Source: Massalongia carnosa
Lineage: Eukaryota
Direction of reading: 5' to 3'
Length of the DNA: 64,000 bases
Assembly: GCA_965645245.1 (NCBI GenBank)
Contig: OZ287072.1
Span: 2,170,001-2,234,000, forward strand
The notes beneath the pieces were generated by a model. It ran no database searches and was not told where the DNA came from. It saw nothing but the letters and a program-made list of their open reading frames with translations. The position numbers were made by a program, and so were the translations under genes. Position 1 is the first letter of the stretch, and every line of letters starts with the position of its first letter. Positions 1-64,000 of the stretch are shown in pieces.

Positions 1-72
1 TCCTCCAAAATTCCCTGAATGGATATAAACATCTTACTCGCACGATCCCACACTCACCGCCCTCTCTTCTAG

Positions 73-720
73 GACCCACAAGCTAAAAAAGAGGAAGCCT
101 CTTCCTCTTCCGAAGAGTCGTCCTCCGATTCCTCGGAAGACGACGATCCTAATAAACCAGTCCTGACCCGCGAGCAACGCCGCGCCGCCGTCAAAGCTAA
201 AAAAGAGGCTGCAATCAAACGCAGAGCGCAAAAAGTTGCCAAACCCGGCGATCTCCCCTCGTCCTCAGAAGAAGAAGAGGACGAAGACGAGGACGAAGAA
301 GACTCCGACAATGCTCCCGCCAACCCCAACCACACCGCTAAATCCCGCTCTCAAGCCTCCGCCGCGCCCCTCGTCCCCAACGCTGATGCCGCTCCCGGCT
401 CCAAGCCGTCCAAATCGCAGACGCCCGCGTCGCAGCTATCCCGGCGCGAGCGCGAGGCGCTGCAGGCGCAGCAGGCCAAGGAGCGCTACCAGAAGCTACA
501 CGCCGAGGGCAAGACCGACGAGGCCAAGGCGGACCTGGCGCGGCTGAGCCTGATCCGAGAGAAGCGCGAGGTTGAGGCTGCGCGCAAGAAGGCGGAGAAG
601 GAGGAGCGGGAGGAGGCGGAGAAGGAGCGGGCGAAGGAGGCGGGCGAGCGGGAGCGGAAGAAGAAAGAGAGCGCTTTAGGGAGTGGAGCGGGCAAGGGTG
701 GTGGTAAACGAAGGGTTTGA
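73..720 (+). CDS. PP28 / PDAP1 (HASPP28)-like heat- and acid-stable phosphoprotein, last exon; 5' part lies upstream of the window
   Basis: After an acceptor (CTTCTAG ending at 72) an open frame runs to TGA at 718-720: [16 protein letters not shown]...PANPNHT...[53 protein letters not shown]...[15 protein letters not shown] is the PP28 signature. The ORF track misses it because the exon has no ATG. Confidence 0.85.
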
Positions 721-894
721 AAGGGGGGTTGGAAAGAGGCGGAATCGCAAAATGGGTTGCCAGAAGGCACTGAATGTGTATCAGGAAGGTCATGGTATCA
801 TGAGTATTCTAAAGAATCAAACCCACGGTTTTCTTACTCTCTCCCTCGCCTTTCTTCACGACTTTCTTCTTTCCCCGTCTAAATTTCCCACCTC

Positions 895-2400
895 TTGCAT
901 CATATCATATCATATCGCATCATTCTCCCTCCCCCCGCGCGCCCCAGCCAAAAGTTGGTCCCCTCCAATTGCTCCAACCTCCTACCTACCTACCTACCTA
1001 GCTATCACCGTCACCGGCACCATACCTACCTCTTCTTTTCATCTGTCACAGAAATCAAATCCCGATCCTGATCCGAATGCGAATGCGAAAGCTTTTATCG
1101 TTCTTTTGAAGATACTTTAATTAGTTGTATGATTGAAAAATATTTTTCTAGTTTTTGGGAGGGGGGGGGGGTGTGGTTTGGCTGGTTTTTGAGTATGAGA
1201 GAGAGAGAGAGAGAGGAAGAGGATTAGGAAGGGGATAAGTAGGGAGATAGGGAGGGAGGGAAGAGATTAAACAAGGAAGGGAGGTAGATTCACATACAAA
1301 TTATGTCAAACTTCCAATGCTAACACCAAAAAAAAAAACAATCCAGTCCAGTCCAGTCCAGCGTTTCCTACACCTCACCACCTCATCACCTCATTCCTCA
1401 TTCCTCCCTCCCCCAAAAAAACAACCTTAAAAACCTAAAAGTGGTCGATACCTACCAAGTTCCAATAAACCTGTCAAACCCAACCCCCCTTCATCTCCCA
1501 TCAAAGTTATTTTCCCTTACCGGATCAGTTATTATTCTCTCCTCCATTATTGCCATCAGCAGTATTTAGTAGCAACGGTTATGTAAAGGGAACTTGTGAT
1601 TCTGGTCGTGTTTATTTCATTTCATGTGTTGGTTGTTTTGTTTTTTGTTTTGTTTTTGTTGTTGTTGTCTTTTATCTCTAAAAGGTGTGAAAGGGGGGGG
1701 AGGATGACGAGAGAGATGGATAGGATAGGGGCAAGGGGAAGTAGAAAGGGAAGAAGAGGAGCGATGATGATGATGACTTGAGAGTAGAGATGGTTGATAA
1801 ATGTTGTGGACGGACGGATAGATAGATAGATAGATAGAGATGTATTTCTACTGATGAGTATTTCATTCCCATCATTCAGTTCCTCATTTCTCGGTTCTTA
1901 TCCCTTCTCACATCCACTCCTCCCCTTCAGCCCTGCCAAGGTCCGGGATTTGTATGTATGGTTCAGTTGACTTGGTTGGGTGAATTGGAGAGATGTTGGA
2001 TAAAGAGGAATGGATGGATGGATGGATGGATAGAAATGAAGGAGGGAAGAAAGGAAGGACGTTGATCAAATCTTTTTGTCTTCTTTGGTTCTTGATCGTT
2101 GTTGTTGTTTTTTTTTGTGTTGACATACTCACTCGTTTGGTACTGGGTCTTTGTTTGCGATGTTGAGATTTGTTGCTTTGATTTATTTTTCTTTCGATGT
2201 ATCTATTCTGCTTCTTCTTCTTCTTCTTCAGCGGGAGGTGTCTACAGCACAGCATCACACAAAATAAGACCTGTTAAAATAAGGGAGATAAGAAATACAC
2301 AAAAAGAGAGAGAGAAAGAGAGAAAGTAAGCAGAAAACCAAAAAAACCCCCCTTACACACAACTCCCCCTTCCTCCACTCTGTAAGCCAAACACCTGAAT
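895..2400. repeat. Microsatellite / low-complexity intergenic tract
   Basis: (CCTA)n ~982, G-run ~1161, (GA)n ~1197, (CCAGT)n ~1343, (GATA)n ~1818, (GGAT)n ~2012, (CTT)n ~2211. ORFs here are compositional artefacts. Confidence 0.8.
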
Positions 2401-3336
2401 TATACAAATACAATCTCTCCCCTTACTGCCGTTTCGACTATCTTTCCCCGAGAGTTTCTTTTATACATAGCGACTCTGTCTTGTCAACAGAAGAAAAGAA
2501 AAATCCCGTTTACTGTGTATAGGCGTCTAGGTGCCGGAGTACATAGATGATGGATTAGGTGGGGAACAGGGATCTTTGTGGTGCTGGAATCTGAATTCTT
2601 GAGGATGATGATTATGATGACGACGACGAAAGGCTATGTCTCCCTCTTTCTCCACTTCTTGCCTAAATCTTCGGTCATCATTCTTCCTCGACCCTCGGCC
2701 TCCAGCGGCTGTCCACGAGCCAGCTATCACTTGGTTCTAGCATTACCTTTAGTTCTAGCCGAATTTCCCTTCATTATTGGCTTTTTTTCTCTTTCTTTTG
2801 TGATGGGAGGAGAGGAAGAAAATGTAAGCTATCTTGAAGTACGTGCTTCCAAAAGGGGTTGAGGAAAATAGTTGACGGATGAAGAGGGGTTTTGATGCTA
2901 TTTCAGGAGCCGTACGGGATTTGGTCGTTATCTGTGAGCGCGATTGAGATTCCGAGAGTTGAGGGGAGAGGGAAAAAGGCGAAGGGGAACATAGAAAACT
3001 GGTGCTTTTGGAGGGCTGTGGGGTTTATAGAAAGGGAATCGGATATAAAGGTGTTATCGAGACTTCCGGTTCTAGGTTTTTGGCAAAGGGAAGGGTCGGT
3101 GAAGGAGGGATGAGAGGGAGTACTTTAGGTTAGGGGTGGCGCTTCTGGACTTATGGGTGGGGTTTTGAGAGGGTGGAGGGAGTATGGAAACGGGAAAGGT
3201 TGTTTAAGGAGCTGCGTTGGATTTCTCGTCGGGAGCCTTTGGTGTTTATTGACTTCAGGGCACAGCGGGAAGGTAGGTCTCAAGTGTATATCTCCTCGAG
3301 GGAGTTTGGGCGAAGGATTGTGCGTGTGGATTGGTA

Positions 3337-4660
3337 CAAATCGGGTCTAGGAAGTCAGCAAACACTTCGCTTAATTTCCCCTCATCTAAATTCCCCCCTT
3401 ACTTCACCCCCCCCTTTCTACATCAATTTTCATCTGATCAACGAAATGCCTTCTAACCCAAGACGGCCAGACGTGAACACTCGTCTGAAACCATTGCTAT
3501 CGTTGTAGCCCTTCATGAAGTCCACTTATCCTATGCTGAAATAGCCCGTCAAGTTCGGCTGGCCCGTTCCACCGTAGTCACCATAGTTCATAGAGCTAAG
3601 AGACAAGCCGACGCCTCTTCCGTTCCCAAAAAACGTACTGGTCGGCCAACCAAGCTAAATGTCCGTGCCAGACGGGCATTGATTCGCCATGTTGAGAAAA
3701 ATCCACACGATAATTTGCTGGCCCTGACTACCCCTTCCAAATCGGGTCAAAAGCTCTCTCGCGTCACCGTACGAAAATATCTGAAGCTCGGTGGCTATTT
3801 CCGTTTCAGGGCTAGAAAAAAGCCGTTTCTATCAGCACGTCACAAAGCAATCAGGCTAAAATGGGGCAAGGAGCATAAGCATTGGACGGTAGAAGATTGG
3901 GGCCGAGTTATATGGACAGATGAAGCTACGTTTGAAACTGGTTTAGACACTCGCTCGTGCTACGTCACGAGACGAAAAGGCACGGCCATGGAGTCTAGAT
4001 ATCTGAAGCCTACATTCAAAAGCGGACGAAGCACTGTGGGCATCTGGGCTAGCATACGATTGGGTGAAAAAGGCCCTATGCTCGTTTTGAATAAGGGGAG
4101 ACGAATGAATTCAGATATCTACATTGACGAGGTGCTACGGCCTTTAGGGCTCTCGTTTTATGAAGCATGCTTGACTAGGCGAGGTTTGACGATCTGGATG
4201 GATGACGGAGCCAGCTATCATACTTCGAAAAAGGTGATTGATTGGGGAAGACGAAACGGGCTTTTACGCATGGATTGGCCACCTCAGTCACCCGATTTGA
4301 ATCCCATTGAGAATCTCTGGCGTATTATCAAAATACGGGTCAGTGCCCGTCGTCACCAAATCCATACAATTGAGGCCATGGAGCAGGCTATTCGGGAGGA
4401 ATGGGAGCTGTTGACTGAGGAGGACTTCAGACGGTGCATTGAGAGCATGCCTGAGCGTATTCGCTTTCTTATTAAGGCTAAAGGGGGTTCTATTAAATAC
4501 TGATAACTTAATCTTCTTCAGCATACAGTATTTGACGAAATATGTAGGTTTCAAAGCATCAAGTTGGAAATTGATTGATTGGGGTGATTTTCATCATTAG
4601 GGGTGAGGGGTAAAATGGGGGTGGAACGTGCGCTGTTCGGTCACTTCCTAGACCCGACTG
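3337..4660 (+). mobile_element. Tc1/mariner DNA transposon (DD34E), 1324 bp, TA target duplication
   Basis: TA at 3335-3336 and 4661-4662. Left end CAAATCGGGTCTAGGAAGT versus reverse complement of right end CAGTCGGGTCTAGGAAGT. Encloses a Tc1 transposase. Confidence 0.9.
3446..4503 (+). pseudogene. Tc1-family DD34E transposase with a 1-nt frameshift near the N-terminus
   Basis: Motifs WTDEATF, WMDDGASYH and WPPQSPDLNPIENLW (34 residues between D and E). The HTH region RREHSSETIAIVVALHE...YAEIARQV is in frame from ~3460, but ATG 3446 (MPSNP) is one base out of frame at ~3460. Confidence 0.85.
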
Positions 4661-6867
4661 TACGTGCGTATTGAAGAGGTCCTGGGAGGTTGAAAAGAAT
4701 CGAAGGTAGATAGCTGAACAAGTAAGGAAAAGAGTCTTGTTGGGGCATGTTGCTAAATATAAGATAAAAGCAACAAACCCCGTTTGGTTTTGAGGGAACC
4801 AGATTGGCCTGACGAAGCAAAGCTGATGTTTACATGCGATAACAGCGTGATAGAGGGTTTGGGGAGGGTTGGATGGCAGAGCAGGGAGAAACAAGGCTGA
4901 ATGAGATTCCAAGATATGGACCGGTGAGGGATATTGAAAATAAGAGGAAACATCAACTGATGCATGTCTCTATCTCGTTTGCGTCATATAAAAGGTACGG
5001 AATGCAAAACTAATGACAAGACATGTAATCATTACGCAAACACAATCCGAGGCAAACTATGTAACCCTGCGTGATACGCGTATCTGCTTGTAAATCAGAG
5101 AAACCCACCGATCGGGTTGACATTGTCTTTCTACGGTCAAAACTGCCCATCACAGGAGTTTGACGACATCAATGATTGAGGCTCAATAAGCTGCGTAGAC
5201 GCTGTAGGCCTTGGAGCCTAAAGTGCGGAGAGAAGGCTGGTACCTAGGCATGTTCTCCTACTCTAAATGATAGATGGGCGTCTCTCAAGTAGATGTTTCT
5301 AGAATCGAATCCTGATCCGGACTAGTCGAGTGGATATCCAAATAATGCCAAAGAAGGATACTGAACTGCTCTGCCTTGTTTGTAGGTTCAGAAGAACAAT
5401 GTCGAAGCCTCCACGATGGCTAGCCAAAGCAATTCACGCCAAGGCAAGATAGAGAATCCAAACAAGACCGCTAGTGGGGCAACATTGCCCATCACAAGGA
5501 GCCTCAAGATCTCACAAACAACACAAGTCATTCATCCCTCATGTCACCAAGCATCCAAGAACATGATGCTATCGATAATCAAACGATGCCAAGCTTCGTT
5601 GCCAATGTAACTAGTAGTCCAGAACGCATCTGAAAGGAGCGATGAGGCTTTTGCCAGGGTTATACAGTCGATCAGAGTCCAGGGCCACAGGACAGGGCAC
5701 ACGGGCTCTCTAAAAGCAAACAGTGCTCTAAGGTTGACCGACGAAACATCAACGCATGAGAAATAGACGCTGTGGAAAACTACCTGTAACCTGTCTCGAA
5801 ATTTTGGCCTCAAAAGCCGCGGCTTCTTGCATGAGGGACGAAAAGAGCAAACACATATAAGCCCCTTGTTACACAAGGCTCGTCCTAGTAGTTACCGCCA
5901 AAATGTCGCGAACGACCTCGACCTCGACCTCGTGCCCTATCATAGGCACGTAACCATAGCAGAGAGAAGAGACTGGTCCAATTCGAATCATTACTTGCCC
6001 CATCTCGTAAGGAGCGCGCCTAGGCTGACGGTAGGTACCCGTAACACGCCTGGCTGGGGTCTCGAGTACATCACTCCTCCCATAGAGAGATCTAACAAAC
6101 ATGAAGACGTTGCCAAGGTAGATCAGGTCAATGCGTATGAAGTGTATGAATGAAGAGCACTTGACATTAGAGTTAGTTTGCGTATCTGCGATGGGTTTTC
6201 TCCTTGGACAAGGTGTTGAGGGTCCACATACAGACACGTGATCGTCAATCTAAATCGAGGCGAGACAGAGATTCAGCCCTATGAAGAACTCGCTACGCTT
6301 CGAGTTTCGGGTTTAGCGCTGCCACCGGTGATTGGCGTCTAAAGCCCCTTTGGCGCTCTTACGACGCGAACTAAGCCCAATCGTGTAGTTTCTAGACCCT
6401 CTAACCTCTTAAGACAAGGGCGACAGCAGAAGCCATGCACCAAAAATACCCAAGACTTTGGTTGTTGGCATGAATTTTGAGCCTCTACCGACCTAGTGTT
6501 GGTGGAGGTATCAGCTTTCGCCGTGTCAGGTAGTAATATATTATCGGTATGGTGGAGGACATGCTGCGCCAGAGTCTAAACATAAAGTGACCATCTGATC
6601 GCCCCATCTCGTGCATGAGTCTTGCGACGCCTTCCCACAGATTTGGAAGTCCAATAATCGATTTGGCTAAAGCGTGGATGACTCTTCTACTGAGACACGA
6701 CGTAAACCTCGACCTACTGGAGGAGCGCTCTTTGATAGGCAGCGATTACAGTACGCAAACGGACACAAAATTGCTAAGCGTTAAGTGCGAACTTCGCCTT
6801 CATTTTTCTCTTGTCGGTATAAATACGTAGGAGAGGAATTGCATGAGAAGATCAACGAATTCTTCAA

Positions 6868-9800
6868 ATGGCGAGCATGGTGCGTACATCACGTGGTAGC
6901 GCGATGATGCTTTCGTTGATCTAATATGCTGACTGGTTTAGACCCCCCCCGATGCACACGTCAATCGCTTCGGCTTCACAGAGGTATACAAGCCGGGTCC
7001 AGCCAACGTGGACATTGTCTTCGTGCATGGCTTGAACGGAGATCCCCAAAGAACATGGACAAGCGAAGAGACGAGTGTTTTCTGGCCGGCCCAGTTGCTG
7101 CCACCTATACTCGAGGAAGAGAAAGCTCGGATAATGGTATATGGGTATGATGCAGATGTCACCTCGTTCACCGACGGCGTGTCGAGGGATAAGATACATA
7201 ATCATGCCGAGCATCTGGTTGCGGAGCTGGCAGCAAATCGACGGGTAGGTTTCCCCAAGCGTGGGCTGCCGCGTACGAGATGCTGTGAGGTTGCTAAGAT
7301 CGGTGCAGATACGCAAAGCCACGGAGCGCCCAATCATATTTGTTGCCCATTCACTAGGTGGTTTGGTTGTCAAACGAGTGAGTGGCTGGAAGACAGCTGT
7401 GGCGCTTGACGGGCTAACATGTTCGTTACAAGGCATTGATATATTCGTCCGAAATCCGTGGCCCCAAGACCGAGCATCTAAGATCGATTTTCGTGTCCAC
7501 CTACGGGATTCTATTCCTGGGGACCCCTCATAAAGGCGCAAACATAGCGAAATGGGGGTCGCGGCTGGAACGCATCTGTGGCGCGGTGTTGCCAAAGAAG
7601 GTGTTCGATAGTCAGTCGCACCTAATCGATGCCCTTAAAACCAACAATGAGACGCTTCAAAACATCGACCGACAGTTTGTCCAAATCATGAGTCGATACC
7701 ATATCTATTTCTTTCACGAAGCGAAACCAACCGACTTCAAAGGAACACTGGAATTCGTAAGTCCCTCAACGGTCTCGGCATGCATTGTAAAATGCTAAGA
7801 ACTAGCAGGTTGTGGATGAAGAGTCGGCTTCTCCCACCGTTCAAGACGTTGAACGAGCGGGCATCCAAGCCGATCACTCGCATATGTGCAAATTCAAAAA
7901 CGATACCGCACCTGGCTTTGATCTAGTGGCAGAGGGAATTCAGCGGTATGCGGATGACGCCCCAAGCACCATCAAAAGTCGCTGGGAAGCCGAGATCGAG
8001 GAACGCTTCGTGCGGGGGAGGGCAGAATTGGCCGAGACGGCCAAGCTTTATCCTGGTTTGTCGCCATCGCAATGGTATTTACCCAAGCTGACTAACGTTC
8101 CCGTGGAATAGATACCGCCAAGGGCACGCCACACACCGAGTCGACCAATACATCAGCTGGTAAGTCAGGAATGTACACGGCCGCTCCACCGCGGGCGTTG
8201 CCGGCTCCCGAGGTGCAATCCCCAGGTTTTGACGCACGTTCCCGGTTTGAAGGGAACTATGAGGTTGAGGAAGTAGATAAAGAAGTGGAGATGGCATGAT
8301 GTGTGGGATTGTGGCAATGAACGTCATATTCGGTTATGGCGCCATGTTTCCGTTGAGCAGCACAGGCGTTTTGCAGAATATCGTCTCCTTGTTTGATTTG
8401 CTGATTTTTTTCTTCTTCGTAGGTAATTCAACAACAAATCTCTTCATAAAACCTTCTCCAGTGCTTTCCGACCCCAATGTCGCAGCCGGCGCTGTGGGTA
8501 TTGAAGTCCCCCCAAAATCCGCAGAACCTTATTTTATCGTTCCTCCCGGCTTTCGTGCAAACACGTTTTTTGTTGGCATGGAAAAGGAGCTGCAAGAGCT
8601 CGACAGAAGACTGTTTGATCGACGGCGTCGCGATGGCACTGCTTGTGTCTTGATCCACGGCCAGCCTGGCGGCGGAAAGTCGCACTTGGCTCGCCAATAT
8701 GTGAACAAGAATCGGAAAAAATTCCAAGGGGGCATATTTTGGATCATTGCAAAGTTCAGAGAGGAAAGATTGCAAGCTTATTGGAACATACATCAAAAGG
8801 TGGTCGCAAGGGAATCGCCGGAGCTTTGCGCCAGCGTCAATGGAAACGAGAATACCTTTGTGGAAAGCGTCAAAACTTGGTTCGAGTCGAGGCAGGAATG
8901 GCTGATTGTTTTCGATGGGGTGGTGGTTGACAAGGATGCCGATGCGACTGAACTGCAAAGTTTCGTGCCGGACAGCAGAAACTCCAGCATCATCTACATC
9001 TCCCGCGCCAAAAACCTTGAATCGAAGCAGAGGCTTCTCAGGCCCTTTCCCATCAAGGTCTCGCCTTTAAAGGAGGAGGATGCTCGAAAGCTGTTGTTCA
9101 AAGAGCTACATATTAGGAAGCCCACGGAAGCGGAGACCAAGAACGCTACAGAATTAGTGAGGAAAATAGGCGGACTTCCTCTGGCGATTGACGCCATCAG
9201 CCATCGTCTTGCGGATACACATGAACCTCTTGCCAAGTACAACATGAAGTCTTACTCGGCAGACCCGAAGATGGGAGGGACGTATAACAAGATTCTCGAT
9301 GATTTGCAGCGACTTGGCCACATAGAAGCGTGGAATTTAATCCACATACTTTGCTTTTATGGACAGCATATTCCATTCGAGATGGTGCATCTAGGTCTCA
9401 AATCTCTTCGGTCCTACCCGGTGGAAGTCAAGTCTTGTGAAGATGGGGGAAAGGCGGATATCGACACCACGTTTGGGATTTTGATGAGATACGCCTTGAT
9501 CGAGAGAAACGAACCGGATGACAAAGCCTCCATGTCTTCAAGTCGTGATAGCTTGGTAGACCCCGAGCCGATCGACATGCTGAAGATGCATAGTGTGGTC
9601 CAAAAGTTCTGCTGCGATTCACTCAACGCCCAGAGGTTACTTCCCACATGGCTAGGATATGCCGCGAGGCTGTTCTCCTACTCCTTCAAACAAGCAGACA
9701 TCAAAATCAAGCAAAGACCGGAACCCGGTCGCATTTCAGATTATCGCTATTACCTAGTCCACGGCCAACGGCTTTGGGACCATTCACAAGCGTACGAAAG

Positions 9801-11829
9801 CAGAAATCAGCGGTTGGCCAGCGTTCGTGAAGTGCTAAGCCCAGTCCTGGCAGAAATCAACGACGAGATTCAGTTCCGAGAACCCAGCTCTTCGCAAGAG
9901 AGTGTCAATCGAGGAATCTTCCAAATCTCGATTTTTGATCGCACCAGCAGCAGCTCCGAATCCGGTCCGTCGCTCCACGAAGCTCGGACTCCAGATCATC
10001 GACCGACGCCGTTGCCCATGCCGAACCAGAATCTATACGGCATGGATCTTGACAAGCCTTCCATCGACTCTCCGGGAAGCTTTCGTACGTTGTCTCCGAT
10101 TGAGCCTAGAATTGTTGCCAACAGCCCCAGTGTTAAAATGCCACCATATTATCAGGACCCTGGATACGAAAGCGACCGGGAAGGACTTTATCAGTCGCAG
10201 ATGATGCAAAAGAACCCATCCGACCTAACCGCACGGCCTCCCTCCAGCAAAGAAAATCATGGCGCAGGTTGGCAAGTAGTCCCTCCCACCAAGAAACCAC
10301 GGAAGGGCCGTGACCTTGGAAGCTTCCGGCCTACACCAGCGAAAGCTCAGGTAAACCGAATGCCCGCGATAGGCTCGGTGGCTCGGCCTGCGCAGGAACG
10401 GGGAGAGCGGTTGAGGCCTTCTGTGGATGCGTTTGCGTCCTTGCGCGAGGTCAACTATCGGAGTCCACCACGATCCAGCCAAGGAGGAGTGTCTTTCTGG
10501 CAGCGAGGACCTTCGCCAAAACAACAGCCCCTCAAACCCACGTATGCAGGTATTGCTGCGCGAAAGCCCCTACAACCCGGCCCTCGCCCTGGCGCCTCCG
10601 AACCTCTCACGTCTTCCAACGTCATGGAACGTGCCACTTCTGAAGAAAGTCTTCGCGGCCGGCAAGGCAACGCAGATCAATCACCGTTAGCTACTGAATT
10701 CTTCCCTCATCGAGGAAGCGCTGGCTCTATTCCACAACAGAGCTCCAACTTCACCACTCGTCCCCTCGGCGAATCACACATAGATGACAGCAGCCATTCC
10801 TCCCGCGACCAACAATATATCCTCCCACCCGCAGGTTCTTTCCTTTCCGACCCATCCCGTCCCCGCTACATGACCGAAAACCTCAATCCCAGCCACTCCT
10901 CTTCCCACACCCGAGGCCGCAATCCAGCCCCGCTACCCCTAGACCGAGACATACAGGTAACACCCACCGCCCGTCCCTTCCTCTTCGACTTCGAGAGCCC
11001 GCGCCACTCCCCTCCTTACCCATCCACCCGTCCCCCGTCCCGCTCTCCACGCAGCCAACCCCACGTTCCCTATCAATCCGGCATCACCTCTTCCACCTCC
11101 AACTCCCCGTTCCCGACGGGCTACTACTCGCAACCGATGTCGCGCCATGAATCTCATAACTCGCACAATTCAGTCGCCGAGACGGAACCGTTGCACCAAC
11201 ATCATCCGAGCGCCAGCTTCTCCCCCCCGCCCCCACCAGTCCCGCCCTTCGCCTCCCCCCGTGACCGGGACGGCCGTCCTCTCCCAAAATCCCCCAAGAC
11301 GACCGATTACGCCTCCGCCACGCACGAAATCTCCGGCGCGGGCGGCTGGGCCTATCCATCCTCAGTGTCCCCGCCTGTCATGGCGAGGCCAATGTACTCA
11401 GATGCCGTGGCGGGCGGAGGCATGTCGCGATCGAGTTCCGGGCCGGGCATCGCGGTCGAGGGGGGGTTGGGGATCGTGCAGGTGGATGGTGTGGTGCAGT
11501 TTGGGGAGCACGACCCAGTCCGTGTGGAGGATGCCCGACGGCGGGCGTGGGAGTGGGAGGAGCAGCTGAAGCGCCAGAGGGCGGAGCGGGACTGGCGGGC
11601 TGAGCGAGCGGATGGGATCGATAGGGATGGTGGCGAAAGAGATGGGGAGAGGGGCAGGAGAGGGGAATGGGAGAGCGAGGGGGGGAGAGGGAGAACGAGG
11701 CTGAGGGAGCAGGAGCGGAAGGGACAGGGAGAGGGCAGCGGGAGCGGGAGTCGCAGCCTGAGACCATACCCGAACGTCAACCTCATCCCCACCTTTACCG
11801 ATCCGGTCAAGATGTCGGACCTGCTATGA
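6868..11829 (+). CDS. NLR-like protein: alpha/beta-hydrolase (DUF676/PGAP1/SesB-like) + NB-ARC + long low-complexity C-terminus
   Basis: Approximate exons 6868-6879, 6942-7244, 7309-7377, 7433-7756, 7809-8055, 8112-8159 and 8423-11829 with GT..AG introns. Hydrolase motifs VDIVFVHGLNG, VAHSLGGLVVK, GILFLGTPHKG, ADHSHMCKF. NB-ARC Walker A GQPGGGKS, Walker B WLIVFDGV, GGLPLAI, MHSVVQ. Confidence 0.88.
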
Positions 11830-11987
11830 ACGCCCACGTGGGAGATTTACTTATCTAATCATAATTGCACATTTTCTCTTTCTCGTTTTTCGTTTCTTCG
11901 TTTGTCGTCTCTTGCATCTTTTACCAACTTCTATTTGCGAAAAGGAGAAAAAGTCAATATGTGGGGAATTTTGTATTTATACAATAT

Positions 11988-12019
<32 letters not shown>

Positions 12020-13430
12020 GGGCCTATCTAAAGTACGGAGCGATCCTCTGGCGAAGAATAACGATAGCCGATATACCAAGGAACAGGAGAGGAAAGAAAA
12101 AAGCACTAGAACGGAACTAAGAAAAATATCCCAAAAATAATATTCCAGAAAAAAACCCAGTTTTACTAAAACAAGTACCTGTTATTCTCTTATTTATTTA
12201 ATCTATCTTATTAAACTCAAACTTATAGCCCCGAACCGGTCTCAGGCAAAAGGGCGAGAGAAAACTCAGGAGGAGAAAACGTTGAGGAGGGGAAAGAAGA
12301 AGAATTGTAAAGCTGATTGGGGAATAACATGTATTACCCTCCTTTTTTTTAAAAAAAAAAAACAGAAATTTATTCCTGCATTGATTGATTTTCTCTCTCT
12401 CTACGCTTACTTTTGCCATTTCATCATCAACCGCTCTCCCTGAGTTACTTCCGTTTTTTTCCCCCCCCATATACCTCTCCGTTTCGCTCTTCGTGAATTT
12501 CTTTTTGCTTCGCTTCTCGATTTCGCCTTTTCTTGCCTTCCTAGCTGCTTCTCTTATCTATGTATCTACTACCTTACAACTTCACCAAATCTAGCTACAT
12601 ACATACCCGGCCTTGCTCCCCCTACATCCCGCTTCCTCCTCATCCTCCTCCTCCTCCTCCTCCTCCTCCTCTTTCCCGCAACTCCGTCCCTCTTGCTCCT
12701 TCATATGTGGTGCTTTTTTTCTCCCGCCGAAATCCATTTCGCTGCTCGCCGGGGAAAGGTAGTCAGGACTTGAGATGGGGGTTTCGATGGGCGTAGATAC
12801 CTGGTCGGTCTTGTTTCTTCGGGGTCTTGCGTGCATGTGGCTGGAAATTGGAGGGAGGGAATTGGGGGGTTTTTTAATGGGAGAGAGGACCGGGGGGGAG
12901 GGGAGGGGATGTTCATGGTTATGGTTCTTTTCTAGAGTGAATCACAGGGAAATGGCACACCTTCTTTAGTTTATGTACATATTTCTGTTCTCCTTTCCCT
13001 CCCCTTCAAGAACCCCAAAATTCCGGCATATCTTCTCATCTCATTTTAGCTGGCTAGTTATATAATCACACGGCCTTTCAAGCTGCTCAGTGCCCGTAAA
13101 ACTATTCATTGCCTAAATAGTTCAGGCCTCCCCCCCCCTCAAGAATTCTCCTTCCGGATCCTGGTTCCAGGGTTATGTTGCTCTTTGGGAGGTAGGGAGT
13201 GAGTGGATGTTGTGGTGATTTATGTGGAGGGGAGGGTTAGTCGCTTACTTGATATGTATAATAGAAGAGAAGAAAAGTAGGAGGAAAAAAAGGAGAAAGG
13301 GGGAAGGAGGGAGAAGGGGACGGAAGAGAGGAAAGGAACAATTACTTCCTTCCTACTTGATAGAAGAATTTCCTCACCCTTTACTAACAAAAAAAAGGAT
13401 TTCTTGTCAATTTTCTATTTTTGCTCTATT

Positions 13431-13931
13431 AGATACGCTCAGAAAAGATAGGCCTAGCCGCCTTCCTACATAGACACCGAGTCCCAGACGTCTCGTCCCC
13501 GAACTGCTCATGCGGCTGGCACAAACAGACTGCAAAACATGTGATCATGTTTTGCAAACTCAACGACAACAGAAAAACTCTGCTAAATACGATAGGCACA
13601 AACAACTATCGATTAATCACCGAGTCATCTAAAGCAATGAAATTAGTCACAAAGTGGCTAATGAAGACAGGTTTGTTGTCACAATTTTCGCTGACAGCAT
13701 AGCATCTATACTGCTAACAGTAGGCATGCTTTGTTTCATTTTTCATACTTGTCTTAGGTCAAAGGTTTTTTCATGGAGCACACGGCTGGGACCGGAAGGT
13801 CCTCGGCCGGACACAGGATTGCATGGTTTTTCTTCCTCAAAAGGTTTTCTATGTACTATAAAACTAGATAGACTCGCCCGCATGGGCCGGCCTTCGGCCG
13901 GTACTACATCGGAATAAGAATAATCATCATC
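13431..13931 (+). mobile_element. 5'-truncated LINE (Tad1-like non-LTR retrotransposon) 3' end
   Basis: Translates as IRSEKIGLAAFLHRHRVPDVSSPNCSCGWHKQTAKHVIMFC...KWLMKTGLLSQFSL, the CCHC C-terminus of fungal Tad-clade ORF2. Ends in an AATAATCATCATC tail. Flanked by a 14-bp direct repeat ATTTTTGCTCTATT at 13417-13430 and 13932-13945. Confidence 0.88.
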
Positions 13932-15379
13932 ATTTTTGCTCTATTTCCTTCTAAGTATGCTTTCCTCGCTTTTTTTTTTCCAGGTGCAATTTTACGAGGA
14001 ACTGAAACCGAATAAAACTGTCATGCTTGCTCGCTGAATTCTTCTTGATTTTTTCGTGATTTTGTTTAAGCTCCGTATTCAGCGCAAGGTTTTTGTGTTT
14101 TTAGACTTTGTTTGTTTGTTCTTTTTGCTTAATTTCCATTTTTCCTTTATACGTCGCTGGAAATACAGGGGGGAAGTGTGCTAATGATGCTGAAGGGGGC
14201 AAGAAGGTAAAGTAAGAAACTGACTTGAACTTAAATATATGGATAAAAGACGTTCTTAAAATATAATACGTTTTGAAACTTAACGCTTATCTATCAAACG
14301 CTTAGAAGATTAAGATTTCTTGAGCGCACCTAGGCAACACTATAGTTCTCTTCCTGCCGTAAACAGGGCGACCTAAGCGCTGTTTGCATGCATCTCGCAT
14401 CACCTTCCAATGCCCGTTGTTTTCCCCCGGCCTTCATCCCTCGGTGATTGAGATCCGGCGAAGAATTACACATCAGCTCATCCATTGCGCATGAATCTTA
14501 AAGAGATAACTCGCTTCTTGACTGGTGAAACCAAGAGGGGAAAGAGGAAGAAGGAGAAAGTAGTAGGGGAGGGGCCTGATCGGGGAACTTTACCAGCCAT
14601 CACTAGCAGCAGAACATCTTATTATCATCTCAGCAAATCAGACGTCGGCTCCCCCATGTAGTGAATGAAGTCTGTCAGCATGATTAAACGACTATATGAA
14701 AAACTAGGGTATGAGGATAGGACGGAGGCTAGACGGACAGAGCATGTATAGAAGCACGGTTATATAACTTCAGTAGGATATTTTATTGTCGGTAGAGTGG
14801 AGCGTGTACCGCGTGATGCAGAGACGGAAGGCGATATCCCAGGCAGGAGCGGAGGCTGAGACGGAACCATTTGCGTTGTCTTTAGGACTTAGCGGAAGAC
14901 CTGCAGCAATCACGTCTTCGGTATTGGTGATAAGGTCAGCTTCTGGTGCTATAAGAATGTTGGAGCGTAACCAAACTGCTGCTGAAGTAGTGGAAAAAAG
15001 GTATGGGCTAGTATTAGGGGCTTGAATCATCTAGAAAGATAGACTCGAATCGAGCAATGGCTACCGGCTTGTCTGCAGCATCCGGGTCAGGAGTAATGGC
15101 ATCAGGGGATCACTGGACAACAGCGGGAACTTGCGGGTCAAGTTCGCAAGCAAGCTAAAACTCTGTTACGAAAGACCAAAGGCAGCTTTCCCAAACATCT
15201 TGAACAGGTCATTCTAAATTGAAGAACTTGCATCCACCTAATAAGTCTAACCAAGCTCATTAGTTTTTGCCCTCGTGCCTTGATAGAATACAACAATAGA
15301 CCACACTAGACTACTCACTAAGGGGTAAACCAAGATCTTGGAAACCTTCCTTCTCTCTTGCATACCCTTACATTTTCTT

Positions 15380-16218
15380 TCAGTAAAAGTTGGTATTCGG
15401 CGGATGGCCCTCCTCCTGATCCTTATTCTAAATTGAGATAAGAGTTAGTAGATACTCTCCGATTGGCACATAAGGTAGCTCACTAAATGTCAACCTGTAG
15501 CCTTGACGACTTCGGTTTCGTAGTTAAGGTATTCCTTCGCTTTAGGAGTGATGATATCGTAAGTGATAGCAACATCAAAATCGATCCAGACAACTCTGTG
15601 GGCGGCTCCAGCCAGTAGAAGTATATTCTTTGGGTAAGGATCATTGTGCTCCACCAAGGCTTGATGAATAAGATCAATCCCTTTCACTGCCTTTTCCATA
15701 GCCTCATCTGTGTTAAGTTACGCAATTCATCGGTTGAGAATCTAGCAGATACTCTATCAATACCGTATCTAGAAAGTGTTTGTCGGAAGTAAACGTATCA
15801 AGATTTGGAGCAAATCCGGCTGGGTCGAGGCTCTCCACACGGCCGTAAAGGTCCGGAACAAAATCGCTGGAGCAGACGCCATGAAGTTTAAGGTTCCAAT
15901 ACGCTCGAAACTCAGAGCGATAAGATAGAGGTCTTGTCCATGACGACCAAAGCCCGGGTCTCCATTATTGTGAAACTATTCATCAGGGTTAATTTGCAAG
16001 AACCATTATGGAAGGTAAAACGTCTAGCTAGGTCAACTTACAACTTTCAAACCCTGCTTCTGGCCACGATGACTCACCAGCTACACTGTTGAAGCATTCG
16101 ATGAGCTAAAGCTCAAGAATAAACTTGGTGTTGGAGGGTTTGATATCCATCAAGAAGTCTATTCTGGTGCCTATGCACTGAAGCTTTTCAACGCGCCAAC
16201 CAGATTGGAGTGGACCAT
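15380..16218 (-). pseudogene. Fungal protein-kinase-like (PKL fold) pseudogene
   Basis: Fragments FHNNGDPGF, SEFRAYWNLKLHGVCSSDFVPDLYG, HNDPYPKNILL...RVVWIDFDVAITY (catalytic-loop and DFD-like motifs) and C-terminal DQEEGHPPNTNFY*. Interrupted by in-frame stops and frameshifts. Confidence 0.7.
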
Positions 16219-16727
16219 ATAGATTTTAATGATTTTACTTTTAGCGAAGATGAGGTTTTGGTTGAGGATTGATTAGGTTTTTCACCATGCCGTAAGTACT
16301 ATAGGTAATCACATATACGCTCTGCGAACACTACCAACGCCAGCTACTTGTGGAAGGATATAACCTCGGTCAGCCCATGGACAGAGTTCCATTAACCAGC
16401 GTTGTGAGTAATCCTAGATATAGTCATGGAAGTCGAAGGTCGAAGAAGAATGATGTCTAAAGAGTTGAACAAATGGTGTAGGAAAAGGCATCTTTCTAAC
16501 ACTCTTCTTCTCATCATCACCATTGATTTAAAGTTCAACGTTATAAATCGTATATTTCTTACTCTTTCATTCACTTCCTCCTTCAACTAATCGCATAAAT
16601 AAAATTTTTTTAATTTCCTCATCATAGTCAAAACAAAGCCATCTTAAAAGGAGTCCTCAGCAAAAACCAAACGTCAACACAACAACGAGAGAAGGATAGC
16701 CCAGCCATAAATAGTAATTATATTATA

Positions 16728-17188
16728 TGTAATTCGCGGGCTCCATCATGTCAGCTGAACATATACATAATTTCTATCTATGTTTGGGCAACTCTCCCCT
16801 CGCTGCTGCCCTGCTGGCGCTCAGTTTTGCTGAGGGCCCCTCCTATAATGGCTTTGTTTTGGCAGCAGTGAGGGGAAAAACTCCATCTACCTATGCGGCT
16901 GATTCAGGGAGTGGGTGGGTGGGCAAAAGACCTTTTGGTGCTGAACTCCGAATCAATGGTGATGATGAGGAGAAGAGTGCCAAAAGGCCACCTATTTATG
17001 CCCTTTCTCTCCCTTGCTTGTCCAACTATTTTGGACATCATCCTCCTTTGTCCTTCGGCCTTCGTTGGCTGTTCGCGGTCTGCCTCCACTCGGTCCTTCG
17101 GCTATCCACGGCCTTCAGCCTTCGTCGGCTGTTTCGCGGCCTGCCTCCACTCGGTCCCGGCATTACCTTTCGCCTTAGCCGAATTACT
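16728..17188 (+). mobile_element. Younger solo-LTR-like repeat (~460 bp) of the same family, inserted in opposite orientation into the older copy
   Basis: 8-bp inverted termini GTAATTCG (16729) and CGAATTAC (17187). TATA(T) direct repeat on both sides once the pogo element is removed. Internal ~50-bp duplication (17052-17100 and 17112-17160). Non-coding. Confidence 0.65.
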
Positions 17189-17202
17189 ACAGTGAACCCT
17201 GG

Positions 17203-18529
17203 CACGCGGGGGACAAAAAAAAAACTACACCAAAATTTAACCGGGTTCAACCCCCCACCAAAACACAAGCAATTTCCATACAATTTTGATGGGATAATCA
17301 CCATTTCAACAACCAGTCATCCAATTCATTCAATCTATTCAATAACCAGTCATTTTACCCTCACCATCCAAAACAGCTCTCAATCTATCTGGCATAGTAG
17401 ACACCCGTTCATTGATAAATGCCTGGGAAACGTTCGCCCACCCCTCATAAATTAGCCCCTTGGTCGTATCATCATCCAATGAGGATATTTTTTTAAATAT
17501 TGCTTCGGGGCCTGCCAGCAATTTTCTATGGGGGCCAAATCAGGTGAACATGGACAGTTGAAATAGTGCTTCAGATCGTTGTTCTGCTTCCAAGTGCGTA
17601 CAATGTTTGATTTGCCTGGTCCATGTCCAGAATCACCGTCTTCTTCTAAGACGAAATCGTGTTTTGCTTCAATCCAGGGCTTCACAATAGGCTCCAATAT
17701 AGAGTCGATATAGACTCGTTGACTCATCTTTCCATTGGAGTTTCCAGGAACTCTGTAAAAGTAGATATCTGACTTGAAGTCATGACCTGCAGCAGCCCAA
17801 CAGTGATGTCTCTTCTTGACGGCCTCGTCTGGTTCATCTGCTTCTTGAATACAATCATGACAATAACGTTCACCTAATCTTCGTATGATGCGTAATTTGC
17901 CCTGAGGTCCCCATCCAAAGTGCACTTCGTCACTAAATCGAACTTGTTTCCAGTCTTCTGCATTTGGATATCTAGAAAGCATAGCATCTGACCACTTCAT
18001 ACGAAGCTTTCTTGTCTTCTCGTTCACCCATCCCTTTCTGCACGCAATGCATTTGTGATAATCCATGGTGCCCATGATTCGTTGAATGGTTTTGCCACTG
18101 CAGTCTAGGCCTACTTCGAAGCCCAATTGCTCTCATGTAAGAGCGCGCGCCTCCATACCTTCTTCTTCCAATAGCCGTTCCATTTCTCTAATCAATTTAG
18201 GCGTAACAATTTTGTGACGCCCACGAGCTTCAGAAACATCGGAATTATTATGATGACGGCGTGATGAGGCTCCTTCACGCAGGTATGCATAGCCCCTCGT
18301 ACGTTCCACATCAAATGTGCGAAAAACATCCTCTTTGTGATAAGAAATGCCTTGCTTTTCGCAAAATTCAACGGCTCCCTGAATTTTAGCTTTGGTAGGA
18401 GTCTCGATATGTTTAGAATTCATAATAATGATAATTATCCCATCAAAATCGTATGTAAATTGCTTGTGTTTTGGTGGGGAGTTGAGCCCGGTTAAATTTT
18501 GGTGTAGTTTTTTTTTTGTCCCCCGCGTG
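17203..18529 (-). mobile_element. Tc1/IS630-type DD37E transposon, copy 1 (1327 bp, ~100-bp TIRs, 5-bp TSD CCTGG)
   Basis: Termini CACGCGGGGGAC(A)10CTACACCAAAATTTAACCGGG (43 bp perfect, ~100 bp imperfect). CCTGG at 17198-17202 and 18530-18534. Near-identical to 37488-38814. Confidence 0.95.
17339..18423 (-). pseudogene. DD37E transposase, copy 1 (nonsense codon + frameshift)
   Basis: Motifs VRFSDEVHFG, FVLEEDGDSGHG, SPDLAPIENCW. TGG>TGA at 18133-18135 and a 1-nt deletion at ~17476 relative to copy 2. Confidence 0.9.
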
Positions 18530-18793
18530 CCTGGTTAAAACGAACCTTTTTCCAACGAATTCGGCTTATAACGAATTTTTTTCATGGATGAGCGATTCTT
18601 GTATGTAAAATAACGAATGTCGGCCTATTGCGAATTCGTAAGCAATTTTAGAAAGTTTCTTAGTGATTCGCTATAACTAGACCTCGGCAATTACCCTTTT
18701 AGGATTAGCTGATAAAAATTCTTGATACGTAGTACTACATGCTGCGCATCCTATCGATAGATAACATATCCTTTTAATAACCAACAACACATC

Positions 18794-20449
18794 ATGAATT
18801 CTTCCTCCAAAAAACGTCGTCGACCTACCACAGATGCAGAAAAACACGCGCTTCGTCAGTATGTTCAGAATAATTTCGTTAAAAGACCTTTCGGCAAAGC
18901 TCTTCAAGTCTGGTTTGAAGCTGAATTCGGTCATACACCTTCGGAATCTACAATATCGGATATTCTTTCTCGAAAATACGATCGTTTAAATGAGAAGGAG
19001 ACATTTCAACCTGATATCAAAAGATTGAAAGCTTCTTTTTGGCCGGATCTTGAAGCGGCTCTTTTCGAATGGCAACAACGAATGCAGATAAAGCAGGCGA
19101 CTGTGACGGGAGAGTTATTGAAGGAGATGGCAAAGAAAATCTGGACAAGACTTCCTCAATACTCTCATGAAGAAATGCCCAAATTTTCTAACGGTTGGCT
19201 AGATGCTTTTAAAGCTCGTCATTCCATCTCCTTTCGTATTCGACATGGAGAAGCGGCATCAGTTGACAAGGAGACAGTGGAAGAAGAATTGAGGGACTTG
19301 AGAATTAAGTTGGCTCCGTACGATCAAGACGATGTATACAACATGGATGAGGCTGCCTTGTATTGGAAGATGAATCCGAATGGAACGTTGGCTACAGCTT
19401 CATCTGCTGGATTGAAGCTTGAGAAAGCTAGAATAACCGTTAGTTTTTGCGTTAATGCAACGGGCACTCATAAACTTCCACTTTTGTTCATTGGTACGGC
19501 AAAAACACCTCGCTGTTTTACGCGTGAGGGGATCAACGTTAGCAACCTGAATATGCTATGGCGAAGCAATAGAAAGGCATGGATGACGGGAGTATTATTT
19601 CAAGAGTATTTGCAATGGTTTAGTCGTCAAACAAATCGCAAAGTAGTCTTGCTAGTCGATGGATTTTCAGCTCATGTTGCTGGCTATCGTCAGTATTCAG
19701 AATCAAATCCTGAATCAAACGTTAAAGTGATATCTCTTCCTGCCAATGCTACAAGCATCTGTCAACCATTGGATCAAGGCATCATCAAGACGTTTAAGGC
19801 TCACTACAAGCGAAAATGGCTAGCCTTTTTATGTGATCAGTATGATGCGGACAAAGATCCTTTTAAGAACATGCATATTTTGCAAGCTATTCGTTGGTCA
19901 ATGACTGCTTGGGAGTATGACGTCAAACCCGCTACTATCGTCAACTGCTGGATTAAGTCTTTGGTATTCTCAGCAAATTACGGACCTACTACGCAATTGC
20001 AAGCGAAGAAAATGGGCTGGACGAAAGAAAAGGGTTGGTCGAAGGCAGTTGATCAAGAGACGGAAGACTACAATCAACTAGTAAAAGAGATGAGCACTAC
20101 ATTGCAGCATTTGAAGAAGAATGATCGCATTCAAGACGTCATAAGTATTGAACGATGTCTCAATCCCGCGGAAGAAATCATTGAGGATGATGATGATGAC
20201 ATTCTTGATACTATTGTGGATGCATACGCCGAGGGTCAAATTGAAGAATCGGATGAAGATGAGATCGTCAAACCTACAGTGAAATACTCTGAAGCTATTC
20301 AAGCTTTGAGAATACTACGTACATTTCATGAGCAACAGGAAGATGGCGACATCGATCTGATTCAACGTTTGAATGCTTCGGAGCAGGTTATGCTAAATGG
20401 GGAAATCAATACTAGAAAGCAGATGACCATTACCAGCTATTTTAGGTAG
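18794..20449 (+). CDS. pogo/Tigger (CENP-B-like) transposase, intact 551 aa
   Basis: HTH-CENPB region (WPDLEAALFEWQ...FSNGWLDAFKARH) and catalytic NMDEAALYW, LLVDGFSAH, LPANATSICQPLDQGII (37 residues between the 2nd and 3rd D). Ends in QMTITSYF. Confidence 0.93.
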   Translation: MNSSSKKRRRPTTDAEKHALRQYVQNNFVKRPFGKALQVWFEAEFGHTPSESTISDILSRKYDRLNEKETFQPDIKRLKASFWPDLEAALFEWQQRMQIKQATVTGELLKEMAKKIWTRLPQYSHEEMPKFSNGWLDAFKARHSISFRIRHGEAASVDKETVEEELRDLRIKLAPYDQDDVYNMDEAALYWKMNPNGTLATASSAGLKLEKARITVSFCVNATGTHKLPLLFIGTAKTPRCFTREGINVSNLNMLWRSNRKAWMTGVLFQEYLQWFSRQTNRKVVLLVDGFSAHVAGYRQYSESNPESNVKVISLPANATSICQPLDQGIIKTFKAHYKRKWLAFLCDQYDADKDPFKNMHILQAIRWSMTAWEYDVKPATIVNCWIKSLVFSANYGPTTQLQAKKMGWTKEKGWSKAVDQETEDYNQLVKEMSTTLQHLKKNDRIQDVISIERCLNPAEEIIEDDDDDILDTIVDAYAEGQIEESDEDEIVKPTVKYSEAIQALRILRTFHEQQEDGDIDLIQRLNASEQVMLNGEINTRKQMTITSYFR

Positions 20450-21732
20450 AAAATGAGATGTTTTCGTAGAAATTAAGGTTATAACGAAAACTGGTTATAA
20501 CGAATTTTTTTCATGGAATCATCGATTCGTTATAGCCAGGGTTCACTGTATATTCAATCAACACGATGAAGTACCGCGAACTACATATAACTCTCTACTA
20601 CCATACGAATCCAAGCAGATCTTATACCAACGTCAGCTTCACCGCCAACTGTTGTAACTAGAGACGAGCTAGCGTTCGTTTCATTGAGTATTCTCCCTCG
20701 GTTTCGGCGCGCTCTGCGCACAGGATTCGAACACCTATTGCCACAAATACAGACAATGGGATTGAAGTAGTTGACCTTTACCACTGGGTCGACCGTAAGA
20801 TTTATCGATAACTTTGAGCTAGATAGTTGGTGGTCCGATTATTACGTTACTTCCCAAGAGCTGCCCTTGAGATTTGAAAATTTTCTTGAATATCGAAATT
20901 CTACCTGGCTTACAAACTAAGACATGGAGCTTCAGGGGGGAATGCGGACAAGCATTGTCACAGGTGAATTATTATATGAACTAGCATGGATGCCGATATG
21001 GCTTTATAATCACGTATATGGAGTTCGTGCCATTCAAGAGCCTGAATGGGGATGGTGATTTGGCAACCGCAACCGCCATCCTGTGGCAACAAGCAGGGCT
21101 ACGGGAAGATGTGAGTCTTGCTTGGGTTGTGGTACCTTGGAATGCTTAGCACCTACGAAGACAATTTGCAGTGATGGAACCATTGAACAAAGACTTAGTG
21201 CTGTAATTGGGAGGGTATAAGAGACAGTAGGACAAACTCCCTTAAAATATCATGTCACCTTCCAGGCCCCGAATACGATCCTTATTTCTCTCGTTCTACT
21301 CCCGGGAGGCTTCCTTTGCGCGATTATACCCTCCGAGTCGCCATCCCTACTACTACCTACGCTTCTATCTTTCCCTTCTCCCTTATAGCTTCCTATAGCC
21401 TTCCGACGATGAACTGATTTTCCATTAAGAGGGAATTATCTCCTAAACTTGCATTATCACCATCGAGAACTGAATCGCCTGGGTCTGATCCTGCAATGCT
21501 AGCAACCTGAAGTGGCTGATCGCTGCCGGATCCTAGGAGAGGTTGATTTGAGAGCGAATCGATTTGATCGTTACCAGGTACGGAATCTGGCCCGATGCTG
21601 GCAAAAAGGTTGTTGGTGCCAACTTGACTCCGGTGGTTGGTCTTGTAAATGTCTAGGTCGCATTCGAGCCTGACTAACTACAGATTTCGTTCGTTAAGAG
21701 CCATTGTTGAAGCTGAATAACCGGGTTACTTA

Positions 21733-22577
21733 CTAGATAACTGTCGTCATTATGGATTGCTGCCTGTTCCGGTATATCAGGTTAGTAGTCTGCGACTATC
21801 TTGGACGGTGCCATGCTACTTACGCAATGCTTCCGGCAGTAAGGTGCACAGGTTGTTTCCTATCCCGATGAATACATCCGCGGTTAGCCATGGTTACAAG
21901 GTCGACACTTGTCAAGGCATTTGATTCAGTAGCACTCACGCATTGACGCGGATTCTTGGGATCACAGTATCCAGTTTTGCAAAATGCGTAACAGGGACAA
22001 CGATTACCTGCCTGGTACGGACAATCATCAAGAAACTGGTCCCATTGGCTATCAATAGGAGGTGGTTGATTTGGTTCGTACGGAAATGGACCTATTCCAT
22101 TGGCGTCTGGGGTTGGCCGTGCTCCTGGTCCCTGAGTTTCTTGCGATCCTGATGTAGGAGGGAGCCCTTGTTCTTGTCCTGGGTTTGTATTTTGCCCTGG
22201 TCCTGGGGAAACTTCTTGTCCTTGTTTTGGGGGTATATTTTGCCCTGGTACTCCTCCTGCTGGTACCGCCAATGGCGAACCTTTTGTCGGGACTTTTTTC
22301 AATGGGATTTTGTTTGATGATGGTGGTGGGTTCACGGCTAACCAGTCAGACCCAGGTCTAAGCAATTTTTAGTGCACGTTCTTAGGTGGATTCGATGAAA
22401 GTATGAGCCATACCCGATATTTGAGCTGTCCCCTTGTTGGGCGTTAAAAGCATAAAATTGGTCTGGACTTAATGTACCACCCTGCTCGGGTATCAAGGCC
22501 TCATCGAAATCAACAGGTATAGATACAACAAGGACCACCACAGCAAAAAGAGTTGATATCAGTGAAATTGGACGCAT
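21733..22577 (-). CDS. Small secreted Pro/Gly/Gln-rich, Cys-rich protein (effector-like); 3' end uncertain
   Basis: Signal-peptide-like MRPISLISTLFAVVVLVVS. Introns 22413-22358 and 21939-21860 splice in frame. Cys cluster CPYQAGNRCPCYAFCKTGYCDPKNPRQC|ETTCAPYCRKHC, then a further GTAAGT donor at 21823. Confidence 0.6.
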
Positions 22578-25500
22578 GGTGAGACTACGCGACAATCTGT
22601 TTGGAACCTGTACTTTGGTGATACTTTTCAAATACCCGAGAAAATAATGGGTGGAATAAGAATCAATAGCTAAGAATATATGTACATATATATACCTTAC
22701 CTACCTCTAGGAGAAGCCCCGGTCATAAGAAGCAGATCAAGTCAAGGCTGGCCATTTATTCGCATTGTCACCGCCACTAGACAGCATCTATCCCGTCTCC
22801 CGATATGGGCAGAATGGACTTGAGCCGCGAGTAGTTGCTCGTTGTGAGACTCTCCCCCAAGCTGTAAGCAGCGAACTCAAGATGAAACCGAGCCGCCAAG
22901 GCAGATTTTCCACGTTCTCAAGGTGGAGATATAGAAATGTCTGCTTCGGAGGCCTGGGGTTGTTTCAAAACATCAGTCCCAAAGGCTTGTCCTGCTTTAC
23001 TTGTCAAGGGATGTTCAGTTTCACACTACCTATGAACCTACACGTAAAGAGGAGGTTACTAAAAAAAATCGACCTACGAGCCGAGAACATCTTAATGTGT
23101 CTAGCCGTTTGTAGGATTCATGATGGATGCCGGAAAGAAGATGTAGTCCAGCATTGATAGATATCCTCATGATATCATGTGACTACAAACGCTAAATACC
23201 GAGGAAACTTGGTTCGGTTAGTTGTTAGCAGCTTCGGTGAAACTTGACCTTCATATCATACCATTGGCCGTTGTAGTTATGATACAGTTCCGCATCTTAG
23301 CCGCACTTCAACCGGATAGGCGGGAAGGCCTCCCAAGTCATGTCCTATGGTCCGTGCCGCGTCCGGCAGGAACGAGGACGTGACGCCCACATGTCTCCGA
23401 GAACGCTTTAGTTCCCTCATAGACTGGCTGCTACTTAGCTGAGGCTCTGGGTATTGCAATCGCAGTGATCAGGCGATCAAGGTAGGATCTGCGGTAGGCT
23501 CCCTTACGTGCGGTTCTACAAATACACGCCAGCAGTATGGGTGGTGAAAAGGAACCTAAACATTGAAGTATGAAGGCAAGGGCATAAATAGCGTCAAGTT
23601 TGAAAGGAACATCCTCCCCCCCAGAACAGATTCTTGTTTCTAGACGGTTTTGTTGTTGCATCCCGTGTGAATTCACGTGGTATAAATCGTGATCCGAGAA
23701 GGTCAACCTTCCCTCCAGATACTAGGTCCTAAGTTCTCCGAAATATTTTAGCCACTCAGAGCGTTGACAGCTAAAGATGCTGATCATTCCAAGAGTGCCT
23801 TGCTTCTCGCAGGGTGGCAGGCTCTACCTAACGAGTCCCGCGAAACAGTTCCCGTTGTTTCACTCACTTCTAATTCTCCAAGTATAAAACTATTGAACTC
23901 GGTAACAAAGCGCATGACGGTTTACTGTACGGGAGCCTAGCTTAGCAGAACATACGAGAGATCGGAAAGACAAGCCTTTGATGCTTCTGGTCGGAGCAAC
24001 GAGCTGATTTTATTTCTCCTGCTCCTCTACTAGCCAATTTTGCTGATATACGATGTCATTCTTAACTATACCAAGTTCCCAGAAATCTGCGTTATCTGCA
24101 GTTCCTAGCATCCATGCCGCTATCAAAATCCACGAAAGCGTTTGAAGCCATCTCCGAATTTACAAGTCAAGCATCGGTTCAGCAAGCCGCTCTTCTCACA
24201 TTGTGAACAAGTGAAAGACTGGGTTACTCGCTATGGAATCCCACACAAAAAGCTAGAATGGTGTTGGGGTGCGAGTAATATCTTTTCAAAAGTACCTTGC
24301 TAACAAATTTGTAGACTTTGCGTCGGTAAGGATCTATGCTTCTGTTTTTGAAAATGCGTTTTTCCTTAAGGGTCTTGTCTCAGTTAAAAGCCAGTAACAA
24401 GCACAACGGTTTTGTTGGGCACTATGAAGGAGGTTTGGAGATGACTCAGAGTATTGGCAAGCCTTGTGATATTCCAGCTTCCTTATGATCCTCATTCGTC
24501 TCTTTTCTCCAGCAAAAAGCAGAATATTGGGAAGCCTTCCAATTACTTTTCACACCCCCATATTCTCCAATAGTAACGTTCAATTCTCGAGCCCACGGTT
24601 GATTCAGTATTTCGTTTCTATAGGAGGAAGGCTCCCCTGTAAGAGCGGCACGTTCTCTCCCGTCCTCTATGGCCCACTCATCGCTGCGAAAGATGCTAAT
24701 GGGAATGGGCTAATCGCCCCACTTATTAGCGGTCATTGCTTCGTTAGGATTTTTGACGTCTTTATCCAAGCAGAAGAACCTACATCAGAAGGATTTTCTA
24801 CAGGCAGCAGGACGTTTAGATTGGCGGGGGGGATTTTTCCCATAAGAATTCCTAGCGAACCAACATCCCTCCTGCACTCACAGGAAGCGATGCGAAGGCC
24901 CACAAATCATTCGCGCACAATACAAGCAAATAGTTCCAGGCCTGCAGGCGCAAGCAATCGACGATTTGTCGCTCAGCGAGAGTGTGAAAATTAAAGAACA
25001 ATTATTGAGCATGAGTTACGTTTTTATTGTTAGAGTTTTTTTAGCATTCCAAAGGTTAGAATTTCCATATCTGGAAGTAGCTCCTCAGGTTTCGCAGGTT
25101 CTAATATAAGAGGTGGCTCCTCTCCTACAAGTTACTACCTATAAATGGTAAAGAACCTAAAACCGTCCTGTTATAAGTGTTTCGGGCGTTGAACGTGATA
25201 TTCACGTGCAAGAATCTGTACTAAACGAGCTACCAGAAATACATTGTTTTCTCCACATAGAAAAGGGGCACATAAAGTATAGCATTGTCAAGCTGCAATA
25301 GGAGATTCGAGACAGGATGGTTATCCTTCATCAGGAAAGGCTAGTGTCGAAAGGGTCTAGTTAGTTCTTTGCAAGATGAATTCAACTCCCGTAGGACTCA
25401 GAACTTCCCTCATACATCTCATCATCGCTCATCGCCGAAATAAGCGCATCTGCTCCAGAAAGTTCCACTCCTTGTGAAGTTGAGGAGGTATCAAGAATAG

Positions 25501-25649
25501 TATGTATTTGATTCGTTAGAGATAGAACACTTTTCTGTCTAGGGAGTGCTGTGTCGATGATTGAGGCTAAACTGCCTTTTCGTTTCTTTTGTGCGACCGT
25601 CTGAGAAAAACCTAGCTGACTCATCCAACTCTCAGACCCCGAACTCAAG

Positions 25650-25696
25650 CCCTAAAAGGAAAGCCCTAAGCCATTAGCCCTAAGGGTTTACCCTAA
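25650..25696 (+). promoter_or_regulatory. Four phased CCCTAA (telobox-like) motifs just upstream of the SPT10-like start
   Basis: CCCTAA at 25650, 25664, 25678 and 25691 (spacing 14/14/13). The last copy ends 37 nt before ATG 25734. Confidence 0.4.
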
Positions 25697-25733
25697 TCCG
25701 GACCTAGCTCAACCCCATCTCCAAACGAACGCC

Positions 25734-27347
25734 ATGCCTGCAATGCTCGAGGACCCCACTGCCCCTCCGATATATCGTACATCCGGTCCACCTCCTTACC
25801 CAATCCCCAACAACCCCTATATCCCCGACACCATTGTCTCCCGTCTCGTCACCCTTCGCGACCGCATCACCACCGCGTCCATCCTCCCCATCAGCTGCGC
25901 TGCTGAGGTGCCCCACACCCTCCTCGCCTACCTCTGCACGCAATTCAACCTCGAGATCGAAAAGGGCGACACTTACCCCATGACCGTCCCCTTTTCGCTT
26001 GAGACCTTTGGCGCCTATTGGTTCCAGAGCTTTGGCGCCATCATGTTGCTGGGGGAAGTGGCGGGCAGGGAAGAGCTATGGGAATTGGAGCAGATGGGGG
26101 AAGATTGGAGACGGGTGTGCTTGGGCACGTTTTACATCAAGCCAAATTATCCGGGGAGGAGCAGTCATGTGTGCAATGGTGGCTTTATTGTCACCGATGC
26201 AGCGAGAAATAGGGGGGTAGGTAGGCTAATGGGGGAGAGATATCTGGAATGGGCGCCGAAGTTGGTGAGTATTCTTGCAGAAAAGGATTATCGATTTTCT
26301 TCTATTCGCCAAATGATTTGATCTTTCATTGTTCATCATCCTCTGGAAGGCATCAATTTCTTCTTGCGACATTTTGCTGACTCCTTTCCCCCTTTCTAGA
26401 ATTACAGCTACAGCGTGTTCAACCTTGTGTACGAAACAAACGTAGCCTCCATCCGTATCTGGGACGCCCTCGGCTTCAAACGCATCGGCCGTGTTAAAGC
26501 CTGTGGCAACCTGCGCTCCTCCCCCGATGAACTCGTGGACGCTATTATCTACGGTCGTGACCTCGGCCCGGAAGGCGAAGACTTTGTCTCCGAGGAACGC
26601 TTCGACAAGATCCGCTTCTACCTCAAGCACGGCAAGTATCCAAACGGCGCCGACCGGGCCGAGAAATCCCGCCTACGCTCCGCCGCCACTCACTACAAGT
26701 TGCTGCCCGCCGAGGACGAGGATTCGAGCGTGATCGGGCCCGATCGGGACAATGAGCGGCTGATGCTGAAGGATAAGGAAGTGGTGGCGGATCCGCAGCG
26801 ACAGTATGAGATCGCGAGGCAGGTGCATGCCGCGCAGCATGCAGGAATTAACAAGACCACGGCCACGATTGCGGAAAAGCATCACTGGGTACGGATCAAA
26901 GAGACTGTCAGCCTCGTGATCAAAAATTGCCCTGATTGCAAGGACACGTCCAAAGTGCCCACTGTGCGGCCGGTGGGCGAGAACAGCATGCTCTCTTCCA
27001 CATCCACCTCCCAGCCTTCCACGACGGCAGAAGCGCGGAGGTCAGTCAACGCAAACGGCCACGCGGCGGATCCTAATAGCATGATTGAGCGCTTGGTGAA
27101 TTTTGACGACCTCGACACCACGCCTACGGGAAGAGGAAGCCAGAACCCGGTCGCAATGCCCGGACATCTCCGCCATGGAGACAATGGGCTTTCCGACCAT
27201 GTTCCCGTCGCGCAGATGCATGCGCTGCAAAACTACTCCCATATCCCGCTGGACCCGCAGATCATGCAGCAACAGCATCCGCATGCGCATCTCGCCGACG
27301 ACGCGCACTTCGATCTCGACCTCGACGATGATGCGCATCAATCGTAG
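25734..27347 (+). CDS. SPT10: Spt10-like GNAT acetyltransferase with integrase-type H2C2 zinc-binding domain
   Basis: GDTYPM, FYIKPNYPGRSSHVCNGGFIV...RNRGVGRLMG, YSVFNLVYETNVAS..IWDALGF, and H..QHAGINKT...C..C. Intron 26265-26399 splices in frame. Confidence 0.9.
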
Positions 27348-28393
27348 AGCGTTGGCGATGGTTTCGGTAGGAGCCAAGCAAGCAGGATGTAGGAGGCGAA
27401 CAGTGCGGATGGGGTTTGTTCTGAAAACAGAGGATGGGTCGTTGGGGTATGAGGAGGTTTGGTGGTAGACTGAGGATGGTGAATAGGGATATGCGCAAGG
27501 CGCGACGCCGTGGAGATGGAACTGGCATGCGCATTCACCACCAGGAACCGGGAAACTCTGCCTTGGGAAACGGCGCTACATTAAAGTATTGCAGAGCTAT
27601 TCAGTGCGGGAACGGGCATTATTTATCCGCCCAGTTGCCCAAGCCTGAAGCTCTGCAAGGAAGTTTTGTATATATATCTGTATGTACGTATGTAGTTTGT
27701 ATGAGAGAGAGAGAGAGCGCGCGCGCGCGCGATCGCTGATTATAGGAAAGAAACAAAAGCACGAAAAGAAAGAAATCCATGAAGAGAGGAGCAATACCTC
27801 CTCCTTCTCCACGACTTAAACCAGACCCTCTTACCCAACCCACTTACCCACCTACCCACCTAACTCACTTAAACCGAATGACCGACTATGTATGTACTCG
27901 CAAGGAAAAGCGCTAGATACCTCCGTATTTAGGCCTGTTAACTAACTATTCATCTACCTAGCTAGCTAGATCATTATTCTTTTCCGGCGCTTTTGCGAAG
28001 GATGGAAAAGTTTGGGGGAAGGGAGATTGGCTGCGTAGGAAGGAAGAAGAGAAAGAGAGGAGAAGCGGACCTCCCACCCCCCCCCCCCCCCCCCTTCTCT
28101 CCTAGGCTCTCTCCCATCAATCTCCTTCCGTTCATTCGCTTCTCCCGAGTTTTCCCACTTCGCGATCTCGTCCCTGTGCGATTCGTGGGGGAACTTGTCG
28201 GCTCACGGTTCTGCTGAAGTCGTTGATGTTGGGGAGGGGGTTGCAACATCTGGCCTTCCACTACTCCAGAAAGAACCGTGGGGGGGGGGGGTATAGTAAT
28301 CTCTTGCCTATGTTATATTATAACCGTACTATCTGATTCAACTTTACCTATTCCATTTTGAAAAAAAAAACTCTAAAACATTGGTCAGCCATT

Positions 28394-30198
28394 CTACATT
28401 TCCATTTCATAACCTGTCAAAGCCGGTCCCATCCAGCGTTCTTCCAGTAAACAGACATCTTCATCCTCCTCAACATAATGAAACGACTCCGCGAACCACA
28501 GGTCGGGCTGTAAGAGCGTAACCGGGGCACGAGAGCTGTCAAGCCCTCCAAAGCCCGTCATAGTACTTTCTAAGGCGACCTGTAAATGATGCATGGAAAC
28601 ATCGTTAATTTCGTCGGCAGAGTCGATCGGCATGATTGTATGGTTCGAGATCCATCCGATGCTCGACACTGCCAACGACTCATTGCTAATAGAATCGCCG
28701 GCGCCATTGTGAAACCAGTATTTCAACGCCAACCTTGCCCATTCTTTTTCAAAGCTATCTTGAGACTGATGCCAGTCGGTATGTTCTATCAACTTTCGGA
28801 TGATAGCTTTTTACAGATTAGTCTAGTTTGGCCTGCAAGACTCCTAGCAGCCATTCATTGGTGCGAGTTGTCTTATCCGTTAACACTTGATTGGAGTCCG
28901 TGCTATCGAGCATAGGCTGACGAGGTCCTGTTTCCTCTGTCATTATTTGGGCTGCTAAATCCTCGCATCTCTCGATATGTTCCCCATCGACATTCAACTC
29001 ATCCGCGGTCTCTAGGAAGATTCAAGGTCCTCGGCTCGAAAAATTTCTCGAAGAGAACAGATTCTGCGTGCGGCCTAGATTTTGTTATCACTCACCCCAT
29101 TTCTATCGCCCGAGTTTGGAGATACTTTCGAGGATAGAAGAATGTGCTCGTAAAGCGTCAGTGTCCTTAGGGCGCAAAATGTAAGTACATACTCGGAAAC
29201 AGCGGGTGGAAAATGTTGTGCAGTTCCTCTAGCAAGCATTTCTGTCGACTGAAATAGCAGTGAGGCCTGTGGGCACATATTCTCATATAGTACCTCACCC
29301 GATGCATCTTTGACATCATCTGATCTTAGGAGACCAGCCAAAGAAGATTTGAGAGATACCATAGGGGTGATTTGACATGCCCGATTACCGTACACTCGCC
29401 TGAAGGCTGAGTTTGGAGCGACCTTTGAAGATTTTTCGAAGCTACTTTCAGATGACTTTGCTGAAATCGATTCAATTAGGTCAGTCATCATAGACTAAAT
29501 ATCTATCAGGTGCCCCTCGTTGGATATGGATACTGCAAGATTCGAGCTTCCCGAGCTTGAGAGCTCTTGTAGTCGTCGGTCTTGGCTTTCGGTTTGACGC
29601 TGGAGGCTTTCGGATAAGTTTTCTAGCTTGTGATCCATCAGCCGAAGGGCTTGAATATGCAGGAGATCAATTTCTCTGGCTAAAAATCTGTTCGGGAGAG
29701 GATTTGATCGTATTTCAACATAACACACCGACCGAGGATTGAAAGGCTGGCTTGGATATTCTTCAGATGCCATCCAATGCGAGTTCGTACTGCTGCTCGA
29801 GACTCTTTTTCGATTGCAGTTATGAATGCTTTGAATGCTGCCCGGACCGATAAGCCTGATTTACGGGTAGTATTTTATCGTTTGGTACAGTCATATCTCC
29901 TGGTTAAAGCAAGCCAATTTTCCAGATCCTACGTGCAGTCCTCAACCTGAATTTGCATCGATACCAGATGAAACCCCTGCTTCGTCTAGTAATCTGCCGC
30001 ACCCATCTTCGTACACAGAACTCTTACGCAGCCTAATAACCTTGCCAGCATTGTCAAGTCATGGAAAAATTCTGCCGCCACCTTATCACTCTTCGCGAAG
30101 TCATCGCAGAAGACCTTGAGCTTTCCGATTATCCCAATGCTCTGAATAGTAAGACCCAATACTCCCGCAACACTTGCTACCGCAGCTAAAGCCTCCAT
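28394..30198 (-). pseudogene. Pseudogene with fungal STAND N-terminal (HeLo-like/SesA-like) helical domain
   Basis: Starts MEALAAVASVAGVLGLTIQSIGIIGKLKVFCDDF, typical of HeLo-like N-termini. Premature TAG at 29986-29988 and further stops. Residual ORF fragments on the same strand down to 28394. Confidence 0.6.
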
Positions 30199-31063
30199 TG
30201 GATCACAAGGGCAAAAGGCAGATTCAAGCAACCAGAGGACACCAACCCCTGAAGAGACAAGAAAAACCAACATTTTAATATAGCCGAACCAAAGACAAAA
30301 CGAAGAGTAGGAGCTTGAACTCATCGGGCATGCTGATGCATCTTATCCTGTCACTCAAGGACACAAGGAAACAAGGACACTGATAATTACAACTTTTTTT
30401 GGTGGGAGCCAGAGGGGAAAGGCTCGGTCGAGTTCAACTCTATTAATTGATTAGCCGTGGGAGAGCATGAGGATTTATGTATAATGGAAAGGCCTGTTTT
30501 TAGAAAGATTGCACTTCGTTCTGGTTGTTGAGAGAAACATCTTTCGTCCAACTTTTTTTAGACATGTGGTATGCTCAGCTTTGAAGGTATGGTAGGCGCC
30601 TGGCAAGGCTGGAGAAGTTCGCCTCAGCCGAGCCACTACAGCCACCACAGTCATCCGAGGACCCGAACCACTAGAAGGAAACCAACAGGGTCTCATCGTT
30701 GGACCCCGGGATGAGGATTTACTTATACACCTCAAAGGCACATCAAGTAGCGTTAACCTCACAAGTCGCTCCAGGCAGGCCCGGCCTGGGGGGAACACAT
30801 AAGTAGATTAATCAGGTAGCGGTCTAACAAAGAAGAGTTGCATTTCAGACTCTCCATGTCCTTCGTCTCCCCATGCCTTCCTCGTCCGTTCCGCCATGGG
30901 TAGAATACATCCGTCAATCCGTCCAACCGTACCATGTACATAGAATCGAAGATAAAGCATTAAAGCGCTCGCCGCCGAGATGAGACTGATCAGGAAATAA
31001 GATGGAATGGGGGTATAAAAAGCCATGCTAAAATCCTGCCAAAATCAAGTAGCTCACACTCAG

Positions 31064-34000
31064 TTATTTCCCTAATTCGTTAATTGTAGTCGTACACTCC
31101 TCTCCTTTTTTCTTCTCCTCCGCCTCCTTCCTCTTTCCCATTTCCTTGATAGCTGGTGCTGGTGCTGGTAGTAATGATGTAGGAGCGGCAGCAGGGGCTT
31201 TACCAGCGTTGATCTTCTCCTTTTGCGCTTGCGCAGTTTGCAAACAATCGATGTAAGTGCGAAACTTGACGATTTCGTGCAAAAGATACGAAGACTTGCG
31301 TTCCCAATTCGCCATGGCTTTGCTCGAGTTGGGGTGACGGGGAGAGAACTGCACGGGCGGAGGTCAGCATGGGAGTCATGAGAAATGTGTTTGCAGTGCC
31401 AAGGGAAACAGGAAGTCAAAAGATACTTACCGCCAGAGCAACCGCAGCCCGCAGCTCGTTATGGTTTTGCAGCTCCTCTTCAACATTCTTCACGTAGGTC
31501 TGCAAAGCTTTAAGCTGGTCCACCTCTAAGAGCACGCTGGCCAACATGCTCTGCTGCGGAAAAGTCCAGTCGCTGATGACGACCTTGTCGCCGGGCAATT
31601 TGGGCCGGAAGCTACTCTGATCAACGGAGCTCCTGATGGAACTCTGTAAACTCGGTCGTGGCCCAACGATGCTCGCGGTCGAAGGAGGTATGTTTTCGTT
31701 GTGTAGCAGGGCAGCATTGATGATAGATTCACTCCAGCCGTATTCTACGTTACTGACCCCACCCACCAAAGGCTCTTTGGATAACCGAGCGCTCCAATAA
31801 TTGGCCGTGGTCACGAACTCTTTAACGATTTCAGGCGTACCAACCTGGAAAAGATGAACTGCACCGGTGGGTAAACTCAAGGCCCATACATGAGGTCTAG
31901 TTTTGGAATACCCTGGCGGTGGCAGCGCGCTGGCGATGGTCTGACGCAGCAAGAACTTCCCAAGCGCTTCCGCGCTATCGGTCCAGTTACCACCACCAAC
32001 AACACCGCCGGGGGCTTTTTGATTCTTGGCTTTTTGACGCATGGATTTGGCGTTCATGCTGAAAGAAAATAATCGCATCCATCCTTTCTCGATCACCGCA
32101 AAACTTTCCACCCAGTTTCTGTCCTTTGCTTTTTTGTCGAGAGAATCGAGGTGATGCTTGTGCTTTAGGATACCCTCTTTTGCCCACGGCGCGCCAGCCA
32201 ATTCGAGGCTCTCGTCTTCAAGCAAAGGTGCAGTCCGTAGATTATCTTCGATAGCGTCACCACTAGATTCTTCCCGGATGATTGCCTGGCTTAAAGCGTT
32301 GGCGAATCCGATAGACTTTTGATAGTCACCCTGAGGAAAACTGGATGCCAAGGAGTCAATAGACATTGAAGTTTGCGTTTTTCCGAAAGAATACTTGCTC
32401 CAAGTGCTCGATACGGATGGGCTCCACATGGACGATTGATCTTCAAGACTTGTACGACTGGAATCTCCGGTTGAAGCCGGATAAACCCGTGGCCGAGATC
32501 GGGTTTTCGAAGTCCATCGCCCGGTTCCAAGGCGATGCTCTATGGGCCGCCCTCGATAACTGAGATGTTCAGAACCAGCCTTGCTGAGCATACTAGGAGT
32601 GCGGCGAAGCATATTTCCAGTGATCGCCGAAAGACTATTCGGGTAAACTGAGTGATCCGGATTGTTCTCTTTGATATCGTTCCCATGAAGAGGTAAACTT
32701 TGCTGCCGGATGGAGTTGAAAAAGTCCTTTAACACGATCTCAACCTGAAGCTCCCATGTAGTCATCTTGCCCCGGAACTCTGATTTGACCAACGGCCCGC
32801 AGTCATCGACAGGAGTCTCATAATCGAGGGGTGTCGGCGGTCCACTCGTTGAGTGTGCTTCGTCTGAATGGTCTGATGGTCGGGTAGACAGTCTGTAAGA
32901 CGGCCGAGAAGCCTCAAACGAACGCCGTCCCCCTGGAAGCTCCGATAAAAAGGTCGGTATTTGCTTTCGCTCCGAGGTCGATCCAGTCCCAGCTCTAAGA
33001 GCTGGCAAGGTGGAAGAACGAGGGTTTTCGAAGCCGTCTGGAGCGGCATCTGTTGCTACACGTCGAATGGTTGGTATCGTATTCTTGATAAATTGAGCTC
33101 TTGTCATTTTTTGTTCGATACCAGCCATGTGGAGGTCAGTGTTAAGAAGCAATATGGAGTAACAGATGGTATGTACAACGTCTCATTGAAGTCAGCCAAG
33201 GCCACTGCGATAAGTTTCTAAAACGTACCTGTTGCCTTGAAACCATGATTAGGATTGCAAGCACACCAACGCGTGGAGAAGGCATCCAGTATCCGATCCA
33301 CTTGCTGAGTCTCGCCCTTCAATAATAGTCGACTGCAGAAATCCCTCAGGGACGCCAGGATATTCAGATTCTGCCATTCAAAGAGCTCCATATACGCCCG
33401 CCTCACCCTTGTTCTATCTAGCTCTGGCTCACCTAGCCATGCGGCAGCCTTCGTTTTAGGTACAAAATCTTCATCTCCATCATATATTTTCTTAGCTTGC
33501 AAATGGTCTTCCGCAGTCAGTACAATCACGTCTGTATCAGGGGCTGATCTATTTATGACGACACTCATTGGGTAGTCAGGCTTGCCCTTTGCGTCGCTTA
33601 CTTTTTCTGTCTGTAACGTGGAAAATGCCGAGCAGTAATCACTGGTGGGATTGACTTGAGGAGCTTCACGGTGCAACTCAATCTGGCAAAGCTTTGGTAG
33701 GTCATCGTGAGAGTTTGCAGGTTCTAGCCACACTCTACTTGACTTTCCGGATGAGCTTGGAGGTAAGATATTTTTCTTGGCAGGAGTGAGACGGGCTACT
33801 GGAAGCCGATCCTTTGCTCCAGCATTTAAGGCGGAATTTGCTGAGGCATTAGAAGCCGCTATAAGTTTGTTGCTTCTGATTGGTATAGATTGAGTGTCTG
33901 GGGATTTGCCAAGGTCTGAGACGGAGTGCTGTAATTGTCTGCTTGTAGGCTTCAACTTTGCAGCGGATTTACGCGTCTCCCCGGTTGATGTTGCATCAAC

Positions 34001-36016
34001 TGGAAGATTTGGTGGAACTCGGCTGGATGCTACAAGATCTATATGCGTAGACTTGTTAGAATCAGAAGACTTGCTCATGCTGATCTCTGCGCTGCTGCTA
34101 TCATGTAGGAAAGACGCTTGTAACTGAGACTGGTGAGGTGGCGCTGTAGCTAGTTCTTTAGGGTTAGATTTCATCTTAATTCTAGGGCTATCCCTAACAA
34201 GCGTGGTCCCATCCTTATGTTGGGTGCGAGATATAGCGGCTGCATCAACACTCATCCCAGATCCTCGAGAAGACACCGTCCGCTCCACGAGCGATTTTGG
34301 AAGTGCCGGGTTGGATGACGGACCCATGCTGCTATGATTACTTCGAACTGGACCTTGTGATCCATTCCGATGAGGCTGTAAAGGTAGTGCGTTACTCAGA
34401 TATGGGTTCATTACTTCACGTAAGCTGCTCACCGGACTCAACCCCTTGCTGTGATCGGCAGGAGCAGCAGTCGGCTCTGCCTTGACATGTGTTTGTACCT
34501 GAAAGGGGACAACCGGCGTAACGTATTGTTCCGAGATAGACTTCTTGCGCCTTCGGAAGAAAGACGAAGGTTTCTTGACCAATGGAGGTGGCGCATTCTC
34601 TTTGGGTAGATATGTTGCTCCCTCAGTCGGAGGTGGCTTATACAGCTTGTGGGGAGAGGTAAAGCCAGTTCGGCTATCTGCCCGAATACTATACTGTGAG
34701 GATTGTGCTGGGTTTGTACGCACATCGGGAGTCGAAAGGGGAATGTTTCTTGATGATCCAAACACTCTCCTGAAGAACCCCGGTCGTTCTTTGGGTGAAT
34801 CTTTGGCCTGAGGCACCAAGCTTTGTTTTTGACCCATCGAGGGATCCCGTGGCTGTCGGACTGGACTTGCGTTCCTCGAAATTATGAATGCTGGTATTAA
34901 AGGCGCCTCTTGCAGCTCATGCGCTGCATCAGCAAAATCATCACCAACCCTAGCTAGCGTATCCCAATTGGCATCCCCTCCTTTGCTTCTGCTTTGTATT
35001 TGGGTCTTAGAAGACCTGTTGCTGTCTCTACGCTGAATCGATGGCGCTTGCGCGGATGAGTACGGAGGTGGTGGATTAAATACTGGAGAGCGATCTCTAC
35101 TAGGCGAGCTAGCAGGAATGATAGGCGTGGGAGCAGGGTCAGAGGTAGAATAGTGAATGGGCCCAGAAGCGCCGTGAGGCAACAGTGAATTGGCTGGATT
35201 CAACGGCAATGTGTATGCTCCTCGGCTACCGCGGTTCTGATCGAAACTCGACGACCGGCGACCGGTCGTGGGCTGCCACCGTGGTTGTCCCACCAAATGT
35301 CCGAAATCCACACTGGATGATCCGCTGCTTTTATTGCTGATTCTCCCCTTACGCGATGTCAGGGCCCCAGCCTTTTCGCTGGAAGACTTCCTTTGGCCTT
35401 GGTTTGTAGCTGCTCTTACGCGATCCAACGTATTCTTCCCGCCTTGAATGCTGTCAATTCTGCCTAACGCGGACTGAAAATTAGAGCTACTGGTACTGCG
35501 GCGACCCCGAGTCAATTGGCCCGAGGAACGAAGAGGTGAGTCGTCGGAGGGATACGCATAATCCGTGTTCAGGGATGAGGATTGTGTGTGGCCACGACGA
35601 TGAGATCCCTTTGGTGACGCGAAGCGCGAATGGGAGGGGAATGAATGCTGATCTGGTGGAGTAGAGCCGAACTTGAGTTGATCAGGATTCAGTGAGAGTA
35701 GCATATGGTCCACCACAGAATGTCGAGCATTATCTGAGAACGAAAGATCATGCGAAATCCTCTGATCTCGGTGTTCCTGTCTAACATCCCTTACATGATC
35801 ACCGTCCTTCAGGCCATTAAGATATGTCTCGCGTGGGGTCGATCGATTGGCATGCGCCTTTGATGCACGTTGACCTCTGGTTCGGATCCTGTAGGGTGGG
35901 GTACGAGGAGGTGAGTCGCTGTAGGACGCATGCTTCATAGGAGGTCTTATGTCCAGCGACGGCGGGGGACGTGACCGTTGCATCGACGGTGCCGGGGTAT
36001 CTTTGCGATCTATCAT
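31064..36016 (-). CDS. SYT1: Sec7 + PH domain Arf guanine-nucleotide exchange factor (Syt1/EFA6-like)
   Basis: Sec7 motifs LKGETQQVDRILDAFS..W and DVVHTICYSILLLNTDLH. PH region GAPWAKEGILKHKHH...ANYWSARLSKEPL, then WERKSSYLL. Introns 33228-33182 and ~31430-31349. Confidence 0.88.
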
Positions 36017-37487
36017 GGCGGCGATTTGTCAAATTCGTTCAAAGGACATACCGCAAATATTCAGTCAGTTGATGGAAGCGCAACGAGGGGCAATCGTTTC
36101 TGAATCGCAAGTGGCAGCGACAGCGATAACAACAACAACAACATCCACCAAGCTCAATAGTCGCTGTAGCCAAACCAGCATCTGAAGAGACGGTGAGGTA
36201 GCGTCGAACCGAGCATGAGTTGTCCCTCTGTCTGCCATTCCATTGGACGTTTACTGAAACAGGCGTAATGCCATGTTGCAAGTTGCAGAAAAGGGGATTG
36301 ACGAGAAGTTCCACTCCTGTACCTAGCCAAGCGTGCCGTGATGCAACCAATTAAGATTACATGTCCGCTTTGATTCCAGGCTCTCTACAGAGTACTATGT
36401 TTCCTACGAGATGATACTGCCCATAAGAAGGATAAGATACGCAAGATGCAGGGCTCCAGTGTCATTTTCACTTCCCAAGATAGTATTATTTTTCCCCATT
36501 GGTCCAATCAATCAACTCTGCGCGTAAGAAATGTTTCAGGGAAATTTTGTACACGTGACTTCGCGTTCTCAGCCTTAAGTCCTGAGTGGATGATCAATGT
36601 AACAACTAGGTAACTATCAATTCTCCAAGCTTCTGCTCGCTCACTAACCTTAGCATCTCGCTCAATTCTCGAAATCCACTACGGCGCTCCTTGTCACCGG
36701 TTTCAGGAACATTCATTTACGAATACAAGTCTAATCAAGATAGAATGCGCAAGACTACGAGCTCACAGAGTCCCGCTCTGGAACATATGCTCCTGCTTAT
36801 CCTTCAGAACGAAGGCCTGTCTCGCCACTGATGGAAGATAATAGTATTACGTTTAGGCAACGATTGGGAACTCAGCATCATTTGCTCTGTGGTAACGAGT
36901 AACGCTAGTCGTCGTCGTGATATCAACTAGTAGTAGTCCTTCGCTTCATCTCCTGGTTCGCTTTCCTCCGAGGCCGTTAGCGTAAAGTAGATCAGCCATC
37001 TTACCAATGTCTTCCTTTCTGCGAAAGTATTGTGGATTTGTGAGAAGTACTGCCCAGTCGTGAAGTGCACTACTAGAAAGTTCTTAAGGATTTAAGCAGT
37101 ATCTAAAGGAGTGGAAAGACATTTTTCTGAGCATCGCAAATTGAAAATATCATGGACTTTCAAGGAACAAGGCATGCACCTTTTGACATGCATGAAATCA
37201 AAGAACTAGCAACAGAAGCATGAAGAATGAAGAATGATTTTAATGAGTATTGATTTGAAGCCTTGCACGCTGAAAAGATACGGGACAGGCTATGGTAGCC
37301 CTTTTGCTCTTAAGTAGATTAAAGCTAAACTACTGATAGAACGTGCACCGCCAGAGAATTTTGCAGTCCTACTTATCTCATGGGCTGTTTAGATGATGAT
37401 CGACCATTTTAGTGATCTATATAGTAAAATTTGTTAGGTTACAATTTTTTCTTGGGAGGAAGCAGAGATCTGCCGCCCGAAGCATGC

Positions 37488-38814
37488 CACGCGGGGGACA
37501 AAAAAAAAACTACACCAAAATTTAACCGGGCTCAACTCCCCACCAAAACACAAGCAATTTACATACGATTTTGATGGGATAATTATCATTATTATGAATT
37601 CTAAACATATCGAGACTCCTACCAAAGCTAAAATTCAGGGAGCCGTTGAATTTTGCGAAAAGCAAGGCATTTCTTATCACAAAGAGGATGTTTTTCGCAC
37701 ATTTGATGTGGAACGTACGAGGGGCTATGCATACCTGCGTGAAGGAGCCTCATCACGCCGTCATCATAATAATTCCGATGTTTCTGAAGCTCGTGGGCGT
37801 CACAAAATTGTTACGCCTAAATTGATTAGAGAAATGGAACGGCTATTGGAAGAAGAAGGTATGGAGGCGCGCGCTCTTACATGGGAGCAATTAGGCTTCG
37901 AAGTAGGCCTAGACTGCAGTGGCAAAACCATTCAACGAATCATGGGCACCATGGATTATCACAAATGCATTGCGTGCAGAAAGGGATGGGTGAACGAGAA
38001 GACAAGAAAGCTTCGTATGAAGTGGTCAGATGCTATGCTTTCTAGATATCCAAATGCAGAAGACTGGAAACAAGTTCGATTTAGTGACGAAGTGCACTTT
38101 GGATGGGGACCTCAGGGCAAATTACGCATCATACGAAGATTAGGTGAACGTTATTGTCATGATTGTATTCAAGAAGCAGATGAACCAGACGAGGCCGTCA
38201 AGAAGAGACATCACTGTTGGGCTGCTGCAGGTCATGACTTCAAGTCAGATATCTACTTTTACAGAGTTCCTGGAAACTCCAATGGAAAGATGAGTCAACG
38301 AGTCTATATCGACTCTATATTGGAGCCTATTGTGAAGCCCTGGATTGAAGCAAAACACGATTTCGTCTTAGAAGAAGACGGTGATTCTGGACATGGACCA
38401 GGCAAATCAAACATTGTACGCACTTGGAAGCAGAACAACGATCTGAAGCACTATTTCAACTGTCCATGTTCACCTGATTTGGCCCCATAGAAAATTGCTG
38501 GCAGGCCCCGAAGCAATATTTAAAAAAATATCCTCATTGGGATGATGATACGACCAAGGGGCTAATTTATGAGGGGTGGGCGAACGTTTCCCAGGCATTT
38601 ATCAATGAACGGGTGTCTACTACGCCAGATAGATTGAGAGCTGTTTTGGATGGTGAGGGTAAAATGACTGGTTATTGAATAGATTGAATGAATTGGATGA
38701 CTGGTTGTTGAAATGGTGATTATCCCATCAAAATTGTATGGAAATTGCTTGTGTTTTGGTGGGGGGTTGAACCCGGTTAAATTTTGGTGTAGTTTTTTTT
38801 TTGTCCCCCGCGTG
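37488..38814 (+). mobile_element. Tc1/IS630-type DD37E transposon, copy 2 (1327 bp, 5-bp TSD CATGC)
   Basis: Same CACGCGGGGGAC(A)10 TIRs as copy 1. CATGC at 37483-37487 and 38815-38819. Confidence 0.95.
37594..38678 (+). pseudogene. DD37E transposase, copy 2 (1-nt deletion just before the catalytic E)
   Basis: Open from ATG 37594 to SPDLAP*. C4 at 38483-38486 versus C5 in copy 1. Restoring one C gives a 361-aa protein ending KMTGY* at 38678. Confidence 0.9.
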
Positions 38815-38966
38815 CATGCGTAGTAAGCTAAACAGAGTCTTAACCCAAAACAGTTAAACTATTCACTAAACTAGCTTAGCTTTAGACTAATAATATACTA
38901 ATCTAACTGCGAGGGCAAGGCAGGTCTGAGGTACTGAGGCAAGCAGAGATCTTGTCTGCAATCCTC

Positions 38967-39414
38967 TTAAAAAACCTTGAGGTTAAAATCAACCATTTGA
39001 AGAGTAGCGTCAGCGCCTTCCAGGCTTTGCACGATTGAAAGGTGTGCAGGGTCCTTCTCTAGATTGTCTTCTTCGTCATCAAACTCGGATAAGAACACAT
39101 AGGTAATGCCATGCTTATTCATAAAATTAACAATAATTTGAACTCCAGACCAGCTGGTCCAAGGAATCGGCTTCACCTGGAGACCTTCTGGACTGTTTTC
39201 ACGTTCACCTATGGAAGATTTGATATATGATTTTTCAGTTTGCGGGTGCAGGCATTGATCTTTGGGGCCAAACATTTGCTGACAGGCCTTTGATACTTGG
39301 ATTGGCTAAGACTTGATGTCTATAAGGGAAAGAGACGAGAGATTGTACAGATTGTATCGTTGCCGCCTGCGTATCGGGCTTGGACTCAAACAATATAACA
39401 TGAAAGACTACTAT
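38967..39414 (-). pseudogene. Stress-responsive A/B barrel (Dabb) domain gene, probably decayed
   Basis: Three exons give [ATA]VVFHVILFESKP / ACQQMFGPKDQCLHPQTEKSYIKSSIGERENSPEGLQ / HGITYVFLSEFDDEEDNLEKDPAHLSIVQSL...MVDFNLKVF*. The expected start reads ATA (39414-39412) and the usual D..YY..DPAH tyrosines are missing. Confidence 0.7.
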
Positions 39415-39967
39415 CTTTGTTGGTAGTTGGACTAGGAAAAGGGTTTAAAACCCCGATTTGTGGCAAGGCATCATGTTTTGGAGGGTGTTTAAGATGAACG
39501 AGGAATCTTTAAAACAAACTGTCAAATAAAAGAAACAATAACTTACACAGCATCTTTAAAATTATTCAGTTGAATAACCCCACAAACCTGCATGCTTCTA
39601 CCCTAATAGGAATCCATAGACTGCCTCTAGTGTAGGAACTTAACCTTAACTAATAGGGAGTGGCGGTAGGCCTGATCAGGGCAAGCCTCTACAGTAGCCA
39701 TCTTAGCTTGTCCAATGTAATGTATGTTCTCAATTCTGATGTCGTCTCTACTTTATTTCCTTCTTTCGTTCCTCTACTCTGTACTTTGTATATTTGATTG
39801 AAAGGCAAGTCATCGTAAGAATGTATTTTTTCAGGCATTTACAAGATTTATGTGGAGGAGAAAACCCTCATTTCTGCAAACAAGATCTGTGGTGATTTCG
39901 CTACCCTGTGGATTTTATATATTTTTCCAAGAAGCCGCTTTCCTATTGTCAAGCCTCATCGCTCCTC

Positions 39968-42900
39968 ATGGCAGATGTAGTGGGACTGGTGGCATCAATC
40001 ATACAGATTGTGGACATCGGGTTGAAGATTGTAAGGCGCATGAATGAATTTACCACGGATCTCAGAGACTTGTCCCGAATTTTCCGGAGTCTACACACGT
40101 GTCTGCCATTATTTATCAATGTCCTTAGCCGTCTGTAGAAGCAGATCGAGAGTGGTGACGTGCCTGAAGGTACCGCGCAAGCCCTCGAGCCTGTGGTGGC
40201 AGGCTGTTTTCAGCAAGTGCAGAAGCTCCGCGACATCCTTGACGAAACCCTGCCCGCCGGAAATGCGTCTAACGTGCGAAAGCAACTCAAAAGACTTGGG
40301 AGCTTTAGGTACGATAAGGACATTCAGTAGATCGAGTCCGCTTTGGAGAAAAACGTGGCGCTCTTGACATTACATCAAGTTACGCCCTCGTCACATCTCG
40401 CTGGCCCACCTCCGGAGCCTAATTTCATGATGCCGTACTCCCGCGACACGAATTTCATCGGGCGTGAGGACGTTCTTGCGGGAATTACCCAAAGGGAGAG
40501 CGCCCAGCAACACCGTGTTGTACTTTATGGCATCGGAGGCATTGTATAGGTTCAGACGTGACCAATCATCTTAGTCAATCTAGTTGACTAGCGTAGGAAA
40601 TCACAAATTGCCATTGAATATTGTTTTCGTTACAAGCAAGAGTGGTCAAACGCTCATGTATTCTGGGTCCATACGAGTAATTACACTCGGTTCGAGCAGG
40701 GTTTAAAGATATTGCCAGAGAGCTGAGATTGCCTGGCAGTAATGATTCTAAGGTGGACATGCTGAAAGTTGTCTGCGATTGGCTGAGTGATGATCTTCAT
40801 GGCCCTTAGCTCATGGTACTGGATAATGCTGATGGTATGGAAGTTGTTCTTGGCTTGGCAAGACAGAAACAGCCACAATCTAGCCTGGCCCAACAGTCGC
40901 CAGATATCTGCCACAAAGTTTACATGGCAACATGCTGATAACGACAAGAGATAGATGTATGGGCGAAAGATTACTTGACAGGGATGCTGGAAGACCGATC
41001 GAGGTCCTCAGATTTAGCACGAAATATGCAATTCAGCTATTGCAAAACAAAATCCCCGAACGTGAGAATTGGGAAACACCAAACACATCGGAATTTTTTG
41101 AAATTCTTAATTACCTTCCCCTGGCCATTGTATAGGCCGCTTCGTATATGAGAGAGAACCAGGTTTCATTTGAACACTATCTGCAATTGCTAAGTCTTGG
41201 TAGTGTGGACACCAAAGAACTTTTAGAGCAAAATTACAATGATTTGGGTAGAGACTAGGAAGGGCAGAAATCTATCGTGCAGACTTGGACTTTGTCGTTT
41301 GAACAGATCAAGAAGCAGAAACCACGAGTAGCCGAAATATTGTCACTTACTGCTTTATTAGATCGACAAGGAGTGTCCTAAAAACTGCTTCGTAATAAGG
41401 GCGAAGGTGTAGTAAGCTTTGATACTGCAATCGGGAACGCTTAAGGCTTTCTCCTTGATCACCGAAGAGAAACAAGGCAAAGACCAAAAGGGTTTAGTCT
41501 TTCAACTGCATCGACTGGTACAGCTCTCTATGCAAAGATGGCTTGAAGCGGAGAACGTTCAGCTTGAATGGCAAGAAAGAGCGCTGGACGGTGCTGCGAT
41601 GCTGCCCTTATCCAATGGATCGTATGAGAACTGGACGGCTTGGGAAGAGCTCAATCCTCATGTTCAAATAGTTTTGAAATACTCTGCAGAGAGCGAACCA
41701 GGCATGTTGCAGCGCGCACGACTCTTGAATCTTGACGCAGACTACAACGCCTACCTAGGACAATATACTAACACTCGAACAGAGGCTATGGAAGCATACT
41801 CGCAAAGAAATCTCCTTGCTATAAGTCAACGCGTACTGGGATCCAGGCATTCCATTACCCTTAAAAGCATGAGCGAACTAGCCTGTAATTTGCAAAATGA
41901 GGCAGATCATGACCAAGCTGAAGCTATGTTCCGAAGCGTACTCTCGGTTTACTAAGAAGATCCAACGAATGGGAGAGAGAATCCAGATGCCTTATGGGCT
42001 ATGAATGACCTCGCATTGCTATTGATGAAGCGAGGAAATAATGCGGAAGCTGCCAAATTCTTTTCAAACAGTAATGAACGTCTGTAGAACAAGGCTTGGA
42101 GATGAGCATCCAAGAACCCTAGTAGTTATGGGAAATATGGGGCTTTGCCTGAATAAACAGCTGAAATATGCCGAAACTGAGAAGCTTGTTCAAACAGGCG
42201 TAGTTTCCTATGAAAAAAGTCATGGCGGACTGCATAAATCTGCATTCCATTGCACGGAAGCTCTTACAGGGGCTCTTAGCAGACAGGGGAAACATAACGA
42301 GGCGGAGCACTATTTGAGGATTCTAGTTCATACTGCTCAGACTCCTAGTGCCGACCTTTTTGAAGCACTGCGGTACACAAGTTCGCTAACGGCAAATTTA
42401 AACAGGCAGAAGAAGTATAAGAAATCCGAAAATATATCCCGACGGTTTCTAGAATCGCTTCTCCAAGAAGGAAGCAAAGAGTATCCAGCAAGCATTACGG
42501 CAATGGGTAACTTGGCAAGTGCACTGGAGCTTCAACAAGAGTACATCGAGGCTGAGGAAATTTATATGGAAATCTTGAAGCTGAGTCGCCAGGTACTAGG
42601 AGTGGTTCATGAGAAACATATATTTGTCACAGAAAACTTCCAAAGAATGTTGTTTAGGGTGGGAGAGCACGAGCGAGCGCAACCAATATTAAAAGATCTG
42701 CTTACATCGGAAATGGAACCAGTAGGTCCAGAGGATATTAAACCTTGTCCACCATGCTAGAGTTAGCGGGTTTGATGACTAGCAGAGGAGAATATGACGA
42801 AGCCCAGGAGCTATATGGTGAAGCCAGGAATCGAAATTTTGCAGCGCTGGACGCCCTGCACGAAATTGCAGTTCGAAGTACATATGGTCTGCTGGATGTC

Positions 42901-43422
42901 CTATTCTATCAAAAAATGTACAAGGAAGCCGAAGTTATGTCGCAGAAAGCCTTAGAGGAATGTACCAGGCAGCTAGGTATAAAAAATGAGCATACTTTTC
43001 GCCTGATGAACCGCCAGGCCGTTTATTTGAATTGCCAGCTTCGCTACGCCGAAGTAGAGATGATACTCAAGAAGACCTTAGGTTTATAGACGAAAATATT
43101 AGGAAAAGAACATGAGGACACGCAACTAATATTTGATAATCTAACTTGTGTATACTTCCCTCAAGGTAAGTTCGCTGAAGCCGAAGTTTTATGTGGAGTT
43201 GAGCTCGCCGGGAACAAACGAGCTGCCTGGGAAGCAGAAAAGGCCTTGAAGAAAGAGGATAGTGGAACCGAGGAAAGGGAGGTTAAGGAGAAGAAGATGA
43301 AAGCTAAGAAGAAAAGCAAGCACTCCAGTATTGTATAAGGCACCAAAGAAAACCTTTGGATTAAATTAATCGTCGAATCAAGAGTCGAATCAAGAAACTT
43401 CCAAGGAAAAGACGCTGCCTAA
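39968..43422 (+). pseudogene. SesA-like N-terminus + NB-ARC + TPR NLR pseudogene
   Basis: MADVVGLVASIIQIVDIG N-terminus, PYSRDTNFIGRE, Walker A LYGIGGI|GKSQIAIEY across an intron, GP*LMVLDNAD, LITTRD, YLPLAIV*AA, FQLHRLVQ and LG.EHP.TL..M.N TPR repeats. Stops at e.g. 40136, 40807, 41133, 41953 and 43087, plus frameshifts. Confidence 0.88.
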
Positions 43423-45256
43423 AGATGTATCCATCAAAGAAACCCTTACAAATAGGACTTCGGTTGAACTCGAGCTGTTTAAGCTGACCATGGCTAGAAG
43501 CTAGTTTATGGAAACCCGTTTCTACCTTTATTTCAAATGCTAGTATGATATGAAGTATGTATGAGATGAAATCAAAGCTAGTAGAAATCAGCGCTGTTCA
43601 TCTAGTGCAGGGACCGTAACCCCAGGTCTACCTACCTGACAGTCATACAGAGGCAGAGGTCATACATAGTGAGAAAGCTTCATAAACAAGCTGTTCACTT
43701 CTGGGGAATAAAACCGAGATGCCTTATGCCGCAGGTTCGAGTACTTAGTGTGGACATGTTGGCCTGATGGAAAAACCCACTTTAAGCAATATCGGTAGAA
43801 AAGCCCGATGCTGGAATCAAGATATCCCGTTGTACTTAGCAAAAATAAAATCCAAATGACCCAAGGATTATTACTTTCAACAGCAAAAGAGTTCCAACCC
43901 ACTGGGATATTACCTGATATGTAAGGCTCATAATATCCCTGTAGGTTGTAATCTCTGATCTATGAAGAGAAAATTAGCACAACGGGGACTCGAACCTACA
44001 TGCATTCCGTCCGAAGAGGGGAAGTTGCCACCTAACTACAGGGGATGTTAGTGATAAAGACTTGCTCTAATTAAAAACATAAATAAAAGAAGAATCTAAC
44101 TTTCAACACTTGATTTTTTCAGGGGCTGAATCTATAGCCTAGGGCTCGGCTAAGCTAAGCGAGGCAAAGGGCTTCCCCTGCCTATGTTATTTGGCTCGCG
44201 TTTGAGCATATAGTGCTCGACTTTGCATCATTTGATATCTCGGAGTATTTTTGATATACATCCCGCTAATATTTCTTCATCCTGTATGTTTGCTCCCAGG
44301 AGCCCGGATCCGAGCAATATGAGAATATACCAGAGGGATCATTTTCGGTTTCTGCGACTAGTATGTCATCTTTCCTCACTCATACAATACGGCTTGAACT
44401 GCTCAAAAATGTGCAATGCACGGGAAAGCAAGTATCCGAAAGAAATTCTACTCCATGAAATATGTCTGCTGTCTAACCTGACTTCTTCGTTTATTAGACA
44501 CATTACTAAGTCAACTATAAAGAATACGAACTATTGACGACAGGGGTTACATTGAGCGAGGAAAATCTCGTGGATCATTTGAAGCTGCTCTCCGTGTTTG
44601 ATGACGGCTTTTACTCGGTTGATCATTTCTCGAGTATGTGAAAGGGGTTTTTATATTATGCAGGGATGAAGGAACTTTTTTTTCATTCGCTTCTTCAAAC
44701 ATAAGGACGCTGATTTTCTATCAGCATATGGCTAAAAGATAATGATTATCTTTTCGTTCTGGCTTTAAGGCTGTTTAAGGATTCAGTAGAGGTTATTATG
44801 AAACAATCGGCGGATATAAGGAAATGTAAGATACTGGTACATGTTTGGCTATTCAGTATTGAGTTTGAGGAAATGCAGGATATAAGCATTCACTTATGCT
44901 CTAGTTCAATGATGATCGAGGTTCAGATTAGCTGGAATCCTCGTCCATAAAAGGGGGTTGCTAGCTTTCGAACATAGAAAAGTATATCCGCGGGTAAACC
45001 TCAGTCGCGGAAGCCACGCAGCTAACAAACAAGTCACGTGGAGTTTACTGATCGTCCTCTCCGTAAAAGTCCGCGGCGGAGTTCATTCAAGTCCTCCAGG
45101 CTACAAACTCCAAACTTGCACATTCAATTCCGAGAATCTTAACTCGCGACTCCAAAAACTACAGTCGCAAACTACATACACTTCAAGGTTCTATATTTCT
45201 ACGGTAGCAACGCCTCAAGTCCTCCTCAAAGACCGGATGGTTGAACTCTCCCTAGG

Positions 45257-46598
45257 ATGAACCCACATATTTCCATCCCTAGGCAGCATGGAGGCACGCC
45301 TAACTTCGGTGGCACCCCGCCTAGCACGCGGAACGAAGGCCTACGCATGCCTCGATTTTTCAAAAGGTGGGGTTTCCCCTCTGCCATCCTGGTTGACGGG
45401 AAAAAATGAGGTCGGACAAAGGAAAACCGCATTGCTGATGAATGGGAGAACTCTCGGCGCACTGGCAGATTGTTCAAGTTTCCGCAGATGGATTTTGAAA
45501 TGGCGATTTGGGAGATGACGAGCTTGTTGTTCGCGCCGAAAAAAGTGTTTAGATCAATATATTATCACGTATGCACCTCCTCTCCACTTTCTCCCTCCTT
45601 CGCTTTTTGCCCCATACGATCTCCAAGCTGATCCCCCTCCCTTCAGAAACGTAAGCAGCCCTCCAGGCGTCATCCCGTCGCTCCTTTTAATGCCCGCCAT
45701 AGAAACGAAAAACACCTGGCACAGGCCCGACCCCTCCTTCACCTACCTCCTTGCCTTCTTCATGCTCCTTACAGGTATCGCATGGGGCATTGCATCCACC
45801 CCATCCATTGCTACTACTGTGCGGCTAACTCTCCTCTTCGTATTCGTTCACTTTCTTGCCAGCTCGATCCTCGTCGCCACCGCTGCGTTCTTCCTCGTTG
45901 GGAGGTTCTTAGGTCCGGGAATTGCGGGCTTGCCCGGAAGGAGGCGACGACAGGGTTTATTTACGAGCAACGAGGAGGGCGAGCAACTCGAGTTTGGTTA
46001 CTGTTTCGATGTTTGTGGAGCCCTTTCCTTTACCCTTCAGGATACCGTGGCAAGCCTACGAAATGAAACTAATGCTTTTCGTGTACAATAGGTTGCCATC
46101 CGCGCCTTCTTTCCCTTATGGGTCCTTATATACGTCGTCCAATTCCTCCTCGGTCCCCTCATAACTAGTGACTATTGGTAATTCCCTCTCCTCTCCTACT
46201 TTTAAACACTCCATCCATCTGCTGTAAAAAAGCTAATACTCACGCCTGCCATCGCAGGATCTCTCTATTCGTCGGCAATACCATCTACCTAGTCGCAGGA
46301 GGCTACTACACTATAATCTGCTTTCTCGGCTACAAGGGTATGTACCCCGCTTCCATTCTCTCCAATTTTCTACCCTACCACTTCACCTCTTCTCTTCTCT
46401 CCATTTTACCCTCCCCCGGAAAATCTTCCTGCATCGAACTAACACAACCACCACCTTTTACCAGCCCTACCCTTCCTCCATCACACCGAGCTCCTCCTCT
46501 CTCCAACCTTTCTCTACGCCATCCTCTACCTTACCAGCCTCTTCGGCTTCAACATCCCGAAACACGTTGCTCCTTTGCTCGTGCTGGGTGCACGGTAA
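45257..46598 (+). CDS. GMH1: UNC-50 / Gmh1 family Golgi membrane protein
   Basis: Exons 45257-45366, 45469-45568, 45647-45650, 45703-46010, 46092-46177, 46258-46337 and 46465-46598. Motifs RLFKFPQMDFEMAIWEM, YYHKQTKNTWHRPDPSF, LEFGYCFDV..RAFFP, LPFLHHTELLL. Confidence 0.9.
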
Positions 46599-46926
46599 AC
46601 CTACTTGTGTTTTTTCCTTCTCTTCATTGGAACGGGTATCCTCAGCATTGGTAGGCGGGAGTTTTGGGTAAGCACGGTTGGTGGCGCCGGGAACCTGGTT
46701 TGCGGGGCAAAGAAAGGTGGGTTTTGTTAGTATGCTTGTGCGAAAATGTACAAAAAAGAAGTCAAAGGCTCTCGTCACCATCCTGTTCATTCCTTCTTTT
46801 CGTTTTTTCCTTAGGGGCTAGAGATACCTTTATACACATAGCGCCCCCCCTCCTAACGAAAAGAAATTCACCCACCCACCCACCTACCTCTCGTCACCAC
46901 AACCATCACAGTGCCAGCAGCACCAG

Positions 46927-47034
46927 CACCACCAGCACCACCGGCACCACCAGCACCACCAGCACCACCAGCACCACCAGCACCACCAGCACCACCAGCA
47001 CCACCAGCACCACCAGCACCACCAGCACCACCAG
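46927..47034 (+). repeat. 9-bp tandem repeat (CACCACCAG)x12
   Basis: 12 consecutive units, one variant CACCACCGG, between the convergent GMH1 and TSR3 genes. Confidence 0.95.
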
Positions 47035-47428
47035 CAGCTAGGATTCATTCAGCATATTTCTAACCCGTCCCATTCCCCACGCCTTTTTCTTTCTCCCCCT
47101 CTCTTTTTTTTTCTTTTTCTTCCCCGTTTCTTGGAGAGGGGAGGTATGAAGGGATAGAGAAGGACAGACTATCATAAATTTGAATTCGGATTTGGATCGA
47201 ATCAGATTGAATTCTTTATGTCCACTTTTTCGCCCGCTCAACCCCCCCAAGCCCTTTCCTAAGCAAAGGTAAATAACCATATCCGAATGTACTCTAGATG
47301 AGAAAAGATGTGCCTCCCGCCGTTTTATGTCTTTTTCCTCCCAGAAAATAAAGATGAGCAAAAGTAGTTTCACTGTAGAGGAAATCCCTCGACTATTGCC
47401 ACCTCTCCCCCCCCCGCTCCAGCTCTAT

Positions 47429-48764
47429 CTAACAGTGAGCACCACCCTTAGCCCGTTCCCGAGCCCGGATGCCCGTCCGATCGGTCACAGGCGTTGCAGC
47501 GATGATGCCATCGAAGATCGCGTCATCGGCCTCGTCGTCATCGTCATCGCCAGGATTCGAGTCCGGGTCCGAGGTAGCGGCTGCGGGGAAGTAGGGCGCT
47601 GCGTCCACATCCCGGGGGTGAGAATTGGTGTGAGGACTGGGGCGTGAAGTTGTCATCGGGATTGGTTTTGCGTCAGGAAGGGCCGAGGAGACGGGTTTCG
47701 AGGAGGCGGGGTTGGAGAAGGGTCTTGAGCGCAGGACGCGTTGGCGGATGGCGGCCATTTCTTCCGCGTCGTCGTCCGAGGAGGGAGGGGAGAGATTGAG
47801 GGGGTGGAAAGAGATAGTGACGCCGCCTTCTTCTTCTTCATCTTCTTCGTTGTTATCGTCGTGACTTTTTCCCTCGGTGCTGCTATCGTCACCATCCTCC
47901 ACTTCCAGGCGATTCCGATTTCCCCCCTCCCAAGCATCACCCCCCGCTTCCCCACCACCGCCAGCCCGATTATCGACCCACTCCTTTTCGATCTTCGCCA
48001 GCCACCGCTGTTCGGCCTTTTTCACCTCCTCCTCATTTTTGCACGCCGCGTACCGCTTCAGCACCGCGGAATTGATTTCGAGAAAAGGTTCACCGTAGGA
48101 GAAATGCGTCAAGGCGGCGTGCGCCCAATCCTCATGACCGCAGATGTAGAAAGTAGCAGCGAGGGCTTCGGCGCAGTTAAGGCGCCACGGCCGGCCGTAG
48201 TTGGTAGGGTTGGCGGCTATGAGATAGGGGACTAGGCATGTGTAAGGCGGGTTCGGCGTGGGTGGACGATAAGGGATTGGGGGGATGTACGTAGACGTTC
48301 GCATTTCCCGCCGATTTTTGACCATGGGACTTCGCTCGTTCGCGCCCAGGAGCATTCAACCACAGCGGCGCCGAACTGCTCTAGAAGCTCTTTGTCTGCG
48401 GGGGATAGGAAGCTTTTTGCATTTGGTCTTCCAGACCGAGAGAAACCCAAAATCAGCCAATTGGTCCAGCTTTCTCCAGAAACAGGGGTTGGGGACGAAA
48501 CAAAACCTACGAAACGACAACTCCGGAAAACTTCTGCCCGACGGAAAGCTCCCGCATTAGGCCGAAATGCATGAGCCGCTTTCCCGAACATCGTTTTGGA
48601 TCGCAGTGCCCTAGGTCCCAGCAGGCGGCTTTGAAGGGAGGCTTTTGAAAGGAGCTTGTAGGGTTGTCCTCGTCGTTATTGGTAATGGTGCGTTGGTGCG
48701 CGGGAGGGCGGTAACGGGGATTTTTGTGGGATTTGGATAAGTTGTCCTTTTTGTGGCGGACCAT
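47429..48764 (-). CDS. TSR3: 18S rRNA aminocarboxypropyltransferase Tsr3
   Basis: MVRHKKD...WDLGHCDPKRCSGKRL, LSPADKELL...[39 protein letters not shown]. Introns 48510-48428 and 48290-48232. Confidence 0.95.
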
Positions 48765-49029
48765 TGTTGATGGTGAGCGTGGGTGAATATAGACGGATTT
48801 AAGGTGTTTTTGATATTAGGAGAGCTGTCAACAGCGGTGGTTCTGAGATACGATAATGAAGGGTTTTGTTAGGAGAGCGATGACGATGGGACGTGGGGTA
48901 GTGGAAGAGTGGGCGAGAAAGGGGTAGGGTAATGTATTCAACGCTTTGCCAAAACTCAACTATCTATTTACCTACCTGTTGCCCTTGACCATAAACGTCT
49001 CCAGTGCAGCATTATCAATCAATAGAATT

Positions 49030-50145
49030 ATGCGGAACGAGCGGCACAGTTACGATGACAGAACAAGGGTACACGACACACCCTACTCGGCAGATCTTCA
49101 AGATCGGGGCTTACGGCGTCAACACCAGAAGAGAGCACGAGATGACCAAGGCCATGAATCTAATGATTCGAGGCATAGCCGCTGCCGACATGACGGGAGA
49201 CAACAACATGGTAATCAAGATCGTTCGCCGAAGGGGGATGGTCGCCATGAGTATGGGAGCCCGCAACGACGGCGTAGGAAATATTCCTCGTCTCCAGAGC
49301 ATCGTACTGGTAAGCGAGACTCTCGAGATGATTACACTCAGCGTCATCGCCTTCGGCGGCAATCTCGCTCTCGTTCCCCAGATAGTCGCCGAGCCGACCA
49401 CAGAAGTGATCCACGACGTCGCTCTGACTCTCATCGAGACCTATCACCCCCCTTTACCTCAAAGCGCCGACATCGAGACACTCGGAGTCGTCATAGCCAT
49501 TCCGGAAATATCAAAAGCAGATCAAACTCACCTCGGCGGCACAAGAAACGCGTCATACCTGCACTACTGCCAGCTCAACGCTCTCATGCCCCACTTCCTT
49601 CACAAGAAGATGTCTTCAACGGGACGTCTATCTCGAGACCCCCCGAAAACGACCCTCCACCTGAAAAACAAAAACCCAATTACGCTCCAAGCGGCAAGCT
49701 TGCTGCAGAAACCAATACCGTAGCCAACACGTCCGTTGTCCTCAAATATAATGAACCGCCAGCAGCGCGCCTTCCTCCCGCTTCGGCTTCATGGCGGCTT
49801 TACATTTTCAAAGGCGATGCCTTACTTGAAACGCTTCTTCTTCATACGCGCAGCTGCTGGCTCTTTGGGCGCGAGAGACTTGTGGTGGACTGTACAACTG
49901 AGCATCCTAGTTGCAGCAAGCAGCATGCTGTGATTCAGTTCCGCTACATGGAGGTGAAGAACGAATACGGAGACAAGGAAGGCAAGGTGAGACCTTATGT
50001 TATCGATTTAGAAAGCGCGAATGGGACTAAAGTGAATGGAGAGCTGGTACCGGAGAGAAGATATGTAGAACTGATGAACAAGGACGTAATTACTTTTGGG
50101 GAAAGTACAAGGGAATATGTATTGGTGCTGCCGCCAAAGGAATAG
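49030..50145 (+). CDS. PML1: FHA-domain RES-complex protein (SNIP1/Pml1-like)
   Basis: RS-rich N-terminus, KPNY.PSGKLAAETN, LKYNEPP.AR, FHA motifs LFGRE...HPSCSKQHAVIQFR...PYVIDLESANGT...FGESTREY. First ATG at 49030. Confidence 0.9.
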   Translation: MRNERHSYDDRTRVHDTPYSADLQDRGLRRQHQKRARDDQGHESNDSRHSRCRHDGRQQHGNQDRSPKGDGRHEYGSPQRRRRKYSSSPEHRTGKRDSRDDYTQRHRLRRQSRSRSPDSRRADHRSDPRRRSDSHRDLSPPFTSKRRHRDTRSRHSHSGNIKSRSNSPRRHKKRVIPALLPAQRSHAPLPSQEDVFNGTSISRPPENDPPPEKQKPNYAPSGKLAAETNTVANTSVVLKYNEPPAARLPPASASWRLYIFKGDALLETLLLHTRSCWLFGRERLVVDCTTEHPSCSKQHAVIQFRYMEVKNEYGDKEGKVRPYVIDLESANGTKVNGELVPERRYVELMNKDVITFGESTREYVLVLPPKE

Positions 50146-50433
50146 GGGTGAAGTCCTCGAGACTGTCACCCATGCTGTCAAGGAGAAGATTCCCCTTTTA
50201 TAAATTTTAGCTAGACGCATCCTCCCTCTCATTATCAGAATCAATGATCATTGCAGATGAGTGGAAAGGTAGGAGGTGGCGGCTTTCCCATCACTGCTGG
50301 AGCTTAAATTATTTACGGGTTGTCTGATGCGGTTTAGCTCATTGATTAACTAGGTAACGACATTTCTAAGAATCCCTTTTGATCACTATTTCCATTACAG
50401 CTCACAAGGGATAATTCTGCTCATCGATCATGA

Positions 50434-53400
50434 ATGCTACCATTGATCAGAGATCTAAAGTGCAATAGAGAAACTGCTGCTCTTCGTTTGGGTGTGAATT
50501 TTCTAATCCTGTCGTTGCGATGGCAAACCGTTAGCCTTTCCCGCTCCTCGAGACGTATCCATGAATTGACTTTCTCACAGCGATTGAACCCGCGGCTCTC
50601 AAACTACGTGGGCAATTCGTTGCAATCCAGCCCATTTCGTCGGTCAGGAGCCAAGGTTCAATTCCGAGCTGGTCGATGTGCCGAAGATCTTCAAATCACG
50701 ACAAGCTTTATTCCAGATCATCATACAACAATATCGAAGAGGAGTCACAAGCCTAAGCTCATGATTCAAGACCAGAAGGCTCGTCATGTGCAGAGGAGCG
50801 GACACGCAAAATTTCAGTCTTTACACCAGCCGCAGGATGAATCTGCTTCATTTCTAAGAACACCTGGTGATGAACTCCTAGCTGCCTTAGGCCCCCTCGC
50901 AAAAGTTTATGCCACACCTCAGCTATTTGCCGACAAGTTGGATCTGTCTTATATCGATCCAAGGTCTATAGCTTCAGATAAAGCTCAAAGTGGAAAGAAG
51001 AGGAAAGAAATCGTGAAAAGGAGAAACCAAGTAGCAAAGGCAATATCTGAGCAAACAATAATGGCTAAACGATATTTCAAGTTGTCCTTGCCATCTCTAC
51101 TTGCTAGCTACATTGAACGGGTTCGTACCCTTACTGATGCCGACTTTTCTCGGTATGCTCCATCAAAGTTCAGAAGGGTTCTAGCAAAGGGGCAATCGAA
51201 GGTGGTATATAAAGACCCCTCGCATATAGCTTTTCTTGATATCTTCAACGATCGAAATTTAAAATGGCTGCATGGAAAAGGTTATAGTATCACAGACCTG
51301 ACGACATGGGAGTGGATCTTGACCGCTAAGAGCTCCGAGCAGGCAGCAGCTAGATTAACAGTGCTTACAAACCAACGAGATCGACAAATAGATGGAGGAA
51401 AGCCCGTCCCAACCTTTGTCATACTTTTTCTTCTCCGCCGACAGGATTTTAACGCCAGGTGCCTAAGGATGTTGCTAAATCATATCTGGGATCGACTACT
51501 TCCCCAAGGTGGCTTCCATGCAGATGCCGAAGCAAGTTCCTGCTCATCAAGGGCATCAGGAAAAGCTACTATTCGAGTATTGAGCCCGGAAATATCGGAA
51601 TCTACTTTGTTTTTAATGATTGTTCGACTACTACGTCAGGCCCGAAAAGTATGGCCTGAAGCGATTGTAAGCATATCTACGATGATGACGAGGTATATCA
51701 ACGGCACAGGCATTTGGCGTGATTCTCCCCAAGGAGCTCAGTTAGAGGAACAAACTTCCGCACGGCTCACGTTCCTTTATAACAGGATGCTATCTCTCTT
51801 GGCAGTACCCTCTTTGCTCGGGCCATTCAAGTCACTCGCATATCATCAGCGTGCGCAATTCATCGTTCTCAAACGGATGAGCCAGTTTCAGCCCACCTTG
51901 ATCATTACACGAGAAGGTTATCGAGCTGTGACAGCTGTACAGCTTGCTCATAAAAAAACTAATCGTGAGCGTGAATGGGCACTGATGAAAGCTTTATCAT
52001 GGCCGCCATGGAAAGAGGATAAGTTGGGTATAGATAGAGAGATTGGTGCAGAGCATGGTATAAGTCGTGCAAGCGAAGTCCTGTTGCGCTCCAAGGAAGC
52101 AGGAAATCCTCTGCGAACATGGGAAGACGTTGCTGGAGTTCTGGCTGGATGGGACACTGATCGTAGTCCGACCATACAGACTCGGACCCTCTTGCACCGC
52201 AGGCCGATTTCCCATCAGAAGCTTGAGTCTGATGCGTCTCCAGCACCAGTTGAGCATGATAAAGATCTGTGGGCTGCTCGTGTACGAGCAACGAGGACTG
52301 TGGATGAAGGTTGGGCTTGTTTTATCGCTTATAAATCTCAAATTACAAACGCACCTTCCCAAGCTGTTTACTACGCTATGTTTGAGAAGCTTATGTTCGA
52401 AGCTAAAAGAGTACAACGCAAGGTGCTTGGCGAACGGGAGATTGCTGCTAAGAATTCCGAGGACTCCAATCTTCTTCCAGGAGACAGCAAAGAAACATTT
52501 CCAGTTCCGGGCCCGAGCCTAGCCATTTATGTTCGAACACCAACACCAGGCACTGATGAGTTCTTTGAGCTGATGGTTGTTGATAAGATTAAGCCTTCGG
52601 GTAGATTCTTAGGTTTTCTTCTGAATCACGCCCGTACATTTGATATGGGAATGACATACTTGAAAGAAAGTTCGATGAGTTTCTCGACGATTCAAGCATT
52701 GCTCGGACAGGAGGACGCCAGAACTCAAGAAAGTCAGGCTGAACTTGAGCTCATGGAGGATCATCTATTCGCCGCTTTCATCAGCTTTTTGTCTCGGTTT
52801 GCTCCGTATATCAAAGGTCACAATCTCGGTTCAGACTATAATTCAGGGAAGCTGCCTTTAAATACCGTTTTCTCGCCCGATACCTTATTTAAGCTAGGTA
52901 GGACCCACGTTAATCCGCTGCTGCAAGCCTTCCAACTCATGGGGATTCGAAAGCCTTACTACCGACCGCCATGGATTGCGCTTCTCGCGGCCCTTGCTCG
53001 TCCAGGCAGGGTTGTGAGCAGTTTTCAAAACCGTGATCACAACGTTCAGGATACGTTAACTTGGAAGGCTATGTGCGATGTGCTGAATCAAATGCAGGAG
53101 ATTGGCCTCGGCATTGATTTGCATGCTTTCCAGATTCTATGCGTTGGCTTAGAAAAGGCCGTTCTTGCAAGCCATAAGCTTCTTCGTGAGATCGAAATAC
53201 CCTCATGTTTCGCAGACCGTTATGATCGGAATACCTTTTCGACCGACGAACATGAGTCGGGATGTCAGACTAAGCTGGAAGCTAAAAAAGTGTTATCTAT
53301 GGGTATTGTCCTTTTGAAGAATCGTTTTATAGGTTTAGTTGGGACACACTCTGGCTCCGGCCATTTAACTCCTCAGGCGAATGAACTTTCCAAGGACCAC

Positions 53401-53826
53401 GACCCAAGAAGCGCAATCGCTCAACTTCCGCGGCTTCTGGAAGTACCAGGTCCTGCTCACCTTCACGTTTTCATACGCGTACTCGGACTTTGTCAGGATT
53501 ATATCGGTCTGTTGGAGTTGATGCGATGGATGGAGGTCCACACTCCTGAGCTTATGGCTGTTGCAAATGAGCCGATGAATGGAATGCATCTAGCAAGACG
53601 CTGTCTAGTTGCCGTTCGTGTCTTTCTGGAACGAAGCTGGCTGTACATTGAGAGCGAAGAGGAAGAGAAAGAAAACCCAGTGAGCAGCAGCGAGGAGGTG
53701 GATGAAGGGGCTCCTCAGGATGTTCTGGATCAAATCTATCAAATCATCGAGAAGAACAAGGATTGGGGGGGCTGGCCGACGGATGAGGAGGTGATGGCTT
53801 ACTGTAGCAAAGGCCGATTTATCTGA
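50434..53826 (+). CDS. Uncharacterised 1130-aa intronless protein, possibly mitochondrial and helical-repeat (PPR-like)
   Basis: 3.4-kb uninterrupted ORF with a basic Arg/Ser-rich N-terminus and conserved-looking blocks SWPPWKEDKLG, LAGWDTDRSPTIQTR, WAARVRATRT..E.W, HLHVFIRVLG, WGGWPTDEEV..Y. Function not assignable. Confidence 0.7.
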   Translation: MLPLIRDLKCNRETAALRLGVNFLILSLRWQTVSLSRSSRRIHELTFSQRLNPRLSNYVGNSLQSSPFRRSGAKVQFRAGRCAEDLQITTSFIPDHHTTISKRSHKPKLMIQDQKARHVQRSGHAKFQSLHQPQDESASFLRTPGDELLAALGPLAKVYATPQLFADKLDLSYIDPRSIASDKAQSGKKRKEIVKRRNQVAKAISEQTIMAKRYFKLSLPSLLASYIERVRTLTDADFSRYAPSKFRRVLAKGQSKVVYKDPSHIAFLDIFNDRNLKWLHGKGYSITDLTTWEWILTAKSSEQAAARLTVLTNQRDRQIDGGKPVPTFVILFLLRRQDFNARCLRMLLNHIWDRLLPQGGFHADAEASSCSSRASGKATIRVLSPEISESTLFLMIVRLLRQARKVWPEAIVSISTMMTRYINGTGIWRDSPQGAQLEEQTSARLTFLYNRMLSLLAVPSLLGPFKSLAYHQRAQFIVLKRMSQFQPTLIITREGYRAVTAVQLAHKKTNREREWALMKALSWPPWKEDKLGIDREIGAEHGISRASEVLLRSKEAGNPLRTWEDVAGVLAGWDTDRSPTIQTRTLLHRRPISHQKLESDASPAPVEHDKDLWAARVRATRTVDEGWACFIAYKSQITNAPSQAVYYAMFEKLMFEAKRVQRKVLGEREIAAKNSEDSNLLPGDSKETFPVPGPSLAIYVRTPTPGTDEFFELMVVDKIKPSGRFLGFLLNHARTFDMGMTYLKESSMSFSTIQALLGQEDARTQESQAELELMEDHLFAAFISFLSRFAPYIKGHNLGSDYNSGKLPLNTVFSPDTLFKLGRTHVNPLLQAFQLMGIRKPYYRPPWIALLAALARPGRVVSSFQNRDHNVQDTLTWKAMCDVLNQMQEIGLGIDLHAFQILCVGLEKAVLASHKLLREIEIPSCFADRYDRNTFSTDEHESGCQTKLEAKKVLSMGIVLLKNRFIGLVGTHSGSGHLTPQANELSKDHDPRSAIAQLPRLLEVPGPAHLHVFIRVLGLCQDYIGLLELMRWMEVHTPELMAVANEPMNGMHLARRCLVAVRVFLERSWLYIESEEEEKENPVSSSEEVDEGAPQDVLDQIYQIIEKNKDWGGWPTDEEVMAYCSKGRFI

Positions 53827-53995
53827 AATTGGCGCGTTCAAAATCTATTCATCAGGACTACCCTATGTTCCTAATATGTATTCACGAGTGATAGAGCGTA
53901 CGAGAACTGGACCCTTTACCTTAACGCCAAGAAGTCACTAGTTCCGTAGACATTCATCGTATACCCAACTCTATAGTGAACAGGCCCTTTTAAGC

Positions 53996-55227
53996 ATGCG
54001 CCTACCATACTCCCTCCTCAATTTTCCCACCCGTCGCGCGCTCTTAATTCCTCCTCCCGTCAACTCCATCTTCCTCACCACCTACTCCGCCCGCTCCGCC
54101 CGCCTCGCCCGCCTCCCCCTTCTTCCCTTCTCCCGCAACCGCTCCACAACCGCCCCACCCCATCCCTCCTCATCCCCTCGCCAACGCCTTCTAAAAATCA
54201 CCAATATCCCAGCCCCACCCCCAAGCCTTGGTCACATCCGCATCCTCTCGCTCAACAGCCCACACAACCGAAACGCCATTTCCACCCAGCTGCTCCACGA
54301 GCTCGCGGCCGAAGTTGGGTGGGTGAAGGGACAGGGGGATGGGTTTGCTGCAGGGCTAGCGGGGGAGAAGGGCGACGGGGGAGAAACGGCTGAGCTTGAG
54401 AAAAAGAAGGGCGAGGCTGGCCCGACAAGGGTGCTGATCGTGGCTAGCGAGATCGATGGGGTTTTCTGTGCGGGGGCGGACTTGAAGGAGAGAAAGCGGA
54501 TGACGAGGGAGGAGTAAGTGGGTTTTTTTACCTTTTTATTACGGTGGGCGTTACGCTTCACTATTTTTGGGCGCACGATGTGTCTCACTTTTGCGTGAGA
54601 TGGGCTTGTTTTCTCCCAACGCCTATCCTAGTAACAAAATGGGCAAACCTCACTGACGTACCCCTCCCTCCAACCAGGACCTCCACATTCCTCACCACCC
54701 TCCGCGCTACTCTCACCACCCTCTCCCTCCTCCCCCTCCCCACCATCTCCGCCGTCTCCTCCAAAGCCCTCGGTGGCGGCCTCGAACTCGCTCTCGCCAC
54801 CACCTTCCGCGTCTTCGGCTCCCACACGCTCGTCGGCCTCCCCGAAACCAGCCTCGCGATTATTCCCGGCGCAGGTGGCACCCATCGGCTCCGCGCCCTG
54901 ATCGGCGAAGCCCGCGCCCTCGAGCTGATCCTGACGGGCCGCCGCCTGCCGAGCCACGACGCGCTGCTCATGGGCATTTGCCAGCGGTGTGTGCAGGTGC
55001 CCGTCGGGGAGGAGGGCCGAGAAACGGTGCTCGAGGCTGCTGTGGAGCTGGCGAGGGAGATTTGCAGGGGCGGCCCGCTGGCTGTGCCGGCTGCGATGAG
55101 GGCGGTAAGGGAGGGGACGGAGGAGGCGGAGGCGAGGGAGTATGAGGTGGTGCGGGGGACGCAGGATCGCGATGAGGCCTTGCTTGCGTTTGCGGAGAAG
55201 AGGTCGCCGGTGTTTAGGGGGCGGTGA
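53996..55227 (+). CDS. Enoyl-CoA hydratase/crotonase family, methylglutaconyl-CoA hydratase (AUH)-like, mitochondrial
   Basis: LSLNSPHNRNAIS, VFCAGADLKER, ALGGGLELALA, GLPETSLAIIPGAGGT, AFAEKRSPVFRGR. Intron 54514-54677. Confidence 0.9.
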
Positions 55228-56037
55228 GCTTGTTTAAGAGAATTACATGGCGGCGATGATTGGAGGATAGGCAGTGGAAGACTGGGGAATTTCGGGGGGG
55301 TAAGAAGGTAATCCAAATTGTCAAACCCTCTACCGAATCTATATGAAGCGCTACGTACATCTTTTCCCCAATCCTAAAGAAGGGGGGAAGAGAGAGAAAG
55401 AGAGCCTTAGGGTTATCGTCACACACGTCTGGGAGTGGTACATACTTGAAACTTGACATGTGTGGGTTTATTGATCTATCCATACATCCTGTCTATCTGT
55501 CTATAGGAGGAAGGCGGAGAAAGAGAGAATATCAACGAAAAGACAAAAGACAAAAGCTGAAAAGAGATAGCTCATACATGAATCTCCCAACGAACCCTCG
55601 CCAATATAAAGTAATTTGGCTCTGTTGTATATACCCATCTACCTATATGCCTACACAGTGCTATTGAGAGAGACAGGTATATTGTTCGATCATTAGGGGT
55701 AAACAGGTCAGGTTGTTCCTTAGTTATTTCTTTATATAAAATCCCGGAGAAATTCTTGAAAATCCACCCCCCCGCCCCCACAAGAAACACAACACATGCT
55801 TTGTCCAAAGCAAAGGTAAAATGAACGCCGGCCTGATGTTGCTGGTGATAATGATGATGATGATGATGATGATGAGGAAAGAACAAAAGAATGAATACCC
55901 TCAAAAGATGACGGTCGTGAATGTATCCAAAATATCCACGGCGAGCAGGCCCTCCGGCTTAACCAGTATGTTTCAAGAAACATATAGCTATTCAGAATTT
56001 CTTCCTCAATTCATCCACTGGACCTCCCCCCGCCTCC

Positions 56038-57340
56038 TCAAACCCCTTTCAGCTCCTCCACCGCCTCCCACAGCTCCTCTGGCTCCACAAAAGTACGCCA
56101 CACGCTCCTCTCAACGCCGCGAAACGCCTTCTCGAACCTCTTGTTCTCATTCTTTCCCGAGCCCGCCATCTCCGCCACATTCATCACCTTGCGGATAAAG
56201 ACCGCTTTCACCCACCCTTTGTACTTGCGGCAAATCTCCCCGTACGCTTCCGGGTCGGTTTGCGTACTGTCGCCTACGCACAGCACTTTGCGGCGCGGCA
56301 GCCAGGAATGAATGCGATCCATGCGGCTGCGTTTGTAAGCTTGGGTGCCCTGCGTCAGGGAGGCGAGAAAGCCACCTAGATCCATCCAGGAAGCGTCGCG
56401 CAGGAGGATGGGGCCGAGCGGGTAGTGGGCGCGGATGAAGGTGGACAGGAAGGGGTATAGATTGTAGGGGGATGCAGATAGGTAGAACCAGGTGGGAGCG
56501 AGGGTGGCGGCGATATGGCTGTAGAGGGCCGGCATGGAGGCGATGGGGGTGGGGTTAGAGACGAAGGTGGAGCGGAGGATACCGATGGGAGATGGGGTCA
56601 TGGTGACTTTGATGGAGTCGTCGATGTCTGCGGAATACGTTAGTGGTATGAATGACGGGATGTAGGATGTGGAAAGAGGATAGACCTGATATTACAAGCC
56701 AGCCGTCTGGACCGGCGAAATGCGTTGTCATGAGGCCGTGAGGGGCCACTTCCGGGGGTATAGCTGAAACGGCGACGGTGTCGCCATCGTTGTGTTCGCC
56801 TAGGTTGGAGATCGTCTGCGTGGTAACTGCGCTTGGCCCACCAGGGTTCAAGCTGCGGACGTCCCCTCTAGGAAGCTGCACCTTGACATAGCGGGCAGGG
56901 GCTATGGTATCCACAAACGGCTGCAGCCTTTCCGCAATTGTGCTCTGAGATCCCCCCCCATCCTTGCCTTCGTGTCCCAGACCAATCTTCTCTGCGATTT
57001 GCGCCACGATTTTGCTCAGATCCTTTCCTGTATTCTTCTTAAAGTAAGCGGCCTGAACTTCCGCGCGCCATGGCTGGGGCTTGTGCGAGTAGAAGTAAAC
57101 GGGTCTGTATGCTGTGGCGTCAAAGAGCCAGACGGATTCTGTGGCTGGGTTCACAGGTTTGGCAAGAGGGTTATGCTGGCATAGGTAGGAGGAAAGGCTG
57201 TCAAGGATAGAAATCTCGAAACGGGACCCAATGAGGGGGAGACTGCGCTCTGTGGCCTTGAAGTTGCCTGCCGAGCGTGTTTCCCGGTCTTGGTCGGTTT
57301 CTTCGAGCACTTGTCGAGCTTTGTCGAAAGCGGCTTCCAT
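56038..57340 (-). CDS. APP1: App1-family phosphatidate phosphatase (DUF2183)
   Basis: Splicing intron 56685-56628 gives ISDIDDSIKVT (DxDxT-type motif). Also FYLSASPYNLYP, CVGDSTQTDPEAYG, VFIRKV. Confidence 0.85.
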
Positions 57341-58061
57341 TATGGGGATGATATGCTATATTATGCCTTTGATTGCCATCAAAATGACAGCCCACATGTG
57401 AGCAAAGAAAGGGAAGACTTATATACGAGTCACAGTCCCTCAATTTTATCTGCTTTATATACACTGATGCAGAAAACGTGGAGGGTGATACGGAGTAAGA
57501 ACATGACATGACATCGTGACGTGTGATTCGAGACAGACGGCCTGGAGTGCAACCATCAGGCGGTAAAGTCATTCAGAGCAGGCAGTGCCAGGTAGCCACC
57601 GTCGCCACCGTAGCCACGCAAGTCTAGGTTGTTCACCAGTCTAGAGCTCATGATGATTGCACATAGATGTGGCTCGGTGGACGTTGTAAATGTGATGAAA
57701 CATCTTGCGTTTACGTGCGCATACCTCGATGCCTAACTTGGTCTTGGTCACACTTACCGTCACGTGGACGCGCATACATCTTCATACATAACTATATGAC
57801 CCACGAAGTCAGCTGGCTGGTTCCACAATACGTACGCTTACGCTCTACAGAGTACCGAGTATAGACTACCGCGTATAGAATATAGAATCTGAATCCGACC
57901 GAATGATACCGTTCAGCCCAAAGGTACTCGTCTTCACCGAAATGCCAGGCCTTGGGGCTCGGCACAGCATATGCATGATGTTCACATGGATAAACCGTTA
58001 TCCCCGCAAAGAATATCTCGCTCAACCCCCAACACTCCAGACAAGAAATCTCTCAAACCAC

Positions 58062-60390
58062 TCAAATGATGCCTAATGGAGGCGCCTCCCCTTGCTCTTG
58101 CTGTACAGCTCCAGCAACCTTGTATGATGCTTTCCACCGTATCGCGACCGAGTTAGCCTGCCCTTTGGGAGCCCCATGGATTTCGATAGGTTGCGTGATG
58201 GCGCCCTGCTGGTGCGGTTGAAGGGTTCGCCCAGATTGAGGCGTAAGACGAAGCGTAAACCCCTGTGTAGAAAGTGTTAGCCCTGAGGGGAGAGAAAAGG
58301 CACGGAATAGGAGTTTGTACTTTGGAGACGGCGACCTCGAACGTATACTCGGTGATTAAGTTGTCGGTATTATTAGAGAAGAGCGCGAGAATTTTTATCA
58401 TAGAGTCGCTATCGTTTGGCCGTGATACTTTAAAAAATATGCCGATCGAGGTTTTCGATACTGTCAACTCGTTTGTACTTGGCAAATTGGTATTATCGTC
58501 AGGTAGTGCAGATGTAAAATCCCAATCTTCATCCGCCACTACGCCATTACGCTGTGGAAGAGAGTTGAGCGAGGGAGTAGGGGAGTTGGAGGGTTTGATA
58601 GAGGAAGCAAAATTGAAAATGGAGGCGGTAGGTGGGGAAAACGGTATATTTGATTGCTGGGGGTTCGAGAATGGTGATGGTTGTCGTGGTGTTGGGGCGG
58701 ATAGACTAACAAAAGGGTCCGAGGGATGCTGCGAATGCTGCGATTGAAGTAAGGATGGAGCTGGAGTGGTTGCTCGTGAAGACGCATGGGAACTTGTGAG
58801 AGATGCAAAAGGATCATAATTAGGCTTTGTGATTGCAAAGTTTTGTGAAGGCTTGGGGGTGGTGCTGGGCGTTGGGGCTTTCGCCGAATTCTGTTGGGTG
58901 GAGGATGATAGCAATGATGGTCCAGGTACATCTGGTTCCTTCCGCGTCAGCCAGCAGTTTAGTACTCAGATTAGCCAGAAGCCACTCACTGATATTTGCG
59001 CCGAATGCCAGGGCGATGCCACCACCCTGACCATAGTCTCTATCTTGAAATGATAGTCCCAATAAGTCGTCCTCGAGCGGCTCACTTTTTGATTGTCTAC
59101 TTGCATTTTGGCTTGCGCTTGGTGCTGCACTCGGTTCTGTGTCAACACCAAAATCAATAAGAGAGAGCTCGTTATCTGCCGTTTTGCTGACGCCTGTTAA
59201 GGTCCCAAGGGTGCCTTTTGGTATCTTTGAAGCAGCATCCAAATCTCCTTTCTTCACTAGCTTATATCTTTCAATTGTTCGATGTATACTGTCATTGATT
59301 TCAAGTAGCTTGGCAACAGCTTCTGAATCATCGGACTCCTCCTCACACATTTTTTGAATTTTGGGCTGAGCACTTTGTAGAGCATTGGCAAGATCCTAGT
59401 GAAGAATAAGTAGAAGTGAAATGCATGGTTGTTCGCAAAAGAGAAATACCTCAAACACNNNNNNNNNNNNNNNNNNNNNNNNNNNNNNNNNNNNNNNNNN
59501 NNNNNNNNNNNNNNNNNNNNNNNNNNNNNNNNNNNNNNNNNNNNNNNNNNNNNNNNNNNNNNNNNNNNNNNNNNNNNNNNNNNNNNNNNNNNNNNNNNNN
59601 NNNNNNNNNNNNNNNNNNNNNNNNNNNNNNNNNNNNNNNNNNNNNNNNNNNNNNNNNNCAAAGCAAGGTCGAACATGTGTATTACCTCGCTCGGATTTAG
59701 CACCGCCGCATCTTCTCTCCGAACCTCGGGAAACATGTAGCCTTTATAACTCAGCAACCGATGCATATCCCGTATGAAGCCTAAATCTTCTTTGTAACGC
59801 GAGGTTTGACATATCGTCTGTCTCCATTCTTCAATGGCTTCTAGAATCCTCTGCTGCACCCGAGAAGGCCGTAGGGGAGGTCGTTCTGGAAATCGTCTGA
59901 CAAGCTCGTTCAAAAACTCCTTCGTGCTAATCTGAAGGTGAAAGGGGTAACCGCAGTTCTTGACGCAGATATCGAGAAGCTAATAGAGGATCGTTAACAG
60001 TGTTCAGACAACTATAGTTTCCAATATATACCGTAAGAGCTAGCAAGGACACATTGGGATTTCTATGATTGATATAATTAACAATAGCGACGGCTGCTTC
60101 GCGCGGCCTAGATCTAAGTTAGGAGACTCCCAGCGAGTGGGAATGAACACTAACGCAGTCCCTTTTTTCGAATTAATGAGGTCCGAGATCTCGAGATCAA
60201 GTGCGAGATTTGGCTCGAAGTTCTGAGGGTCTACAGCGTTCTCTGATGAAAAGCTTTAGCTCCTCTAGAAAAGCGCAGAACGAATTACTAGGACAGACAT
60301 ACGAATGTATCGTTGCAATGGAGTCTGCGCTGGTTCACCAAAGGCCCCAAATCGATCTCTGGTGGCGTATCGTGCCGACGCAGCTTCCAT
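58062..60390 (-). CDS. GGA2: GGA clathrin adaptor (VHS-GAT-GAE); part of GAT lies in an assembly gap
   Basis: VHS: FEPNLALDLEISDLINSKKG, PREAAVAIV, LLDICVKNCGYPFHLQISTKEFLNELVRRFPERPP. GAT: KLLEINDSIHRTIERY. GAE: LRLTPQSGR...RWKASYKV...QEQGEAPPLGII*. Confidence 0.9.
59459..59658. other. Assembly gap (200 N)
   Basis: Run of exactly 200 N inside the GGA gene. Confidence 1.
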
Positions 60391-62108
60391 GATTTTAATC
60401 CGTCCGATCAAGCCCTGATGGGTTTACTAGGCAGTGGAGATCAAAGATGGAATAGATCTTGCCATCCTCTAGCTTCCTGGCGCATAGGCTGCAAGAAATA
60501 TCTGTAGCCCCACTCGAAATACAATGATGATGATTACATAATTATAAATTTAGCCTAAGGCGTGACGAGCCGCAATGGAGATTGTAACCCCTATTGCACC
60601 ACACCTTTTTGCATAGACGCTAAACGCGGCCGCTAGATTAGCTTCATTATTTAGTAATCACAAACTCAAAAACCAGCTGCGACAATAACGAATTAAAATT
60701 TTCGTTTACATGATAATATATACTTAGATTTTTAATTCTATGCATTAATGATATAGAAAGTATGAGACAATTATACAAAGACTTGCTATTTTTGCTAATC
60801 TTTTAACACTGGTGCAAAAGGAGATGTGATGCAAAACACGAGTACTCTGTAACATCAACCCCCGAGGTCTGGATGTCTTTCAAATTTTAACAATATGTAC
60901 TTCGTACATGATTCCTTCGTTGAGCTGAATTCATAAATGAACCGCATAACTTGATCAAAAACCTGGCAATAAAGAACCCGCACCGAGTTGCTGTAATTGT
61001 ATAATTATAAGCTTCTTCATCCTTGCAGATTTGACCAAAATATTAGCCATATCCCACGCCAGGATATCGGAAAGTAAAGCCCAAGGTATTGGTGTGCAAG
61101 ACAATTGCCTACGTTTCGAGGAATGAATTCTCAAGACTCTCGCTTGTATAACATAAGATGCAAGGCAAGCTTTATAATAAGTATGAAGGGCTTCGAACCT
61201 CAATCCTCACCTCAGTAATGAATGTGGGTTTTGTGGTTGAGAACACAAGTTTTGCAACCCAAGAGAAATATATTAAAGGAGAAACCCACCATGACTCGAG
61301 ATTCTTCAAGGTCAAAATTTCAAATCCGTGGGGTACATCAGAGGAAGTTATAATCCTTATATAGGTAACTTCTTATTTGTAGCCGTGAAGAGGTGAAAAG
61401 ATTCTTGCTATTTGGCTTTACCTTCCAAACGGCACTTGAAACAACCTTCATTATTCGCGCTAAATATATAAACGTTTACAACCAGCTGTGAAAGCTCCGA
61501 CATGAAAACAACCGATGAGAGTCATTCTCTTTGATACAAAAAAATTGTCTTGCCTTTTCCTGAGCCTTGGCTAGAGGAGAAGCATGGTTACATAATCTGA
61601 TATCACGTGCGCGCCTGCGGCTTATTCCGATTCTGCATCTCCAAGCCAAAGAATGAATTCCACAGTGCTTATCGTAACATCGGATCTTATATGGTTGCGT
61701 TGCGACTTAAATTATCAGTCACTCGGACTCTAACAAGATCTTGGAAGATACTGTTAAATCCTTCGAAGTGCGCCCATCGTCAGGTCCTGGTTGCGTCGTG
61801 GGGTTCTGGGGTGCTTCGCGACTGTCCCTTCCTTCGCGAGGGATCATCCTAACGAAAACGGACGGTCGAAGCAGAAGACAACGGTAGACCTCGCATTCTT
61901 CTCAACTCTTCCGCAATCACTATTAGTTATCTCGTTGTAAGCAGAAGTATGTAACGATAGATCAGGAGTTGGCTGCGTGGAGTAGTCTTGCATTCGCGAG
62001 ATGGAGGAATCAAGAGAGAGCTGACAGTTTACTTGATTATACGTTAGGGCTTCGCTAGATCGGCAACTTTAACTTCTCTTTAACTCAAGTCCAGACTTCC
62101 TTCTCGCT

Positions 62109-64000
62109 ATGTCGGACGAAAATGCTTCACAAACCCTGTCGACCCTGACCACCGCCACAACCTCGTCCCAAATTACCGGGAAGCGAAAACGCGTGGAATC
62201 CGCAGACGAGGTCGTGGACCCAAGGGATGCTCAGGATGGTGGTGACACTCCAGGAAAGGGGAGTGAGAATCTTCAAGAGTTTCTCTTGGATATTATAGAG
62301 GTCTTGAGAATGTTTGTCTCCCATTTCTCTGCTCTGGCCTGGAAGATATATATAGCCTTGTTACCGTTGAAATCAAAATGTTGCTAATTATCCTTACCGT
62401 CTAGACAAGATACCAACCCATCTATATTGGAGTATCACATTGCTTCGATTATTGAGGATGAAGCTACGCATGATGCGAAGCGCACAAAGCTATCCGTACC
62501 GGCGGAGAAACCTACTATCACATCCCGGGTCACGTCAGGAGCTTATATCTATATTGAGGAGGCCGCCGCAGATCTGAAGGCTGTCGTCTCCTCTCTCACC
62601 TTCGAATTACAACAAAAGGCTTCTATATTTAAAGAGCAGCGCTTATTCAATCATGCGCGTGAGCTTTACTCCGAGATTTCCAGGGTGTCCTCTTTCAGGA
62701 AAACATTTGACAATCTCATCCTCCGAGAGAGGATACAGAGGCCCCAATTCTTTCAGCTTATGAACCCAAATGGCGAGAGCGCCCCAAATAAAATCACTAC
62801 GATTTACGATAGCAGTCACGGCCTAATATCGGGCAACAGCGAAGACACCAGCGGAAGAGCCGTACTGACATTGTATGGGAGTGCACCACAACCTAAGCAG
62901 CTCTTCTCCAGCTTGCAACAGCCGCTTAGTGCAGGCTCGAAGCCTTCAAAGCTTCAAGGCGACAATAATAGCCTTCTTGATTCCTCGAACGGTTCTAACA
63001 GCACGACAACATCAATCGCAACCAGAGAGTCAATTAGGGAGCACGCCTTGCCCAATGGTATTACGGTCACCAAAGTTATTCCCACGCACAGTTCTGATTC
63101 ATTTGATGAGAAAAAGAAAAGGAAGATTCCAACTCTTGGAGAACTGTTTCCTTCTCCTCCAACACAGACACCTCTAAACCCCCCTAAGCAGTCGAGGCAC
63201 ACCACTACAAGAAGCTCGTCTGTAAATTGGTACAATGCGTCAGAGTCAATACCCTCGAGTCGGCCACATCGTCGTGATAGCTATAGCATGCAGCCTCTAT
63301 CTACCGGGCAATGGTTAACATACAATGCCATGTCTCCTCCAACCCAGGCCTCCTCTCCCGAAACAAAACGCAAACAGCGAGACCGAGCCTTAAGTTCTGG
63401 TGAAACTCAATCTGAGTTATCTGAAGAAGCCATTGTGTTGCCCAGCCAGGCTAAAGAAGATGCTCTATTTCGCCGTGTTTATTCAAGTTTTGCTCCAGAT
63501 AGAGACAATGCTGGTGCTCTGATACCAACGTACACGAAGAATAGACTCTGGTGGAAACGAGTTGGAGAGGCTAAGTACCATGAAGTGATCGAATCGAACT
63601 ATCCACCACTTCCAGGTGAAGAATTTGGAGAAGTAAACGGCGTAATAGAACGGGCCAATGCTACCGGGGAGGATGATTTTGATGGAGTCCTGGATGATTG
63701 GACACCTGAGGAACTTCCACCAGAATTGAAGGAGACAAAACCTGTTGTTATTGAGCCGCCTCAAACCACCAAGGAGGTTGACGAGATCTTAGAGGGAATA
63801 TCCGAGCTTCTCGAGACACTAAACTCCTATCAACGGGTCAGAAACCTATCGTTGATCACCAATACGCGCTCATCAGCAAACCCTCAACCCGCTTCAATAG
63901 TTGGTACACCCAGCAGTCCTTCATCTGCTGAGTTCGACGTCTTCGGCTTGTTGCAATCACAGCTAGCAATGATGGTTTCTACTTTGCCACCCTTTGCATT
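62109..64000 (+). CDS. Rsc58-like chromatin-remodelling protein (3' end beyond the window)
   Basis: ATG 62109, intron 62312-62404, then open frame to the window end with VLTLYGSAPQPKQLFSSLQ, LPNGITVTKVIP, LSTGQWLTY, ALFRRVYSSFAPDRDNAGALIP...NRLWW. The SFAP..D block is recalled from Rsc58-like proteins. Confidence 0.6.

Follow-up and report, generated by a model that had tools for sequence, protein, structure and literature searches.

Results

Two Transposon Copies Flanked by 5-bp Repeats

We analysed a stretch of 64,000 nucleotides of DNA, called the window throughout. It contains two copies of a 1327-bp element, one of which interrupts a pogo/Fot1-like element, and a classical Tc1 element outside the 5-bp family, which served as a comparator. 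The features are as follows.

3337..4660, plus strand: classical Tc1 comparator, with ends CAAATCGGG...CCCGACTG and TA on either side
17190..20548, plus strand: host pogo/Fot1-like element, flanked by TA at 17188-17189 and 20549-20550 and interrupted by copy 1
17198..17202, no strand: CCTGG, target-site duplication of copy 1 on the low-coordinate side (flank reading and pogo end control)
17203..18529, minus strand: element copy 1, 1327 bp (ends, flanks and pairwise copy alignment)
18530..18534, no strand: CCTGG, target-site duplication of copy 1 on the high-coordinate side (flank reading)
37483..37487, no strand: CATGC, left target-site duplication of copy 2 (flank reading)
37488..38814, plus strand: element copy 2, 1327 bp (ends, flanks and pairwise copy alignment)
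37488..37590, plus strand: left terminal inverted repeat of copy 2, perfect over 43 nt and imperfect over ~103 nt, stopping just before the ATG
38712..38814, minus strand: right terminal inverted repeat of copy 2 (terminal inverted-repeat alignment)
38815..38819, no strand: CATGC, right target-site duplication of copy 2 (flank reading)

Both copies lie exactly at the predicted coordinates and on the predicted strands. Within the element, their sequences are separated by 3 substitutions and 2 single-base indels, and the alignment between them collapses exactly beyond the termini CACGCGGGGG.../...CCCCCGCGTG (CAC.../...GTG). Four occurrences of the 29-nt terminal sequence, all without a mismatch, were counted in the window (expected 0, from 100 shuffles). 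Perfect over 43 nt, the inverted ends match without gaps at 99 of their first 110 positions. Re-reading the flanks in the window gave the same distinct and perfect 5-bp repeats that had been reported, CCTGG and CATGC, and TA is absent from every junction of both copies. In the same window, the DD34E Tc1 element and pogo both show TA duplications.

The element has a single-gene layout with terminal inverted repeats on both sides of the transposase gene, whose ATG lies at element position 107 (37594 in copy 2). The gene is broken in both copies. In copy 1, a TGG codon has become a TGA stop and one base has been lost, leaving ORF pieces at 18133-18423, 17452-18126 and 17339-17521. In copy 2, one base is missing near 38482, from the C-run that precedes IENCW, and the original stop lies at ~38676-38678. 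An intact 361-aa form of the transposase, 99% identical, is present in public data (P0001).

Copy 1 entered pogo ten bases in from its left end, a position that provides a pre-insertion control. The pogo element is itself recognizable by a 562-aa ORF (18761-20449) that matches DDE_1, HTH_Tnp_Tc5 and HTH_ABP1_N. We removed the insert and one CCTGG from the left end and compared it with the right end (20525-20548, minus strand). The two ends match ungapped at 21 of 24 positions and at 21 of the first 23, confirming the restored pogo terminus on which the original prediction had relied. The intact right end contains CCTGG only once. Thus, copy 1 duplicated exactly 5 bp.

The Transposase Is of the Tc1/Mariner Type by Sequence and Predicted Fold

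The motifs FSDE, EEDGDSGH and SPDLAPIENCW are found in the window copies, and the D-to-E spacing of the window transposase is 37. Pfam DDE_3 matches this protein at 32.5-32.6 bits (cutoff 28.6) and is matched by 28 of 28 family members tested. HTH_Tnp_Tc3_2 scores 26.1-26.5 bits on the window protein, under its cutoff of 31.5, and is found in 18 of the 28 members at E<=0.01 (best 3e-10); these two domains were the sole matches in the Pfam scan of the window transposase. A search of the PDB with the family profile returned the Sleeping Beauty catalytic domain (E 3e-15) as the only sequence at E<=1, and the second D and the E line up in the profile alignment. The AlphaFold model of the transposase (pLDDT 73.4) is helical over residues 10-118, in the N-terminal region. 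Foldseek matched the model best to Mos1 (4u7b, E 1.2e-10) and to Sleeping Beauty (5cr4, TM 0.71-0.74 over the target). Eighteen matches reached E<=0.001; the 15 listed among them were all mariner, Sleeping Beauty or SETMAR. Motifs, spacing, DDE_3 and modelled fold agree with the Tc1-like, D-37-E protein that had been predicted, and by both sequence and predicted fold the transposase is of the Tc1/mariner type.

Two CxxC motifs stand out in the family alignment (C125 in 28/28 members, C128 in 27/28, C188 in 25/28, C191 in 27/28). They fall in low-confidence loops of the AlphaFold model.

Related Insertions Duplicate 5 bp

We sampled relatives of the element at 80 metagenome loci encoding proteins 36-70% identical; the test set derived from these loci comprised 40 distinct insertions whose inverted ends could be detected. 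Under an automatic rule, a flush and perfect 5-bp repeat was found in 23 of the 40. Mismatched pairs of left and right flanks, which served as decoys, passed the same rule in 18 of 1560 cases (1.2%). In the same test, repeats of 4 bp were found at 1 locus, of 6 bp at 1, of 7 bp at 2 and of 8 bp at 0. Anchoring the ends on the terminal motif recovered two further 5-bp insertions. After curation, 26 of 27 junction pairs show a perfect 5-bp repeat, 0 of 27 have TA at both ends, and 22 different 5-mers act as repeats. Duplication of 5 bp is the rule across the family. The original prediction had claimed a changed stagger and a non-TA target for the clade and had suggested tabulating the flanks of further copies; among these metagenome relatives, the tabulation gave consistent 5-bp, non-TA duplications.

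The 17 insertions that failed the automatic rule comprise the 2 rescued by motif anchoring, 1 with a 4/5 match, 1 in which the repeat is displaced by one base, 7 without a recognisable terminus, and 6 with canonical ends and unrelated flanks (L005, L015, L022, L032, L044 and L080). For the last six, chimeric metagenome assembly, recombination or decay of the copy may be the cause. Neither window insertion yielded an empty site from another isolate. Among contigs of four sequencing runs (X4-X7) placed on 36400-39900, none spanned 37488-38814 as an empty site of copy 2. Paralogous empty sites were likewise not found: when the left and right flanks of the 27 insertions were each searched by BLAST, with the window and every fetched locus as targets, the matches were self or duplicate only.

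L035, L045 and L046 are members only 38-41% identical that keep the 5-bp duplication; therefore, the ends and the gene evolve together. We considered two features of the protein as the source of the altered stagger. A zinc site formed by the CxxC motifs was rejected, as these same three members carry neither motif and still show perfect 5-bp duplications. A D-to-E spacing of 37 was rejected as the cause because the spacing ranges from 37 to 43 inside the 5-bp clade: it is 37 in P0001, L001, L003, L004 and L046, 39 in L019, 41 in L035 and L045, and 43 in L012. The predicted DD37E signature is thus correct for the window protein and several members and does not extend to the clade as a whole, where the spacing is 37, 39, 41 or 43.

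Target Profile and Terminal Consensus

The symmetrised target consensus, built from 26 sites of which some come from similar sequence contexts, is approximately A-S-CCWGG-S-T. A is found at -2 in 16/26 sites, and the first and second duplicated positions are C in 19/26 and 17/26. After the duplication, T occupies the second base in 16/26 and A the third base in 18/26. Each of these enrichments withstands Bonferroni correction. GC content is 70% in the duplicated bases versus 50% in the background.

The terminal consensus, conserved over 50 ends, reads C-A-C/A-G-C-G-G-K-T-G-A-C and leads into an A-run. At base 2, 8 ends have T. The third base is split between C (26 ends) and A (24), so the CAC terminus, which had been put forward as a trait of the clade, does not characterise it.

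Copy Number, Age and Distribution

Sequencing depth of element words far exceeds that of the flanks (157 versus ~6 in run X4, 1282 versus 27.5 in run X5), and in runs X4, X5 and X7 most copies have the extra C at 38482 that restores the frame. Measured against the majority sequence in the sequencing runs, the two window copies have just 2-3 private mutations each, which makes both of them recent insertions. The element family is probably still active. An internal-deletion form of the element is also present in the sequencing runs.

The clade comprises ~430 representative clusters at 50% identity across Pezizomycotina. Ascomycetes with relatives of the element include Pyrenophora, Colletotrichum, Chaetomium and Botrytis. 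Neither Beauveria nor Fusarium proteins were found among the 120 best matches of either of two protein searches, one of them seeded with a Sordariomycete protein. A description of Beauveria hupfer, which the original prediction had named as reportedly Tc1-like with a 5-bp target, was likewise not met in the literature searched.

Discussion

Taken together, these results make it very likely that the element is a cut-and-paste transposon that makes 5-bp duplications and belongs to a Tc1-like branch of IS630-Tc1-mariner found across ascomycetes. Judging from sequence, the encoded enzyme itself would set the 5-bp stagger and would also be responsible for excision. We propose that the element's own 361-aa DDE transposase would bind the ~100-bp inverted ends and excise the element. 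The two element 3' ends would then be joined to target strands at positions 5 bp apart, compared with 2 bp at TA for classical members, and repair of the gaps would generate the 5-bp duplication. The sites chosen are GC-rich and loosely palindromic, roughly A-S-CCWGG-S-T.

Alternatively, the inverted ends may be used by an unlinked 5-bp transposase, Transib-like or other, and the Tc1-like gene may be a passenger. Passages of PMC1131882 do describe Transib as making GC-rich 5-bp duplications and having ends that start with CAC. However, the present elements are compact (1.25-1.8 kb) and contain a single gene, their ends and gene co-occur across 36% to 99% protein identity, and A is as frequent as C at the third terminal base. 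The terminal consensus matches the impala/mimp end motif, as quoted in PMC5579170, at 11 of 16 positions compared by eye, and a Pfam scan of ORFs of at least 220 aa found no Transib/RAG1-like gene. A passenger gene is very unlikely on this evidence. The 5-bp repeats may also result from host repair, for example if excised or circular DNA of the element were captured through microhomology, which is a formal possibility with no specific support. Repair capture would produce variable junctions and lengths, whereas the repeats are always flush with precisely conserved termini and their length is fixed at 5 (23 loci versus the 1, 1, 2 and 0 loci at 4, 6, 7 and 8 bp); we regard an origin in repair as exceedingly improbable. 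Finally, the chance that we are dealing with an ordinary TA-duplicating Tc1, and that the 5-bp repeats are a coincidence or a preferred landing motif left unduplicated, is practically nil: a CCWGG-like preferred core could by itself mimic repeats at a few sites, but this reading is refuted by the pogo right end, which keeps the pre-insertion sequence with its single CCTGG, by the variety of 5-mers in the curated set, by the lack of any curated junction pair with TA on both sides and by the decoy test.

The introductions of PMC7325037 and PMC5630946, for example, take the TA target and a 2-bp duplication as the hallmark of IS630-Tc1-mariner as a whole. No Tc1, mariner or IS630-type element with a 5-bp duplication was found in the literature searched, a scope that lies outside Repbase and Dfam, and the label 'TcMar-Sagan' was met in that literature in repeat tables only. 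The elements treated in PMC4188875 are pogo-type, with proteins of 453-574 aa; the methods of that survey required TA flanks. We suggest, tentatively and at somewhat less than even chances, that a large Tc1-like clade of Pezizomycotina (~430 clusters at 50% identity), probably still active, has switched from a 2-bp duplication at TA to a 5-bp duplication at A-S-CCWGG-S-T, and that this behaviour is undescribed and the clade the first of its kind in IS630-Tc1-mariner.

If true, the clade would amount to a natural experiment on the way in which the dimer of a DDE transposase spaces its two strand-transfer attacks, and the presence of closely comparable 2-bp and 5-bp enzymes in one genome makes a tractable system for studying stagger and target choice. 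Compact and drawn to GC-rich, non-TA sites, a Tc1-type transposase of this sort would integrate with a profile unlike those of Sleeping Beauty (TA) and piggyBac (TTAA). A requirement for TA flanks is frequent in pipelines and manual surveys, which would then miss or misbound 5-bp elements. Such a requirement may explain why the 2016 survey, in the passages of PMC5630946 that concern fungi, has no Tc1 in Dikarya, where the 5-bp clade is common. Should Repbase or Dfam already record the 5-bp duplication, the remaining value would be that of a well-documented example with a target profile.

Comparison with Known Systems

The family resembles classical Tc1 elements in its size (~1.3 kb), its single gene, its inverted ends that begin with CA followed by an A-run, its DDE_3 domain and a putative N-terminal helix-turn-helix region. 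Its D, D and E align with those of Sleeping Beauty and of the window DD34E element, and it is predicted to share the fold of Mos1 and Sleeping Beauty. In contrast, it duplicates 5 GC-rich bases, while the DD34E element of the window has a TA duplication and CAGT-type ends. The ORF of that element (3457-4503) encodes 348 aa that are 24% identical to P0001, with the D-to-E spacing of 34 that distinguishes it from the 37-43 of the present family. An LEEDGDSGHG motif around the second D and, in most members, the two CxxC motifs are further differences.

Impala duplicates TA. It is a fungal Tc1-like element of Fusarium oxysporum, given as DD37E in a passage of PMC7325037 and as ~1.3 kb with a 340-aa transposase in one of PMC5579170. 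The present element shares with impala and its mimp miniatures a fungal host, the length of ~1.3 kb, the DD37E spacing and, at the 11 of 16 positions noted above, the end motif; the mimp/impala motif itself is absent from all 80 related loci.

TRT, Mosquito (MS) and L18 elements also have DD37E spacing and a Tc1-like architecture. MS elements make TA duplications according to a passage of PMC10379824, and the introduction of the TRT paper (PMC5630946) takes TA as the Tc1/mariner duplication; the excerpted TRT survey reports fungal relatives in Mucoromycotina only and none in Dikarya. The present clade differs from these groups in being ascomycete and in making 5-bp duplications.

Precedents for a non-TA duplication exist within or next to the group, namely Tc4/Tc5 (TNA), ciliate TBE1 (ANT) and Zator (3 bp). 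These are 3-bp, A/T-containing duplications, whereas those described here are 5-bp and GC-rich, and we know of no 5-bp-duplicating case in the IS630-Tc1-mariner group.

Transib makes 5-bp GC-rich duplications and has CAC-starting ends according to Kapitonov and Jurka 2005 (PMC1131882), who at that date described it as unique among eukaryotic DNA transposon superfamilies in duplicating 5 bp. The parallel with Transib/RAG1 drawn in the original prediction stands for the 5-bp duplication, which is 70% GC, and for the GC-rich target preference. A start in CAC is shared by part of the family, about half of the ends, and an A-rich block lies nearby, as in the Transib ends described in PMC1131882. 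However, CAC is not conserved across the present family, and the A-run begins 3-5 bases past the terminal heptamer rather than after the 23-bp spacer described there. The enzymes are unrelated: the present one has DDE_3 with a predicted Mos1/Sleeping Beauty fold, and the Pfam scans, of the transposase and of ORFs of at least 220 aa, found no RAG1-core-like protein. Since CAC is not a family trait and the D-to-E spacing varies from 37 to 43, the likeness to Transib/RAG is superficial and amounts to convergence in no more than two traits, the length of the duplication and the GC-rich targets.

Two copies flanked by different 5-bp direct repeats

We inspected the sequence at 17100–18640 and 37400–38920 and aligned both copies of the element with 20 nt of flank. 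The elements concerned are the following:

3337–4660: classical Tc1 element with CAGT-type ends and TA on both sides
17190–20548: pogo/Fot1-type element with TA at both flanks; copy 1 is inserted ten bases inside its left end
17203–18529, minus strand: copy 1 of the 5-bp element
37488–38814, plus strand: copy 2 of the 5-bp element

The two copies, each 1327 bp long and opposite in orientation, are distinguished by three transitions plus two single-base indels. Their similarity stops exactly at CACGCGGGGG at one end and at CCCCCGCGTG at the other, with CCTGG on both sides of copy 1 and CATGC on both sides of copy 2. The inverted ends are perfect over the first 43 nt and imperfect up to ∼103 nt, and the ATG of the transposase falls at element position 107. 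A 29-nt terminus occurs four times without mismatch in the window versus never in 100 shuffles. Both copies are broken; an intact transposase of 361 aa (P0001), 99% identical, exists in public data in a cluster of 42 member sequences.

The pogo/Fot1-type element carries an open 562-aa ORF that matches DDE_1, HTH_Tnp_Tc5, and HTH_ABP1_N. Its left end is disrupted by copy 1. Once the insert and one CCTGG are removed, this left end matches the right end (20525–20548), where CCTGG is present once, at 21/24 positions without a gap. The right end thus serves as a paralogous empty site, showing that insertion of copy 1 added the element plus 5 bp. The boundaries, orientation, and flanks in the original prediction, and its internal control for a duplication of exactly 5 bp, are therefore correct.

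The 5-bp rule holds across the clade

We scanned metagenome contigs with the family alignment and obtained 80 loci encoding relatives, 36–70% identical to the query. To locate inverted ends, a script aligned each upstream region to its reverse-complemented downstream counterpart. Removing loci with too short a flank (12), an unconvincing inverted repeat (17), or a terminus at the contig edge (3), as well as duplicates (8), left 40 distinct insertions. By an automatic rule, 23/40 have a 5-bp direct repeat that is perfect and directly abuts the ends; the rule permitted trimming of up to 5 bases where a self-complementary repeat stretched the apparent inverted repeat. Decoys that joined the left flank of one locus to the right flank of another were positive in only 18 of 1560 pairs (1.2%), and the same test for other repeat lengths detected one locus at 4 bp, one at 6, two at 7, and none at 8.

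Among the 17 misses, anchoring the ends to the conserved terminal motif makes the 5-bp repeat perfect in L016 and L068, the flank repeat of L074 agrees at 4/5 positions, and that of L006 is shifted by one base. The terminus is unrecognisable in seven others (L008, L009, L026, L029, L041, L058, and L076). Canonical ends with unrelated flanks mark the remaining six (L005, L015, L022, L032, L044, and L080), which may reflect decay, recombination, or chimeric assembly. In a curated set of 25 loci and the two window copies, 26/27 have the perfect repeat; the sole exception, L031, shows a one-base shift under motif anchoring and is positive by the automatic rule. TA at both junctions was found in none of these 27. 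Because the curated set was selected, the unbiased figure is 23/40, or 25/40 once the two anchored rescues are counted. The 5-bp repeats also flank short deletion derivatives (L060 and L061/L062, 571–582 bp). The 5-bp rule thus applies clade-wide, and the changed stagger and non-TA target first proposed for this clade are supported beyond the two window copies.

L029, a relative with 53% identity across nearly its full length, comes from a 3843-bp contig of an ocean-survey metagenome (match 183–1261), an unexpected habitat for a family that is otherwise ascomycete. Its outer ends are degenerate, so that the duplication is unreadable.

Terminal consensus and target site

Terminal consensus (n = 50 ends)
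Position 1: C in 50/50
Position 2: A in 42, T in 8
Position 3: C in 26, A in 24
Position 4: G in 48
Positions 5–7: C, G, G
Positions 8–12: K, T, G, A, C
Position 13 onward: A-run

CAC termini had been proposed as a trait of the element. They are present in both window copies but are not a hallmark of the clade, because the third terminal base is divided between C and A.

Target positions enriched after Bonferroni correction (26 sites, oriented by the transposase gene)
Position −2: A, 16/26, p = 1e-4
Duplication base 1: C, 19/26, p = 3e-7
Duplication base 2: C, 17/26, p = 1e-5
Second base past the duplication: T, 16/26, p = 7e-5
Third base past the duplication: A, 18/26, p = 3e-6

The GC content of the duplicated bases is 70% versus 50% in nearby DNA, and the symmetrised sites approximate A-S-CCWGG-S-T. 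The A at the third base past the duplication has no mirror-image T opposite (18 versus 6), which could reflect a real asymmetry or the effect of a small, partly similar sample.

The transposase is of the Tc1/mariner type

The Pfam DDE_3 match of the transposase lies above the curated cutoff and the HTH_Tnp_Tc3_2 match just under it; across the family alignment (28 members), DDE_3 is present in 28/28 and a Tc3-type helix-turn-helix in 18/28. Searched against the PDB, the family profile has the Sleeping Beauty catalytic domain as its sole sequence match (E = 3e-15), and the second aspartate and the glutamate of the family align with those of that domain. The closest structural neighbours of an AlphaFold model (mean pLDDT 73.4; low at residues 50–69, 124–131, and 173–198) are Mos1 transpososomes, Sleeping Beauty, and SETMAR. 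The spacing from the second D to the E is 37. The enzyme is thus of the Tc1/mariner type: domain, profile match, fold neighbours, and spacing all agree with the Tc1-like D-37-E protein first proposed.

Two CxxC motifs recur in most members: one precedes the catalytic domain, in the linker, and the other falls in the loop past the first catalytic strand. These segments coincide with low-confidence parts of the model. In P0001 the motifs are residues 125–128 and 188–191; they are kept with an invariant H207 in nearly all 28 members, and all three features are absent from three distant members. Motifs and H207 could form a zinc site linking the linker to the loop, in segments modelled at pLDDT <50. 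Neither the cysteines nor a spacing of 37 is required for the 5-bp stagger, because L035, L045, and L046 (38–41% identical) are without both CxxC motifs, yet keep perfect 5-bp duplications, and the spacing is 41 in L035 and L045. The most constant clade-specific feature that we observed is LEEDG-D/A-SGHG around the second D.

Abundance, hosts, and activity

Searched with a profile, a set of 1.84 billion representatives yielded 432 proteins at a cutoff of E ≤ 1e-30; relaxing it to 1e-10 gave 3290, and to 0.001, 12326. The matches listed include Dothideomycetes (Pyrenophora, Bimuria, Clathrospora, Ophiobolus, Macroventuria, and Byssothecium), Leotiomycetes (Botrytis, Rutstroemia, and Xylogone), and Sordariomycetes (Colletotrichum, Chaetomium, and Parathielavia). 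Some named matches are annotated "Tc1-like transposase DDE domain" and others, oddly, "HMG box protein" (P0082, P0055, P0091, P0268, and P0270). A Pfam scan of the 28 members, P0082 included, detected no HMG domain, so the latter name looks like a propagated misannotation.

We compared copy 2 with the contigs of four sequencing runs (X4–X7). Word depth, which does not equal copy number, was 157 in the element versus ∼6 in the flanks in X4, and 1282 versus 27.5 in X5. X4 and X7 carry a frame-restoring extra C at 38482 at full depth, and X5 carries it at about half depth; none of the four runs has the private substitutions of copy 2 (37893 and 38623). X5, labelled a lichen metagenome, contains the copy 2 flanks in two pieces of ∼800–900 nt, with 15 differences each, and an internal-deletion form in which 37697 is joined to 38362 (a 664-bp deletion). 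Each window copy is 2–3 mutations off the majority, intact sequence, a divergence that points to recent transposition of the window copies. Non-autonomous internal-deletion derivatives (the X5 form, L060 at 2947–3528, and L061/L062 at 2913–3483, the last three from two metagenome lineages) keep the ends, plus the 5-bp duplications where flanks are visible.

Neighbours in the same window

The classical Tc1 element has an open 348-aa ORF (3457–4503, stop to stop) with DDE_3 and HTH_Tnp_Tc3_2 above cutoff and DD34E spacing; its identity to P0001 is 24%, and the three catalytic residues all align. Compared with the right end of the element, the left end shows an irregularity of 1 base. The window thus shows, within one genome, the 5-bp element alongside a Tc1 and a pogo that are both of the TA type. 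Two further ORFs, both typical of fungal NLR-like genes, are a long one encoding NB-ARC and AAA_16 domains (8281–11829) and another encoding TPR_12 and TPR_10 repeats (42029–42760). An ORF with the integrase zinc-binding domains zf-H2C2 and Integrase_H2C2 (26400–27347) is probably an LTR retrotransposon remnant.

Comparison with known systems

Duplications vary in and near the IS630-Tc1-mariner group (TNA in Tc4/Tc5, ANT in TBE1, and 3 bp in Zator), that of impala is TA, and a 5-bp stagger also occurs in HIV-type retroviral integrases and Mu. Our full-text literature search, whose scope lay outside most subscription journals, Repbase, and Dfam, found no 5-bp duplication attributed to a Tc1, mariner, or IS630-type element. 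That the behaviour of this Tc1-like clade is truly undescribed is a tentative reading, at somewhat below even chances.

PMC7325037 places impala as DD37E within Tc1 and gives TA as the shared target of the IS630-Tc1-mariner group, and PMC10379824 gives TA for DD37E/MS. In PMC5630946 the Tc1/mariner duplication is taken as TA, and Dikarya are reported to lack Tc1 elements. The end motif of mimp/impala (PMC5579170) agrees by eye with the clade terminal consensus at 11/16 positions and was found in 0/80 related loci. Transib, as portrayed in PMC1131882, makes 5-bp GC-rich duplications and has a CACAATG heptamer and an A-rich nonamer; its ends do resemble those of the 5-bp element, but since the two enzymes are unrelated the likeness is superficial. 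The enzyme assigns the 5-bp element to the Tc1 family of the IS630-Tc1-mariner group; its insertion chemistry departs from the best-known hallmark of that group.
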